The notes under the pieces are model-generated. The model did no database searches. It was given only the letters and a program-made list of their open reading frames with translations, and was not told the DNA's origin. From IMG/VR virus record IMGVR_UViG_3300021399_003033, positions 9,619 through 73,618 of that record: DNA of 64,000 bases, one strand, 5' to 3'. This DNA comes from a virus. Its lineage: Duplodnaviria; Caudoviricetes. Every line of letters starts with the position of its first letter. Positions within the stretch are counted from its first letter, which is position 1. The translations under genes were made by a program, and so were the position numbers. Positions 1 through 64,000 of this stretch are shown in pieces.

Positions 1-219
1 GAGGCTTATTGGGAAGGATATTATAATGGAATTAAAAGTGGAAAAACTTGGACTATAAATACACCATTTACAACAACACCATATTATACATGGTCTACTA
101 CAACAAATGATTCTTCTTCATTAACTATTGGAGCAGATACTCAAATAACATCTGATTCAATAACAATAAATGCTACAAACCCATATGCAAATATTTGTTT
201 AGGAGATGATTGTAAATAA
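1..219 (+). CDS. hypothetical protein, 5'-partial (Thr-rich)
   Basis: Open frame from position 1 (EAYWEGYYNGIKSGKTW...CLGDDCK) to TAA 217-219, followed 2 nt later by the next ATG. Confidence 0.6.
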   Translation, partial: EAYWEGYYNGIKSGKTWTINTPFTTTPYYTWSTTTNDSSSLTIGADTQITSDSITINATNPYANICLGDDCK

Positions 220-221
220 TT

Positions 222-389
222 ATGAAAAAAATTGAAATTACTTTTAAAGATGGTGGATTAAGAACTTGGGATTCTGAAGATTATACAGATTATATTTTTC
301 AAAAGCCAAATTTTTTTATTGTAATTAATGGTAGTTAGTGGGTTGGTATTTATAATCTTGATGAAATAAAGGAAATTATTGTAAAATGA
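222..389 (+). CDS. small hypothetical protein (55 aa, 1 in-frame TAG)
   Basis: MKKIEITFKDGG...NGS(TAG)WVGIYNLDEIKEIIVK-TGA. The TGA overlaps the next start (ATGA), and the frame fills the gap exactly only with TAG read-through. Confidence 0.7.
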
Positions 390-1270
390 AATTTGAAAAT
401 ACAAGAGTATATAATTTTGAAAATTCTTTTCGAGGAATGAGAAATCCAAAAAATAGCTGGGATTTAAGTGATAGTTATTTTAATATTACTGATAATGAAG
501 ATGGAGAAATTCTTAAAGTCGCTAATGCTTGGATTCAACAAGATCACCCTGATTGGAATGGACATAATGAAGAACATAAAAAATTTGTTGAATTACAAGA
601 TGAATATCTTAATTGGCTAATTACAAATGGTATTTTAAAAGAATCTAAAGACAAAGAATCTAAAGACCATGATTATAAAGAAGTTGCTTATATTGGACCT
701 AAAGATATGCATTTAGCTTAGCTTTTAATTCGTTCTGGTCCAGAACATCGCAAATTTCTTCGTCAAATTTTTGTTTCTGTGGATATAACTGCTCCACTCT
801 ATTGGTGGAAAGAAGCTGACACCTACAAGGTCGGAACAGTCGCGAACAGTACTTCTACAATGCATAAGCTTGCATCATATCCTATTACAGAAGAATGTTT
901 TGAAATGGGAGATTATAATGGTGATTTAAAACCATATGAAGGTAATCCTATATGCTTAGATACTACTGTTAAAACTATTTGGAATAATCTTATAATTGAT
1001 TGTGAAAATCTTCGCAGATGTTATAATGAAACGAAAGATATTCGCTATTGGAAAGAATTAGTACGACTTCTTCCAGAAAGTTGGCTACAAACTCGTACTA
1101 TAACAATGAATTATGAAAATCTTCTTGCAATATGTTCTAAAGGACAAAGAAGAAATCATAAATTAATTGAGTGGAGAGAAGATTTTATTAATTGGGCAAG
1201 GACTTTACCGTATGCAAACCAGTTAATTTTTATAGATGAACAAACTTCCCAAGATTTTACATTAAGTTGA
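386..1270 (+). CDS. thyX: ThyX-like (flavin-dependent thymidylate synthase fold) protein, 294 aa, TAG at 719-721
   Basis: Track ORFs 386..721 and 779..1270 are in one frame, joined by LA(TAG)LLIRSGPEHRKFLRQIFVSVDITAPLYWWKE. The H..FLRQI.V.V.I.AP.YWW.E and RT..MNYENL segments match the phage ThyX-like family. The canonical RHRxxSxxxxSxR motif is divergent. Confidence 0.7.
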
Positions 1271-1295
1271 TTTTTTAATAAAAAAATGATATAAT
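1267..1295 (+). promoter_or_regulatory. sigma70/sigmaA promoter TTGATT-N17-TATAAT with extended -10 TG
   Basis: TTGATT 1267-1272, TG 1287-1288, TATAAT 1290-1295, upstream of ATG 1333. Confidence 0.8.
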
Positions 1296-1332
1296 ATATT
1301 TATAAAGTTAAGAAATAAAAAAGGAAAAAATT

Positions 1333-1698
1333 ATGACTAAGAAAGAAAAATTTATTGAATTAGTAGAAACAGGATTTAAAGCGATTAATATTGATTTAAA
1401 TGATCCAGATCAAGCAGATGCAATGGCTTATTGGGAAGCTTTTAAGGGGAAAAAAGAAATTGAAAAGCCCGAATTTACCGATAATGGTAAGTTGATTCTG
1501 AAATATCTTCAGGATCATGCTACTGATATTCCAATGGCAAAAGCAAAGGACATTGGAGAAGGATTGTTTGTTTCTTCAAGAGTTGTATCTGGAGCAATTA
1601 GAAAACTTGTAACAGATGGTTATGTGGAGAAGATTGGACAGGATCCAGTAGTATATGCAATTACAGAAAAAGGTAAAGAAGTAAAATTTGAAAATTAA
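1333..1698 (+). CDS. winged helix-turn-helix DNA-binding protein (121 aa, TAG-free)
   Basis: C-terminal wHTH pattern AKDIGEGLFVSSRVVSGAIRKLVTDGYVEKIGQDPVVYAITEKG; AAGG RBS. Confidence 0.75.
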   Translation: MTKKEKFIELVETGFKAINIDLNDPDQADAMAYWEAFKGKKEIEKPEFTDNGKLILKYLQDHATDIPMAKAKDIGEGLFVSSRVVSGAIRKLVTDGYVEKIGQDPVVYAITEKGKEVKFEN

Positions 1699-1712
1699 GG
1701 AGAAAAAATAAT

Positions 1713-2672
1713 ATGAAAAAGACAATTAATAGAACACATGTATCTGGTCTTCTTTATGAACATGATTTACAGTTAAGAACAACAGGACCGAATTCAAAAA
1801 AGCCAGGAACTACTTTTATTATGGGTACAGTTAGTATTCTTACTGATCCAGAAGGAGCAGCAACAAATGTAGTTCCGGTTCATTTTACATATGTAACTGA
1901 AACAACTGCAAGCGGCGCAGCTAATAATACTTTTAAGATTCTTAATGATATTATTGGTGGCAAGTATATGAGTGTAACTGAAAATGGTGTTGATAAGGCA
2001 TCTAAGTTTAGAATTGATTCCGCAATTGGTCTGAATGAATTTTTCTCAAATCGTAATGGACAGGAAGAGCTTGTTAGTGCGAAAAGAAATGAAGGTGGAT
2101 TTATTCACGCAAGTAATGATCTTGAAGAAGATGTTAATACAAGAAACACTTTTGAAGTAGATATGCTTATTACAAGTGTAATTCGCCAGGAGGAGAATCT
2201 TGAGCGTAATATTCCTGAAAGAGTTGTAATTAAGGGAGCTATTTTTGATTTTAGAAATGCTCTTCTTCCGACAGAATTTATTGCAACAAATCCAAATGCA
2301 ATGGATTATTTTGAGAATCTTGGAGCATCAACTAAGGAACCAGTATTTACTCGAATTAGAGGTCGTCAGATTTCTTCAACAACTGTTAGAAAGATTGAAG
2401 AGGAATCTGCTTTTGGTGAGACTTATGTAAGAGAAGTCCAGAATACCAGAAGAGAGTGGGTAGTAACTTGGGCACAGGGTGAGCCTTATCTTTTTGATGA
2501 TGAGAGTACAATTACTGTAAAGGAACTTACTGATGCAATGGCTCAGAGAGAGATTACTGTAGCTGGCATTAAGCAGAGACAGGATGAGTATAATGCATCC
2601 AGAGCTAATGCTGCTGCAAAGCCTGCGGCCGCAGCTAATACGATGGCAAAAGTTGGAGATTTTAATTTCTAA
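1713..2672 (+). CDS. ssb: putative phage single-stranded DNA-binding protein (319 aa, TAG-free)
   Basis: Two OB-fold-like beta-rich halves and a flexible Ala-rich tail ending DFNF; next to a recombinase-like ATPase in a replication cluster; AAGGAG RBS. Confidence 0.6.
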   Translation: MKKTINRTHVSGLLYEHDLQLRTTGPNSKKPGTTFIMGTVSILTDPEGAATNVVPVHFTYVTETTASGAANNTFKILNDIIGGKYMSVTENGVDKASKFRIDSAIGLNEFFSNRNGQEELVSAKRNEGGFIHASNDLEEDVNTRNTFEVDMLITSVIRQEENLERNIPERVVIKGAIFDFRNALLPTEFIATNPNAMDYFENLGASTKEPVFTRIRGRQISSTTVRKIEEESAFGETYVREVQNTRREWVVTWAQGEPYLFDDESTITVKELTDAMAQREITVAGIKQRQDEYNASRANAAAKPAAAANTMAKVGDFNF

Positions 2673-2693
2673 TTAAAAATATAATATATAAAT

Positions 2694-2721
2694 AGAGTAG
2701 ATAATTTATTATCTACTCTTT
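2694..2721 (+). terminator. putative intrinsic terminator hairpin after ssb
   Basis: AGAGTAGATAAT-TT-ATTATCTACTCT inverted repeat followed by TT. Confidence 0.55.
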
Positions 2722-2797
2722 ACCATAAATATTAAAAAATAAAAAAGACTCGTGAAAGTAAGGATAAGGGTCTGTAAAGAAAGTGAGAAAATAAGAT

Positions 2798-3796
2798 ATG
2801 GCTATTGATTTATTAGGTATTCAGCCACACAAAGTAAGTAGAGATTTAAGTGGATATATTACATATATTTATGGTGCGCCCAAGACTGGTAAAACAACTT
2901 TGGCGACATAGATGCCAAATGCATTGCTTCTTGCATTTGAGAGAGGATATAATGCATTACCTGGAGTAATGGCTTAGGATATTACCACTTGGGGTGAAAT
3001 GAAACAGGTTTATAGAGAACTTAAAAAGCCTGCAGTAAAAAATGTTTATAAGAGTATTATTGTTGATACTGTTGATGAAGCTTCTGAGATGTGTCAGAAA
3101 TATATTTGTCAGCAGAAAGGCATTGAATCTCTTGGAGATCTTGGATATGGAAAAGGATGGGGTGCTTTTAATACTGAATTTGCAGAGGTATTTAGAGGAC
3201 TAACCCAGATGGGATATGCTGTATTTTTTATCGGACATGATAAAGAAGTTAATATTACTAACAATGATGGTAATGTTGAAAGAGTTGTAATTAGACCTCG
3301 TCTTAGTGGTAAAGCAAGCGTTATTATTAGTGGTATGGCAGATATTTATGGATATGCTCATCAGAAGAATAAAGGAGAAATGTCTGTTCTTACTCTTCGT
3401 TGCGGAGATGATTCTATTGAATGCGGCGGTCGCTTTAAGTATATTAAGAGCGAGTTTCCAATGAGTTATGAAAATCTTGTTAATGCAGTATCTGAAGCCA
3501 TTGATAAAGAAGCAGCAGAGTATGGCAATGAATATGTAACAGATGAAAAAGAAACTATTACTCAGAAGCCAGTTTATGATTTTGATGAATTGATGTCTGA
3601 ATTCCAGGGGCTTGCTGGAGATATTATGACAGCAGATGCATCTAATTCAACTAAGATCACTGCAATTATTGAAAAATATCTTGGTAAGAAAAAGAAGATT
3701 GCTGAAGCAACCCCAGAACAGGTTGAAATGGTTTATCTCATTGTACAAGATTTAAGAGATCTAAGGGACAAAACGATGGATATTAATAATATTTAA
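2798..3796 (+). CDS. AAA/RecA-like ATPase (Sak4/AAA_24 type), 332 aa, TAGs at 2909 and 2975
   Basis: ATG 2798 is in frame with track ORF 2999. Walker A GAPKTGKT lies upstream of two TAGs and Walker B-like IIVDTVD downstream, so the full NTPase needs read-through. Confidence 0.85.
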
Positions 3797-3803
3797 TTAT
3801 ATA

Positions 3804-3843
3804 AAAAGCATTTTTTAAAGAGTTTTCTTTAAAAAATGCTTTT
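3804..3843 (+). terminator. inverted repeat, putative terminator
   Basis: AAAAGCATTTTTTAAAGA-GTTT-TCTTTAAAAAATGCTTTT directly after the ATPase stop. Confidence 0.55.
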
Positions 3844-3844
3844 A

Positions 3845-3933
3845 TTGATTTTATACAAAAATTTTGATATAATATTAATATAAATTATAAAAAATTAACA
3901 AAATTTGACAAAAAAATAATTTTATGATATAAT
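3845..3933 (+). promoter_or_regulatory. tandem sigmaA promoters, 60 bp apart
   Basis: TTGATT 3845-3850/TATAAT 3868-3873 and TTGACA 3905-3910/TATAAT 3928-3933; both have 17-nt spacers and an extended TG. Confidence 0.85.
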
Positions 3934-3970
3934 AATAATGAAATATTAACCAAAAAGAGGTTAAATCATT

Positions 3971-4495
3971 ATGGCTCATAGAGTAAAATGTTATTATTGT
4001 CAACAATTTTTTGATAGAGATAAAGAACCTACTGTTCAAGTTATGAGTAGAAGATATGCTCATAAATTATGTGCAGAAAAGGCTAAAACTCATGTTGAAG
4101 AAGTGTTAGATGATAAAGGACAATTAGAACAATATATTATGAAATTGTTTGGGGATGATTATGTTACGCCCCGAATAAGAAAACAAATAAATGAATATGT
4201 AGATACTTATAATTTTACATATTCGGGAATATTAAAAGCATTAAAATATTTTTATGAAATAAAAGGTAATAATACAGAAAAATCTAATAATGGAATAGGT
4301 ATTGTTCCATATATTTATAAAGATGCTTTTAATTATTATTATCAAATATGGTTAGCTCAACAAAAAAATCAAGATTTTAAAATTGAAGAGTATCATCCAG
4401 AAGAGATAGTAATAAAAATTCCGCGGCCAGAAAGACCAATAAAAAAACGTCAATTATTTACTTTTTTGGATGAGGGGGATGATACGATAGAATGA
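3971..4495 (+). CDS. Zn-finger protein (CxxC...HxxC), possible helicase loader/replication protein (174 aa, TAG-free)
   Basis: VKCYYCQQFF...RYAHKLCAE; overlaps the DnaB start (ATGA). The loader role is inferred from position only. Confidence 0.6.
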   Translation: MAHRVKCYYCQQFFDRDKEPTVQVMSRRYAHKLCAEKAKTHVEEVLDDKGQLEQYIMKLFGDDYVTPRIRKQINEYVDTYNFTYSGILKALKYFYEIKGNNTEKSNNGIGIVPYIYKDAFNYYYQIWLAQQKNQDFKIEEYHPEEIVIKIPRPERPIKKRQLFTFLDEGDDTIE

Positions 4496-6036
4496 GTTCA
4501 AAATATGTGGACAATACAGCTATCATACAAGTAATTGGCGCAATCTATAATAATCCGAAACTACTTGATTTAACAGATAAATATATTATTACAGACCAAG
4601 ATTTTGACAATCAATTTCATAGAATAGTATTTGGAGCAATTTATAAAATTCACGAATTAGGTGCAGAGAAAATAACAATTGAAAATATTTCAGATTTTTT
4701 ATCAGATCGCCCAAAGTATGAAGCTATTTATAAAAGTAATAAAGGAAATGAGTGGATTTTAAAAATTGCTGAAAATTGTACTCCATTATCTTTTGATTAT
4801 TATTATGGAAGATTAAAGAAAATGTCTTTACTTCGAGCATATGATAATTATGGAGTTAATGTTTCTGATATTTATGATCCTGATAATATTTTGGATGTAA
4901 AAAAGAAACAAAAGCAAGAAGAGTGGTTAGATAACGCAAATCTTGATGATATTGCAAATTTAGTAGATGCAAAAATAGATAATATTAGAATGCAATATGT
5001 TGATGATTCTTTTGGAGAATCTATTCCGGCAGGCACTAATATTAAAGGGTTAATTGATAAATTTAAAGAACATCCAGAAGTTGGAGTTCCTATGTATGGG
5101 CCTCTAATTAATACTGTTACTCGTGGAGCAAGATTGAAAAAGTTTTATTTGCGGTCAGCGCCTACTGGTGTAGGTAAGACTCGTTCAATGATTGCAGATG
5201 CTTGTTATATTGGATGTAATAAAATTTATGATGAAACTTTTGGATGGATTAAAAATGGTGTTGCAGAACCAGTTTTATATATTACAACAGAACAAGAACT
5301 TGAAGAAATTCAAACAATGATGCTTGCTTTTTTATCTGCTGTAAATGAGGAACATATTATTAATGGAAAATATGAAGGTGATGAAGAAGAAAGAGTTTTA
5401 AAAGCTGCTGAAATTCTTGAACAAAGTCCTATTTATATTGAGGAATTACCAGATTTTTCATTAAAAGATGTTGAAGATAGAATTAAGAAAAATGTCAGAG
5501 AAAAAAATGTAAAATACATATGTCATGATTATATTCATACAAGTTTAAAAATTCTTGAAGAAATTACAAGACGTTCTGGCGGAGTTAAACTTCGTGAAGA
5601 TAATATTTTGTTTATGTTGTCAACAAAATTAAAAGACATATGTAATCAATATGGAGTATTTATTCTTTCTAGTACTCAGCTGAATGGAGACTGGAAGGAC
5701 GCAAAAATTCCAGATCAAAATTTACTTCGTGGTGCTAAGGCTATTGCAGATAAAATTGATTTAGGCGGAATTTTATTACCTGTAACAACTGATGATATAA
5801 AAGCATTAGAACCAATTTTAAATTCTAATATTTTTGCAAAGCCAACAATTAAATTGTCTATTTATAAAAATAGACGAGGTAGATATAAAGGTGTAATTTT
5901 ATGGTGTAAAGCAGATTTAGGTTGTTGTAGAATTCAGCCTATGTTTGCAACAACATATGATTATGAAATGATAGAAATTAATAATACTAAAATAATGGTT
6001 GAAGAAGGAGCATTTTATAATGGAGAATAGAAATAA
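4492..6036 (+). CDS. dnaB: DnaB-like replicative helicase, 514 aa (only TAG is the penultimate codon)
   Basis: Walker A RSAPTGVGKTR, YITTEQ, DYIH, LSSTQLN, LRGAKAIADKID and KNRRG motifs; ends GAA TAG AAA TAA. Confidence 0.9.
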
Positions 6037-6331
6037 TTTTATTAAAAATAGTGTAAAAAAGAACCTTGAAAAGAAGAATCAGAAGAGAAAGAAATCTTTT
6101 GTAAAAAGTCTTGATTTTGTAAAAGTAGAAAATGCAAAGTATTGGTATCCAGATGATCCTTATCTTGGAAAAAGATTTATTGAATATAAAATGCCAAAAG
6201 AAATTATTTTAGATCTTTTAAATAATAGAAATGATCTTGATAAAAATGTTGATTTTCAGAAATTTTTATGTGATTATGTAAATAATGAATATGGTCTTAA
6301 TGGATATTGTATTAGAGTAATAGAGGGATAA
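6020..6331 (+). CDS. hypothetical protein (103 aa)
   Basis: AAGGAG RBS at 6005-6010, ATG 6020, TAA 6329-6331. Confidence 0.7.
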   Translation: MENRNNFIKNSVKKNLEKKNQKRKKSFVKSLDFVKVENAKYWYPDDPYLGKRFIEYKMPKEIILDLLNNRNDLDKNVDFQKFLCDYVNNEYGLNGYCIRVIEG

Positions 6332-6332
6332 A

Positions 6333-7436
6333 ATGATTGATTATAATAAGGTAAAAATAAAAGAAGCGTTAAATCTTGAAGATATTTTTACCTTATTGAC
6401 AGAATTTGGTGGAGAGCCAGAATATACAAATTTTGGTATTATCTCCACCACAATTTGTCATAATCCTCCAGGAGTAGGAAGTAGAAAATTATATTATTAT
6501 ATAAATAGTACAATGTTTACTTGTTATACTGGATGTAATGGTAGTTTTGATATTTTTGAATTAGTTTGTAAAGTTGCGAAAATTCAATGGCAAGAAGAGT
6601 ATGATTTAAATGCGGCGGTCCGTTGGGTTGCTCGCAGATTCGGAATCTCAGGTGATTCTATAGATGGTACTGATGAAGATGCATTGCCTGATTGGAAAAT
6701 TTTTGCAAATTATGATAAATTAAAAGAAATAAATAAAAACTACAATTTACAAGAACTTCCAGAATATAATAGTAATATATTGTCTATTTTTAATTATAAG
6801 GTAAAAATTGAACCTTGGTTAAAAGAGGGTATTACTCAAGAGGTTATTGAAAAAGCTCAAATTGGATATTATCCTGGAAAAGATTAGATTACGATTCCAC
6901 ATTTTGATCAGGCTGGAAGATTCATTGGACTGCGTGGCCGCACACTTATAAAAGAAGATGCTGAAATTTATGGTAAATATAGACCTATAACAATTAATCA
7001 TAAATTATATAATCATCCTCTTGGATTAAATTTATATAGTTTAAATTGGAGTAAAGAAAATATAAAAGCTATTAAAAAAGTAATTATATTTGAAAGTGAA
7101 AAATCTTGTCTTAAATATGCTTCATATTTTGGATGGGAAAATAATTTAAGTGTAGCTGTTTGTGGTTCTAATTTATCAGTACATCAAATGCAACTTTTAT
7201 TAAATGATAACGTAGAAGAAATTATAATTGCATTTGATAAACAATTTCAAGAATTAAATACAGATGAAAGTAAACTATGGGAAAAAAAATTAACAAATAT
7301 TTATGATAAATATCATAATGATGTTTTAATTACTTTTATGTGGGATAAATGGAATCTATTAGGATACAAAGATTCTCCGATTGACTGTGGGATGGATAAT
7401 TTTTTATATTTATTTAAAAATCGAATAATTATATAA
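6333..7436 (+). CDS. dnaG: DNA primase (Zn-binding + TOPRIM), 367 aa, TAG at 6885-6887
   Basis: Zn-binding CHN...CYTGC, then YPGKD(TAG)ITIPHFD...GLRGR, FESEKS, CGS and IAFDKQ TOPRIM motifs. Track ORFs 6333 and 7188 are in the same frame. Confidence 0.9.
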
Positions 7437-7471
7437 GGAGGCGATTATGATGAAAGGAGGTTGAATTCAAT

Positions 7472-9241
7472 ATGGAATATCAACTTAGAAAATCATTGCT
7501 CCCGCTTGAGTTTAATAGAAATTATAGTGCGGTAGAGCAGATTTTTATGAATAGGGGCATGTCCCCAGAAGAAACTTAGCATTATTTATCAGTATCATAG
7601 CAAGATTTATTAGATCCAGAATTACTTGATCATATGAAAGATGGAGCTAGGATGTTAATAAAACACATTCAAGCTAATGATAAGATTTTTGTTTTAATAG
7701 ATGTTGATTGTGATGGTATGACAAGTAGTGCTGCTTTAATTAATTATCTTAATATGTTATTTCCAGCATATACCTAGTCTCATATAATTTATTATATGAA
7801 TGAGGGAAAAATTCATGGAATTAATGCAGATACTGTTCCAGAAGATGTGAAAATGGTTATTTGTCCTGATTCCAGTAGCAATAGTTATGAAGATCATAAA
7901 AAATTGCGCGAGCGGGGATGTGATGTTCTTGTTCTGGATCATCACCTCGCTGAACGAGAATCCGCAGACGCAATAATTATTAATAATCAAATGTGCGACT
8001 ATCCAAATAAAACACTTTCTGGTGTTGGGATCGTATATAAATTTTGTTCATATTTAGATTCTTTATTAGGAACTGAATATGCTAAGGAAATTTTAGATCT
8101 TACTGCTGTTGGAATTATTGCTGATATGATGGATTTAAGAAATTTTGAAACTCATTATATCATTACTCAAGGACTTTAGCATTTCCGCAATCCATTTTTA
8201 AAAGAGCTTGCAGAACATAATGATTATAGTATTAGTAAAGCTGGGGGATTGCAACCATTCTCGGTAAGCTGGTATATTGCTCCTCAGATTAATGCTATTG
8301 TAAGATCTGGAACTACAGAAGAGCGTATGATTGTTTTTAAATCAATGCTTGAATTTAATTCATATGATTAGGTACTTTCAACAAAGAGAGGATGTAAAGG
8401 ATAGTATGAAGCATTAGTTACCTAGGCAGTCAGAACCTGTGTCAACGTCAAAAATCGTTAGACTAAGATTAGAGATTCTGTTTATACGACGATTGATAAA
8501 ATTATTAAAGACAAAAATTTATTAAATAATAAAATTATTGCGGTTAAATTAGATAAAAATCATGAAATTGATAGAAATCTTGCTGGATTAGTTGCAAATG
8601 AATTTGTTGCAGAATATAATCATCCTGTATTGATTCTTATGGAAAACGATACAGATGAAGGTATTAACTGGGAGGGTTCAGGACGCGGAACTAATACTAC
8701 TGATTTTGATGATTTTAAAGGATTCCTTGATAATAGCGGTTTTATAAACTGGGCAGAGGGACACTCAAATGCAATGGGTGTTTCTATCTCAGATATTAAC
8801 TTTGATAAATTTATTGAATATTCAAATAAAGAACTTGATAAATGTGATTTTAAAAAAGTTTATTTAGTAGATTTAATTTGGGATTTCTTTAAATTTAAAT
8901 CTCAAGATGTTATATCTATTGCTGATTTAAATAAAATATGGGGACAAGGAATTGAAAAACCTCTAATTGCAATAGAAAATATTTAGGTAACAGAAAATAG
9001 TTTAACATTAATGTCTCCAAATAAAACCCCTACTTTAAAAATTAAATTGCCAAATGGAGTAGAATTAATTAAATTTGGTTCTTCGCAAGAAGAATTTGAA
9101 TCATTACTACCTAATCCAGGAGGAAGTACAACTATTAATATTATTGGTACTTGTGATTTAAACGTTTGGAATGGTAATGTAACTGGACAAATTAAAATTA
9201 CAGATTATGAAATTATTGGTAGTAAAAAATATTACTTTTGA
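7472..9241 (+). CDS. recJ: RecJ-like DHH/DHHA1 ssDNA exonuclease, 589 aa, 9 in-frame TAGs
   Basis: AAGGAGG RBS; DVDCDG, PD, LDHH, GIIADMM, APQINA, GSGR and EGHSNAMG motifs in one frame. Four track fragments are joined by TAG read-through. Confidence 0.9.
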
Positions 9242-9243
9242 TT

Positions 9244-9274
9244 AAAAAGGAGGTAAAACTATGCCTCCTTTTTT
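9244..9274 (+). terminator. hairpin after recJ (AAAAAGGAGG/CCTCCTTTTT) with T-tract
   Basis: 10-bp stem 9244-9253/9264-9273 followed by T. The stem also contains an SD and an ATG (see findings). Confidence 0.6.
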
Positions 9275-9351
9275 AGTTCGCACGCCGGTGATGGGTCATG
9301 AGGACCGCCTTCCAAATCAAAAATACTTTTAGAAATTTTTGAAGCAAATAG

Positions 9352-9380
9352 TTGATTTTTTATAAAAAATATAATATAAT
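9352..9380 (+). promoter_or_regulatory. sigmaA promoter TTGATT-N17-TATAAT
   Basis: TTGATT 9352-9357, TATAAT 9375-9380, upstream of ATG 9416. Confidence 0.75.
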
Positions 9381-9415
9381 ATAAATAGAGATATAAATTA
9401 TAAGGAAGAATAAAT

Positions 9416-10600
9416 ATGATTCTTACTACTAAACAAGAACAAGGATTAAAAATAGCTGTTGAAAGACATAAAAATGGGGAAAAATATACGGTAATTTCTG
9501 GTTATGCAGGAACGGGAAAATCAACATTAGTTAGATTTATTATTTCTGCTTTAGATGTTGATGAAGGACGAGTATGTTATACTGCTTTTACTGGAAAAGC
9601 AGCTGAAGTTCTTCGTAAAAAAGGTAATAAAAATGTTAGTACATTACATCGGCTTCTTTATGAATCAATTCCAAGAGAAGCAGGTGGCTTTTTTCGTAGA
9701 ATTAAACCATCTATCCCATATGATATTGTTATTGTTGATGAATGTTCAATGGCTCCAAAAGAATTAATAGATATATTATTAAAACATAAAGTATATATTA
9801 TTTTTCTTGGTGATCCATTTCAGTTACCTCCAATAGATAAAGAGAATGATAATCATTTATTAGATAATCCTCATGTTTTTCTTGATGAAATTATGCGGCA
9901 GGCTCAAGAATCTGAAATTATTAGATTAACTATGAAAATTCGTAATCAAGAGCCACTTTCTTTTGAAAGCAATGATACTGTAAAAATTCTTCATCATAAA
10001 GAATTAACTCAAGGAATGTATAGTTGGGCAGATCAAATTTTAACTGGAACTAATGCTACTAGAGCCAAAATAAATACAGAAATGCGAGCTATGCTAGGAA
10101 AAGGAGCTGAACCAGAAGCAGGAGATAAAGTTATTTGTACTCGTAATTATTGGGAAGATTGTAGTATTTGCGGCGACCCATTAATTAATGGAAGTATTGG
10201 GTATCTTGTAAAACCTAGTAAGTCTAAAATATATTTGCCTTGGTTTTTAAGAAAAGAAAAAGAATATTTTGATGTTATAAAAACAGAAATAGAAATGCCT
10301 GATACTGGAGATATTTATCCTTTATTAAATATTGATTATAATATGCTACAAAAAGAAATTAAATCGGCAGATTGGCGATTAGAATATAAATTAGGAAAAA
10401 TGAAAAAACAATATGGGGATTTACTTCCGAAAGATTTTCTATATGCATATGCAATTACAGTACATAAAGCTCAAGGTAGTGAATGGGATAAAGTTTTAGT
10501 ATATGAAGAAAATTTTCCTTTTAATCGCACAGAACATGCGCGCTGGCTTTATACTGCCGCAACTCGAGCCGCAGATAAATTAGTTATTTTAAGGGAGTAA
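9416..10600 (+). CDS. recD: RecD/Dda-like SF1B helicase (394 aa, TAG-free)
   Basis: GYAGTGKS, TAFTGKAA, VDECSM, GDPFQLPP, YAITVHKAQGSEW and YTAATRA motifs. Confidence 0.85.
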   Translation: MILTTKQEQGLKIAVERHKNGEKYTVISGYAGTGKSTLVRFIISALDVDEGRVCYTAFTGKAAEVLRKKGNKNVSTLHRLLYESIPREAGGFFRRIKPSIPYDIVIVDECSMAPKELIDILLKHKVYIIFLGDPFQLPPIDKENDNHLLDNPHVFLDEIMRQAQESEIIRLTMKIRNQEPLSFESNDTVKILHHKELTQGMYSWADQILTGTNATRAKINTEMRAMLGKGAEPEAGDKVICTRNYWEDCSICGDPLINGSIGYLVKPSKSKIYLPWFLRKEKEYFDVIKTEIEMPDTGDIYPLLNIDYNMLQKEIKSADWRLEYKLGKMKKQYGDLLPKDFLYAYAITVHKAQGSEWDKVLVYEENFPFNRTEHARWLYTAATRAADKLVILRE

Positions 10601-10601
10601 T

Positions 10602-11186
10602 ATGAATATTGTTACTATTGATTTTGATATAATTATGGAACCAAGTATTAATTTATATAATGATAAAATAAATGATCAAAGAACTGTTCTAGATTTATAT
10701 AATGAATTTAATTGGTTACCAAATAGCATACCAGCAAATTTATATTTATATGAATATTTAACAAATTATATATTATGTTGTAAAAAAGCAAATGTTCCTA
10801 TTCATTTTATAGATAGCCATGAAGAAATTATTCAATATATAAAAAATTATAAATTAATAAATTTAATTAATATAGATCATCATCATGATTTAGGATATAT
10901 AGATGAAGATATTCATAATAAAATTAAAAATCTTGATTGTGGAAATTGGGCTAAATATGGATTAGAATAGAATATAATAAAAAATTATATTTGGGTTAAA
11001 GATAAAAATTCTATAAAAAATAAAGAAGATATTAAATATAAATTTGAAAGTTATGAAATAAAAAATTATAATTTGGTAAATTTACATAAAGAAACTGATG
11101 AATTAATTATATGTTCTTCTTTTGAATGGATTCCAGCAATGTATCATCCATTATTTTCTGTATGGCAAGATATTGGTGAAGGTTAA
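10602..11186 (+). CDS. UPF0489-like/arginase-fold hypothetical protein, 194 aa, TAG at 10968
   Basis: TIDFDII, DSHEEI, NIDHHHDLGY and CGNW motifs. The frame continues past TAG (GLE-Q-NIIKNYIWV...SFEWIP) to TAA 11184-11186. Confidence 0.6.
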
Positions 11187-11233
11187 ATGATACCTTCACC
11201 TTATTTGATTTTTATATAAAAATATGATATAAT
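11175..11233 (+). promoter_or_regulatory. hairpin followed by sigmaA promoter for dnaE
   Basis: 9-bp stem GGTGAAGGT/ACCTTCACC 11175-11200; TTGATT 11205-11210, TG, TATAAT 11228-11233. Confidence 0.8.
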
Positions 11234-11263
11234 ATTTATATAAAGAAAAAATATGAGGTAAAT

Positions 11264-14200
11264 ATGAGAAAATATTTTAATAATCATGCTCATACAATTT
11301 ATTCTAATGTTCGTCTTTTGGATGCAATAAATCGTCCAAAAGATTTGATTAAAAAAGCTCATGAATTAGGTATGAGCGGTATTGCGATTACAGATCATGA
11401 AATTCTTTCTGCACATGTAGAAGCTTTAAAAGTAGCAGAAGAAATTTATAAAGAAGATCCAGATTTTCTTGTTGCTTTAGGAAATGAAATTTATTTAACA
11501 GATACAAGAGATAATGGACAAAAATATTATCATTTTATTTTAATTGCAAAAGATGCTATTGGTCATAAAGCACTTCGTGAATTAAGTTCTCATTCTTGGT
11601 TTTGTTCATATATGGACAGGGGACTTGAAAGAGTACCAACTTTAAAATCTGAATTAGATGAAATTGTTCATAAATATCCAGGTCATTTAATTGCAACTAC
11701 AGCTTGTATTGGAGGAGAGTTAGGAACAAATCTTTTAATGCGAGCAAAAGCATTAGCGATAGATGATAATTATAATGCAGATTTGTATTTTATACAAGCA
11801 AAAGTATTTTTAAATTATTGTAAGAATCTATTTGGTGATGATTTTTATATTGAATGTGCTCCATCATCAAATGAAGATCAAATTGCAGTAAATAAGCAAT
11901 TAAAAGAATTATCAGAATTATTTAATATTAAAATGTGTATTGGAACAGATGCACATTATTTAACAAAAGAAGATAGACCTGTTCATAAAGCATATTTAAA
12001 TTCAAAAGGTGGAGAAAGAGAAGTTGATTCATTTTATGAATTTACATATTTAATGAATAGTGATGAAGTAGAAGAGTTATTGAGTTATTCTTTTGATAAA
12101 GATTTTATATCTGAAATTTTAGATAATAGTCTTGAAATTCAAAATAAAATTACAAAATATTCTCTTTTTCATAAACAAGATATTCCTAGAGTAGAGGTTG
12201 AAGATTATCCTAAGAAAGCGATGGGAGAGGCTTCAGAAAAATATCCTATTCTTAATTCTATGCTTTCATCTGATGATAAATATGAAAGATACTGGATAAA
12301 TGGTTGCATTAATAAATTAAAAGATATTAATAAATTCAATCAAGAATATCTTAGTCGTCTTGAAGAGGAAGCTGATGTAAAAAGAGTTATAGGTGAAAAA
12401 CTTGAAACTAATATGTTCTGTTATCCTGTAACTCTCCAGCATTATATTGATTTAATCTGGGATTGTGGTTCAATGGTTGGTGCAGGAAGAGGTTCTTCTT
12501 GTGCGGCATTAAATCACTATTTATTAGGTGTTACTCAGCTAGATCCAATTGAATGGGATTTACCTTTCTTTAGATATTTAAATAGAGAACGTATTGAGCT
12601 TGGTGATATTGATATTGATATTTGTCCAAGTAAACGTCCATTAATTTTAAATAAAATTAAAGAAGAAAGAAAAGCATATTTTAATGAAGATGTTGCAGAA
12701 TGGGCAAAAGAAAATCTTGGATGTACATTAGTTGCAACTTTTGGTACTGAGGGTACAAAAAGTGCAATTTTAACAGCTTGTCGTGGATATAGAAGTGAAG
12801 ATTATCCAGACGGAATTGATGTTGATGAAGCACAGTTTATGTCTTCAATGATTCCACAAGAAAGAGGATTTTTATGGAGCATTCATGATGTAGTTTATGG
12901 AAATCCAGAAAAAGGACGAAATCCAGTTCAATCTTTTATTAGAGAAGTAAATAATTACCCAGGTTTATTAGATATTATTGTATCTATTGAAGGATTAATT
13001 AACCATAGAGGTAGTCATGCATCTGGAGTTATTTTATTTGATGGAGATCCATTTGAACATTGTGCATTTATGAAAACTCCAAAAGGAGAAATTACAACTC
13101 AGTTTGATCTTCATGATGATGAGTATTTAGGATTAACAAAATATGATTTTCTTGTAACTGAAGTTCAGGATAAATTAGTTCAAGCGATTCAACTTCTTCA
13201 AAAAGATGGTCAGATTGAAGCTGATTTATCTTTAAGAGAAGTATATGATAAATATTTTCATCCAAATGTTCTTCCGTTAAAGGATAAAAGAATTTGGGAT
13301 GCATTAGGAAATGTATCTGTATTAAATACATTTCAGTTTGATTCTGCGGTTGGTTCTCAGGTTGCGAAAATGTTGAAACCGCAAAATGTTCTTGAAATGG
13401 CCGATGCAAATGGTCTTATGAGATTAAGTGGTGAAGATGGCGAAGAGAGACCGATGAATAAATATTATAGATTTAAAAATAATATAAATCTATGGTATAA
13501 AGAAATGGATGATTTTGGTCTTACAAAAGAAGAACAAAAAGCTATTGAACCTTATTTTAAATCTTCATATGGAGTACCTCCGAGTCAAGAGCAGCTAATG
13601 AGAATGTTAATGGATGAAAACATTTGCGGCTTCAGCTTAGGAGAAGCGAATGCGGCCAGAAAAGTTGTTGGAAAGAAACAGATGAATAAGATCCCAGAAC
13701 TTAGAGAAAAAGTTCTGAAGAGTGCAAAATCTGAGAAATTGGGCCAGTATATATGGAAATATGGAGCAGGTCCGCAGATGGGTTATTCTTTTAGTGTAAT
13801 TCATGCATTAGCTTATTCATTTATTGGTGTTCAGACTTTATATATAGCAACAAATTGGAATCCGATTTATTGGAATACAGCTTGTTTGATTGTTAATAGT
13901 GGAGCAACAGATCCAGATAATGGTGGTCAAACAGATTATTCAAAAATTGCGAAAGCAATGGGAGATATAATTAATGCTGGTATTAATTTAAGTCTTGTAA
14001 ATATTAATCAATCAGGTTATGGTTTTGAGCCTGATGCAAAAAATAATAGAATTTTATATGGAATGAAAGCAATGCTAAATGTTGGTGATGATGTAATTGA
14101 TGCAACAATTAAAAATCGTCCATATATTTCTATTAAAGATTATTATAATAAAGTTCATCCAAATAAACAGGCTATGATTTCATTAATCAAAGGTGGAGCT

Positions 14201-15154
14201 TTTGATGATATGATGGAAAGAAAAATGGCAATGGCTTGGTTTATTTGGGAAACATGTGATAAAAAGAAGCGTATTACTCTTCAAAATATGGGAGGATTAA
14301 TTAAATATGGTTTACTTCCAGAAAAAAATGAAGAAGAAGTAATGGCAAGAAGAATCTATGAATTTAATAGATATTTAAAAGCTATTTGTAAAAATGGTGA
14401 AGGATATATATTAGATAATAGAGCATTAAATTTTATTCATGAAATTGAAGCAGATAGTTTGTTAGAGAATAAAAATAATGAATGGTATATTTCAGCAAAA
14501 AATTGGGATAAAAAAGTTTATCAAAAATGGATGGATGTATTTAGAGCATGGATTGCTGAAAATAAAGATGAAATATTAAATACATTAAATTCAAAGATTT
14601 TTTATGATGATTGGAGTAAATATGCTAAAGGAACAATCTCTGCTTGGGAGATGGAAGCTTTATGCTTTTATTACCACGAACATGAACTCGCTCATGTGGA
14701 TAGTTCAAGATATGGCTTTGTTAATTTTATGGATCTTCCAGAAACCCCAGTAATTGATAAAGTATATAAGAAAAATGGTAAAGAAATAAAAATATTTAAA
14801 CTTAATTTAATTTGCGGAACTTGTATTGCAAAGAATAAAGTCAAGAGTACTGTAAGTCTTTTAACTACAACTGGAGTAGTTACAGTTAAGTTCAGAAAAG
14901 AATATTTTAATCTCTTTGACAAACAGATTTCTGAAAAAAATCCAGATGGAACTAAGACAGTAAAAGAAAAATCTTGGTTTAATCGTGGAAGTATGATTAT
15001 CGTTCAGGGTATTCGTTCAGATGATAATTTCGTAACAAAAAAGTACGCAAACTCTGAAATGCATCAACTTTATAAGATAGATGAAATTCTTCCAGATGGC
15101 AGTTTAAAAATTAGGAATGAAAGATACCAGGGAGAAGCAGAAGATGATGAATGA
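11264..15154 (+). CDS. dnaE: DNA polymerase III alpha subunit (DnaE), 1296 aa, TAG-free
   Basis: PHP motifs (HAHT.YS..D, AITDHE, GTDAHYL), GAGRGSS, GDIDID, HASGV, KYDFL and GYSFSVIHALAY; OB fold at the C-terminus. Confidence 0.95.
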   Translation: MRKYFNNHAHTIYSNVRLLDAINRPKDLIKKAHELGMSGIAITDHEILSAHVEALKVAEEIYKEDPDFLVALGNEIYLTDTRDNGQKYYHFILIAKDAIGHKALRELSSHSWFCSYMDRGLERVPTLKSELDEIVHKYPGHLIATTACIGGELGTNLLMRAKALAIDDNYNADLYFIQAKVFLNYCKNLFGDDFYIECAPSSNEDQIAVNKQLKELSELFNIKMCIGTDAHYLTKEDRPVHKAYLNSKGGEREVDSFYEFTYLMNSDEVEELLSYSFDKDFISEILDNSLEIQNKITKYSLFHKQDIPRVEVEDYPKKAMGEASEKYPILNSMLSSDDKYERYWINGCINKLKDINKFNQEYLSRLEEEADVKRVIGEKLETNMFCYPVTLQHYIDLIWDCGSMVGAGRGSSCAALNHYLLGVTQLDPIEWDLPFFRYLNRERIELGDIDIDICPSKRPLILNKIKEERKAYFNEDVAEWAKENLGCTLVATFGTEGTKSAILTACRGYRSEDYPDGIDVDEAQFMSSMIPQERGFLWSIHDVVYGNPEKGRNPVQSFIREVNNYPGLLDIIVSIEGLINHRGSHASGVILFDGDPFEHCAFMKTPKGEITTQFDLHDDEYLGLTKYDFLVTEVQDKLVQAIQLLQKDGQIEADLSLREVYDKYFHPNVLPLKDKRIWDALGNVSVLNTFQFDSAVGSQVAKMLKPQNVLEMADANGLMRLSGEDGEERPMNKYYRFKNNINLWYKEMDDFGLTKEEQKAIEPYFKSSYGVPPSQEQLMRMLMDENICGFSLGEANAARKVVGKKQMNKIPELREKVLKSAKSEKLGQYIWKYGAGPQMGYSFSVIHALAYSFIGVQTLYIATNWNPIYWNTACLIVNSGATDPDNGGQTDYSKIAKAMGDIINAGINLSLVNINQSGYGFEPDAKNNRILYGMKAMLNVGDDVIDATIKNRPYISIKDYYNKVHPNKQAMISLIKGGAFDDMMERKMAMAWFIWETCDKKKRITLQNMGGLIKYGLLPEKNEEEVMARRIYEFNRYLKAICKNGEGYILDNRALNFIHEIEADSLLENKNNEWYISAKNWDKKVYQKWMDVFRAWIAENKDEILNTLNSKIFYDDWSKYAKGTISAWEMEALCFYYHEHELAHVDSSRYGFVNFMDLPETPVIDKVYKKNGKEIKIFKLNLICGTCIAKNKVKSTVSLLTTTGVVTVKFRKEYFNLFDKQISEKNPDGTKTVKEKSWFNRGSMIIVQGIRSDDNFVTKKYANSEMHQLYKIDEILPDGSLKIRNERYQGEAEDDE

Positions 15155-15497
15155 TAAACAAATATGTTCAGTTTGCGGGAGGGAACTTCCGCAAACTGAT
15201 TTTTGGAAAATAAAAGAACCATTTATAGATTGGCATAAAATAAAATATCATAGATATAATATTTGTAAAGAATGTTGTTATGAAACTAAATTATTAGATG
15301 AATCTAACAATGATAATATAAAATTATATTGTGAATTTTTTAATATTCCTTTTATATTAAAAGAATGGGAAATATTAAAAAAAAGATATTATCCTAAAAG
15401 ACATATTTTTGGAAGATATATGGCTAAAATGAACTTAGCAGGATATCGACCATATTAGTATAAAGATTCGGAGGAATTGAATAAATTCTATGAATAA
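15144..15497 (+). CDS. Zn-finger protein (CxxC...CxxC), 117 aa, TAG at 15456
   Basis: CSVCGREL...ICKECC and GRYMAKMNL. Read-through ends at TAA 15495-15497, overlapping the gmk start. Confidence 0.65.
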
Positions 15498-16077
15498 TTA
15501 TAAAATTCTTGCAATTATTGGAGAGGCCGGAACTGGTAAAGATACTATCATGAAAGAGGTTCTTAAAAAGAACCCCAATATTCATGAAATTATTTCTTGT
15601 ACTACACGTCCTCCAAGAGAAAAGGAAAAAAATGGTATTAATTATCATTTTTTAACGCATGAAGAATTTACAAATAAAATTTTAAATAATGAAATGCTTG
15701 AAGCAACAGTTTTTAATGATTGGTGTTATGGAACAAGTTATGATTCATTAGATACAAATAAAGTTAATATTGGAGTTTTTAATCCAGCAGGAATAGAAGC
15801 TTTAATGGAACATAAAAATATTTTTATTGTGTGTTATTATGTGCGGGCCGCAGACAAACAGCGTCTTTTACGCCAACTTAATCGTGAGGAAAATCCTGAT
15901 GTAAAAGAGATAATTAGACGCTTTTCCGCAGATAATTTAGATTTTTCAGAGCTTCAATTTCATTATAATGAAATTGAGAATAACACACTACAAGATCTAG
16001 ATAAAAATATTGAGATTATAAATAGCGCTTGTTTACGTCTTTAGAATCTATTGGACCAAGAAAGACAAAGTATTTAA
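15490..16077 (+). CDS. gmk: guanylate kinase, 195 aa, TAG at 16042
   Basis: GEAGTGKDT P-loop, ISCTTRPPREKEKNGINYHF and YGTS motifs. Confidence 0.9.
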
Positions 16078-16148
16078 TTTAAAATTTATATATAATAGAT
16101 TTCTACATTAGAAATCCTTAAAATAATAATAATTAGGAGGAAATCTAT

Positions 16149-18386
16149 ATGATTTATGTAAAGAAGAGAGATGGACGTAGAGTTCCATTCGATGAGAAAA
16201 AAATTGAAAATGCTGTATTAGCAGCTTTTAAAGATGTGGATAAAGAAATTACTCCATATGCATAGGATAAAGCATATAATATAGCAATGTATGTTCTTGG
16301 ATATGCAGAAGAATAGTTAACAGAATTAGGAATTGAAGATATTCAAGATTTAGTCGAAAAAGGACTTATGGCGACAAAACGAAAAGATGTCGCTAAAGCG
16401 TATATTCTTTACAGAGATAAACGTAATAAAGAACGTGAAGGCAATATAGATTGGATGAAACTTATCTCTGAAAAACTTCAAGCAAAAAATGTTCAAAATC
16501 AAAATGCTAATGTTGATGAGCATTCTTTTGGAGGAAGAAAAGGGGAAGCTGATAATGTTTTAATGAGAGAAATTGCATTAAATCATATTGGCATGTCTAA
16601 AAAAAGTAGAGATAATCATTTAAATAATCGTATCTATATTCATGATTTAGATGCATATGCAGTTGGTATGCATAACTGTTTGACAATTCCTTTTGATGAT
16701 TTGTTAGCTAATGGATTTAATACTCGTCAAACAGATATTCGTCCTGCAAACAGTGTAAATACAGCTTTTTAGCTTGTGGCAGTATTATTCCAGCTTCAAA
16801 GTTTACAACAGTTTGGAGGCGTTTCCGCAAGCCATTTAGATTGGACAATGGTTCCTTATGTAAGAAAAAGTTTTTATAAACATTTTAAAGATGGAATAAA
16901 ATATATAGATAAAAATGGTGAATCTAATAGCACTCGTTTTAATTCAGATTTACCAATTGATGCATATCAATATACATAGCATCAAGGAGAAGCCTATAAA
17001 TATGCTATGGATATGACTATTAAAGAAGTTAATCAAGCAGTAGAAGGTATGTATCATAACTTAAATACGTTACAATCAAGGTCTGGAAATTAGCTTCCAT
17101 TTACTTCAATTAATTATGGAACATGCACTTTGCCAGAAGGAAGAATAGTGATAAAAGCTTTACTTGATGGTTCTATTAAAGGAGTTGGAAAACTTCATAA
17201 AACACCTATTTTCCCTTGTGGTATTTTTCAATGTATGAAAGGAGTCAACCGTGATCCAGGGGATCCCAATTACGATTTATTTAGGTTAGCCCTTAAATCC
17301 ACAGCTAAAAGATTATATCCTAATTATGCTAATGTTGACTGGAGTGGCAATGCTGGATATGATCGCAACGATCCGAAGACATATTTCAGCACCATGGGAT
17401 GCAGAACAGCCAACGGATGGGATATCAATGGTTTCGGTCAACTGAAAGATGGACGCGGTAATATCTGTCCAGTAACTATTATTCTTCCTACTCTTGCAAT
17501 GGAAGCTAAAGAAAAAGTAGACAATGGACATCATTCATACTCTTCATATGCTTATCAAGCGGAATTTTTAAAATTGCTTGATGAAGCTATTCATGATGCG
17601 AAAGATACTCTAATTGAAAGATTTAATTGGATTTGTTCTCAAGATCCAGCTTCCGCAAAATTTATGTGGGAAAATAATACTATGGCAGGGTATATTCCAG
17701 AAGAAGGTCCTTATAGTGCTTTGCGCCATGGTACTCTTGCATTAGGTCAATTAGGTCTCGCAGAAGCGCTTCAAATTCTTATTGGTACAGACCATACTAC
17801 AGAAGAAGGTATGGAATTTGCTAAGAGAATTGAGCAGTTGTTTAAAGACAGATGTGCTGAATTTAAACAGGAATATAAACTTAATTTCGGTGTGTACTAT
17901 ACTCCAGCCGAAAACCTTTGCTATACCGCTTTAAAGAAATTTAGAGAAAAATATGGTGTAATACATAATATTAGCGATAAAGAATTCTTTACTAATTCAA
18001 TGCATGTTCCAGTTTGGAAACAAATCAGTCCTTTTGATAAAATTGATATTGAATCTCAATTAACAGGATATTCAAGCGCGGGCTGCATTACATATGTTGA
18101 ACTTGAATCTACTGTTGGTAAAAATATAGATGCAATGGAAACATTAGTAAATTATGCTATGGATAAAGATATTCCATATTTTGCAATTAATGTTCCTTGC
18201 GATACTTGTCTTGAATGCGGATATACTGGTGAATTTAATAATACTTGTCCTGTTTGCGGCAGTGACCATATTCAGCAATTAAGACGTGTTACTGGTTATT
18301 TAACTGGCAATTATACAACTGCTTTTAATTATGGCAAGCAAGATGAAGTACATAATCGTGTAAAACATACAGGTTATATGGAATAA
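16149..18386 (+). CDS. nrdD: anaerobic ribonucleoside-triphosphate reductase with ATP cone, 745 aa, 5 TAGs
   Basis: AGGAGG RBS; ATP cone VKKRDGRRVPFD; YIHDLD, HNC, TAF(TAG)LVAV, SRSGN(TAG)LPFTSINYG, MGCRT, TPAENL, CLECG...CPVCG and RRVTGYL glycyl-radical loop. Confidence 0.95.
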
Positions 18387-18398
18387 GGAGGCGACCAC

Positions 18399-18878
18399 AT
18401 GAGATATGCAGGAATTATACCAAATGATTTCGCCGCAGCTCCTGGAGTATGTACTACATTTTTTGTTTAGGGTTGTCCAATAAAATGCCCTGGTTGTCAT
18501 AACTCTGAAACTTGGGATTTTGAAGGCGGAAAAGAATTTAATGCAGAGGTTTTAAATAAATTAGAAGAAGATTTACTTGCTAATGGAATTAATAGAACTC
18601 TTTGTATTATGGGAGGAGAACCTCTCTGTCAAGAAAATTTATTCTTAACAACTATGATTGTTACAGAAATGAAACATAGATTACCAGATTTAAAAATTTG
18701 GATTTGGACTGGATATGAATATAAAGATATATTAGAAGAAGAATCTAATCCAAAAATTAAATATATTTTAGAAACTGTTAATGGATTGGTTACTGGTCCT
18801 TTTATTCAATCTTTAAGAGATATTACTCTTCCAATGAGAGGTAGTAGTAATCAAGAGATTATTAATTTAAAAAATTGA
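18399..18878 (+). CDS. nrdG: anaerobic RNR activase (radical SAM), 159 aa, TAG at 18468
   Basis: FV(TAG)GCPIKCPGCHNSETWDFEGG CxxxCxxC cluster motif, GGEPL, IWTGY; AAGGAGG RBS. Confidence 0.95.
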
Positions 18879-18903
18879 CTTTTATTCTTTTATTTGATAT
18901 AAT
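18875..18903 (+). promoter_or_regulatory. sigmaA promoter TTGACT-N17-TATAAT with extended TG
   Basis: TTGACT 18875-18880, TG 18895-18896, TATAAT 18898-18903. Confidence 0.8.
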
Positions 18904-18937
18904 AAAATTATAAATAAAAAGAAATGTGAGGTATGTA

Positions 18938-19519
18938 ATGAAAAATAAATTTCTAATTTTACTAATGGCTTTATTCCTATTAATTTTTAATTTTAATGCT
19001 TTTGCAAATGAGGGTGATATAAAAACTATAACAAAATATTCAAACAAAGATGGTAATCCTATTTATATCGCTCCAAGTGAAAGTTCTGAAATTATAGGAA
19101 CAGCTTTTGAAAATACTTCTTTTGAAGTTGTTTATGGCGGAGAAAGTGATGGCTGGAGTCAAATTGTAGCAGAAAATGGAAATGTCTTTATGAAGACAGA
19201 AGATTTATCTGATCAAAAAATTGAACATGGGCATTGGGTGTCTCTAGGAAAATATAAAACAACAGGATATTGTAATTGTAGAAAATGCTGCGGAAAGTGG
19301 TCTGGAGGCCCAACGGCAAGTGGGAGATATCCTATATCAAATCATACAGTAGCCTGTGGTTCTCTTCCTTTGGGAACCAAAATTATGATGAATGGTCAGC
19401 AATATATTGTTGAAGATAGAGGAGTTACTGGAAGACATATAGACGTTTATTATGACTCTCATAAAGTAGCTTATGCTCATGGAGTAAAATATATAGAAGT
19501 ATTTAGATGGGTGGAATAA
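18938..19519 (+). CDS. secreted SH3b + 3D-domain cell-wall protein (MltA-like lytic transglycosylase family), TAG-free
   Basis: Signal peptide MKNKFLILLMALFLLIFNFNAFA; SH3b-like middle (DGWSQI); 3D domain TTGYCNC...TASG...TVAC..LPLGTKI...VEDRG...HIDVY. Confidence 0.85.
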   Translation: MKNKFLILLMALFLLIFNFNAFANEGDIKTITKYSNKDGNPIYIAPSESSEIIGTAFENTSFEVVYGGESDGWSQIVAENGNVFMKTEDLSDQKIEHGHWVSLGKYKTTGYCNCRKCCGKWSGGPTASGRYPISNHTVACGSLPLGTKIMMNGQQYIVEDRGVTGRHIDVYYDSHKVAYAHGVKYIEVFRWVE

Positions 19520-19526
19520 AAAATAT

Positions 19527-20084
19527 ATGCAGCCAATTGAAGTTGATAATATAAATATTTTAAAATCTTTACCAAATCATCAAAAAGGTGAAATAGCTAT
19601 CGTCAAAGATGAACAGCAAAATTATGTTTATGTAGATGAAGAAAAGGGCTGGGTTCCTTTAAAAGCTAATATTGAATCTAATGGTTTAAAAATGAATTTA
19701 TATGAATTAAATAAATCTATTGTAAGTCAATTACCAGTTTTTGATGATAACGCTTGGAATGGAACAGAAAAAGTTATTAATGATTGGTTTCAAGATCAAT
19801 TAAATCAAACTAAAAAACCAAAATATTTTATGTTATATGGCAAAGATATTAGTTATTTTACTGTATTTAGAAGAGTAACTGCTGGTTTTGATTATGAAAA
19901 TTTCTTTAGTGCGTTAAAAGATATTTTAATTAATATTGGCGATGTATATGCTATTGATCCAGTAGAAGATAAAAGTGCTATTGAAATTTGGATTCGATAT
20001 ATTGATGAAGATCAAAAAATTGATGAAATGACTTGCCTATATTTATTTAATTATGATGAAGGGGTTATAACTTTTCATGAATAA
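19527..20084 (+). CDS. hypothetical phage protein (185 aa)
   Basis: Uninterrupted ORF packed between its neighbours; C-terminal IEIWI...YLFNYDEGVI. Confidence 0.75.
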   Translation: MQPIEVDNINILKSLPNHQKGEIAIVKDEQQNYVYVDEEKGWVPLKANIESNGLKMNLYELNKSIVSQLPVFDDNAWNGTEKVINDWFQDQLNQTKKPKYFMLYGKDISYFTVFRRVTAGFDYENFFSALKDILINIGDVYAIDPVEDKSAIEIWIRYIDEDQKIDEMTCLYLFNYDEGVITFHE

Positions 20085-20313
20085 TGAAATTATTTGTTTT
20101 GTGGATATGTTTTCCCTAACTCAAAATCTTAAAATTGGAGATAAAATTATCACAATTCCAACAGATGAGTTAGGAAAAACAATTCCTTCTTTATGTTATA
20201 GTAATTAGACTAATAAAGTACATTTATATGGTAATGAAATGTATATTGAAGGAATTGTAGTTGAAATAAATGAAAATGCTGATTATGCAAATATTGAGAT
20301 AAAGGTGAATTAA
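20077..20313 (+). CDS. hypothetical protein (78 aa, 1 TAG)
   Basis: MNNEIICFVDMFSLTQNL...YSN(TAG)TNKVHLYG...; fills the 20084-20319 gap exactly. Confidence 0.7.
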
Positions 20314-20318
20314 AAATT

Positions 20319-20543
20319 ATGAGAATTTTACTTAATAATACTGAAACTTATAGAGTTGATACAGAAGAAGAAGCTAAGGCTCTTATCGAAGAAATGAAAG
20401 AAAATGCATCTGATTATATTGTTGATTCTTATTCATCTGTAAGAAAAGAAAAAAAGAAAAAGGGTGAAATTATTGCCGAGGGGTATCAAGTAAAGATTAC
20501 AAAGAAATATTCTGATTTTTGGGTTATGGAGGAAGCTGAATAA
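20319..20543 (+). CDS. hypothetical protein (74 aa)
   Basis: ORF with AAGGTG RBS; its stop overlaps the dut start (TAATG). Confidence 0.75.
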   Translation: MRILLNNTETYRVDTEEEAKALIEEMKENASDYIVDSYSSVRKEKKKKGEIIAEGYQVKITKKYSDFWVMEEAE

Positions 20544-21127
20544 TGAGTGCTTATTTCCAAAAGGTAAGTAATTGCGGCGATGCCGTTCTGCCAGTTCGCA
20601 AGACCCAGGCTTCAGCAGGATATGATTTTTTCGCAGCTGAAGATATTATAATTCCCCCATATGAAGATCTTTGTAATGAAATGATTGGTGTTTTGCTTGA
20701 CGAAAGCGAAAGTATTTTTGATGCAGTATCAGATGCTAAAGAAGCTATGACACTCGATCAAATCGCCGCTTTAACGAAGCGCGCGCAAGCAAAACCTACT
20801 TTGATTCCTACTGGAGTTAAATGTCATCTTGATCCAGACACTTTTCTTCAACTTTCAATTCGATCTTCTTCTCCTTTAAAATACTGGATTATCCTTGCTA
20901 ATGGAGTTGGAATTATTGACGCAGATTATTACAATAATCCTGATAATGAAGGACATATATATTTTCAAGTAATTAATCTTTCTCCAATTCCCATTAAGAT
21001 CAAGAAAGGTGATGCAATTGGTTAGGGAATTATTATGAACTATAATAAAGTTTATGATGATCATGCTGATCAATTAAGAGAAGGCGGTTTTGGTTCTACA
21101 GACTCCGCACCTGCATCTACAACATAA
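20543..21127 (+). CDS. dut: trimeric dUTPase, 194 aa, TAG at 21023
   Basis: SAGYDF, RSS, GIIDADYY, KGDAIG(TAG)GI (motif 4 Gln) and REGGFGST motif 5 downstream of the TAG. Confidence 0.92.
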
Positions 21128-21624
21128 TGCGTAAATTGCTAGCCTTAGATTAGTCATCTAAAACTAGTGGATATGCAGTATTTTATGATAAAGAATTAAA
21201 ATACTATGGTCATTTTACTTTTGAGGATGATGATTTAGGAGATCGGCTTTATAAAATTCGTAAAAAAGTAAATGAACTCATAGAAAAATATGAAATTAAT
21301 GAAGTTGTTTTTGAAGATATTTAGTTACAAAATAATGTTGGCAATAATGTAAAAACATTTAAAGTTTTAGCAGAAGTATTTGGTGTTATTTATGAGTTAA
21401 TAACAGAATTAAAATTACCTCATTAGGAAATTTTAGCTTCCACTTGGAAATCTGGTCTTGGGATAAAAGGACGAACTCGTCCAGATCAAAAAAGAAATGC
21501 TCAAAAATATGTGCTTAATACTTATAATATGAAAGCAACTCAAGATGAATGTGATGCTATTTGCATTGGAACTCATATTCTTTTAGGAAAAAAACAAATA
21601 GCAGATCATGACTGGTCAGATTAA
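21127..21624 (+). CDS. ruvC: RuvC-like Holliday junction resolvase, 165 aa, TAGs at 21151, 21322, 21424
   Basis: Absent from the ORF track. LLALD(TAG)SSKTSGYAV, VVFEDI, STWKS and DECDAICIG give the D/E/D/D catalytic set. Confidence 0.8.
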
Positions 21625-21631
21625 TATAATT

Positions 21632-21674
21632 AAAAGATCTCTCTTTTTATAATATTTGAAAAGAGAGATCTTTT
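21632..21674 (+). terminator. inverted repeat, putative terminator or operator
   Basis: AAAAGATCTCTCTTTT...AAAAGAGAGATCTTTT. Confidence 0.5.
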
Positions 21675-21704
21675 TATATATTTTTTAAAGGGGAAAGGAA
21701 AACT

Positions 21705-22217
21705 ATGATGATTACTTTTTTAAATACTGCTGCTGAATTAGGGGGATTAAATGCTTTAACCTTTCTAATTTTATTTTTCTTTGCTGTAAGAGAAAGTTAT
21801 AATTTTTGTATTTGGGTAAAAACTGATATATTAGATAAATATCATAATAAAAAAAATCTTCATGAAAATACAGAAGAGTAGTTTGAAGCATTAAAAGAAA
21901 TGAATCAAAAAGAAGATAAAGAAATTGAATATCTAAAAAAGCAAATAGAAGAATTAAAAGAATAGTATGCTCATTGTTCAAATAATCAAGTTGAATATCA
22001 TTTAGCTATAGTGCGTAATACATTATATCATATTTATAATAGATGCCGTAAACATGGTTATATTGATCAAGCTGAATATGAATCTTTTGAAAGTTTAAAA
22101 ATGTTTTATTTAAATAATGGTGGTAATTCTATTTTTAAACATAAAGTAATTCCATATATTGATAGTTTAACAGTTAAAGGTATTGATTTTGAATCTGAAT
22201 CTGCTGAAGAAGAATAA
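21705..22217 (+). CDS. membrane-anchored coiled-coil protein, holin-like family, 170 aa, 2 TAGs
   Basis: N-terminal hydrophobic helix (GLNALTFLILFFFAV), charged coiled coil, C-terminal LY.IY...G.I...E...L...Y...GGNS motif; in frame with track ORF 22011. The holin role is uncertain. Confidence 0.5.
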
Positions 22218-22269
22218 AAAAAAATAAGGAAAGAATCTTATAAAAATAGATTCTTCCCTTATTTTTTTT
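22216..22269. terminator. bidirectional terminator where the two genome arms converge
   Basis: 16-bp stem AATAAGGAAAGAATCT/AGATTCTTCCCTTATT (one mismatch) flanked by an A-tract and a T-tract. Confidence 0.75.
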
Positions 22270-22573
22270 GTATTTTTTTAAAAATTTTATTTGTTATAAA
22301 AATTATTTCTTCTCCATAAGTAGCAATTAAATCAGCTAAAAGTTCTTCCTAATCTGAACTTAAATAAATTTTATAGCTGAACATTGCTGCATGAGTAATT
22401 TCATGACATAAAACTTTTTTAGTTTTTTGTAGAGATAAATTATTGGCTATATAAATAGTATGATTATCTACTACAGTTGCTCCTAATGTATATTCTCCAT
22501 TAGGTCGCTATAATATATAATAACTGGGTGATACAAATTGTATCACCCAGGAAATTTCATTTATTTTAAACAT
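22259..22573 (-). CDS. small HExxH zinc metallopeptidase-like protein, 104 aa, 2 TAGs
   Basis: Absent from the track. MFKINEISWVIQFV...YTLGA...TIYI...VLCHEITHAAMF...D(TAG)EELLADLIATYG. Confidence 0.75.
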
Positions 22574-23162
22574 TTATTTTAGCTGCAATTCCTTGAATTT
22601 TTTTCTATAACATCTATTTTTCTTCTGGAGAAGCTTTTCTTACCATTTCAGTAATATCCGCACTTAAATCCTAAAGATATGATTCAAGTTCTTTCATTTC
22701 TACTTCAGAACCTTTATGCATTTCTTTAGATTCCATATACATTCTACGTTGCATAGGACTGCGGCCTTCTCTATAATCTCTAAATTCTTGCGGCCAGTAT
22801 TCTTCATGATAATAACTGGTTCCATTTCCGCCAGAAGAAGAATTAGAATTAGAAGAACTTCCACTATTATTAGATCCCATTCCAGAAGAAGAACTTCCTT
22901 CGCTATAATACATTTTTCCATTAGAATATTCCATTGGACGATTATAATTCGTAGTAGAATAATAATATGTATTTTGTTTATCTTTATCTTCAGAAGACTT
23001 TTCCATAGCTTCGGTAATGGTACAATAATAAATAGCTTCAGCTAAATCTTTTATCATATCTACTGCTTCACCAAGTTCTTTAGTATCAACAGTATCTAAA
23101 TGACTCATTTGACCTTGTACAATTGCAGTTAAATTCTGTTTCATACTTTTTAATTCTTCCAT
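22566..23162 (-). CDS. conserved hypothetical phage protein with Ser/Asn-rich linker, 198 aa, 3 TAGs
   Basis: MEELKSMK...ELGEAVDMIKDLAEA..Y..I.EAM...; C-terminal ESYL(Q)DLSADITEMVRKASPEEK(Q)ML(Q)KKI, ending at TAA 22566-22568. Confidence 0.8.
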
Positions 23163-23164
23163 GA

Positions 23165-23587
23165 TTAAGCCGTCCTTTCTACAATAAGATTTGCATTTTG
23201 AACAGCTATATCAGCAAGACTCACATTTTTTACACTAATACTATAGCAGCATCCAATAGGAATATCTACATATGTACTAGCATAAACATTGTTTAAATCA
23301 CCTGCGGCCGCCGGTGTAGAGATCATTCTACTGGTCTATAATCCTTCGCCATTAATAGCAATAGCTAAGGCAACAGGTGCGACAGTACCGCCTTCTGGAA
23401 CGCCAATATTAGCGCCAAAAGATACACGGAATCTTGCTCTACATTGTCCATTTGGAAGTGCGCGCAAGGTTACTATGCCACTACCCTCTCTATGAATGAT
23501 ACTACAATTACCATTAACTGCGGTTTCAGTAAAAAGGACATCATTACTGGCCTCAACGGTTTGAAGAGCATTAGCTGTAATTTCCAT
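23165..23587 (-). CDS. beta-sandwich protein (BclA C-terminal/C1q-TNF-like), 140 aa, 1 TAG
   Basis: MEITANALQTV...IIHREGSGIVTLR...RFRVSFGANI...AIAINGEGL(TAG)TSRMISTPAA...GCCYSISVKN...NANLIVERTA. The fold call comes from the alternating beta pattern and recollection of the family. Confidence 0.6.
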
Positions 23588-23606
23588 ACTATTTTCCCCT
23601 CCTTAA

Positions 23607-24377
23607 TTACATTGTTCCACAACAACGTCCGCAAGAACTATTATATCCATAATAGTTTCCAGTGTATGGATTAGGAACAACATAAGCCGGTGCGGGAGTT
23701 GGATTTAAAGCATTTACAAGATACTGATTCTGAGCAGCCTGAGACTGAGCAAATTTAAGAGCTTGATTTTCAGCAGTAAGTTCACTAATCTTACCCTGAG
23801 TTAAGAAATCAAAAATACTTCTTGTATTAGCATTTTGATTTTCAATAATAGCAGCTTTAGCATCTGCGACAGCCTGACGATCAGCGCAAGCTTCAGTAGC
23901 TAAGTTGTAATTTAACTGAGCAAGGCCCTGAGCTTCCTGATATTTAACATCACAGAATCCTGCAGCCTGGTCAGTAGCAAGTCCAGCAATCTGAGTTGCA
24001 AGAGTATTAGTATTAATTGCTCCAGAATAAATAGCGCTCTGAACAGCATTGTTAACACCGTTAAATCCATTGTTTAAATTAGTAAGTAATGCAGCATTAT
24101 TATTGCAAATAGATGTCTGAATACCATTAATTCCATTCATGATAGAATTAGTATCAAAACTATCAGCAATATCACTACGGGTTAAATATCCCTGGAATCC
24201 TACATTATTTCCATTATTACCCCAGCCGTTGCCATTGCCCCAGCCGCCAAATAATGCAATAATGAAAAGAAGAATCCACCAACCGCCATTGCCAAAATTA
24301 TCGCCCCAGCCATTATTATTACCAGTTGCTGCAGCGATATCAGATAAAGAATAACCTTGATTACCGTTATTAAACAT
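23607..24377 (-). CDS. Gly-rich membrane segment + coiled-coil protein with Cys-rich tail, 256 aa, TAG-free
   Basis: GAGGAGG RBS before ATG 24377; GGWWILLFIIALFGGWGNGNGWG, heptad-rich region, C-terminal SCGRCCGTM. Confidence 0.8.
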   Translation of the reverse strand: MFNNGNQGYSLSDIAAATGNNNGWGDNFGNGGWWILLFIIALFGGWGNGNGWGNNGNNVGFQGYLTRSDIADSFDTNSIMNGINGIQTSICNNNAALLTNLNNGFNGVNNAVQSAIYSGAINTNTLATQIAGLATDQAAGFCDVKYQEAQGLAQLNYNLATEACADRQAVADAKAAIIENQNANTRSIFDFLTQGKISELTAENQALKFAQSQAAQNQYLVNALNPTPAPAYVVPNPYTGNYYGYNSSCGRCCGTM

Positions 24378-24390
24378 CTTTTTTTCCTCC

Positions 24391-24633
24391 TCAACGAATG
24401 TTAAGCGACTACTTAAAGATTTTAGACTATTCATCAAAGTTTAATCCTTTTTGTTGACAAATATTTCTAGCAATTTGCTCTAAAGCATTAAAATCTCCTT
24501 TTTGAGCTAATTGAGCTAAATTTTGTCCCATAGGAGTATTACCTAATTGTGACTATTGTAAATAGTTTAAAATCATTTGTTGAGGATTCTTGCCTTGCAT
24601 AATCTACATTAACATATTCATATCAAAATTCAT
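24391..24633 (-). CDS. small Gln/Met-rich helical protein, 80 aa, 4 TAGs
   Basis: AAGGAGG RBS; MNFDMNMLM(Q)IMQGKNPQQMILNYLQ(Q)...NALEQIARNICQQKGLNFDE(Q)SKIFK(Q)SLNIR-TGA. Confidence 0.8.
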
Positions 24634-25036
24634 ATTTAGTTACCTCCTTAGTAGTAGTAGAAGAATTATTATTATTTAAAGAATTTATTTTTGTAGATAA
24701 ATCTTGTAAAGCATTATTAAATTCTTCCCGAGTAATAAAATTATTTACATTATTACTCTATTCTACTGGAAGCTAACTTAATTCATAACATTGCATTGTT
24801 GCAGTGCCATCCATATTAATTTGTTTTGTGTAGATTCTTTTATTGGCTAGATCTGGAAAAAAGAAAATTGATCCATCAAAGTCAATAGAAGTAGCTCGTG
24901 CCTCTTCTAAAGATGATACAGGCTTGCCTTTTAATAGAGTATTATTATTTATCATATTCATATTTCCTGCATAAGAATTCGGTACGATGCTATTTCTATA
25001 GAACTATGACGGAACTGTGTTGTTGTTATAATTCAT
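24623..25036 (-). CDS. conserved hypothetical protein, 137 aa, 3 TAGs
   Basis: GAGGA RBS; contains track ORF 24773..24961 (LKGKPVSSLEEARA..IDFDGS..FFPD.ANKRIYTKQIN.DG) plus read-through extensions ending F-TGA. Confidence 0.8.
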
Positions 25037-25295
25037 TTTCAGTTCCTCTTTTGTCACTTTTTTTTGCAATTATTATTAATCGCACATTTTTTTCAAACTT
25101 TTCTTTTTATAGATGACAAAATATAAGATTATAATACTAATTTTATATTTTGTTTTAAAAAAATTTTAAGCGCCTAAAATATTTTTTCTGAAAGAATAAG
25201 ACGTCTCTCACTCTCTCAATATATTATGAAAATTAGAATTCTGAAATTAATAACGTGTGCCCAAAAATTTTCAAATAAAACATTTAAAAATTTTT

Positions 25296-25706
25296 TTATT
25301 TATTTTCATTAACAGCAGCTTCTATTGATGAAGCAATATATGCGTTTAAATCACCATAGAACTCTGTAAGATAACGTCTAGCTTCAGAACTCAAATTTTT
25401 CTAAACAATTAATAAAGCTTTCTAAAAAGCAAGCTATTGTGCTTCTATATCAAAATGTCCTTGCTTTTTTAACTCTTCTACATATGTTTGATTTGTTGCA
25501 ATAACACTTTTTGTAATTGTGTCTTCTAACATTTGTATATATTTATTTAATTTATCTGTATATCTTAAATCTTCTCTTTCTTTATTTTTTAACTAAATTT
25601 CTTCACTTTTTATATGAATGTATTTAATTAAAAATGTAGTTAAAACACCAAGTAAAGGAATTAAACAAACTTGGAAAATTTCATTAATTAAAATGCTCCA
25701 TTCCAT
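25296..25706 (-). CDS. putative holin (LL-H-like), 136 aa, 4 TAGs
   Basis: Absent from the track. Single N-terminal TM (IFQVCLIPLLGVLTTFLIKYI), then VIATNQTYVEELKKQGHFDIEAQ(Q)LAF(Q)KA...IEAAV; located after the last tail fibre gene. Confidence 0.65.
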
Positions 25707-25711
25707 ATTTA

Positions 25712-27802
25712 TTACCTCACATATACCCAAATACGTCCATTTACTTTTATTTCTTCTGTGGGACCATCTTTGACAGACCCTCCTGCATGCCAGACTGTAT
25801 AGGTTGGTATTTCTGAAACAGTTCCTATTATACGTTCTGGATATTCACGGATTTCTTCTCTAGTCATAATATCTACAGTACCACCTGGCGCCGCACATAC
25901 TGCAGCTCCAAGTTCATATTCATTTCTATCTTTAAAAGGATAAACTAAAACTCTACCACTTACTGCTATTGGAGTTTTAGCTTTTTTTGTTTCTCCCATT
26001 GCTTGTCCATAAGTATCAGATATAATTTTAGCACCAGGTGCTAATCTTTCTTGTGCCATTGTCATAATACCATTTTTCTATTCTATAACTACTCGTCCTG
26101 GTTCAATAGTATCTCCTTGACGAAATTCAGCATAATCATTCCAAACTGCTTGATATGCTCTTGTATGATAAGAATAACCATTACTAAGATTAAAATAAAA
26201 AGGTCTTAATGAATTCCAGTTATTACCTGGAGTATTAGTTGTTCCTACTAAAAAATAAAAATTACTTCCATCAACTCTTAATATAACACTTTTTATTCTA
26301 AATCCATTATCTGCACCAGATATATATTCAGCACTATTATATATATGACCAGTAAAATCATATGAAATACTACCCTAAGCACCATTTTCTTTTCTAAAAC
26401 GCATTCGGTTAGCATCTGCTTGAACATATCCATATCTTGTTCCACCATTAAGAGCATTATAAAAACCAATCCAGTTACCTGTCGTTCTAACGCTCCCACC
26501 CCATGTACTTCCAGTTGCATAAATATTTGCAACAGTTGGATTTGTACCTGTATTTGCACTAGCTCCACATTGAACATTTGCCCAATATAAAGCACCAGGA
26601 TTTTTAGTCGTTACAATAGCATATCCAACAGTATTTGTTCTAGCAACTGTTGTATCAGGTAAATAATAATCTTCGTAATATGATGTTCGTGTACCATTAC
26701 TGTTAGGTGAATACTATCTAAAAAACCATTTTGCTGGATACTAATATGTTGCAGTAACTGCACTAGAAGCATCTCCAGCTGTAGCATAAGTCTTTCTAAC
26801 TCCAGGAATTTGATAAAACATATTAGCCCAATTTGTTTGAGCAATTGTTGTATATGTTGTTGTACCAGTGCCAATACCACTCGTACCAGCTCGACTATCA
26901 ATTCTTAAATTTGGCCAAATACTTCCTGCAACACTTGAAATTAAATAAGTTCCACTATATGCAGCATAAGCACCATTAGTTAATGTATTTCCATTAATAT
27001 ATAATCTATATTCAGTATCTTTTCCATTTACACCAAGATAAGTGTTTATTTGCCAATAATTATCTACACAAGATAATATTGCTGAACTTGATGAATTTGA
27101 TCCATTCCGAGTAATATAAAATTTTCCATCGTTATTAAAAATTCCCCAAGTGTTAGCAGAAGTTCCAGAATCACCAGTTAAATCATTTCCACATAAAATT
27201 ATATCTGACCAATCTCCCTAAGTATGAATTCTGATTCCTTCTCTATAATTACCATTATTTGGATGTAAATGTAAGCATCCATCTTGTAATCTTGCTCTAT
27301 TATTTAAAAAATTTATAAAAGTAGTATTTTCATATCCTAGGTATAATCCGGAAGAACTAGCAGAAATAGAAATATTACCATTATTATGATTACGAATTAA
27401 ATTATACCAAGTAGAATTATAATAATTTTGTAAAATAGCTGCATCATTTTCATGATTATGTTTTATAGTATCTGATATTCCAGAGACTCCATTAACTTCA
27501 AATTTATATCCATCTGTAATAGAAGTTTTATTAATTGCAAGACTATCATTATTTATAAAAATATTTTCTGAAGAGGTTAAAATCTAATTAGTATTAAAAA
27601 ATAAACTTCTATTAGAAGTTAATCCTTCTCCAACAATATTTTCTAAATTATTTATTTTTAATTTACCATCATTTTCCTATAAATAGGCTGATAATCTACT
27701 ATTTCCAATAATAATCTAGTCTAAAGTAGTAAGAGGATAAAAATAGTTTTCGCTATTTAAATCCTTTAAAGGTATTTGTGGCTTCAAATACTCATTAGCC
27801 AT
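25712..27802 (-). CDS. tail fibre/spike with C-terminal autocleaving chaperone-like domain, 696 aa, multiple TAGs
   Basis: AAGGAGG RBS; frame checked by hand through TAGs. AVWNDYAEFR...EPGRVV...ISDTYG..MG...PIAVSGRVLV...IIGTV resembles the peptidase G2/intramolecular chaperone C-terminus. Confidence 0.75.
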
Positions 27803-27832
27803 TTCTATCCTCCTTTATTAAATTTCAAAATT

Positions 27833-27861
27833 TATATATTACAATTTTCCTGTTTTGTCAA
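27833..27861 (-). promoter_or_regulatory. sigmaA-like promoter TTGACA-N17-TATATA upstream of the tail fibre and holin genes
   Basis: Reverse complement of TGTCAA 27856-27861 and TATATA 27833-27838. Confidence 0.5.
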
Positions 27862-27920
27862 AAATTTTTTAATAAAAACTATTAAAATTTTTTGTTAATT
27901 TTAAACAAAAAATATACAAT

Positions 27921-30900
27921 TTAAGCAGTTCTTTTCCACATATATACTACTAAATATGGTGGTAATGTAGAAGCAGAACCAGAAGTTTCATTACTAGCTG
28001 CTGATGTTGTTGGAGTAGATTCTCCAGTGTTTGCATTACTTGCTCCACCTGAAGTAACTGCAGAACCAGTAAATCCATGATTATGAGCTCCACCACCACC
28101 TTGCCTAGCAGGATTTCCAGATAGACCAGATGTATGAGGCCAAGTACCAGAACCACCATTTGCAGTATTTGTCATATTAATTTTCCAGTTTCCACCAACA
28201 TTACCAGCTCCACTCCAAGTATAATACATAGGATGTTCATGAGCTGGCATTTCAGCAACAGTTAAAGTATGATTTCCAACAGTACCAGCTGCAGTAACAC
28301 TATGAGTATGTGCCATAGTATGACTATGAGCAACAGTATGAGTATGAGTAATATTATGTGTATGTTCAGTACTACCACCAGTACTACCCGCTGTATAAGT
28401 TCCATCTTTACCAATTAAAAATCTTCCACCTAAAGCTTCCCAAGTACCACCAAATAATGTTTCTGGATTAGTACCACTAACACTTATATAAATAGATCCA
28501 ATAGGATATATAGCATTTAACCACTATTGTTTCGTCATACCTGCAAATGTATCTGCATTTAAAGTAGAAATACTTCCAGCAGCTGTTCCTGTAAAATCCT
28601 ATACAACAGAACCAACATTATAAGAAACATTCGCACTATTACTAAAACTAACTGGATTTTCAGAATTTCTTTCGAGTGTTAATGAATATTTTAAACTACC
28701 AAAATAAGTAGTTGCATAAACATTTCTAAATTTTTTAGAAGAAGAACCAATATCTTTACTGGAATTAGCATTCGCTAAAATATGACCAGTAAAAGTTTTA
28801 TCTCCACTAAAAGTTTGAGCATCTGTAGTAACAATACCACTAATACTAGAACTTGCTTTTGGAATTTCTGCGCTAGTCTTAGTTATACCAGCAAAACTAA
28901 TATTTATTTTAGGTCCAGCTGTTGTACCATTAGTCCAAGCAGAAAAATTTACATTATTTGTATCTGCTATTGTATATGAACTAGCACCAATCTAATGTTT
29001 TAATCCTAAAGCATCTGGTACTTGTAACCATATCTAATCAGCAGCATCATTACCAACGCCAATAATAAAACGTCCAACTTCTCCAGATGTAGCTTCTGTC
29101 GGTTCAGAACCTTCAGCAACAGCAGTAACACCTTTAGCATGATACTAAATAAAAGCACGATCAGAAGGAGAATTAATCCTTAAATTACCACTCTAAGAAA
29201 GAAAAGCAATTCCACTAACTCCTTCTAAACCACCATGTAAAACTAAATTATTATGTTCTAAATTATATCCACCGCCAGATTGTAAATAACTAGAATCTCC
29301 AGTCATTCCATATAAATGAACTGCATCTCCTGGATTTCGAGTCCAATCTGAAGGAATTCTACCTTTTTCTAATTTAGGTAAAATTACTATTACATTTGTA
29401 TTTACTTGAGTGCCTAATAACTATAAAATAGTAATATTTTTATATCCAGAAGTACTACTATTAGTTTTCCAACAAATCCAATATCTCTACCAAGTATTTG
29501 TTATATCATTAGCAATCTAACCATTATTTAAATTGTCAATAATATACATGCTACTATTATAACCTTCAGCTACCGCGGCAGATTCAAAATAACTATATAA
29601 TTTTATATTTTTATTAGCTTTCGCCCAGAAAGAAAGTGTATACCATGTATTTGGTTCTGGTTCAAAAGCATTATTATAACTAATAGATATATTGTTCGAT
29701 AAAGATGTACTTCCAATATTTAATCTTTTTCCACGACAATAATTTATTGGTAAATTTTCTGTATAATTATCTCCACTCCATCCATCCATATACTATGTAT
29801 TTGGAAGAAGATTCATCCCAGAAAATTTTGTTTGTAAATTTGGTTCATTAAAAATAAAAGCAGTAGAAGTTAAAGGATTTGTATTTGTAATAGATACTTG
29901 CCATCCATGTGCCCATTTTTCAACAGTAGCATTACTATGTCCTACAATAAGATTAGTAATAGCTATTTTAGGATAACTCCATATAGTAGTAGTTTCTCCA
30001 ATAGTGACATAAACATTATTTGAATCATCTTTACCAAAACGAACTATTAAATTAGATAAATTTCCCGTACCTTCAGAATAAGCTTGCGCATGTTCCCAAA
30101 TATTAGTTGATGTATAATCATATCCTCCAATATGATAGGTAGCTAATGTTTTTTTATCTCGCTCATAAGTATAAATCTAAACATCAAATCTTAACATTGT
30201 TGATGTTTTTGACTAAGGTAATTTTATAATTAACATACCAGCTTTATTATTATCTGAGTAAGTAGCAGTACCACCCTCTGGAAAAGCTATATATGTATTA
30301 TCTGCGGCGACCGCTCGTGTGGTAAACACGCCCCTGTTGCTAAGAGACGCAGCCATCGTTGCTGCTGTATCTGCATTATCACCACGCCAAATCCATCCTT
30401 TACGAACTTCTTTATTATCATTATCTAATGTTTTTGCAATAGTAAAATAAGTTGCCCAATGAGAATTAGAATTATCATTCGTAACGTCACCAAAAGAACC
30501 TCCATCAGCAACCTAAGCATAAGAAATGCCATAATCAGCAAAACCATTCGGATTAGGACCACCATATAATGAAATTCCTAAACCGCTTCCACTAATAGAA
30601 GAAATACCTAATGTATTTACAGAAACATCTCTTAAATTTCCATCAGCAGAATTATTTATATAATAAGTAGTACCATTAGCAAAATAAACAATTCCATCAT
30701 GAGTAACATTACCTTTAAATAAAGATGTTCCATTTACATATAATTTATGAGATGTATTAGAACCATTAATACCTAATCCATCTTTACCAATTTGAGTATA
30801 ACCACCATCAGTCTATATATTTAATTTAGCTACAGTTGTACCATTACTTTTACTGATAATTTCATTGCCATCAAATTCAAGATGCTAACCAGTCTAACTT

Positions 30901-31523
30901 CCAATTATAAGCGGTGCCGCATTAGCTGCAGTTCCAGAAATATCTGTTGTTGCAGTAATAACAACACTATTATTAAATAATGATTTTCCATTTACTTCAA
31001 AATTATATCCAGAAGTAATAGAAGTTTTATTAATTGCTAATGCTGTATCATTAATATAATTAGTAGTAGAACCAATTATTTTTGTTCCATTAAAAAATAA
31101 AGGTCTATTAGAAGTAAAACTATCATTATTAGTGCCACCATATTGAATAGAAGTTATCTAGGTAGTACCCCCACCAGCAACTCGCCAATGGTCTTTTGCC
31201 TCATTATATACAAACCAATAATACTATTGAGCAGTTAAAAAACTTTTATTAATACCATTAGTATCATCTACAAAAATTGATTTTGCTCCAGTATTATTTA
31301 CATTTAAGGTAGGACTATTGGCCGTATTTGTATTAGTAAAAAGGACTAAAATTTTTGAACCGTCAATTAATTCAAAACTACCTTTAGTAGTAACAGATTT
31401 TTCTTGTGTGCCTGCCGCAGTTGTACATGTTCCAAAATTTAAAACATTACCACTTAAATTGGCATATAAATCTCCAACAACTCTAGCAGACCCATTTACT
31501 AATAAATCTTTTAATTGAGCCAT
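27921..31523 (-). CDS. long tail fibre/receptor-binding protein, 1200 aa, many TAGs
   Basis: Track fragments 31224, 29517 and 27921 share one frame. CBM-like region (YTLSFWAK...KLEKG..PSDW); C-terminal IYPIGSIYIS...FGGTW...GRFLIG...HxH repeats...LPPYLVVYMWKRTA (T4 gp10/gp12-like tip). Confidence 0.8.
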
Positions 31524-31562
31524 TCAGTTTTTGTCCTCCCTTCTTTTTTATTATTATTAAAA

Positions 31563-31784
31563 TTAAGCTTGATTATTACGTTTAACTATTGTTATAACTC
31601 TATCAATAAAATTATTAAAATCAGATTTAATACTATCTAAATCTGAATCCATATCATCTATATTAACTGCAAAATATAAACTATTACCTCCAGAATATGA
31701 AGCATTCATAGAAGCAATTGTTGTTTGATTGCTGTCTTGAGACATTGCATTAAAATTCATATTTGTATCATTCATAATAAGCAT
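31563..31784 (-). CDS. small hypothetical protein (about 73 aa)
   Basis: GGAGG RBS 8 nt before ATG 31784 (track start 31799); TAA at 31563. Confidence 0.6.
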   Translation of the reverse strand: MLIMNDTNMNFNAMSQDSNQTTIASMNASYSGGNSLYFAVNIDDMDSDLDSIKSDFNNFIDRVITIVKRNNQA

Positions 31785-31841
31785 CCTTTTTTCCTCCATA
31801 GTTTTTTATTATATATAATAAAAATCGACTAAAGACAAAAT

Positions 31842-32444
31842 TTATATTTCATAAAATTCATTTGCATAAATACGACCAGTTTTTGTTATACTAGCCTTAT
31901 TAAAAATATCTTCAGTAGTATTTATTATAGAACCTAATTGATATTTAGGATTTTGTATTTGCCATGATATAGCAGCACTATCTTCAGATGTTTTTAATCC
32001 AATACCATCATAAACAGTTAAATCCCAATAACCTGTATTAGAAGTAGATAAATTAGCACTACCCCATGTAATTGTAGTCCAAGTATTTGCAGGAATATTA
32101 AAAGTTGTTGCTGTCCTTTGTACATCATGATCATTTCCACTCCAAGAAACTCCATTTGGAACTTTATTATTTATATCAATAACTAGAGTATGAGCAGAAG
32201 GAACTTTTACTTCTATCGTAACCCTATAATAAGTTCCATAAGGAAGGATGTGATCTTTTAAATGTACTCCACTACCCCAACTAGAAGAAACTACTGGACT
32301 ATTTATTATATATATCCCATTAGATAAAGTATAAGAACCAGAATTATAATTATTAAACCCTTTAAAAGTTAAATTAGATAATCCAAATTCTATTATCTAA
32401 TCTTCAGCAGTCAAAACACCTTTTTTATTTATATTAACATTCAT
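31842..32444 (-). CDS. beta-rich carbohydrate-binding-like tail accessory protein, 200 aa, 1 TAG
   Basis: Absent from the track. MNVNINKKGVLTAED(TAG)IIEFG...YRVTIEVKV...GRIYANEFYEI-TAA; GAGGG RBS. Confidence 0.65.
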
Positions 32445-32447
32445 ATC

Positions 32448-34517
32448 TTATCCCTCTACAAACTCATAAGCATGGAAGTTACCATTTTTATCTACATATC
32501 CCGCATCAGTATATAAGGCTTTTATGTCATCTGCGGAAAGAGCAGTCGCATAGACGCGAAAATCTGAAAGACTGCCTAAAAAACTTTCTGAACTTGCCAT
32601 ATATCCTGCAAGATGCCAATTGGTTGATGACATTGTGAGTGATGCTCCTGTAGATGAGTGATCTGTCGTTCCTACTTGAGCTCCATCTATATACATTGTC
32701 ACGACTCCATTGCTAAATGTAAATACAACATGATGCCAAACATTATCTGTTAGTATCTTAGTTGTATATGTTCCATATACATTAGTAGATGCTACTTTTA
32801 TGTAGTACCATACACTAGTAGCAGATGCTATTCGTATTCTAGCAAATGAGTTTTCTCCTAAGCTCCATAAATTTGGAGCAGTACTATTTAAAGTATTAGT
32901 CTTAAACCAAATACTAACACTCATTTGTGGTACTGTAACACCACTTTCCCAAACAGCTGTAAGAGTAATAGTATCTGTATTAGTTACAAATTTAGTAGAA
33001 TAATTATACTTAGCAGAATCAGTACTAATAGTAATTCCCGAAGCTATTCCATTATACTTATATCCTGAAGTATCATATACTGTATTTCCACTATTATAAT
33101 CATCTACTAATTTTACACCAGCTAAAGCTACATTACTATATGTAAAGAATCGAAGATATCTACAGCATTTTAATCTATTAACATTATTTGGAATAAATGT
33201 AGCGGTTTTAAAAGTCCAGTTTGCTATTGAATTTAAAGCAACTCCTCCAAATGGATAGTAGTATGTAGATCCTTCAGTAGCTTGACAAATTTTAGTTCCT
33301 GCAGGTCTAGGTTTTCCGGTAAAAGCAGAATTTAATGTTATAGTATTATTAGTCTTATTTATTTTACTCTTATCAGCTTTAGTTCCAAATGCAGGAGAAT
33401 CTGCTGTATACTCCATATCTGGATATGTATAACCAGTACTATCCTAATAGCCAAATATAGCTACATGATAATAGTAGTTATCAGTTGCTGTAGTCCAAGC
33501 ACTTAAATTCGTTGCATATATAACAGTATCGCCAGGATTTAAAGGCTGAGCTAAAGTAGTTACATATGAATTATTAAAACCTTCTGTACAATTGTATACC
33601 TGTATAAACTTTTTATCTACATCATATGGGAGTAGACTCGGATATGTTGTACCCGAGGTAGCTCCCGTAGACTTTAAATAAGCACTAAAGGTATATTGAT
33701 GATATCTACCTATTGGAATATATTCATTAGTAGTATTATTCCAATATTTAGCTTTTATAGTAGATTGTCCAGATGGTAAATCTGATGTGGAATAGTTAGA
33801 ATTTGCCCAGTTTTCTTGACCACTTTCTCCAAAACCATTAAGGATCAAATTACCAGAACTATATTTATCATTTAAAGGATAATGTAAAATTAATCCTTTA
33901 GATAATTCTTTCGCCTCTTTTGCGGAAAGAGCATGATCATAAATACGTAAATCATTTAATAACATATTAGTCTAATAACCAGTTCCATTATTACCTACTC
34001 CAATAGTAATATGAGATATGTCTGCAAAATTAGGTATTATTGTAGTAGAAAAATCTTTTGTTAACTATCCATTTGTATATATTTTACAATATCCTTCAGA
34101 ATAAGTAAAAGTTAAATGATACCACTCATTCAAATTTAAAGAAGGTGTTAAACAACTTGCATTTGTAGCAGAAGAACCATTACTTATAGTAAAACAAAAA
34201 GTCTAAGCATTATTATTTCTTAAAATACCAAAAATATAATTATCCCATGGGATAGAACCCAATCCTGCCTAAAATACAGTTGCATAATTAGTATTCCAAG
34301 TTAAAAATTTAACCCAAAAACTAACTGAACATTCATGAAAACTAGTCATACATTCTTTTGGTAAAGTTAAATAAGATCTTCCTGTGCCAAAACTATAACA
34401 TTTACCAATTTTTCCAGCATTATTTATAGTTGCACCATTATTAGTGACTGTTATGGATCCATCTAATCCATAATTTTTTAAATCTCCATCAAGAGGTAAC
34501 CAAACCTACAAAGACAT
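32448..34517 (-). CDS. tandem LamG/concanavalin A-like lectin protein, 689 aa, several TAGs
   Basis: MSL(TAG)VWLPLDGD...SVSFWV...WYHLTFTY...CKIYTNG...NDLRIYDHALS and a second domain WHHVVFTF...MYIDG...SDFRVYATALS. Confidence 0.8.
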
Positions 34518-34533
34518 ATTAAATTACCTCCTT

Positions 34534-37500
34534 TTATACAAAACTAAATACAATACTCTCAGTAGTAGCATCATATTTAATTAATCCATGATCATTTATT
34601 CTATATTGATTAACATTTAATGTTTTAGTACCTGAATTATATATAAATTTATCATCTGAAACTCTTTTTGTTTCTATTGTATTATCAGAAAACCAAACAT
34701 GAGTAAATTCATCATCACCAGAAGCTGGAGTTGCATTTACACCATTACTTAAATCAGCTGTTCCTTTAAAGAAAGCATTTCCTGCAGTATTTATATAAGC
34801 AACCCACTTTGAATGTTTAGAAGACCACATTCCAGAATTTCCAGAATTTGCATTAATAAAACTAATTTTATTAGATCTAGAACTATCTGTATTTTCTACT
34901 GCAATACCTGCATCTTGATTACCAGTATTAGTAAATATTTTTAACCCTGATAAAGTTTGCGTAGCGGTCGTAATAAGACCAGCTAATGTGGTAGATGCAG
35001 CAGGGACAGTAAGTTCATTTACATCTTGATTACTAGTATTTTTTACTTTAACAGCATCTCCATTTGGAGCAGTAATATTAATTTTATAATTTGTTGTACT
35101 TGTAGTTTCTTTGAAGGTAAATGGATACTTAGAAATAAAATTATTACCTATGGAATCCGCATATGCTTTATCTGCACTAGAAGAAGTTGCAGTATAAACA
35201 CTAAATTTACCATCCATAAAAGCAAAAATTGGATGTTCTGGTTGTAAATATAAATTAGTTGTAGAATACATTGTACCAAGTAAAATATAATGATAACCAT
35301 CTGCTGATTTTGGAATTGTTTGAGTTAAAGGTGTTGTTGATATTGGAGTAAAAGTTGTTCCAGATAAAGTACCTTTAATATATATTGGTTTATAAGCAGT
35401 ATATGTTCCAGACTAAGTGGTTGTTATATTAAACTACTGTACAAAATAGTTATTATTACCTGTTGCATTTGCAGCAATATTTGAACCAGCATATAAAATT
35501 GGATAATTAATTTCAAAAGCTGTACCATTTTTTAAATGATGATATTTACTTGCAGAATTAGCTACAATAATATTGCCACCTGTAATAGCTTCTGCATCAT
35601 TTAAAATAGCCGCCTAATATCTTAAAAGATAATAACTATCTGCATCGCCATTTTCCTACAATCCATTAGAATAACCATTAAGTTCAATAATACCATTATA
35701 ATTAGTTGAACCTGTTCCTGGAATTGAAGCATATTTTGTTGCAGTATTAAAAAATTCAAAAGTACAATTTTCTGCTTCTAGTACATCAACAGTCATTGTT
35801 CTTTCAAAATTTGCTGTTGTTGGATTATTAGAAGATCTTAATCCAACACCAAAGACATGTCCATAGGTAGAATAACCAGCTTCTTTTGCTGTATAAATTA
35901 CATGATAATATAAAGATCTGTAACTTGTACTATAATGATTATTAAAAATCTTATATCCAAGATATGTACTTCTACTACCCCAAATTTCAACATCAAAATA
36001 TCCAGAATAATTATGATAATTACTTGCTGATGTATTTGGAATAATAACTTTAACTCTATATCTTATTTTCCAAACATTATAATAGTTTGTTGGTTTAATA
36101 TTACCAAAATAAAAAGTTCCATTAGCCTAATTATTTTCACTAGCTAAAATTCCAGTAAATGTTTTACTACCTAAAATAACTTTACCCTAAAAAGAGGTAA
36201 CTAATTGAACATCACCATTGCCATCTATATAAACTGGCTAAGATTCACTACCTCTAGCAGACTAAGCTTTTATAATATTATAAGTAGTACCATTTGCACC
36301 TGCTGTAGTATGCCCATAAGTATATTTTAAAAGATTTCCAGAAGTCCATAATGTATTCCAATTATTACCATTTACAAAATGTAAACCTTCTGTACAAGCA
36401 TCTGTCTAATCTGCTAAATAAATACCATTAACTCCAATAAGATCAGAATTTTGAGCATCTAATCCAGAGACATGATTTTCAGCATAATACTAATTGCTCT
36501 TTAATTTTAATAATCCTGTCATTGTATCACCAGCTCTTTTAACAAAAGCTGGTTCAAGAGTTGCATAAGCATCATTATTAGCTTTTTTAATTACAAATTT
36601 AGTATTAGTTGAATCAAGAGTAATACTAAAAGGATATGTACTAATAAATTCATTACCAAAGCTATCTTTTTGTGCTTGAGTAGCTAATCCATTAAAATTA
36701 GTAGCATATATATTAGCCCATTTATTTCCAGAAGTTCCAATAGAGCCAGTATTATTAGAAGCAGGATAAAAACTCGGTGTGCTAGGATTCATCCATGCTT
36801 TAACTGTACCATTATAAGCATATCCAATCATTGCATTGGTATCATCACGCATATTAAAAATTAAACGCCCAGCATCAGAAGCATCTAACTAATAATAAAT
36901 ATCTGCGGCGTCCGTAGAACCAGACCAGGTAATTTTCTTCGCTTTAACTGGATATGAATCTCCATTTGATATAGCCTAGAAAGTTATATCTCCAGTCATT
37001 GTTCCACCAGCAAGTGGAAGAAAAGCAGGAGAAAGAGTGGTGTGATCATCTCCATTAGACGATTTTATTACAATTTTTGTTTTTGTATTATCTAATGCAA
37101 AGCTAAAAGGATAAGTAGACACAAAACTATTTCCTAATTCATCTGCTATAGCATTAGTTGCAATACCATCAAAGCGAGTTGCAGTAATAGTTCCAGTAGA
37201 AGGAGTCATTGTAATTGGATTTGTTTCTGCAATAATACCATATACTACTGTAGAACCAGATGTTATACTTGCGGCCGCTGTTCTAGAACCAATAATAGGA
37301 TAAGTTCCATCTTCATTTTTATATATACGAACCTATGTATTTGTATTACTATCATAGTCAGCTCTACGCCAACCATTATTATAATAAGTTAAAATAATGG
37401 GTGTATTAACAGCAAAATGAGTTGTCAATTTAGATGTATTTGTATAATAACAAGTAACCGCGCCTAATCCATTAATATTTAATGTTGTTGTACTAGCACC

Positions 37501-39009
37501 TGCTTTTTTAGGCACATATATAATAGTTAATCCTTCATAATAAGAAGTAATAGCTGAATTTGTACCAGTCCAAGTACCTGCTGCATCAGAATCAGAACCA
37601 ACTACATAATATAAAGTTTCTCCAATATATATATCTGAAGCACCAGTAAATTGTTTGTTTTCTCCAATAAAAAGAGTACCTTCTAATAACATAGCAATAG
37701 AAGCTTTATCTGCTAATGTTGCTTCATCAGCCTTACCTTTTAAATTACCATAAAAATTAGAAGTTGCTTTTATGTTTGGCGCGATAAAATATTCTCCACC
37801 CTAATTGCCAATAAGAGTTAAAGAAGCTGGAGACTATATAGTATCATGATCAGAAAATAATAACTTAATATTTTGATTTGCCGCACTATTCTAAAAAACT
37901 ATTTGCGGACCAGTACCATCATATGCATTACTATTTGTGGTTGTTTTTTTAATAATTAAATCTCCAGTTAAAGTTCCACCAGTAAGAGGCAAAAAATTAA
38001 AAGTATATGTTCCAAAATCACTTCCATCTGGAGTTTTTATTACTAAATTAGTTTTAGCACTATTCTAACTAAAAGCAAAAGGATAAGTTGTAATAAAATT
38101 ATGTCCTGCTCTATCAGTAACAGCCTAATCTGCAATACCAGTTAAATTACCAGTAACATTTCCTATTACATTACCAACAACATTACCTGTTAAATTTGCA
38201 TATAAATCTCCAATAATTCTAGCAGAACCATTAACTAAAAGCTCTCCTGCAGTTAAATCATCAACCAAAAGAGAACCAGTAATATGTCCGCCATTTAATG
38301 GAAGAAAACGTGGTGATAAAGTAAATAAAGTGTCTGTATTTTGAGCTTTAACAATTATACTTGTTTTCTCATTATCTAATTCAAAAGTATATGGATATTT
38401 ACTTATAAATTCATTTCCAACACTATCTGCTTTAGCTTTAGATGCTGTACCAGTAATATTCTCAGCAACAAGAGTTTTTGTTGATGGATTATAAGTAAAA
38501 TTAGTATTATATACTGGTTTACCATTTGCACTAGTATGAGCAAACCAAATTGGTCTTGCAGAATTACTACCTGCAGATTCAATTCCAGAATATAAAAATC
38601 CAGAACTTTTATCTATAGTAATGCCAGATTTAAAAGTTTTTAATCCAGTAATTTCTTGCGCGGCGTTCGTTATAAGGCCCGCATGATCAGCGTCCGCATT
38701 TACTACGTCAATCGTACTAACATCATCTTTTGAAAAAGATGTTATTTTAATTTTAAAACTTGTACCAGTTGATTCAGTATCAAAATAAAAAGGATATTTA
38801 TTTATAAATACATTTCCTGCGCTATCGCTTTCTGCTGAATCAAGTCCGCTCATTACTATTCTTTTAGTAATTGATGAACTAATAGGCGCATCAAAAATAA
38901 TCTATCCTTTTTCGCCATCTATTGCAAAATATACATCACCGCGACTTATTGGTTTATTTGTTAAATCACTTAATTTACCAGTCAGAAAATGTAATTTGTC
39001 AACAGCCAT
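34534..39009 (-). CDS. giant modular tail fibre protein, 1491 aa, about 20 TAGs
   Basis: AAGGAGG RBS; five track fragments share one frame; six repeats of D..GN.F...YPF; LPL.GG..TG motifs typical of tail fibres. Confidence 0.8.
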
Positions 39010-39098
39010 CAAATATCCTCCTTTTTATTATATTTTTCTCTATATAGAAAATTAAAAATATAAAAATATTATTAATATCTTTTGTCCAAAAACAAAAA

Positions 39099-39135
39099 TA
39101 AGGGGAAATTTACTATAAAAGTAAATTTCCCCTTA
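39099..39135 (-). terminator. intrinsic terminator
   Basis: 16-bp perfect stem TAAGGGGAAATTTACT/AGTAAATTTCCCCTTA with a U-tract on the minus strand. Confidence 0.75.
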
Positions 39136-39139
39136 CAAA

Positions 39140-39880
39140 TTAATTATGTGTTATATCAGTCCAGTATAATTTAAAACCATCATTTACTCTTTTAGCTGCC
39201 GCTAATATAGCAGAAAGAGTATCTGCACTATAATCATAACCCTCTGTTAAAGTATAATAAGTCTAATTTTCTTGATATACTATTGGAGCTTTTGTATATC
39301 CTCCATCAGCAGTTCTGATATAATAAATAACTGGATTGGTACTATTTTTATTTTCATTAAACTAAGCTTCAGTAAGATCGATTCTATTATATCCTAAAAT
39401 ATTAAGTCCATTTAATACTTTACTTGTTGTTGGAATAGTATTTAAATTATAAATTAAATATTTTCCACTTTCATCGACATTAAAGAAACGAATTGAATAT
39501 ATTACATCGCCAGCAGCTTTAGTTGCCTCACCTTCGATGCACCAAGGAATTAGCATTTTATCAACATCGTGAAAAGTCTCTATGTCATAATAAGGGACGA
39601 CATAAAGACGTCCCTCTTTTGCGGCATTTATATATTGAATTACACACGCTGTTGTTGACATATCCATGTTATTAAAAAATCTATCAACTCTAAAATAAAT
39701 AGTCTCAGATGCATGGTCGTCAAGTACACTTAAAAATTCTGGCGCTTCAACAGTTCGAGAGTTTAAATCTATATCATAGATCGGCTCATCATGTGGGAGT
39801 AAAGTTGCTAGCGTAGGAATATTATTTGTTTCTGCGATTTTAAACATATTCGCAAAATATTCTTCAGCACTAGTAATCAT
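39140..39880 (-). CDS. BppU-like baseplate protein, 246 aa, 2 TAGs
   Basis: IYFRVDRFF..MD...CVIQY...W.I...AT..AG.V..SIRF pattern; read-through ends at TAA 39140-39142. Confidence 0.6.
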
Positions 39881-39899
39881 ATATTTACTCCTTTAAACA

Positions 39900-42002
39900 T
39901 TAGACTACGAAGAAAACATCGCTTATTGTAGAAGCATCTGTTCCATTCTTATAGTTAGTTACTACGCAGAAATATTTTCCAGCATGATTCGGAACAAAAT
40001 TATAATTAGTTCCTGGATTACCATCTTCTTCAACATTACATTTTCTATCATCAGTAGAAACAATTACAGGCTTTCCTGTTTCAGGATCAATATCATATTT
40101 TTTCTTATCTGGATATTCATCATAAGTCTCATACCACTGATATTCAATTCTATCAGAAATATTCCATTGTGTTGACCAAGATGGAGTAATAACAACTTTT
40201 ATTAAATTTGGTAATTGATCAACATTATTAAAATTAACTTTTGTTTGATCTTCATTGATAGGATATCCAAGTTCTGGTGCTTCAGCAGGATAAGAAAGTC
40301 TTGCTTCTTTAGATTCTGTTTCAACACTCTTACCATTTTTAGTATTAATAACTTTTACTTTATAATATCCTTCAACTTCTTTTGCAGGTTTATCAGCATC
40401 AAAAGTAAGAGTTAAACTATTTGAATTTGGTGCATCTTGGATTTTAGCATATTCGACGCCATCTTCTCCACTACGATGATACCATTCATAACTTAAAACA
40501 CCTTTATGAGTATGATTATAAGTTTCAGTATTATCTGGTTTAACCTCTAAGGATACAGTATTTCCAGCAGTACCGCCTTTATTAAGAATATAATTCTTTC
40601 CATCTGGATTTAAATTATTTGCATCTGTAATAACAGGTACGATTGGCTTTGGAACTATAAACATTTCAGAATCAAGGCTAGCAGTATTAGACTTAGCTTT
40701 TCTATTATAAGCAGTTGCATAGAATTTACCAACTTGATAAACTTTTAATTCACTAAATTTCTCATAAAGTCCTTTATCTGCTGGAGTTTCTGCTAATTCA
40801 GTATTTAATTGACTAAGATCAAATGGTGTGAAAGTATCAATCTCTCCAGATCCACTACTACTATGACCTTCATAATAAACTTTGCTAGGCACTATTTCAG
40901 TATCTTTAGTCTTAAAGAACTCAATAGAAATCTTAGATTTAGAAGGATCACTATCTGTTCCAGCTGCATTAATTTCTCCAAAATCAGTATCAATATCTTT
41001 ATAAGTCCACTTATAAGAAATAATACCAGCATCTGTAGAAACAGCAGAAACATGAAGAGCTTCATATTCTTTACCATCTTCAATACCGGTTAAATCAATA
41101 TAGGTAATCTTATTTTCAGCATCATACCAAGCATATTTAGCAGTAAGATCTGTCCCATCACCAACTTTAGCATCTGCAGCATCTTGCTCTGCATTGTAAA
41201 GATATAATGGCTCTAATGCAACTTCCTGTCCAACAATCTTAGTTTCACTAGTAGCAATACGAGAAGAAATCTTATCATCAATACCATATTCAGTGATATA
41301 AGTTTGATCTCCAAGAGTGAAATTTAAAGAACTCATAATCTTTGCAGTCTGTGTTAAAGTTGCAAAGCTATAAAGTAATTTACTAAGATCACCGCCTTCG
41401 CTTCTATAGAAACGAACTGCAAATTCAATATTTCCAGCATTACCAGTTATAGCAGAAGAAATAGCCCAACCAAAAATAATTTTATTAGGCTGACTTTCAA
41501 TATCAATTACCCAAGGAGTAGATACTCCAGTAGAGCCATCTGCGGCCTTCCACTGAATATAAATATCAGCAGTATCTAAATCCATTGCATCATAGAATCT
41601 ATCAATGCGGAAATAAAGAACTTCTGCTAATTCATCACCTTGAACAGAAATTCCATCTTTGAATTCAGCAGGAACTGTAATTACACGGGTATTGGCATTA
41701 ATATCAAAGATTCCTTCATCAATTGGAAGCATTGTATATCTACGTCCAGAAGAATGAAGTCTTGTATATTTATCAGATGCTTTAGAACCGCCTAATTCAA
41801 GTAAATTAGGAAGATATTTAAAATACTCTTCAATAGTGGTAATTGGCTCAAGAGGTTCGTCATTTTCATCATATGGAAAAGGTGGTTCATAATTAGATTC
41901 TGATTCAACCTTTTCTTTTTCATAGTCAATTAAATCACGAGCGGCCTGGGCAAAACGGACTGTATATTTCTCAGCATTTGCTTGCGTAATTTTTGTAATC
42001 AC
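39900..42002 (-). CDS. BppU-like N-terminus + Ig-like domain baseplate/tail protein, 700 aa, TAG-free
   Basis: GTG start; LYFRIDRFYD.MDL...IYIQW; Ig-like motifs SYEWY...GYYKVKVIN and YQWY...GKYFCVVTN. Confidence 0.65.
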   Translation of the reverse strand: MITKITQANAEKYTVRFAQAARDLIDYEKEKVESESNYEPPFPYDENDEPLEPITTIEEYFKYLPNLLELGGSKASDKYTRLHSSGRRYTMLPIDEGIFDINANTRVITVPAEFKDGISVQGDELAEVLYFRIDRFYDAMDLDTADIYIQWKAADGSTGVSTPWVIDIESQPNKIIFGWAISSAITGNAGNIEFAVRFYRSEGGDLSKLLYSFATLTQTAKIMSSLNFTLGDQTYITEYGIDDKISSRIATSETKIVGQEVALEPLYLYNAEQDAADAKVGDGTDLTAKYAWYDAENKITYIDLTGIEDGKEYEALHVSAVSTDAGIISYKWTYKDIDTDFGEINAAGTDSDPSKSKISIEFFKTKDTEIVPSKVYYEGHSSSGSGEIDTFTPFDLSQLNTELAETPADKGLYEKFSELKVYQVGKFYATAYNRKAKSNTASLDSEMFIVPKPIVPVITDANNLNPDGKNYILNKGGTAGNTVSLEVKPDNTETYNHTHKGVLSYEWYHRSGEDGVEYAKIQDAPNSNSLTLTFDADKPAKEVEGYYKVKVINTKNGKSVETESKEARLSYPAEAPELGYPINEDQTKVNFNNVDQLPNLIKVVITPSWSTQWNISDRIEYQWYETYDEYPDKKKYDIDPETGKPVIVSTDDRKCNVEEDGNPGTNYNFVPNHAGKYFCVVTNYKNGTDASTISDVFFVV

Positions 42003-42168
42003 TATTAAATCCCAATCCTTTCTTTAAAATTTGCGCAAGCTCCCGTCCAAACATTCGTTTAAACGGGAACCCGCACGATCTTTGTTTTTTATAAAAACAT
42101 AAAATAATTTTTATCATAGTTATTTAAAAAAATAACTTAATATTATAATCTCTTTTGGCCTAAGTAAA

Positions 42169-42369
42169 TTATTTCTTTACTTCAATCCATTTTTTTACTT
42201 CTTCTTCTTTTACAGTTATAGTATCAACCCTCTGTTTTCCATCAGTAAGTTTTTTACCATACTCTGCAGTAAGACGAATGCGTTTAATGGCTGGCACACC
42301 TTCCAGCTCAATAGTTGTGGTAAGTGTGCCATTTGTGCCGAGATAAGTATATAAAGTTTCTTTAATCAT
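42169..42369 (-). CDS. small hypothetical protein (66 aa)
   Basis: GAGGT RBS; Y.YLGTNGTLTT.I.L motif; follows the giant gene. Confidence 0.7.
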   Translation of the reverse strand: MIKETLYTYLGTNGTLTTTIELEGVPAIKRIRLTAEYGKKLTDGKQRVDTITVKEEEVKKWIEVKK

Positions 42370-42388
42370 ATTTTCTTACCTCTCTATA

Positions 42389-45300
42389 TTAAACTTGTTC
42401 AAAAACAATATTTATTAAAGTAGAAGCGTCTGTTACGCCACTAATCTAAATACATTTTCCGCCATTTGGTCCACCAGTTTCAATCATATTACGTAATGCA
42501 GTATAATCACTAGCAGAAGTCTTAAAGGTTATTGTTGAAGGATATACATTAGCAAAACGCATAATAGCTTTACCAGAATTTCCTCCTATTAATAATTGAC
42601 AAGGATGATTATTATCTCCAATTACAATTTCTTTTGGACTATTTAAAATATTGGATACAACTCTTTCATCCATAAATTTAATATTACCACCGAAATATAA
42701 TGTTTTATTTGTCATTTCTGAATTAAAGCAGTTTGATAAAGCATATGTTCCAATAGAAATTAAATTATTCCAGTTAAAATTCATTGGTTTTAAACTACTA
42801 TCTTCAAAGAAAACATACTCACCTATCTAAGTAATAGAATCTGGTAATTCGCAAACTTTTAATTTAGACATTCTTGCAAAACAATATCTGTCTAAACTTA
42901 ATAATCTAGATGTTACATTCTATTGGAAATAAATATGAGTTACATCTTTACCAAAGCCACTTAAATTATAACATTCAATTCTAACAACAGGTGTTCCATT
43001 AATTTCTAATGGTAAAGTAATTTTTCCAGATAAATTGTAAGCATTTCCATTTTCATCAGTTCCAAGAGATAAAGCATATCCAGAAACACTCTATTGTTCA
43101 GAACTTGGTAAGAAAGGATCTACTACAACAGAAGCTGTTCTCCAAGAGAAGTATTTTAAATCAGTAACAGAATCATAAACAGATTCTTTTATAAAGCAAG
43201 CATAGAAAGTCATATCGGATGTTGAATAAACAAAATCAAGATTTACAGTTTTTGCAACACTTCTATTAGCTGCAATAACAGCTTTTTTATCTTGAGTCCA
43301 TCCAATAAATCTATATCTTTCTTCATCTCCAAGAGAACTCTCGTCAATAATTGGAACTATGGCTGGAGTTATTAATTTATCTCCATAAGGAATATAATCA
43401 GTTTGAACCTCAGTAAATCCAGTAGATTCTGTTCCGGTTTTAAATTCAATCTTAAATTTATGTTTTACGAAAATAACATAATATGTATATTCAAATTGGC
43501 CAGATACTAAATGACTAATTGTAGAATTATTCCATTCATTAGATCCATCAGATGTTTCTGAAGATAAAGAAACTAATGTTTCATCTTCTCGATTTACAAT
43601 ATTCCAACCTTTAAAGTCATAATTATCACGTTTGCCTTCATAAAGAGCAAAAGGATTACTAAAAGTATTTTTTGTAGAAGCTTCATTTACACCGATAACC
43701 TAAACACCTAAAGTCTTATAAGTTCCATCATCTTCCATAGAAATAAATCTTGCATGATATCCTTCATTAACATGCGCAAAATGGAAATGTAATTTCGGGA
43801 ATCCAGTGCTATCATTCATTAAAATATTTCTAATATCAGATTCATTAATGGCGGTTTCATTATTAACATAAATTTCACCAGTAATATTTGGTGTACTTGT
43901 TCCAGTAGAAGTTGTATTTTTGAAAATTATTTGAGTAATAAAATCTCTAAACATCTATACATCAGTAATTGTTAAAGCCTGTGCGGCCGCCACTTCAGTA
44001 TCTAACTTATAAATTTCTTTATTCTTTAAAGCTAATGCCCAATCTTCATCATTAGTATAAACGTAAGGTTTAAAACCATAATGGAAATCATCAACAAAAT
44101 ATTGAGTATTACTATCACGAACTTCTTCTTCATCAACAATTAAGTAAGGTGACCATTGGACATTTTCAAGATTAATCTTTAAATCACTATCCCAATTTCT
44201 AGCTTTTTTAATTTGATAAAGTACATTTATCATCTTATAAGTATCATAACCTAAATTACCACCGACAATAGAGAAGCTCTCAATATTTGTATTTGTATTA
44301 GCATTAATAGAATCAGAGTCAATTAAATTTGTTAATCCTTCAATATATAAACCAGGTCTTGCAATCCAAGAATCCATATCTCCATGGAAGTTTAATGCAA
44401 TTGCGTCAGCTGCCCAAGATGGGTTATCAGAAGCATTAGCATCATAAGTTTCCATCCAGATAGAAGGTTCTTTTGTAGTTAATACATTGGTCAAATTGGC
44501 TGCTTCAACTAATTCAACAGATTTAATTGTATTTGGTAAATATAATGTATTTAAAGCAACACCTTTAGCGAAAGTAACACCATCAATATTAGAGCCTAAA
44601 GCTTTAAATATCTCAAGTTTTTCTGAACTTGTAAATACGAAGTTTACAGAGTTGCTATCTTTAATTGTGCAGTTTGTTAAGTTAACTTCTTTAAGAAGAG
44701 GCTTACCAACACCTCTTTCAATATCCGCATCAAAGTCTGGATATTTTAAATTCTTATTAAAGAATTCTGGATCATCACAACCAAGTAAAATTCTTGATAA
44801 GTGAGTGGCTCCAGGAGCGTAGAATTCAGCATAGTAAAGTCTACTAATATCTCCAATATCTTTCAAACTCTTACCACCGAAAATATATACTAATTGCTCT
44901 GCATAATTAGGGCTTGTTAACATACCATTTACGATAGTTGTAGAGAATGGATAATCAACAACCTGACCATTAAATGCTCTAGATGGAAAAGCTTCATTAT
45001 CTGTTCCAAGAGTAACATAAGAGTTCTGATATGGAGTAAGACCGATAAATGTATCAGCATCAAGATAATTAGTCTTTTTCTTTCTACCTGTTTTATAAGT
45101 AGTAATACCATCAAGATAATATGGTGTATCAGGAATTAAGTTTGTATTGCTTCCAGCTGTACCAGTTACCCACTTATCTGAGTTATTATCTGGATAGCTG
45201 TTTGCGGACATACGTCCACGAATTGATGTACCCTCTGCTCTAGAATAGTCTCCTAATCCAAGCCAAGAATCAATGAAGTTAATACGTCTAGCAAGGAACT

Positions 45301-48300
45301 GCTGACGAGATAAGCTTCTATCTCCTTGTAAAGCATAGAAATAAGTACCACCATCAGTAGCAAGTGAGCCATCTCTACTCTGATATTGTACTTTTGGATT
45401 CGTAATAGAAATATATTTATAAAACTCATCCATGTTTATAATAGCTAAAGGTCTAGAACCACGCATTTCAATTTCACCAGAAACATCTGGATTAGCACGA
45501 TACCAACCTTCAATAGTATCAATATCATAGAAAGGTCCCTTCTTAGTTATATTACCTCTTTGAATTTGACCTTTAAGAGTTGAATATGTACTCTTAATAT
45601 TATCAAAGAAGCAAGCGAATAGATTATTCCATAATACACTATCAGAAGTTGAGAAACAATCTTCTTTAGTTGCATTTACAAAATAATCGAAAGAAGGAAT
45701 ACCAGTATTATTAATACCTAATTGAGTATCCATATCATAGAAAATTGGATACCAAATATAATCACCATTTGCGGTCTGAGGACCCCAAGTAGCCATCATA
45801 CAGTTCTTACCACGAGAATCGTAGCACATTAATACTTCTGTGACTACGAAGTAAATTAAACAATAATCAAGATTAAAATGAGAACCTAATTCAGCTGTAA
45901 ACTTAGCTTTTCTATATTCTTTACTATCCCAAGTATAAGTAGTTGCACCATATGTAACAGTCTTTGGAACAGCAACGAAATAATTCTCACTAGCTCCATC
46001 TACTAAACTAGCAGCAAATACTTCTGGAGTAGGAGTTTGAATTTCATCTTCATTTACATCATAATATTGTATATTAGCGTCATATTCTGTTGCAGGAACA
46101 TAATCAGCAATTAATCTTGCTTTTCTAAGACCATTTATATAAGAATTAGTACCCTCGATAACAAGACCTGTTTCTAAATCAAATTCAGAAGCAGTAGTTG
46201 CATCACCTTGAGAAGGAACGGAATCTGTACAAGTAGACCATACCCACTGACAAGCAGCTTCCCAATTCTTCATCTTATCAAATAATGTTTCTGACTTCCA
46301 ATCTATATCCTATAATTGAGAAGCTTCATAACCATCTTCAATTAATGATGAATATAAATCACCATTCTTAACAGGATCATAGAAGTAATCAAGTAAATCA
46401 TCATCTGGATTATAACGATACTCATAAGAGTCTGCTACAATTGGACATGAACTTAATGAATTAAGTCCTCTATCAATCTTACCTACTAATCCAGCAGTAA
46501 CCTGTTCTTCAGTCGCGGTTTCTGCAGAAATTGTTTTATGCTTACCTGTTAAAGGATCAACTGTATAATAATCGAAATTTAACTTATGTCTTCCAAGAGG
46601 ATCTCTAAAAGAACAATAACCACGGTTATTATCAGAATATTCCCAACACTCAACTACCTTACTTACTGCCTTCTTCTTCTTATCAAAAGCAGCAACAATC
46701 TTTTTATTTGGCTTAAAACCATAGCATTCATCAGATCCCTTATCAAGAAGCATATTGTAACGACCAATATAAGTGTACTTACCATTAGCATCTTTCCAGA
46801 AAGTCATAACAGGGAATCCTTGAATGTTAGTTCTATAAGAATCAGTGTTATCAAATTGATAAGGTTGATAAGTCTCAGTATAAATAGCACCCTTTTCCGC
46901 AATTAAAGCATCTAATTCTTCTTGAGTTTTTGGCTTAACTTTAGTTTTTCCTTTACTATCTTCATAATAAGTTCTATTCTTATCAAATGTAGTAGCTGGC
47001 TCATATCCAGAAATCTTCAAGAAAGCTCCAGCTGCATTAAGGTCATCTAGAGGATGTCTAGAATAAGCGTTATTAACTAAATTACCAAGACCCATATTAT
47101 AAGTTCCAGAAGACTCCATATAGTCAATCTTCATTGTGAACTTAGTAGTTCCTACAACGTAGTTATTCATGTAGAAGAAATCAAGTCTTGTAGACTCTGG
47201 ATCTTCATTATACATTTCAAGGAACGGACCCTTGTTCATAATCATGTTAATAACATCTTCTTCTTCTGTACCAACTGTTCTAGTTCCTTTTGTCTTAGCT
47301 TTATAGTTACGGCGAGGATAGAACTCAGAAGAAGTACCCTGAACAGATAACTTAACATTAAATTTAGCATTATTATCATTACCATATACACTAGTAAATG
47401 ATGGACAATGATGCTTATAATAATATTGTACATTTGTTAAACCTTCTGCAGCCGCCGCTTCTTTCTGCGCAGGACCCATAGCATTAGCTAATTCCTCTAA
47501 CTCTCCAGTAGCATAAGCTCTTTCAAGTGGAGTGTTAACAAATGTAAATGCAATTGTTTTAGCCTGTGCCTTACTAAATGGTAAAGCATCGCCTGTATTT
47601 GTTTCAAATATTACATATGGCATTAAGTATTCATTTGGATCATTGGCATATGCATCACTTGTATAGTTCATTGCAGCCGCTGGATCAATCTGATACTCAC
47701 CAATATCAGTATTAGAAACAAGTAAGAATCTAGTATGGTCATAATCTCTAACACTCTTATGGTCTACAGCATAATTCATAAGAATATCTCTGATAGATAA
47801 TGCGCCATTATAAACTCTAAATTTATATAAATCAACATCACAATATTCAGAATTAAACTTTAAGTTCTGAGTATTGATAGTAACTGCCTGTGTATCTCTA
47901 ATATTTGTAACAGATGTAAGAACACCATTTAAATACATGTAGATACGTTTATCAGTATAATTGAATACAATAGTTAAATTAATTAATTTATCTTCAACAT
48001 ACTTAACGTTAACTGTAGAACTTCCAGAAGAGAAGAATCCATCTTGAGGTCCTAAACAGAAACCATGATTACCAGAATCATAGTATGAACAGAAAGCTGC
48101 TGAAGTATTAGTTTGCTTATAGACATGAGAGAAACTTGCGGTTAACTCATCATATGTCTTATGATCTGGATTCAATGGGGAACCATTAAATTCATAAGTA
48201 TAACCTTCTTCAGTAGCAACGAAATTTTGAAGATAATCGTCATAGTTAGTGAAGTGAGACTGTGCTAAATAAGCATCCCAATATCTATCATCACCAGAAT

Positions 48301-49969
48301 AACGTGTAATTTCTTTTACTAAGTTACTATAATCTTGAACATTACGAACCTTAAACTCTAATTCAAAAGTACGAGACTGATTAGCTACAGTAGTAGCATC
48401 ATTAATAATCATACTTCCAATAGGAATACTAAATTCAGCACCATTACTGATACGAAGCATAGTGTCTTTATTTTCATCTAGCATCCAACCATTATTATAC
48501 CAGTTAAAATCTTTAAAAGTTGCTTTTTTATCTCCATATGTCCAAGTTGCACGCTTAGTTGCAGATTCATTATTGCTGCGGCCAGCCGCATCAAAAGAAA
48601 TTAAAAGATTTTCTTTTGAAACAAGAGTCATATCTCTATTAGGATCTTGAATAACTTCAAATTTAACATCACGAGAAATTGAAACACCAGTATCAGTATT
48701 TTTACAAGTGATAGTATAAGTATTTAACATACCAACTTCTGTATCTGTTAATTCTAAGATTTCAAAATCTTTACTTGTATTAGATACTTCTCTTGGAGAA
48801 GAATCTAATTCAGTAATACCTTTAAAGAACTGAACTGTTGTATTCGCAGTTTTTGGATTATAAACTTTGAATGGAATTTTTACAGAATCATAATTATAAT
48901 ATAAAGAACCATAATCTCCTAACCAAATAATAGGATCCATTGAAACACCATCACTAACAGCAATTTCAAATTGTAATGGCTCTTTTACTCCAACGCCCTC
49001 TTCTCCATTAATAGATTGTAATAAATCAATAGTAACTGTATGATAACCGTGGGTAATTCCACTTACTTCACATTTTTGTTCTCCAGCAGCACCTTTTCCA
49101 AGGACTTGTCTAGATTTCACTTCGCCATCAATAGACCATTTTAAAATTTTATCAATAGCGCCACTAATATTACAATACATAGTAAAAGAAGATCCAAATG
49201 CACTTGCGTTTGTAAATTTCTCACTAGGCGTTAATGTTAATTCAACTGTAGTAACTTTAAAGTTAATAGTTCTAGTAGATCCACTATTAACACCAGCAGC
49301 AGTAATATATAAAGTAGAACTAGCAGAATTTCTTAATTGATTACCAAATTCAAAAGTGTATGGTTTTCCACTAGGAACAATAAAACTACCTTGTGCATAA
49401 GTTATTTTAGTTTCATCTAATTCAATTCGCCATGAAATTGTCATCTCTTCATCCATGGCTTCTCCATCTTGATCAAGGGCTGATGTTGCGGTAAAAGTCG
49501 CTGCAATATTTTGACCATTTACAATAGTTGAGGTTACTAAAGTAGAGCCTTTAATAGTAGCTGCGCGAGCTTGAGAGCCACCGCCGCCTCCTCCGCCACC
49601 AGATCCACTGACAGCAAGTCTTGTACATATGGCTTGTCTTTCTTCATCATAAACTTCGGTAACTCTAAAAAAAGAACCATCAGAGTTTAAAATTAAGTCA
49701 TTTGCAAAAACTTTTTTATCAGGTTCATCGAGCTAATCAAGATCATAAACATAGCTAAAATTTCCATCTGCATCTGCAACTTCTTGCGGATTTGCATCAT
49801 GACCATAAATTAAAGAAGCACCACCGCCACCTAATGGAATTCTCTATTCATGCGCATCCATCCACATTTTTCCAGTGTCTTCAGCGAATAAAATAGCACC
49901 ATCAGTAACGGCTTGATTCATTAAATCTTCTTCAATGCCTCTAATTGGCTTAAAAGTTATATCGCTCAA
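42389..49969 (-). CDS. giant 2526-aa protein: Ig/LamG-like region, CotH-family kinase domain, leucine-rich repeats; 9 TAGs
   Basis: TTG start with AAAGGAG RBS; four track fragments share one frame. CotH-like motifs VQGTSSEFYPRRNYK, KIDYMESS..N, YIGRYNMLLDK, YDSRGKN and WYPIFYDMDTQLG; LRR-like PNTIKSVEL and PDSIT(Q)IGEYVF; repeat-like W...F.GW segments. Confidence 0.75.
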
Positions 49970-50004
49970 TGAATTAAACTCCTTTCTATCTTAATAAAAA
50001 TAAA

Positions 50005-50034
50005 ATGGGAAAAGAGGATTTCCTCTTTTCCCAT
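50005..50034 (-). terminator. terminator-like hairpin in the leader of the giant gene
   Basis: 14-bp stem ATGGGAAAAGAGGA/TCCTCTTTTCCCAT with a U-tract on the minus strand. Confidence 0.6.
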
Positions 50035-50099
50035 GAATAAATCCTCTATAATAGAGTAAAAAAACTTATTTTATATTTAATAATAATTGTCCTAAGAAA

Positions 50100-51902
50100 T
50101 TAAAATGTTCCCCATACAATATCAGCCACAATAACAGTAGATTTATCTTCTGTTCCAGTACCTGTATTCGTATTAGTTAACTATAAAGTTGAAGATTCGA
50201 TAGCAAAACTACCAGCTTTAGTAGTTACAGTATCACTATTAATTGGATTCTTACCAATGATAGTATTTGTAACTGTTGCTGTTGAAGTGTTATTAACAGT
50301 TGTGACAGAAGATTCATAATCATTTTTATTGATATTTGTGAAAGTATCAACAACAGTAATATCTTTTGTTTTAACTCCAATAACATGCCCTTTAGTATCT
50401 CTTGTTACCGCAGTAACTGCAGTAAATGATAAAGATTCTCCAGCAGCTTGATCAAAATTAGTTCCACCACCAGTTTTCTATTCTTTTGTCGCTGGAGCTG
50501 CGGTACCGCCTTCTGTTGCAACATTACTGTGAGAAATTAATACTTTATTACCGATGATATTAGAACCACTAACAAAAGAATCTCCATCAATAGTGATATT
50601 ATCGCCAGCATAAATATCTAATTCTGCGCAAGCCTCATTTTCAATAGTATCTTGAATTTTAATACCTTGATATGGCTTAGAAGCAAAAACGCCATCTCCA
50701 GAAGCGCCTTCGCCTTCAGTTGGTTTACCAATATAAGTAGTATCATTATATCTATCATTTCCAGAAGGAACAATATCCCAAACTAGACCAGAAGTAATTA
50801 ATCCAGTTGTAGGATCTTCTGTTCCTCTAGCAATAATCATATCTCCAGTTTTAGCTTGCTTATTACCATCATCTGTTGGTATACTTAATATATCAGCATC
50901 TAATAATAAAGTATCTCCAACTCTTACTCCAGCATTACTAACATCTACTAAAGTCCTAGAGTTTCCAACAGTTCCTCTATAAGACATAGCATCTAATCCA
51001 GTTAATTTTTTATCTAATTCATCTTTAGTATAAACTGGAAGAGTTGCTAAACCATTTTGGAATTTTACTGTTTGCTAAGTAGCTGTATCTGCGCCAACTT
51101 TAATTTGAGGATTAATAGTTGCTTTTTCACTATTTCCCTTAGTATCAGAAACAGTTACAGAAAAACCTTCTGCTTCATTGGCTCCAACAGCAGTATTTAA
51201 CTGAGTATCATTACCACTAATTAAAATATCATCGCCATCTTTAGAAATGGTGATATTTCCACCACTTTTTAAAGTTACGCTACTATCATGACCAGAGTCT
51301 GAAGATAAAGAAAGATCAACTGTCTTTAATACTGAATTTTCTGTCCCAGCACTAAGACTATATTGATCTCCAGAAATTGTTAAAATATCTCCAGTTCCAT
51401 CAACGTTATTATCTGTTACTCCAACAGTAATACCATTATTACCTTGAACCTTAAAATCTTTAACAATACTATCACCAGCATCTTCACTAGTTGGCATTGT
51501 TTCAGTAATACTAGTACTTACTGTTGCTACTCCATTAGTAACAGTAATATTTATTTTTAAATCTTTTAAATGAGTATTTGTATTAGGATTTATCTAAACC
51601 CATCCATGTTCGCTACCAGTCTAACTAGATGCAGAATAAACACATAAAATATTCTATGCTGTCACATAATAGAACTAACCTACATAAGCTGATTCATTAC
51701 CAGCAGTAACTCTAGGTAAATCTCCTAATGAGGTTACAGTGTTTACACCTTCATTAACAGGAACTGCATCACCATTTGCGCGACCGATATATAATCTATG
51801 AGTATCATTTGTTAAATAAAATGAACCTTCTATAGCTGTTTTATTACTTCTTATTTCATTAAGAGCTGATTGAGTTCCTTGTTTAAAAAGAACATTAGCC
51901 AT
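50100..51902 (-). CDS. tail fibre/structural protein, 600 aa, several TAGs
   Basis: GAGGAG RBS; MANVLFKQGT...EGSFYLTNDTHRLYIG N-terminus; AMSYRGTV...GDMIIARG; ends IVWGTF-TAA; three track fragments in frame. Confidence 0.7.
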
Positions 51903-51924
51903 AAATTATATCTCTCCTCTCCTA

Positions 51925-52761
51925 TTAAAGTTCACTGCCATCAGCCTCATTCATATCATGCCATCTTAATTTATCATATAATATTCCTACATCATATTGT
52001 AAATCAGTAATATTCTATGGATCTAATGCATCGATTTGAGTTTGCATATTACTAACGACAGTAATAAGTCCCTCTAAATTATTTGTCCAATCGGGATTTT
52101 TAGTATCATAAAGAGTATTTTCAATTTTTAATATACGAGTATTAAAATTACTTGCATCATCTGGGTGATCCTAAATCCAATCTGCAATCTCTTTTAATGT
52201 ATCTAAAGATTCTTTTGCATCAACAGGAATTAATTGTTTTGTTAATTCTTCATTTGCAATATCTCTAATTGATTTAGTAACAGATCCATTTTGATCAACA
52301 TCTTCTCCAATTAAAGTCATTACAGTAGAATGAAGATTATCAAATTCTCCTTTTGTTGCAGCTTGTGCCCAAGTACCATCTCCACGAAGAAATTTTACCT
52401 AGTCACCCTTTTTAGGCTATGGAACTAATCCTGCTTTACCATCTGTTTCAGCAGTAGCACCAGTCATTTCTTTGACAACAGATTCTAATACTTCTTTTGG
52501 ATTTTTTGCTTCCCAATGTCCAGCGTCATCACTAACAAGTATTTGACCTTCAGAACCATCCCAAATTACATTGGAAAGATTTTCAAGAGCAATATTAACA
52601 TTACTAGCATCTAAACCAGTAATTAATTTATCTCCTAAATATAGAACGCCTTTTGTAGCATTGACTTCTGAAATAAAATAGAGAGTATCTTGATTTTTAA
52701 CGCTTAAATTTTTATAAGCATTAGGAGTACCACGCAGAAATCTTACATAATTAACTGCCAT
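51925..52761 (-). CDS. tail fibre-related protein, 278 aa, 4 TAGs
   Basis: MAVNYVRFLRGT...DTLYF; GLVP(Q)PKKGD(Q)VKFLRGDGTW; LDTLKEIADWI(Q)DHPDDA. Confidence 0.75.
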
Positions 52762-52842
52762 TTTATTAGCCTCCTTGTTTTTATTTCATTTACTCTATAA
52801 TTTTTATAAAATATTAAAAATAAATTAATTTAAAATGTCCTT

Positions 52843-53148
52843 TTAATTCCCCTCTTCTTCTTCTTCTTCAGTTGGAGCTGGAGTTGGAGAAATTATATTT
52901 TGTAATTCTGTTATCAAATCATCTAATTCTGTAGAATTAACCCCAGAATTTTTTACAATATTTGATAAAATATAAATTTTATTATATAAATCATCTATTT
53001 TAAACTCTATTTTTCCTACATGCTATGATAAATTATCTGTATTATTAAAAGTTACTTCTCCTGTAGTATCAGGAGAAGTAACTTCAAAAGCATGGGTTTT
53101 TAGAGTATTATAAAATCTCTATAATTTTTCTGTATTAATTAAACCCAT
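52843..53148 (-). CDS. small hypothetical protein, 101 aa, 2 TAGs
   Basis: The start overlaps the upstream stop (TAATG); acidic C-terminus PTEEEEEEGN. Confidence 0.65.
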
Positions 53149-56100
53149 TAAGGTGTACCTCCATTAGAAAAGATAGCATCTATTTCTTCATCAGTTGCAA
53201 TTTCAATTGCTTCTGCAACTTTCTAGAAAGCACTATTAATAGAATCTGTTTCAGCTATTAATTCACTTGTAGATTGATAATCTGTTAATAGTAAAGATCC
53301 TACTTTCTTTGTTTCAAAAGATAAAGCTCCAGTAGTATCAGAAATTAAAACTGAATTTAAAACTAAATCATTTGAACTATTAACTGCTGATACAGTTGGC
53401 AAAGTAATAGTATGTTCTTCAAGAGATACTACATGCCCCATTTGGTCAATACTTGCGGACAGTGCCTTAAAAGTGGATCCAAAGCCAGGTGTTTGTGCTG
53501 CTGTATCTCCTTTACTCACGGCCGCAGAACCAGCTGCCGCATGTCCTATAGCAATTTGATCATTAGTATTATCACCATTAATTTCAATCCATCTATTTCC
53601 AGATTTAAATGTTATAGAATCTGCTGATGAAGTAGCATTTATACTAGCATTATTACCAGTTATAGAAGTTGTACTTGCGCTTGTTCCAGTAATATTAAAG
53701 GTTTTGAAATTATTCGGTAAAACATATTTATGGCTCTAATTTGCAATAACATGTCCAGCTGCATCAAACTCTAAATCTTGGACAGTAAAATCTGAAACAG
53801 TTTCTAAATCAGTATCAGCTTTAGCAGTATTAGTAATAGTATGAATTTCATGTGCAATACCAACTAAAGTATTAGTATTATCAGCAACTAATTTAATCCA
53901 TTTGTTTTGAGCTTCAAAAGCTAAAGTCTCTAAAATATCCTATGCAATAACATTTCCATCTGTTCCAGAAATTGTTGTTGTATTAGTTGTATTACTTACA
54001 CCAATTGTCTTATAGCTATAAGGAAGCGTAAATACATGTGGTTTATTTTCTATTACATGTCCAGCTAAATCAAATACTAAATCTTGAATTGTTAATGTAT
54101 TTCCAGAACTAACTGCATTGAAATCAGTAGTGCTAGAAGTTGTAATAATATTATGCGTTTCATGAGCAAGAACTAATTTATCATTAGTTGCATCACTTTG
54201 TAATCTGATCCATTTATTTCCTGCTGAAAAAGTTAAAATATCTTTTGTATTATCAGCTACAATATCATCAGTACTTTCACCAGTTGAATGGGTTGCTCCG
54301 GCGGCTTGCGACCATAAGTTCTCGTCATCAGAACTATTTTCACTCTTCAAAATTTTGAAAGTAAATGGTAGGGTTACTGTTTCAATATTTTTACCGACTA
54401 CATGTCCTTTAGCATCTACTTTTGGAGTATATAATTCTAAAGTATCAGATCTATCATTTTCAGAAATAGTAGAGGTAGTATCTGCAACAGGATTATATAA
54501 ATGTTCAAAAGTAATTTTAGGACTACTTGGATTTGCAAGAATATTTACTTTTAACCAATTATCTGTATCCCAAGGAGAACTATGAATTCTACCATAACTA
54601 TCTGCAATTACAAACTCTTTAGGTTTTAATTCATTAAGTTTATAAATATAATCATTTAATGTATTTATACTACCCTATAAAGTTGTTTTATCTCTTGTAT
54701 CTACATTTCCAATCTCAAGCATTTTATTCATCTGTAATATTAAGCCATTGATTGTATTTAATTCTCTTGCAAAACCAACTAAAGGAATTAAAGTTAATAC
54801 TTCATCTTTATATGCTAATTTAACTGAAGCAGGAATTAAATCATTAGGTTCACCTAACCATTCTGCGCCTCGTGGATAAAGATATTTTTCATCTTCCATA
54901 ACAAAAATAGGTGTTCTTTCAAAATATACCCTATTTTCTGTCATATCACTAGCATAATCCATTAAATATTCATCTTGAGAATCATTCTAATAATAATACT
55001 TATATGGTTTATAAAATTTTTTATTAACTTTTTCAAAATTTAATTTCTAATAATATTCTCTTCCTTCAGTCATTTTAGAGCTACGATCTTTAACCCAATT
55101 TAAATCTGGAGTTTTATACCAATATAAATTAGAAATATAAAAATTACCCTATAAAGATTTCTCTAAAGTATAATATTCTGCAAATATAGGTGCATTACCA
55201 TTTTCTTCTTCAATAAATTGTGCATCATATTGTGCTTTTAAAATTTCTGGTGTTAATAATCTCCAACGACCAGTAATAGTTAAAGTTAATGGGTCATCCA
55301 CAGAGTTAATATTAGGATTAGGAATTTCTGAAATATTTTCTCTAAAATAATATTTATTTTCTTCAAAAGGAATTAAATTTACTCTATATACACCAGATAC
55401 ATTTACAATGTTATTAATAATAGTAGCTGGTACGATATTACCATTCTCATCCTCAATCATAATTGTGGTAGCTTCTTTACTAATTGTTTTATCTAATGCT
55501 AAATATTCTCTTTCTGTTACTTCTGGATCATTAGCATCATATTTTGCTTTCCACTATTCATGACTCATTTTTTCAATAAATAATACTGTTTTTGTAGGAT
55601 CAGTCGGACTAACACCATAGTAATAAAATCTATCTGGCTCATAAATATAAACTAATTTCTATGGTATTAAGGTTTCTCCATCTTCTCCAGTAGTCCATCC
55701 ATAATTACCAGTTTCATTATCATATATACTTTTATCCATCATATTCAAATTAACTGGTTTTTCACTAGGCATTAATTCATAATATGCATGACCTTCAGTC
55801 GCATTTTCATCAGTTGACAATATATAATCTGTTCCATCTGCATCATATATTTCAGTTCCTTGCGCGACTGGATAATAATATTTATTAGATTCATACTTCC
55901 CAGATAAAGTTGCTCTTATTCCATTCTAAAATTGATAATATTCTACATGATCTGAAGGCTATCTTCCTTTATCATAATTCCATTCACCTTTTAAAGTACG
56001 AATATAATAACCAGGAGTAAACTAAGATAAAGATACCTAAGACCATTTTGCATTTGATGGATCACAAATTTTCTTATAATACTCTTCTTCATTATCATAT

Positions 56101-58079
56101 TCATCTTCTGCAATTTCATAAGAATTACCATTTTTTATAAAATAAATGCCTGGTTCATATTCTAATTCACTTAAATCAACTTGTTCATAAGTATATTTTA
56201 TTTCTACATAATTATATTCAATACCTTTTCTATTATAACTTCCATCTACTGGATTATAATAAATATTATTGCTTGGGGCAACAGCTAATTCTTCCGGTGT
56301 TAAATCTCTTTCTGTATTTGTAATAATCATACCCATTAAATCATGAGCAGTATTAATTGCACCTGCTAAAGTATTTACCTAACTATCATCATAAGTGAAA
56401 CTATTTCCATTAGGTTTTAAATTAACTAAACGAAGTCCTTCTCTAGCTAATGCATTTCCAGCATCTTCCCAAGCAATATCTAAATTTCTTTTATTTGTTG
56501 TTTTTATTAAATCATTAGTATTTCTTCCGCCATATACTAAATCCCATACGTGAGCTAAACTATCACCCAAAGATGGTAGCATTACAGAAAATTCTTGTGT
56601 ATCAATTTGCGGTTCAAAATTAACTGTACCAGCTTTTTTATGATAATGATATTCATTTCCACTAAAACCAGTAGCAGCAATATTTATTTTATCTTCATTT
56701 GTCCATCCAGAAGCAGAATATTCAGATATACTGCCTTCAATAGGATTTCCATTTGCATCATATTGAATTAATAAATCATCACTATAAGAAATTGTTTCTG
56801 GATCAAAACCTTTTTTGTTATAATAGATTGCGGCGTCCACATCAGAAAATTCTGGTGCAGTTTCCCAAGTAAAAGTTAATGGATTATATGTATAATTTGT
56901 AAAAATTTTCTAATTTTTATCATATAATTCACTAGTCCATTGAGTAGTTTCATCAGAAGGATATAAAACTTCATTACTACTCATTTTATTAACAGGGTTA
57001 TTATCAATCGCACCTGTCGTTGAAATAGTTGGTCCCATTAATGAAGGTCTAGCAGCTTTAATTCTAAATCCCCATTGCGGCTGCCAATGAAGTTTATAAT
57101 AAACATTGGTACTATCAGTATCAAAGTGCGGCATGATGGGTATCATAGATGGGGCGTCCGCAGTTACATCAAAAGTAGGAACTACAGTATTTAATTCCGC
57201 AATCATTACATATTTTTCAATACCGCCGCTATATACTTTCTACCATACTGTAGAATCATATCCTCTTGAAGTTCCATATATAGCTACATCAGTTTGAAAA
57301 TTAACTAAAAAATTCTATTGAGCATTAGAAGAAAGATTTAATGTATCTTCTCCAATTTCTGCTATTGTTTTCCATAAAGCTACATCAAAAATTTCTTTTA
57401 ATTCTCCATCTTCCTAATGGATATAAGAAATTGTTGTAGTACTATTATTACCAGTTAATGGGACAATATATTCAGTTAAAGTATTTAACTAATAAGAATA
57501 TCCTTCTGGAACTACATATATAACATTTGGAAAAGCAAAAGCTAATGCTTCTCTTGGAATTGAAAATTGTCCATTAATTCTTAGAACCTATCTGCTAGGA
57601 ATTGTTATATCATTATCACCCCAATATTGAGCAAAATCAGTATTACTAACAACTTCATAACGAACAATATTATTAGCACTAATTTCTTTTGCTCTAATAT
57701 ATATAGGAGATGTATTCTAATTATAAACATGATATCCAGGTTCAATTCTAAAAATTTTAGAATTATAAGCAGTATTTTTAACACTATCCATTACATCTGA
57801 TTGTGTTATAACTTGCTAAATATAATCTTCCTAATCAGTTGGAATTAAAAATCCTTCTTCATTTTTCATCCAACCCCTATATAAAATATCTCCAATTCTA
57901 TAAAAACCAGAAGGATATAAATCGACAGATCTATTTTCATCATATTCTACTAGAACATATCTACCAGTATATACCCCATCTTTTGCGCACGCTTGTTCCA
58001 TAGCCCAACGACTAGGATATTTTTTATCAAACTAAAACTATGTTCTAGCAGTATTGGTTATATTACCATAAAAACCCAT
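53148..58079 (-). CDS. giant tail/baseplate structural protein, 1643 aa, many TAGs
   Basis: MGFYGNITNTART(Q)F(Q)FDKKYPSR; seven track fragments share one frame; four C-terminal repeats NKWI.L...H...D..GHV.....LP; ends DEEIDAIFSNGGTP. Confidence 0.75.
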
Positions 58080-58084
58080 TTATA

Positions 58085-58426
58085 TTAACCCTCCCCATCT
58101 TCATAAATAATATCAACAATTAAAGAACCATTTTCAAGGCTAGAAAGACTAGCAATTGAACTAGCTTCAAAAGATAAAGCTGTAATTTCGACATCATCTG
58201 GTAATTCAAGTTCATAAATTCCAGTTGAGCCAATAACAACTGGCTCACTGGAATTATTTACTTTAAATTTTGTACCAGGTAATGCCTGAATACCTAATTG
58301 TTTAATGGGAAGGTAATCAGCAAAAACACTTCCTGAAGAAAGTTTTTGAGGGGTTATATTTGATGGCTAATTACGATTTACATCGCCTTCACTATAAAAA
58401 CGAAATTGTTTAATTCTTCTAGCCAT
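58085..58426 (-). CDS. small beta-rich structural protein, 113 aa, 1 TAG
   Basis: Absent from the track. AGGAG RBS; MARRIKQFRFY...KQLGIQALPGTKF.VN....VIG.TGIYEL...LIVDIIYE. Confidence 0.75.
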
Positions 58427-58455
58427 TTTAAACTCCTTGTCCTCCTTTTTTATTG

Positions 58456-61400
58456 TTAATAAATTCTATTAACAGCTTTTGTTGCAACAATAGACATTGT
58501 ACCATTATATGTTAAAGGTATTGTTAATTTACTAATTAAATATTCTCCTTGAATATTACTATTGGTATCATTAACAAGTATTCTTGCATTAGGTTCTAAA
58601 TAATAAATTGGTATAGAGGTTAATGTAATCTATTCTGAACAATAACTATAATTATACAATAAACTATTTAATTCATCAAAAGCAGATTTAGTCTACGAAC
58701 TAATTGAAAAAAGATTTTCAATATTATTGGTTATATTTATATAAGAATAACTTCCTTCCTATGCTGCTTCTATGATTTCTTCAATATTATCAGTTTCATC
58801 TTTAAAAACAACAGGAGGAGTATCTCTATAATAAATAGCTTTTATCTTGTCATCATTAACAGTTTTTGGCCGATCTCCAATCTATTGGACTCCATACTAA
58901 GCTAAATCTCCACCATAAGTAGTATCTATAAAATCAATCCAAAATATTAATTTTTCTGGATTTGATAAATAAGTTGTCCAATATGTTTCTGGATTAAACT
59001 AATCTGTTAAATAAATTTTTAATTTCTATATATTTCCATTAGAATCTTGCCATTCTTGTTTTTCTTTTGTGTAATATTTATTAGATTCAAAAACCAAATT
59101 ATTTAAATTAGTCCAATATTGAGCCTTATTAGATTCCCATATATCTTTATTAACAATTTCAAATTCATAATCATTATTTAATTGATATAATGGATAATTA
59201 CCTTCCGTTGGGAAATCTGATTTACTATAACATAAATTAAAAAATCCCCAATCATAATAATTATATGGACTCATTGTATCCATTTGTTTATAAAGAGAAC
59301 GATAATTATCAAATCCAATAAAAGCTAATTTATTATTATTTTTTAATATTGTTAAATCACAAATTAATCCAGCTCTATTTGCGATTTCAATCTAAATATC
59401 TTCTGGAATAGCAGAATTTTTTCTTTTATTATAAATAGAAATTGCTAAATCTTTAGCATTAATATATTTATTATCTTCTAAGACGTAATAAATTTTAGAA
59501 TCATTATATTGCTCTAATTCTTTATTTATTAACATATAATAATCATTAGTAATTATATAATAATTCTATCCTCTCTTAAAAGATATTAATGGTTTGCGTT
59601 TATAACCTTCACCATAATTAATTGTATCATATCTTCCACTATGATCAGGATACTATATATTTCCATATTTATAAATTTTATTTTCATTTAATTCTGGATT
59701 TTCCGCACCTAAACGATAATATTGTTCATAAATTTTTGTAGGATATAAATAATCAACATTCTAATCTTCACCATCAGTCATTAATATATGATACCAATAT
59801 CCTTTTTCACTACCATAATTTTCAAAATCTAGCTATGGAATTAATTTATATCCTTTATAAATATAATAAATTTTATTTATTTCATAAGTAAATTGCGCGA
59901 CTCCATTGTTATTATAATAAGTTCTGCCTTTTACAAAATAATCATCTACTTTTATTAAATTATTATTTTTATCTTTATAATAATAATCTATAGCGTCTGA
60001 AATAGTAAAAGCTTCGTTATATTTATAACTTTTTCTATAATATTTTAATTCTTGTGCTAATGCAGCATTATAATGAGTTGCTAAGCTATAATTTGGACCA
60101 GATTTTGTATAATAATTAATTCCTAAATTCTCAAATTGAATCTATGATAAAACTGAATCTACCTAATTATAAACCTCTTTTCCCTAGGTATAATATGTTT
60201 GTCCTTTTTTTAAAGAAGTAGATTTTTCATATCCAAGATATTCATAATAAGAAATTCCTTTAATATAATCAAACTATGGTGCAAAAATAGTAGGTTTTTC
60301 TATTTTAGTTTCATCTGTAATATAAACATATTTACATAAATTATATTTACCATTATTATCTTTATAATAATATTCTTTTTTATATGGCATACTCTAAAGA
60401 TCTAGTAAACCTTTATATTCATACCAATAATAATCATCTTTCTTATCAAAAAAATAAGGTCTATATAATTGCCAAGAATTATTTCCTAAATTTAAAAAAT
60501 AACAACCACTATATTCACCAGTTCCCGCAACTAAAGATTCTGTTGGATATAATTCAGAAGGATGATATATTTCATTTATATAATTTTCATTTACAGAAAA
60601 AACAACATCTTTATAATAATAAGTTAAATTTGGATCTAATCCTTTTATTTCAGTTGCATCATGAAAAGAATATGTTTTAAAAGCTTTAATTTCTTCATCC
60701 CAAATATAATAATTTAACTAATTAGTATCTGGAATATTATCATCAATATTTAAATATTCTATATCTGTATTATATAAAGTATCTCTCCAAAAACCTTCCA
60801 TATCCTAATAATACTATTCATATCCAGTATAACCAGAAGGATAATAACGAATATTTTTTTCTCTAATTAATGAAAGAAAATCATCTTGAGTATTATATTT
60901 ATAATAATCTATAGCCATCTAATATATAATTTCTCGCCAATCTACAATCTAATAATTAGTAATAGGAACAATATCTTCTGTTTCATCACTTCCTATTTTT
61001 TTACTAAATTCAGTATCTGATTTTAAACTATCTGGGACTTCAGGATTAAAAATATAACTATGATACCAAGTTTCAGGATTTTCATTTTTTCTTTCTAAAG
61101 CATAGAAAAATTTATGATTACATCCAGTTAATCCTTGTGGATAAATAGTAGAAATTTTATATCCATGTTCAACAGATCGAATATATTCTTTTTTTGTTTC
61201 TTTTAATAAAGAAGTATCAAAAAGCCAACACCAAAAAAACTATCCTTTTTCTTTAGCAGAATTAATATGATTATAATATGCACTATTAAGATTTTCTGGC
61301 TATGGAAAAATCACAGTCCAATCTTCTGTTTGCCAAGTTTTTCCAAAATTTCCAAGCTATAAAGTTTTTAACTAATATAAATAATAATTAAAATCTTTAA

Positions 61401-62988
61401 TTGAAGAAGTAGGCTAAGTTGCAGATTTTACAATATCATATACTTCCTATCCAGATAAATTTAAATAATAAGACATAGGATGTTCATTATCTATATCAGC
61501 AAAATATAAATATCTTCTTGCCCAATCATCAATTTCCCACCAATCATCTGATAATCCAGTAGGCAAAGGTGTTGTATGGAACATATTATATTTAATAACC
61601 TCTGATGATTCAATTAATTCATTAGCACTTTTTTCATTAACCAATCTATCATATTCTTCTTGAGTTAAAAAAATTTTATTATCCTAATTTTTATAATAAA
61701 CAGGTTTTTTATCTATAGCATATCTTAAATGGATAGGAATATTTTCAGATCTTTTCCCCCAAATGACATAATCATTTTTTATATTGGCAAAATCTGGAGA
61801 ATTTTGAATTGCTGTTAATAAATTACTATCATTAAAAGAATAAATAAAAGAAGATGTATAAGCAGCATTATCTGCATATCTTTCATCTTTTCTATTTACA
61901 ATATTATTCCAAGAGACATTTGTATAAGCTTTTTTTCTACGAAAACGGAATCTTCCATCCACATCATAAAAATATTCAAAATCTCCAAGCATTTTTACGA
62001 TTAAATCTAAAACACTTGTTAAAGTTGATCCTACATTTGCAATTAAATCTCCTGCATAAGTTAAATCTGTTAAGCGATAACCAGCAGTTTCTCCATATTC
62101 AAGTTTTGCTACAGAATATATTTTATATATAGGGTTTGCGGCCGTTCCTATATTAGTATAAATATAAGTAAATAAAGAAGGATCATATTCTAAATTTTTA
62201 GTTCTTGTATCATAAAAAAAATTATTAGCTCTTAAAGAAATAGTTTTCTAAGTAGGCTAATTATTTTCCCATATATTATAAACTAAATCATCTGTTATGT
62301 CATCAAATTTAATATTATCAACTTCAGAAGTCTCATAATTAAAAAATAGGTATAATGGAGTATCTCCTCGATACTCCATTAATTCAAAACCATTCTAATC
62401 TAAATCTTCAATAATAATATTGTGATATGGTTCATTACCATAGACATGAATAGCCTCTCTAATAATATCTTTTAATTTCAAATAATTATAAGTTATACTT
62501 CCATCTTCATTTATAATTTCTTCTTTTCCAAAATCAATGCTACAAGCAGTAATATTTCCTCCAAGATTACCATTTAACATACACATTTTATCTTTACCAG
62601 AAATACTAACTGTAAAATTATTTGTTGAAATAGATGTATTGAAATTAGTAATAATATAAACGCCAAGATTAAACCAAATAATAGAATCATATCTATCATC
62701 TATATTATTAATTAAACCAATATATAACTAAAATTTAGATTCTACTCCCCAATAAGTATCTCGAATATTTAAATTTTTAGCAATTAAAGAAAGAGAACAT
62801 GATCTTTGTAAATTTGATGCTCCATCAATATTTACTGTTCCGCCAGTTACTTTTCCTTCTATTTCTTCGATTGGATTTTCATTATGATCTAAAGAAACAA
62901 TTTTAGCAAAAATTTCTTTTCCATGTTCCATATCTAATTTTGCTAAAAAATCTTTATCTAGTAAAGGATTATTTTTATTATTTATCAT
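58456..62988 (-). CDS. tail/baseplate hub-like protein, 1510 aa, about 33 TAGs
   Basis: AAGGAG RBS; IEGKVTGGTVNIDGASNLQRSCSLSL, FNLGVYII, SISGKDKMCMLNG.GG, FEYFYDVDGRF, KNDYVIWG; C-terminal YLEPNARI.V.D..T.I.GEYLISK.TIPL..NGTM.I.ATKA. Five track fragments are in frame. Confidence 0.75.
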
Positions 62989-64000
62989 AATCTCTATTCT
63001 CCTTTATACATTAATAAAGCAATATCTAATTCTTTAATAAAATCATTGTAATATTGTTTTATTTCTTGCTCATACTAATGTTCAACTTTTCCAATCTCTT
63101 GAATAGTACCACTTTTTCCAATTAAATAACGAGAATTATTATTAATAACTGTTTCATATTTTTTTAATTGTCGTAAATAATTTTGTTGTTCTCTATTTAA
63201 TTGATCCTAATTTGTAATTTTAGAAATTCGTGTCTAATAATCCTATTCTAAAGAAATTAAAGATTTAAAAGCATTATATTTTTCTATAATTTCATTATAA
63301 GCTTTTTTCTTTCCATCAACTGTTTTATTTGTAAATTCTATATCATAAGTAAGTTCTCTTATTTGATAACACATTTCACAAATAACAGCATTATTAAATT
63401 CTATTTTTGTAATTTTTTCTTCTCCTAAATCTTTTAAAGCATATTTATAAATACCATCTAAATCTATAGTATCTTTATTAATAGTAATTTTAGTATTATA
63501 TTCAGAAGAATCAAAAATATAATCTGTCTAATTTCCATCTAACATTTTTCCTGTAAAAACAGGTGTTTGATTTCCATTGGCATCTACATAAACACCATAA
63601 TTAAACATACTATCAACATAATATTGTTCATTTGGTAAATTATAATAACTATAATCTCCTCTAGAATTACAAATTGCATAAATATAATAAGGATCTGCTT
63701 CTTCTAAATTAAATACTTCTGTACAGTCCATATCTTTATAATACTAATCAATAAAAACTGCCTAATAACAATTTCCTGTCAACTAATTAAAATCAGTTGG
63801 TTTCTAAAAATGCTCTAAAATATTATGAGTATTTTCATCTGTTTTTGTTTCAGAAATATAATAATACTATCCTTTATAATAATTTGTCAATTGAGGTTCA
63901 CTTATTGAAACCATACGAATTCTATTTTCATAAAAACTTCCTTGCGGCAACCAAAAATCTTCTTCCATTTTAATAAAAGGATTATTTGAATTATTATTAA
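62985..64000 (-). CDS. structural/tail protein, 5'-partial, several TAGs
   Basis: Open from the window edge and includes track ORF 63528..63731. Read-through of TAG 62994-62996 gives a TGA overlapping the next ATG (ATGA). Confidence 0.65.

Follow-up and report, generated by a model that had tools for sequence, protein, structure and literature searches.

A large phage of the sheep and cattle rumen very probably reads UAG as glutamine, with its own tRNA(CUA) and a proposed timing role for the code change

The window, a stretch of 64,000 nucleotides covering positions 9,619 to 73,618 of the record IMGVR_UViG_3300021399_003033 (full contig, 73.6 kb), is phage DNA judged by its genes, which encode predicted tail, holin, and virion proteins and an SPbeta-like replisome. 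Contig overlaps indicate a phage genome of at least about 190 kb, with a GC content of 30%. The window consists of two arms. The replication and nucleotide metabolism arm (222 to 22217, plus strand) is characterized by Pfam matches and sparse TAG codons, and its products include a Sak4-like AAA_24 protein, DnaB, a RecJ-like nuclease, an SF1 helicase, DnaE, guanylate kinase, NrdD, NrdG, dUTPase, and a RuvC-like protein. The structural and lysis arm (22259 to 64000, minus strand) is dense in TAG and is characterized by PHROG matches to an HExxH peptidase, holin, tail, and virion proteins.

Two proteins of the replication arm are encoded without TAG: the DnaE-type DNA polymerase (11264 to 15154; 1296 aa; Pfam) and the SF1 helicase (9416 to 10600; 394 aa), the latter being present as an identical protein on 15 other contigs. 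The dnaB-like helicase gene (4492 to 6036) has a single TAG, two codons ahead of its TAA stop, which may be a former stop codon. TAG is found within the genes for the RecJ-like DHH nuclease (7472 to 9241; nine TAGs), nrdD (16149 to 18386; five), the nrdG activase (18399 to 18878; one, at 18468), dUTPase (20543 to 21127; one, at 21023), and the RuvC-like resolvase (21127 to 21624; three, including 21151; Pfam RuvC, E = 1.9e-7), all on the plus strand. A GIY-YIG endonuclease gene on the same arm contains nine TAGs. In relatives, dnaE and nrdD are split by GIY-YIG-bearing insertions, in which no group I intron was detected with Rfam. The conserved spacer between the RecJ-like and SF1 helicase genes (9242 to 9415) is GC-richer and resembles a normal terminator with an AT-rich stretch after it, and the AT-rich part may hold a promoter.

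On the minus strand, the holin gene (25296 to 25730; 144 codons; PHROG holin, E = 5e-25) contains four TAGs, and the gene for a 2526-aa protein (42389 to 49969; 2510 aa as called in relatives) contains 9 TAG and 18 CAG codons. The matches of the latter protein are remote, with 25 to 27% identity over 21 to 29% of its length, and are mostly to Bacteroides phages of ~35 to 46 kb. A structural protein of 1643 aa (53148 to 58079) has 25 TAGs, which independent DNA runs and RNA-library contigs alike preserve. The tail-associated protein of 1510 aa (58456 to 62988) is encoded with 33 TAG, 20 CAA, and no CAG codons; its TAGs are kept in RNA-library contigs, and the exact product obtained with TAG as glutamine is recorded on two other contigs. 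Within this TAG-dense arm lies one TAG-free ORF of 700 aa (39900 to 42002; 610 aa as called in relatives). At the right edge, the window holds only the 3' part of a gene (62985 to 64000; 1108 aa in relatives), and an exact look-up of the 327-aa ORF found there gave no match, as the window boundary truncates the gene.

An earlier note, made from the sequence of the window, had described TAG as reassigned from stop to sense throughout, and this observation is confirmed. In-frame TAG occurs in 35 of the 48 window ORFs of at least 50 aa, with 194 TAGs in 20,602 codons; as described, most genes thus contain TAG and none contains internal TAA or TGA, the latter count being zero by construction of the ORF set. 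ORFs of at least 100 aa sum to 15,720 aa under table 11 versus 22,862 aa with TAG as sense, and fragments fuse into full genes, the longest ORF growing from 1308 to 2533 aa. Non-overlapping ORFs with TAG as glutamine span 96.9% of the 73.6-kb contig, whereas table 11 ORFs are fragmented. The ATGA overlaps at 386 to 389 and, on the minus strand, at 62985 to 62988 are present, as are the TAGs placed at 17091, 18468, 21023, and 21151. The genes said to be missing under the standard code (those for the RuvC-like protein, the holin, and the HExxH protein) have Pfam or PHROG matches only on TAG read-through. Furthermore, conserved domains of NrdD, the RecJ-like nuclease, NrdG, dUTPase, and AAA_24 are matched full-length by Pfam across TAGs, and the match to NRDD is one stretch (residues 119 to 740) across four TAGs. 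The ORFs end in TAA (39) or TGA (9), so that by ORF structure the claim that TAG is never needed as a stop holds; it is qualified by six ORFs that have a TAG within their final 15 codons. These TAGs could be former stops, or they could be stops that are still active early in infection.

Under the standard code, the TAGs would have to reflect pseudogenes, assembly or sequencing errors, or RNA editing to CAG, and nothing favors this beyond the many short ORFs that remain under table 11. The coding density of 97% and the domain matches that become full-length only with TAG as glutamine contradict it. The same TAGs recur in over 20 assemblies, drawn from several studies, and are kept in two independent DNA runs. 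About 14 distinct TAG codons are spanned by RNA-library contigs that show zero differences from the DNA; these contigs cover only parts of the stretch compared and are not usable for expression level. Retention of UAG in them is weak evidence because RNA libraries can contain DNA, but it too is at odds with editing. In addition, TAA or TGA replaces a sense codon of the window at only 7 sites in relatives, compared with the 194 in-frame TAGs of the window. An unaltered standard code therefore merits practically no credence.

Assignment of TAG to glutamine is supported by three independent lines of sequence comparison: homologue columns, exchange with CAA and CAG among strains, and the balance of glutamine codons between the arms. 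In NrdD, the TAGs at 16770 and 17091 correspond to columns 208 and 315, which are glutamine in 120 of 120 homologues, and glutamine is also aligned at column 315 in three solved NrdDs. In the RecJ-like nuclease, the TAG at 8459 (column 330) occupies a near-invariant glutamine column (148 of 150 diverse representatives) and that at 8423 (column 318) a glutamine-majority column (80 of 150), and glutamine is 7.4-fold above background over all nine TAG columns. For NrdG, pyruvate formate-lyase activase has the glutamine of its F-Q-G-C motif opposite the TAG in both solved sequence variants, and the dUTPase TAG aligns with glutamine in four of four solved dUTPases shown in the alignment. The glutamine positions that the earlier note had named in NrdD, NrdG, and dUTPase are therefore borne out by homologues. 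The one that it had named in the RuvC-like protein (LD*SS, 21151) is not, as the aligned residue of E. coli RuvC is proline, and this site gives no support for glutamine.

Relatives cover 164 of the 194 window TAG sites. Among all relatives, 57 distinct codon differences involve TAG, and in 47 of them the other codon is CAA or CAG; in segments at least 94% identical (94 to 99.9%) the proportion is 35 of 37, of which 21 are double changes between TAG and CAA. CAG and TAG alternate among strains in the gene for the 2526-aa protein, where eight sites are CAG in the window and TAG in relatives. Glutamine-type codons make up 3.05% and 3.22% of codons in the two arms when TAG is counted and 2.65% and 2.01% when it is not, so that counting TAG lifts glutamine codon use in the structural arm to the level of the replication arm. 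TAG and CAG use per gene are anticorrelated (rho = -0.59; P = 8e-5).

A tRNA with a CUA anticodon, one of the features by which the earlier note had proposed to check the recoding, is absent from the window and its contig, since neither ARAGORN nor Rfam detected a tRNA or any further RNA family there, whether in the window alone or over the whole 73.6 kb, but it is present on a closely related contig. Contig L035 overlaps the contig of the window over 12,407 bases at 99.887% identity and encodes tRNA(CUA) at 19807 to 19894 (ARAGORN; Infernal tRNA, 56.8 bits), ~26 kb upstream within an array of at least 19 tRNAs; the linkage of this tRNA to the phage of the window rests on that 12.4-kb contig overlap. 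The other features named there, a GlnRS or a release factor variant, did not appear: no RF2, GlnRS, or other code-change protein was found in the ~125 kb examined of the genome of at least ~190 kb. All contigs end left of the tRNA array, leaving ~65 kb or more of the genome beyond reach.

In eight other relatives, the tRNA(CUA) gene was missed by ARAGORN and is split in the anticodon loop by a 220-nt group I intron, located between anticodon positions 35 and 36 (U35 and A36). The intron allele matches Rfam RF00028 at 55.7 bits, above the gathering score of 50 (E = 1.4e-13; L039, 7950 to 8146), a match that is not reported when 12 kb is searched at once. Exon 1 ends in CUCU and the intron in UAAG, and the joined exons give the anticodon loop CUCUAAA, the same as that of the intron-less allele. 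A compensatory change of G12-C23 to U12-A23 distinguishes the two alleles. The variable arm of 17 to 21 nt is unusual for tRNA-Gln, and the closest paralogue in the array is the long-arm tRNA(UAU) rather than the phage tRNA-Gln(UUG). Charging with glutamine is therefore unexplained. The possibility that the variable arm imitates the loop of a CUG anticodon (one allele has CUCUGAA there) was dropped, as the other allele folds with a different loop. The identity set of E. coli GlnRS comprises U35, G73, a weak 1:72 pair, G2-C71, G3-C70, and G10. The phage tRNA(CUA) has U35, G73, a weak 1:72 pair (U.U or A-U), G2-C71, and G10, and C3-G70 replaces G3-C70.

The class II shape of this suppressor raises the alternative that TAG is sense for a residue other than glutamine, such as serine, isoleucine, or tyrosine. 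The long variable arm together with G73 and the resemblance to tRNA(UAU) point in that direction, and some phage suppressors are predicted to carry residues other than glutamine, including isoleucine in 10% (Kienbeck et al., PMC10879173). The invariant glutamine columns at TAG in NrdD, the RecJ-like nuclease, NrdG, and dUTPase, the nearly exclusive exchange with glutamine codons among close relatives, and the partial fit of the tRNA, in five elements, to the GlnRS identity set nevertheless make such a reading very unlikely.

UAG might also be read by a host suppressor, or the host might itself use code 15, in which case the phage tRNA(CUA) would be dispensable. Suppressors were detected in only 40% of TAG-recoded phages (Borges et al.). 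The lineage, however, has retained a tRNA(CUA) of its own whose alleles differ by compensatory stem changes, and the TAG-free promoter-proximal genes suit a standard-code host. No bacterium is known to use code 15. Decoding supplied by the host is accordingly regarded as very improbable indeed, and decoding of UAG as glutamine by the phage tRNA(CUA) is preferred.

TAG is unevenly distributed between the arms. It accounts for 13% of glutamine-type codons on the plus strand of the whole contig (41 TAG, 197 CAA, and 72 CAG) and for 37% in the structural and lysis arm (163 TAG, 226 CAA, and 47 CAG; Fisher P = 1e-13 for the structural versus the replication arm). No TAG occurs in the 14 promoter-proximal genes of the plus-strand operon, which lie upstream of the contig, or anywhere in the largest replication genes, and a second late block with TAGs is also located upstream of the contig. 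The split between early and late genes is not clean, because the RecJ-like, nrdD, and GIY-YIG genes of the replication arm carry nine, five, and nine TAGs.

This distribution suggests how the code change might operate during infection. The tRNA(CUA), spliced where needed and charged with glutamine, would outcompete release factor 1 at UAG. Genes whose translation precedes its accumulation would have to be TAG-free, and the predicted early set (the 14 promoter-proximal plus-strand genes, gyrase, ligase, the DnaE polymerase, and a helicase) is of this kind. TAG-rich tail, holin, and other late genes would be completed only after tRNA(CUA) had accumulated. With early genes free of TAG and late genes in need of the suppressor, the code change would therefore act as a timing gate, a role that has been proposed for such phages (Borges et al., doi 10.1101/2021.08.26.457843).

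Recoding could also be real and have no timing or regulatory role, TAG having spread by C-to-T drift in an AT-rich genome in which a suppressor was already present. The low GC content, the many TAG/CAG polymorphisms among strains, and the occurrence of TAG in replication genes such as the RecJ-like gene and nrdD fit drift, whereas the strong contrast in TAG share between the arms and the absence of any TAG from the 14 promoter-proximal and the largest replication genes do not. In addition, CAA is the partner in half of the TAG exchanges; the exchange of TAG and CAA takes two changes, so that drift from CAG would not suffice by itself. Drift without a timing role is possible but somewhat unlikely. 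A large phage of the sheep and cattle rumen that reads UAG as glutamine (code 15) and encodes its own tRNA(CUA), with the code change probably acting as a timing gate, is considered very probable.

The group I intron in the suppressor gene may offer a further point at which the code switch is controlled, as the suppressor would appear only when intron splicing is efficient. TAG-free early enzymes encoded next to the tRNA array, namely a Thg1-like protein, an RNA ligase, phosphatases, and a kinase, might help. It is a tentative and rather doubtful proposal that the UAG-to-glutamine switch depends on self-splicing, that the long-armed suppressor is charged with glutamine, and that intron-split suppressors explain part of the 60% of TAG-recoded phages that are reported as suppressor-less. 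If it were true, some of those phages would have intron-split suppressors that standard tRNA finders miss, which gives a concrete and checkable reason for missing suppressors in many recoded phages.

All samples are from rumen or gut. A megablast search with 20 kb gave no match among 50,697 deposited phage genomes, and protein matches were only remote; an IMG/VR scan with a 600-aa protein gave no match, and two other IMG/VR scans matched only 19-kb and 33-kb contigs. An anaerobic Bacillota host, as the earlier note had proposed, is plausible on indirect grounds, from the rumen or gut samples and from gene content: NrdD and NrdG are encoded, the DnaE polymerase is nearest to those of Enterococcus phages and to YorL of Bacillus SPbeta (39 to 40% identity), and GyrA is nearest to Clostridia MAGs. 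That the host uses the standard code we infer only from the TAG-free gene blocks, i.e., the 14-gene head of the plus-strand operon and the largest replication genes. A common phage of the sheep and cattle rumen, probably of Clostridia, thus joins the recoded phages, and its many sequenced strains show exchange of CAG and CAA with TAG that is still ongoing. The contig and many rumen relatives need table 15 for translation, because table 11 fragments most structural genes and leaves the holin, RuvC-like, and peptidase genes unrecognized.

TAG-to-glutamine recoding has already been described in gut phages, including those of cattle (Borges 2021, doi 10.1101/2021.08.26.457843; Peters 2022, PMC9523058), with further code-15 precedent in Yutin et al. 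2021 (PMC7886860), and the rumen phage is an added member of this group. It shares with code-15 gut phages the gain in coding density with TAG as sense, TAG at glutamine positions, low GC, TAA and TGA as the only stops, concentration of TAG in structural and lysis genes, a phage tRNA(CUA), and an animal gut habitat. It differs in that the suppressor is split by a group I intron in most related contigs and has a long variable arm. Membership of the Crassvirales was considered and rejected: the 2526-aa protein has only the remote matches given above, the replisome is DnaE/SPbeta-like, and there is no crAss-like annotation among the PHROG matches, most of which are to families of unknown function.

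The Jade, Sapphire, and Agate clades, with mean genome sizes above ~150 kb, have membership set by terminase phylogeny (Borges et al.); neither the window nor ~125 kb of related loci yielded a terminase gene. The phage resembles these clades in its large genome, animal gut habitat, partly recoded replication genes, and recoded structural genes in more than one module (the second late block), but a "code change module" comprising a release factor or tRNA synthetase was not seen in the loci examined here. A gene for a homing-type endonuclease is heavily recoded, in line with an observation of Borges et al. on a TGA-recoded clade. The YorL-type DnaE and proteins of the YorF and YorH families are shared with SPbeta-like phages of Bacillota and large Enterococcus phages; those, however, are annotated with the standard code, and the structural genes have no recognizable similarity.

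For the intron, a 2026 survey (PMC13037316) mentions "intronic sequences" in the tRNAs of jumbo phages with alternative codes and leaves the present case unnamed. The self-splicing group I introns of bacterial tRNA anticodon loops (review, Hausner et al., 2014; PMC3984707) are likewise ~220 nt and ORF-less, with an upstream exon ending in U and an intron ending in G. Unlike in those bacterial genes, the interrupted gene here is that of a phage amber-suppressor tRNA, in which U35 is parted from A36.

The window occupies bases 9619 to 73618 of a single 73.6-kb contig with a G+C content of 29.7%. Under translation table 11 it fragments into many short ORFs, whereas reading TAG as a residue (table 15) leaves both arms tiled almost without gaps. 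The total length of ORFs of ≥100 amino acids (aa) rises from 15,720 to 22,862 aa, and a greedy nonoverlapping gene set covers 96.9% of the contig. In-frame TAG occurs 194 times in 20,602 codons and in 35 of 48 window ORFs, which end in TAA (39 ORFs) or TGA (9 ORFs), so that TAG is a sense codon across the window, as an earlier note on this DNA had claimed. The ATGA overlaps (386 to 389 and 62985 to 62988) and TAG codons (17091, 18468, 21023, and 21151) named there are all present. In six ORFs, the final 15 codons include a TAG that may once have been the stop. Treating TAA as sense likewise lengthens ORFs, but no coherent gene map results, and the gain is the noise expected of AT-rich sequence.

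The TAG codons are not artefacts of assembly or sequencing. The same TAGs recur in >20 independent assemblies. Two additional DNA runs, one on a different sample from the source study and one from a bovine study, yielded contigs spanning a 9.8-kb test stretch, and none of the 40 best-supported differences fell within a TAG codon. RNA editing of TAG is argued against, weakly, by DNA-identical contigs from two metatranscriptome libraries, which span approximately 14 distinct TAG codons, because DNA can be present in such libraries.

Homologue columns, exchange between strains, and codon bookkeeping provide three independent lines of evidence indicating that TAG encodes glutamine, the reassignment proposed in the earlier note. 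The explanation as a whole, in which UAG is read by a phage suppressor tRNA and the code change would act as a timing gate, is considered highly probable. In alignments that had TAG replaced by X, NrdD columns 208 and 315 contained Q in 120 of 120 homologues (72 to 99% identity), and three solved NrdDs likewise have Q at column 315. Among representatives of the RecJ-like protein (32 to 55% identity), one TAG column was Q in 148 of 150 and another in 80 of 150; over its nine TAG columns, Q was enriched 7.4-fold over background, with other residues far behind. The TAG of NrdG lies opposite the Q of the F-Q-G-C motif in pyruvate formate-lyase activase, and that of dUTPase lies opposite Q in each of four solved enzymes. 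The suggestion that TAG sits at family Gln sites was thus borne out for NrdD, NrdG, and dUTPase but not for the RuvC-like resolvase, whose TAG at 21151 aligns with Pro of Escherichia coli RuvC and therefore provides no support for Gln.

Strain comparison reached 164 of the 194 TAG sites. Among all relatives, 47 of 57 distinct codon differences involving TAG were to CAA or CAG, as were 35 of 37 in segments with ≥94% identity (21 of them TAG-CAA exchanges, each of two base changes), and TAG thus acts as a third Gln codon. The commonest partners of CAA were CAG (43) and TAG (32), the next reaching 11. Gln-type codons including TAG constitute 3.05% of the plus arm and 3.22% of the minus arm, versus 2.65% and 2.01%, respectively, when TAG is excluded, and CAG is nearly absent from TAG-rich genes (rho = -0.59, P = 8e-5). 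Eight sites in the gene for a 2526-aa protein (42389 to 49969) are CAG in the window and TAG in relatives; recoding is therefore polymorphic among strains of one phage.

Neither a terminal repeat nor a tRNA gene was found in a search of the whole 73.6-kb contig. The contig is, however, a fragment; related contigs extend up to 183.5 kb, and overlaps place at least 116 kb past the right end of the window and >35 kb ahead of its left end. A leftward walk by exact-protein look-ups reached a related contig that overlaps the first 12,407 bases of the window's contig at 99.887% identity. This related contig encodes, approximately 26 kb upstream of the window-contig start, a CUA-anticodon tRNA, which was detected by ARAGORN and scores 56.8 bits with the Infernal tRNA model (minus strand; 19807 to 19894 of L035, the stretch of this contig bearing the locus, equivalent to 999 to 1089 of stretch L041). 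The gene is part of a tRNA array with at least 19 members, among them tRNA-Gln(UUG) (L035, 16057 to 19982; L039, a relative, 88 to 11853), and the protein genes beside it are mostly TAG-free. Its U35, G73, weak 1:72 pair, and G2-C71 are presumably compatible with Gln identity. It would be an unusual substrate for charging with Gln: its variable arm is long (17 to 21 nt), and its nearest paralogue is the long-armed tRNA(UAU) of the array. The contigs all stop at the tRNA array, and the approximately 125 kb examined yielded no gene for a release factor or tRNA synthetase.

At this locus, ARAGORN detected no tRNA(CUA) in eight other related contigs. A 220-nt insertion interrupts the gene between U35 and A36 in eight of nine locus-bearing contigs, and ARAGORN recognizes only the intron-less allele. 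In L039 (7918 to 8227), exon 1 (7918 to 7951) and exon 2 (8172 to 8227) flank the insertion (7952 to 8171), a predicted group I intron that matches the Rfam model with 55.7 bits (threshold, 50; E = 1.4e-13). The last base is U in exon 1 and G in the intron, and joining the exons yields the CUCUAAA anticodon loop of the intron-less allele. The two alleles differ by a compensatory change (G12-C23 to U12-A23).

Other array members are also unusual. The tRNA(UUU) (85 nt) and tRNA(UAU) (89 nt) both have long variable arms, the anticodon of one tRNA-like gene (17% GC) is called as four bases (AATA), and immediately upstream of the suppressor is a weak tRNA(GUA)-like gene. A further tRNA gene (L039, 8788 to 8901; L035, 18978 to 19092, minus strand; 49 to 50 bits with Infernal) has an insertion of approximately 43 nt in its anticodon region. 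A Y RNA-like (YrlA) match between tRNA-Pro and tRNA-Gln (L039, 5907 to 6015; 40 bits, below the Rfam threshold of 69) and a DUF2828/DUF7788 protein gene 7.5 kb downstream (13564 to 15108) may form a Ro/Y-RNA-type module.

TAG-to-Gln recoding, phage suppressor tRNAs, and late-gene bias are established for gut phages. Recoding was surveyed in human and animal guts, including cattle (Borges et al., doi 10.1101/2021.08.26.457843), confirmed by metaproteomics (Peters et al., PMC9523058), and described in crAss-like phages (Yutin et al., PMC7886860), and alternative codes were found in 8.75% of rumen jumbo phages in a 2026 survey (PMC13037316). The core finding is an already known type of recoding in a new phage and so of moderate interest. 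What is added, beyond the window, is the suppressor tRNA of the lineage, its long-armed shape, and the group I intron that interrupts it in most related contigs and conceals it there from a standard tRNA finder. Borges et al. found a TAG suppressor in only 40% of the genomes with recoded TAG, and they as well as Yutin et al. proposed that detection misses divergent tRNAs. The 2026 survey mentions 'intronic sequences' in tRNAs of alternatively coded jumbo phages; no description of a group I intron within a phage suppressor tRNA was found in the open-access literature.

The plus arm encodes GyrB, RNase H, GyrA, and an NAD-dependent ligase upstream of the window and, within it, an AAA_24 ATPase, DnaB, a RecJ-like DHH nuclease, an SF1 helicase, a DnaE-type polymerase (1296 aa), guanylate kinase, NrdD, NrdG, dUTPase, and the RuvC-like resolvase. 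The minus arm of the window encodes a small HExxH peptidase, a holin, and tail and virion proteins, several of >1000 aa. Megablast against deposited phage genomes gave no match. The polymerase shares 39 to 40% identity with those of large Enterococcus phages and with YorL of Bacillus phage SPbeta, YorF and YorH families occur among gene calls of relatives, and the nearest GyrA matches are Clostridia genomes assembled from gut or rumen samples. Gene content therefore points to a phage with a predicted SPbeta-like replisome and, probably, an anaerobic Bacillota host.

Exact-protein look-ups returned many contigs of the same lineage (94 to 99.9% identity) from sheep and cattle rumen assemblies of several studies. 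The tail fibre region (32000 to 38400) is replaced or highly divergent among relatives otherwise 96 to 99% identical, with differing gene sizes and varying Laminin_G_3, C1q, Gp10_C, and CBM-type domains, which resembles swapping of receptor-binding modules. Between large tail genes approximately 3.3 to 5 kb past the right end of the window, the relative L033 encodes a radical SAM protein (4962 to 6671; 569 aa, 8 TAGs); the adjoining tape-measure gene product has 2666 aa there and 3051 aa in the relative L034. Both dnaE and nrdD are uninterrupted in the window (corresponding sites, 13413 to 13418 and 17398 to 17400) and interrupted in relatives L002 (14019 to 15083 and 18720 to 19563) and L003 by insertions of approximately 0.85 to 1.1 kb with a GIY-YIG endonuclease ORF. 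In L005, a third relative, dnaE contains the insertion, and a GIY-YIG ORF directly follows the split nrdD. Rfam (E ≤ 0.01) found no group I intron in these insertions. At sense codons 12236, 12323, 17544, and 47048, one relative has TAA or TGA, which may stem from misalignment close to insertions, from sequencing errors, or from broken copies.

TAG accounts for 37% of Gln-type codons in the structural/lysis arm versus 13% in the replication arm (Fisher P = 1e-13). The gyrB, gyrA, ligase, dnaE, and SF1 helicase genes lack TAG, as do all of the first 14 genes of the plus-strand operon, which lie upstream of the contig (plus strand, 5120 to 12657 of L027, a stretch of a near-identical contig). 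Their products include a Thg1-like protein, an RNA ligase, two or three metallophosphatases, and an AAA_33 kinase, which together look like a tRNA repair or maturation set that would be expressed ahead of the code switch. The division between early and late genes is imperfect: nine TAGs occur in the RecJ-like gene and five in nrdD, and the late arm contains one 700-aa ORF without TAG. In addition, a GIY-YIG endonuclease gene in the TAG-poor arm, just left of the window (8540 to 9544 of L001, from the window's own contig), has nine TAGs in 334 codons. The recoded phages of Borges et al. have the same TAG distribution, including a strongly recoded homing-type endonuclease, and the strongly recoded intron endonuclease of their TGA-recoded clade is paralleled by the GIY-YIG endonuclease gene of this phage.

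Follow-up and report, generated by a model that had tools for sequence, protein, structure and literature searches.

The window (i.e. the whole stretch of 64,000 nucleotides that was analysed) comes from an uncultivated phage, probably virulent and probably with a host of the Firmicutes type; both an integrase and a serine recombinase were searched for, and neither was found. With genes called by a simple ORF rule, the stretch analysed has a coding density of 0.55 when read in code 11 and of 0.92 when TAG counts as sense. The phage is clearly recoded from TAG to glutamine: in alignments of RecJ, DnaE and NrdD homologues, Q is the residue most often found opposite an in-frame TAG, and TAG occurs at invariant-Q columns of all three (235, 401 and 413 in RecJ; 347, 745 and 939 in DnaE; 300 and 442 in NrdD). 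In the contig (73.6 kb, 44% complete), no suppressor tRNA (anticodon CUA) was found. The features of the replication arm are given in Table 1; the genes for GyrB, GyrA and LigA lie just upstream of the window.

Table 1. Genes and regulatory features of the replication arm, with their in-frame TAG codons
Feature	Position	Strand	TAG and remarks
Protein of unknown function (PHROG 6721), 294 aa	386..1270	+	TAG codon 112; 1/10 Gln-type codons
SigmaA-type promoter, extended -10	1267..1295	+	TTGATT-17-TGATATAAT
Winged-helix protein	1333..1698	+	TAG 0/3; HTH_27, E 1.2e-4
SSB-like protein, two OB folds	1713..2672	+	TAG 0/9
AAA_24 (Sak4-like) ATPase	2798..3796	+	TAG codons 38, 60; 10 CAG kept
Terminator-like hairpin, 3' of AAA_24 gene	3804..3843	+	
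Tandem sigmaA-type promoters	3845..3933	+	3845-3873 and 3905-3933; second matches 12/12 positions
Zn-finger protein, 174 aa	3971..4495	+	TAG 0/11; N-terminal CxxC, weak DnaD/DnaB_2-like match
DnaB-type helicase	4492..6036	+	Sole TAG at codon 513/514
Primase	6333..7436	+	TAG codon 185; 1/11 Gln-type codons
RecJ-like exonuclease, DHH + RecJ_OB	7472..9241	+	TAG 9/21 Gln-type codons, first codon 36
SigmaA-type promoter	9352..9380	+	
RecD-like SF1 helicase	9416..10600	+	TAG 0/11
Terminator-like hairpin, 5' of dnaE promoter	11175-11200		
SigmaA-type promoter upstream of dnaE	11205..11233	+	
DnaE/YorL-type Pol III alpha, 1296 codons	11264..15154	+	TAG 0/37 Gln-type codons; 17 CAG kept
Guanylate kinase (Gmk)	15490..16077	+	TAG codon 185/195, past matched domain
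NrdD anaerobic ribonucleotide reductase	16149..18386	+	TAG 5/31 Gln-type codons, first codon 39
NrdG activase	18399..18878	+	TAG codon 24
SigmaA-type promoter	18875..18903	+	11/12 positions, with TG
SH3_3 + 3D domain protein	18926..19519	+	TAG 0/4, too few codons to inform
dUTPase (Dut)	20543..21127	+	TAG codon 161
RuvC-like resolvase	21127..21624	+	TAG 3/8 Gln-type codons, first codon 9 (LALD-TAG-SS)

An earlier, sequence-only reading of this DNA had proposed that TAG acts as a gate on replication, and the gene map on which it was built is accurate: the winged-helix, SSB-like, Zn-finger, RecD-like, DnaE and SH3+3D genes are TAG-free at the coordinates given, and the TAG positions it listed for DnaB, AAA_24, primase, RecJ, NrdD, NrdG, Dut, RuvC and the first ORF are all reproduced. 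Of its labels, 'SSB' has no Pfam match, yet the predicted structure, with two OB folds, resembles SSB of Thermus/Deinococcus (Foldseek E 3.5e-5 to 4e-4) and backs the label. 'ThyX-like' for the first ORF finds no support (neither a Pfam Thy1 nor a PDB match, and a poor predicted model with pLDDT 44.6).

In the primase, TAG precedes the Toprim domain (residues 250-302); likewise, the first TAG of RecJ, which starts 36 nt downstream of the primase gene, precedes DHH (71-215), and that of NrdG precedes CPIKCPGC (residues 26-33). The first TAG of RuvC lies two codons past its first Asp, while TAG immediately follows Walker A (residues 26-33) on the 3' side in AAA_24 and falls inside the ATP-cone domain in NrdD (first TAG) and inside the Pfam dUTPase domain (83-186) in Dut. 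Judging from these positions, RecJ, RuvC, NrdD, NrdG, primase and AAA_24 would be truncated if TAG were not suppressed, in support of the proposed suppression dependency of several replication-arm enzymes. DnaE, DnaB (shorter by two residues under the standard code), RecD-like, SSB-like, GyrB, GyrA and LigA would be complete without suppression.

The sigmaA-type promoters are equally well founded. The pattern TTGAYW-N17-TAYAAT gave seven matches against 0.86 expected, a number that none of 100 shuffles reached, and six of the seven are the intergenic plus-strand sites of Table 1, five of them with an extended -10 TG. The promoter ~60 nt upstream of dnaE is conserved in relatives. The plus arm has no copy of a candidate late promoter motif, which places its TAG-bearing genes in shared transcription units of the early type. 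The claim that promoter-proximal genes are TAG-free holds in this contig, where the first gene after each promoter has 0/67 TAG compared to 41/238 elsewhere. In the relatives it is reversed once DnaE is excluded, promoter-proximal genes being TAG-enriched (38/188 versus 22.6 expected), with consensus promoters directly upstream of the TAG-rich RecJ in L012 and L025 and of NrdD in L030. Promoter proximity of TAG-free genes is thus incidental.

TAG makes up 41/305 Gln-type codons in the replication arm and 159/423 in the virion arm. The suggested comparison with a uniform rate shows that TAG usage is heterogeneous among replication-arm genes (within-contig permutation p=5e-5), and TAG/(TAG+CAG) is bimodal across genes. 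Individually, the only genes of this contig to deviate from the arm-wide rate are DnaE, which lies below it (p=0.002-0.005), and RecJ (p=9e-4) and an upstream GIY-YIG endonuclease (9/18, p=2e-4), which lie above it; SSB, RecD and the Zn-finger gene each remain compatible with chance here (p=0.2-0.27).

A sharper view is offered by a synonymous leucine control, in which TAG/(TAG+CAG) is compared with TTG/(TTG+CTG). The latter is 0.74-0.89 in every gene class of this contig, while the former is 0.94 in virion genes, 0.79 in TAG-bearing genes, 0.03 in the core set (p=1.6e-11) and 0.00 in DnaE (p=6e-6); the core replisome has 1 TAG versus 39 CAG. DnaE has therefore reached the C-to-T equilibrium except at its glutamine codons. 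In 13 relatives the same is seen for DnaE (0.12 versus 0.81 for the control, p=9e-30), DnaB (p=3.5e-9) and RecD (p=2.8e-6), whereas no difference from the control is seen for RecJ, RuvC, NrdG and Gmk, and the primase share (0.68) is near neutral. TAG is kept out of the core replisome by selection, and in RecJ, RuvC and NrdG its share matches the neutral equilibrium also reached in virion genes, which leaves selection for TAG as a gate unsupported.

The division recurs among recoded relatives. A within-locus permutation over 14 lineages (which are not fully independent) gave 14/509 TAG versus 63 expected for DnaE, 83/271 versus 32 for RecJ and 20/69 versus 8.6 for RuvC, with DnaB and RecD depleted as well. 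Across these 14 relatives and phAss-1 ('Caudoviricetes code 15 clade', OQ749652.1), DnaE, DnaB, RecD-like and SSB are TAG-depleted, and RecJ, RuvC, NrdG, Gmk and primase are TAG-rich. TAG occurs in 46 alignment columns of RecJ, only 4 of which are common to more than one major clade, and the clade of L012 and L025 branches from within a group of relatives with TAG-less replication arms; the RecJ TAGs were gained mostly independently in each lineage. The exclusion is not absolute, since DnaE has 9 TAGs in L030 and 4 in L041, the latter with 7 more in DnaB. In relatives DnaE and DnaB are strongly depleted of TAG overall, yet the earlier reading itself had named internal TAGs in these two genes of relatives as evidence against it, and those of L030 and L041 partly refute it on that count. 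Three of the supposedly gated genes fit poorly: outside this contig the AAA_24 and Dut families exclude TAG, and NrdD lies in between. Furthermore, primase is TAG-saturated in the L007/L022/L035/L041 lineages and DnaE there is not, a pattern for which a plain time-of-need argument has no ready explanation.

In two relatives (G3 and G1) the suppressor tRNA-CUA was found within tRNA arrays, 483 and 541 nt downstream of a consensus sigmaA-type promoter, and in phAss-1 it is located inside the replication arm. With the suppressor downstream of the same class of promoter, a short lag is more plausible than a late checkpoint. It is rather unlikely that TAG forms an adaptive checkpoint, selected for in primase, NrdD/NrdG, RecJ and RuvC, with replication proper awaiting the code switch; the associated order, in which polymerase, helicase and SSB accumulate first, is doubtful to the same degree. 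Such a checkpoint would agree with the dependence of all these enzymes on suppression in the window, with the 6-9 TAGs of primase in four further lineages (their share being near neutral, as noted) and with the TAG-free first genes of this contig. The TAG share of the genes concerned nevertheless equals the leucine control, TAGs occur early in genes no more often than by chance (i.e. there is no 5' bias), the promoter rule reverses in relatives, AAA_24 and Dut exclude TAG elsewhere, phAss-1 NrdD has 0/29, and DnaE and DnaB themselves carry TAGs in L030 and L041. What is supported of the replication-checkpoint idea is the dependency on TAG suppression and a split that recurs in relatives; the promoter rule, positive selection and a late switch are not.

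Somewhat less probable still is that the pattern reflects the cost of imperfect suppression instead of timing, TAG being excluded where a truncated or reduced product is costly (e.g. in highly expressed or dose-critical proteins) and tolerated in enzymes needed in low amounts. The G-ending codon bias of the SSB-like gene (AAG for 75% of Lys, CAG for 9/9 Gln codons) suggests high expression, and TAG-free genes that keep CAG also exist in the late arm, at 23607-24437 (0/17), and the late-arm gene at 39900-42002 likewise excludes TAG; in G3, probable scaffold and capsid genes exclude TAG too, with 0/12 and 1/15 in the 192-aa and 353-aa genes after the portal gene. Timing can therefore not be the sole cause of exclusion. 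On the other hand, DnaE, DnaB and RecD are not abundant proteins and their codon usage is that of the background except for CAG (AAG 3-21%), TAG share does not follow sequence conservation (rho -0.19, p=0.52), and virion genes of 1200-1640 codons hold 18-33 TAGs, which demands efficient late suppression. Chance, or recent acquisition of the TAG-free genes from standard-code phages, is very improbable: although SSB, RecD and the Zn-finger gene taken singly in this contig would allow it, it is contradicted by the permutation within the contig, by the recurrence over 14 lineages and phAss-1, by the GC (0.30) and GC3 (0.14) of DnaE, which are the same as in its neighbours, and by its equilibrium at all but the glutamine codons.

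The reading we prefer (with a probability of roughly 0.6) is that the replication arm consists of two gene classes, from which constraint on the replisome creates a translational delayed-early tier. Host-type sigmaA promoters would drive polycistronic units in which both classes are mixed. The first, from which TAG is excluded by selection, comprises DnaE, DnaB, the RecD-like helicase, the two-OB SSB, GyrB, GyrA and LigA (family-wide also AAA_24 and Dut), and for all of these the host's own translation system suffices without modification. The second comprises RecJ, RuvC, NrdG, Gmk, primase and homing endonucleases, with NrdD intermediate; here CAG would have drifted to TAG until the compositional equilibrium of virion genes was reached, and full-length protein would appear only after the amber-suppressor tRNA(CUA) of the phage works. 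The outcome would be a delayed-early tier at the level of translation within early transcription units, shaped by constraint on the replisome core and not by TAG placed as a designed gate. A short translational lag is the likeliest effect of the class split. The data show the recoding, the two classes, their return in relatives and the selection that keeps TAG out of the first class, while the length of the lag, and when the suppressor acts (it is known from relatives only), we infer. This refines the published code-switch model, and a dedicated replication checkpoint is not demonstrated. More tentatively, a family of large Firmicutes-type phages may share a conserved and convergent third expression tier (i.e. 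immediate-early transcription with amber-held translation until the suppressor accumulates), which RecJ, RuvC and homing endonucleases would always enter first and the polymerase last. If so, the order of TAG invasion across genes would let one read off at what point each replication protein is required.

Among cultured phages, the closest homologues of the polymerase are those of SPbeta (YorL) and Enterococcus phages (38-40% identity over 99% of the length). These phages have Firmicutes hosts and sigmaA-type promoters, and their replication modules resemble the present one in both polymerase and promoter type; they use the standard code and are not known to have in-frame TAG. The crAss-like code-15 phages share the TAG-to-Gln recoding, which was reportedly validated by metaproteomics by Peters et al., but belong to an unrelated order with Bacteroidota hosts, another promoter type and other replication machinery. 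In recoded gut phages (Borges et al., bioRxiv 10.1101/2021.08.26.457843), early genes are translatable in the host code, recoding is heavy in structural genes and falls preferentially on a homing endonuclease within an early gene, and the phages encode their own suppressor tRNAs. The present phage resembles these in using TAG as an amino acid codon and shows the gene pattern of the temporal code-switch model, with heavily recoded virion genes and a TAG-free, host-code-compatible early gene set. That work does not divide the replication module gene by gene; the division described here runs through the interior of sigmaA-driven operons, has arisen in several lineages via independent TAG gains and is traced to selection that keeps TAG out of the core replisome. 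PhAss-1, although a distant lineage whose suppressor tRNAs adjoin nrdD, likewise has TAG as Gln, a DnaE-type polymerase (37% identity), NrdD/NrdG, GyrA/GyrB, RecJ, an AAA_24 protein and tRNA arrays with tRNA-Sup-CTA. Its authors described 'several DNA-processing enzymes' as containing TAG and found that its presence varies for NrdG and dUTPase (PMC10607447); among its genes matching the replication proteins of the window, TAG occurs only in RecJ (4/22) and a GIY-YIG endonuclease (8/24).

Reading TAG as sense raises the coding density from 0.55 (code 11) to 0.92, and in homologue alignments TAG occupies invariant glutamine columns. The source contig (IMG/VR) measures 73.6 kb, of which the window covers bases 9619-73618, is 44% complete according to CheckV, and has a plus-strand arm (1-22 kb) opposed by a minus-strand virion arm; the GC content of the window is ~30%. 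Of all Gln-type codons, 41/305 are TAG in the replication arm and 159/423 in the virion arm. Within the replication arm TAG is distributed heterogeneously (permutation p=5e-5), with only DnaE, RecJ and the GIY-YIG endonuclease deviating individually, while SSB, RecD and the Zn-finger protein are each compatible with the arm-wide rate. Upstream of the window in the same arm, GyrB, GyrA and NAD-ligase are TAG-free and RNase H has one TAG. TAG sites form a random subset of the Gln-type positions; the first TAG lies on average at relative position 0.43 (0.41 expected), which rules out a bias towards the 5' end. Per gene, TAG/(TAG+CAG) is bimodal, being near 0 or near 1 throughout the contig as well as in the two long relatives G1 and G3, and the TAG-bearing genes of all three hardly contain CAG, as if it had been replaced by TAG.

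Since CAG-to-TAG and CTG-to-TTG are both first-position C-to-T changes, the Leu pair, i.e. TTG/(TTG+CTG), serves as a neutral control for TAG/(TAG+CAG). In the contig the Leu ratio lies between 0.74 and 0.89 in every gene class. The TAG ratio is 0.94 in virion genes and 0.79 for the endonuclease, RecJ, RuvC, NrdG and NrdD pooled, versus 0.03 in the core replisome set (p=1.6e-11) and 0.00 in DnaE (p=6e-6). In 13 relatives the DnaE ratio is 0.12 versus 0.81 for Leu (p=9e-30), and TAG is also depleted in DnaB, RecD, AAA_24, SSB and Dut; RecJ, RuvC, NrdG and Gmk show no difference from the control, and primase and NrdD fall only marginally below it. Given this depletion, TAG is actively excluded from the replisome core, while in other genes it acts like a neutral synonym; neither the contig nor the 13 relatives give any sign, by this control, of TAG being selected for as a gate. 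This shows that the boundary between the gene classes is set by selection against TAG in the replisome core, and not by operon position. A foreign origin of dnaE is disfavoured, its GC and GC3 being those of its neighbours.

Forty related loci were fetched, about half of which carry TAG in the replication arm. Within-locus permutation across 14 recoded lineages gave depletion of TAG in DnaE (14/509 vs 63 expected), RecD, DnaB and SSB, enrichment in RecJ (83/271 vs 32 expected), RuvC (20/69 vs 8.6 expected), primase, Gmk and NrdG, and average values for NrdD, AAA_24, Dut and the Zn-finger protein. Internal TAGs nevertheless occur in the core of some relatives, locus L030 having nine in DnaE and locus L041 seven in DnaB and four in DnaE, which partly speaks against the sequence-only reading. 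Gene ranking by TAG share agrees across loci (mean rho 0.41; 48/57 pairs positive), and sequence conservation is ruled out as its predictor (rho -0.19). In RecJ, TAG is found in 46 alignment columns, only 4 of which are shared between major clades, so that most gains were independent. The related loci L012 (which comes from the long relative G3) and L025 carry 10-11 TAGs in RecJ but hardly any in other genes, and in the DnaE tree they are nested among relatives with TAG-lacking arms. In phAss-1 (a published code-15 gut phage, whose polymerase is 37% identical to the window DnaE), only RecJ (4/22) and a GIY-YIG endonuclease (8/24) carry TAG among the genes matching the replication proteins of the window. 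The TAG at RuvC codon 9 is common to four lineages (the window clade, L005/L006/L028, L026 and L032), three other recoded lineages having CAA or CAG.

It had been proposed from the sequence that promoter-proximal genes are TAG-free. The promoter motif TTGAYW-N17-TAYAAT occurs 7 times (0.86 expected), six copies lying in plus-strand intergenic gaps and the seventh upstream of the window, before gyrB. Within the contig the proposal holds, first genes after promoters having 0/67 TAG versus 41/238 elsewhere (p=2.4e-5), but it fails in the relatives, where promoter-proximal genes without DnaE are enriched in TAG (38/188 vs 22.6 expected), which rules out promoter proximity as the determinant of TAG-free status. 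Consensus promoters there directly precede the TAG-rich RecJ (L012, L025), NrdD (L030) and other TAG-bearing genes. A candidate late promoter (GGRCA-N6-ATTAW...TATAGAG) was found 5' of virion operons only, with zero occurrences on the replication arm. Because this motif is confined to the minus arm, TAG-bearing and TAG-free genes on the replication arm belong to common early-type transcription units.

Features of the window, of its source contig (G000:C1) and of the long relative G3
Feature	Position (strand)	TAG/Gln-type codons	Remark
ORF labelled ThyX-like	386-1270
SSB-like	1713-2672
DnaB	4492-6036		sole TAG is the penultimate codon, a stop under the standard code; suppression adds two residues
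RecJ	7472-9241	9/21
RecD-like	9416-10600
DnaE	11264-15154	0/37
Zinc-ribbon ORF	15117-15497		126 aa; overlaps dnaE end
Strong terminator-like hairpin	15168-15199		after dnaE; inside the zinc-ribbon ORF, encoding its CxxC motif
NrdD	16149-18386
RuvC codon 9	21151-21153		TAG two codons after first Asp (LALD-TAG-SS)
PHROG 16490	23607-24437 (-)	0/17	14 CAG; within TAG-rich virion arm
PHROG 25888	39900-42002 (-)	0/16	6 CAG; within TAG-rich virion arm
Candidate late promoter	25262, 39087, 50092, 52840 (-)
90-aa gene	G000:C1:8205-8477 (window -1413 to -1141)		GC 0.43
GIY-YIG homing endonuclease	G000:C1:8540-9544	9/18	just upstream of window
G3 endolysin-like gene	L073:15237-17510 (-)	13/47	757 aa
G3 tRNA array	60.4-69.1 kb		24 tRNAs including tRNA-CUA, same strand, after promoter-rich region
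G3 early host-takeover-type region	about 77-99 kb		small TAG-free ORFs interspersed with dozens of consensus sigmaA-type promoters

No tRNA was found in the 73.6-kb contig (44% complete), and 34 relatives likewise have none in their replication arms. Of the two long relatives, one measures 139.6 kb and the other, which is 100% complete, 144.4 kb. Both contain a single tRNA-CUA within a tRNA array, this gene lying 483 and 541 nt behind a consensus promoter of the same class, and in phAss-1 two Sup-CTA genes adjoin nrdD. Near the suppressor and in the window, Rfam gave only tRNAs, and no ribozymes or other known RNAs. A lysogeny lock is disfavoured, since five records, including one that is 100% complete, contain neither a tyrosine integrase nor a serine recombinase. 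Together with the suppressor positions, this points to a suppressor that would be made early, with a short lag.

These data are best read as a translational delayed-early tier that arises from selection on the replisome core; RecJ, RuvC, NrdD/NrdG, primase and the endonucleases would belong to this tier. A lock on nucleases only would be too narrow, as the TAG-rich genes in the early arms of relatives include an endolysin, PIN-PhoH, radical-SAM enzymes and a glycosyltransferase; with the first three in the same arms, the delayed-early tier seems wider than nucleases or replication. A separate expression-level effect also exists, and the SSB-like gene has a strong bias towards G-ending codons. 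That early genes are in standard code and late genes recoded, that a homing endonuclease is recoded as well and that replication genes are 'variable' in this respect was described by Borges et al. (bioRxiv 10.1101/2021.08.26.457843), and some DNA-processing genes carry TAG in phAss-1 (PMC10607447; OQ749652.1). No paper was found with a gene-by-gene partition or a Leu-control test; the result is a useful refinement of a known pattern rather than a new mechanism. A real lag would make stop-codon recoding a post-transcriptional timer within early operons, in addition to a lock on lysis genes. Comparing TAG/(TAG+CAG) with TTG/(TTG+CTG) provides a sequence-only sorter of genes that must be translatable in the host code from those able to await the code switch.

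The results also bear on annotation, as in such phages code 11 fragments RecJ, RuvC, NrdD/NrdG and primase; the phAss-1 RecJ is three ORFs in GenBank. Coordinates and TAG positions in the sequence-only reading were all correct, as was the placement of TAG relative to catalytic motifs. Pfam supports wHTH, AAA_24, DnaB, primase (Toprim 250-302), RecJ (DHH, RecJ_OB), the RecD-like SF1 helicase, DnaE, Gmk, NrdD, NrdG, SH3_3+3D, dUTPase and RuvC. The SSB label has no Pfam match, but a predicted model (pLDDT 77) matches Thermus and Deinococcus SSBs, which have two OB folds. The ThyX-like label is unsupported by Pfam, PDB sequences or a PDB profile, and the predicted model is poor. The polymerase, a Pol III alpha of the DnaE/YorL type, is 38-40% identical to its best cultured matches (Enterococcus and SPbeta-like Bacillus phages).

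Homing endonuclease or intron-type ORFs beside or inside TAG-free replication genes are TAG-rich. Such inserts occur inside dnaB, dnaE and nrdD in L032, L033, L038 and L041, with 9/22 TAG in L032 dnaB, 7/14 in L033 dnaB and 5/16 in L038 dnaE, the flanking exons having none. The endolysin-like gene of G3 encodes glucosaminidase, amidase, PG-binding and SH3 domains; its neighbours in the replication arm are RNase H and gyrB, and its TAG content is consistent with published lysis-gene recoding. Late-arm genes that exclude TAG include the PHROG 16490 gene, which has TAG-poor orthologues in the relatives as well, and two genes of G3 that by their gene order are probably scaffold and capsid. The 90-aa gene upstream of the window is atypical in composition, using only AAG for Lys and only CAG for Gln; it is 89% identical to its G1 orthologue and probably encodes a very highly expressed small protein.
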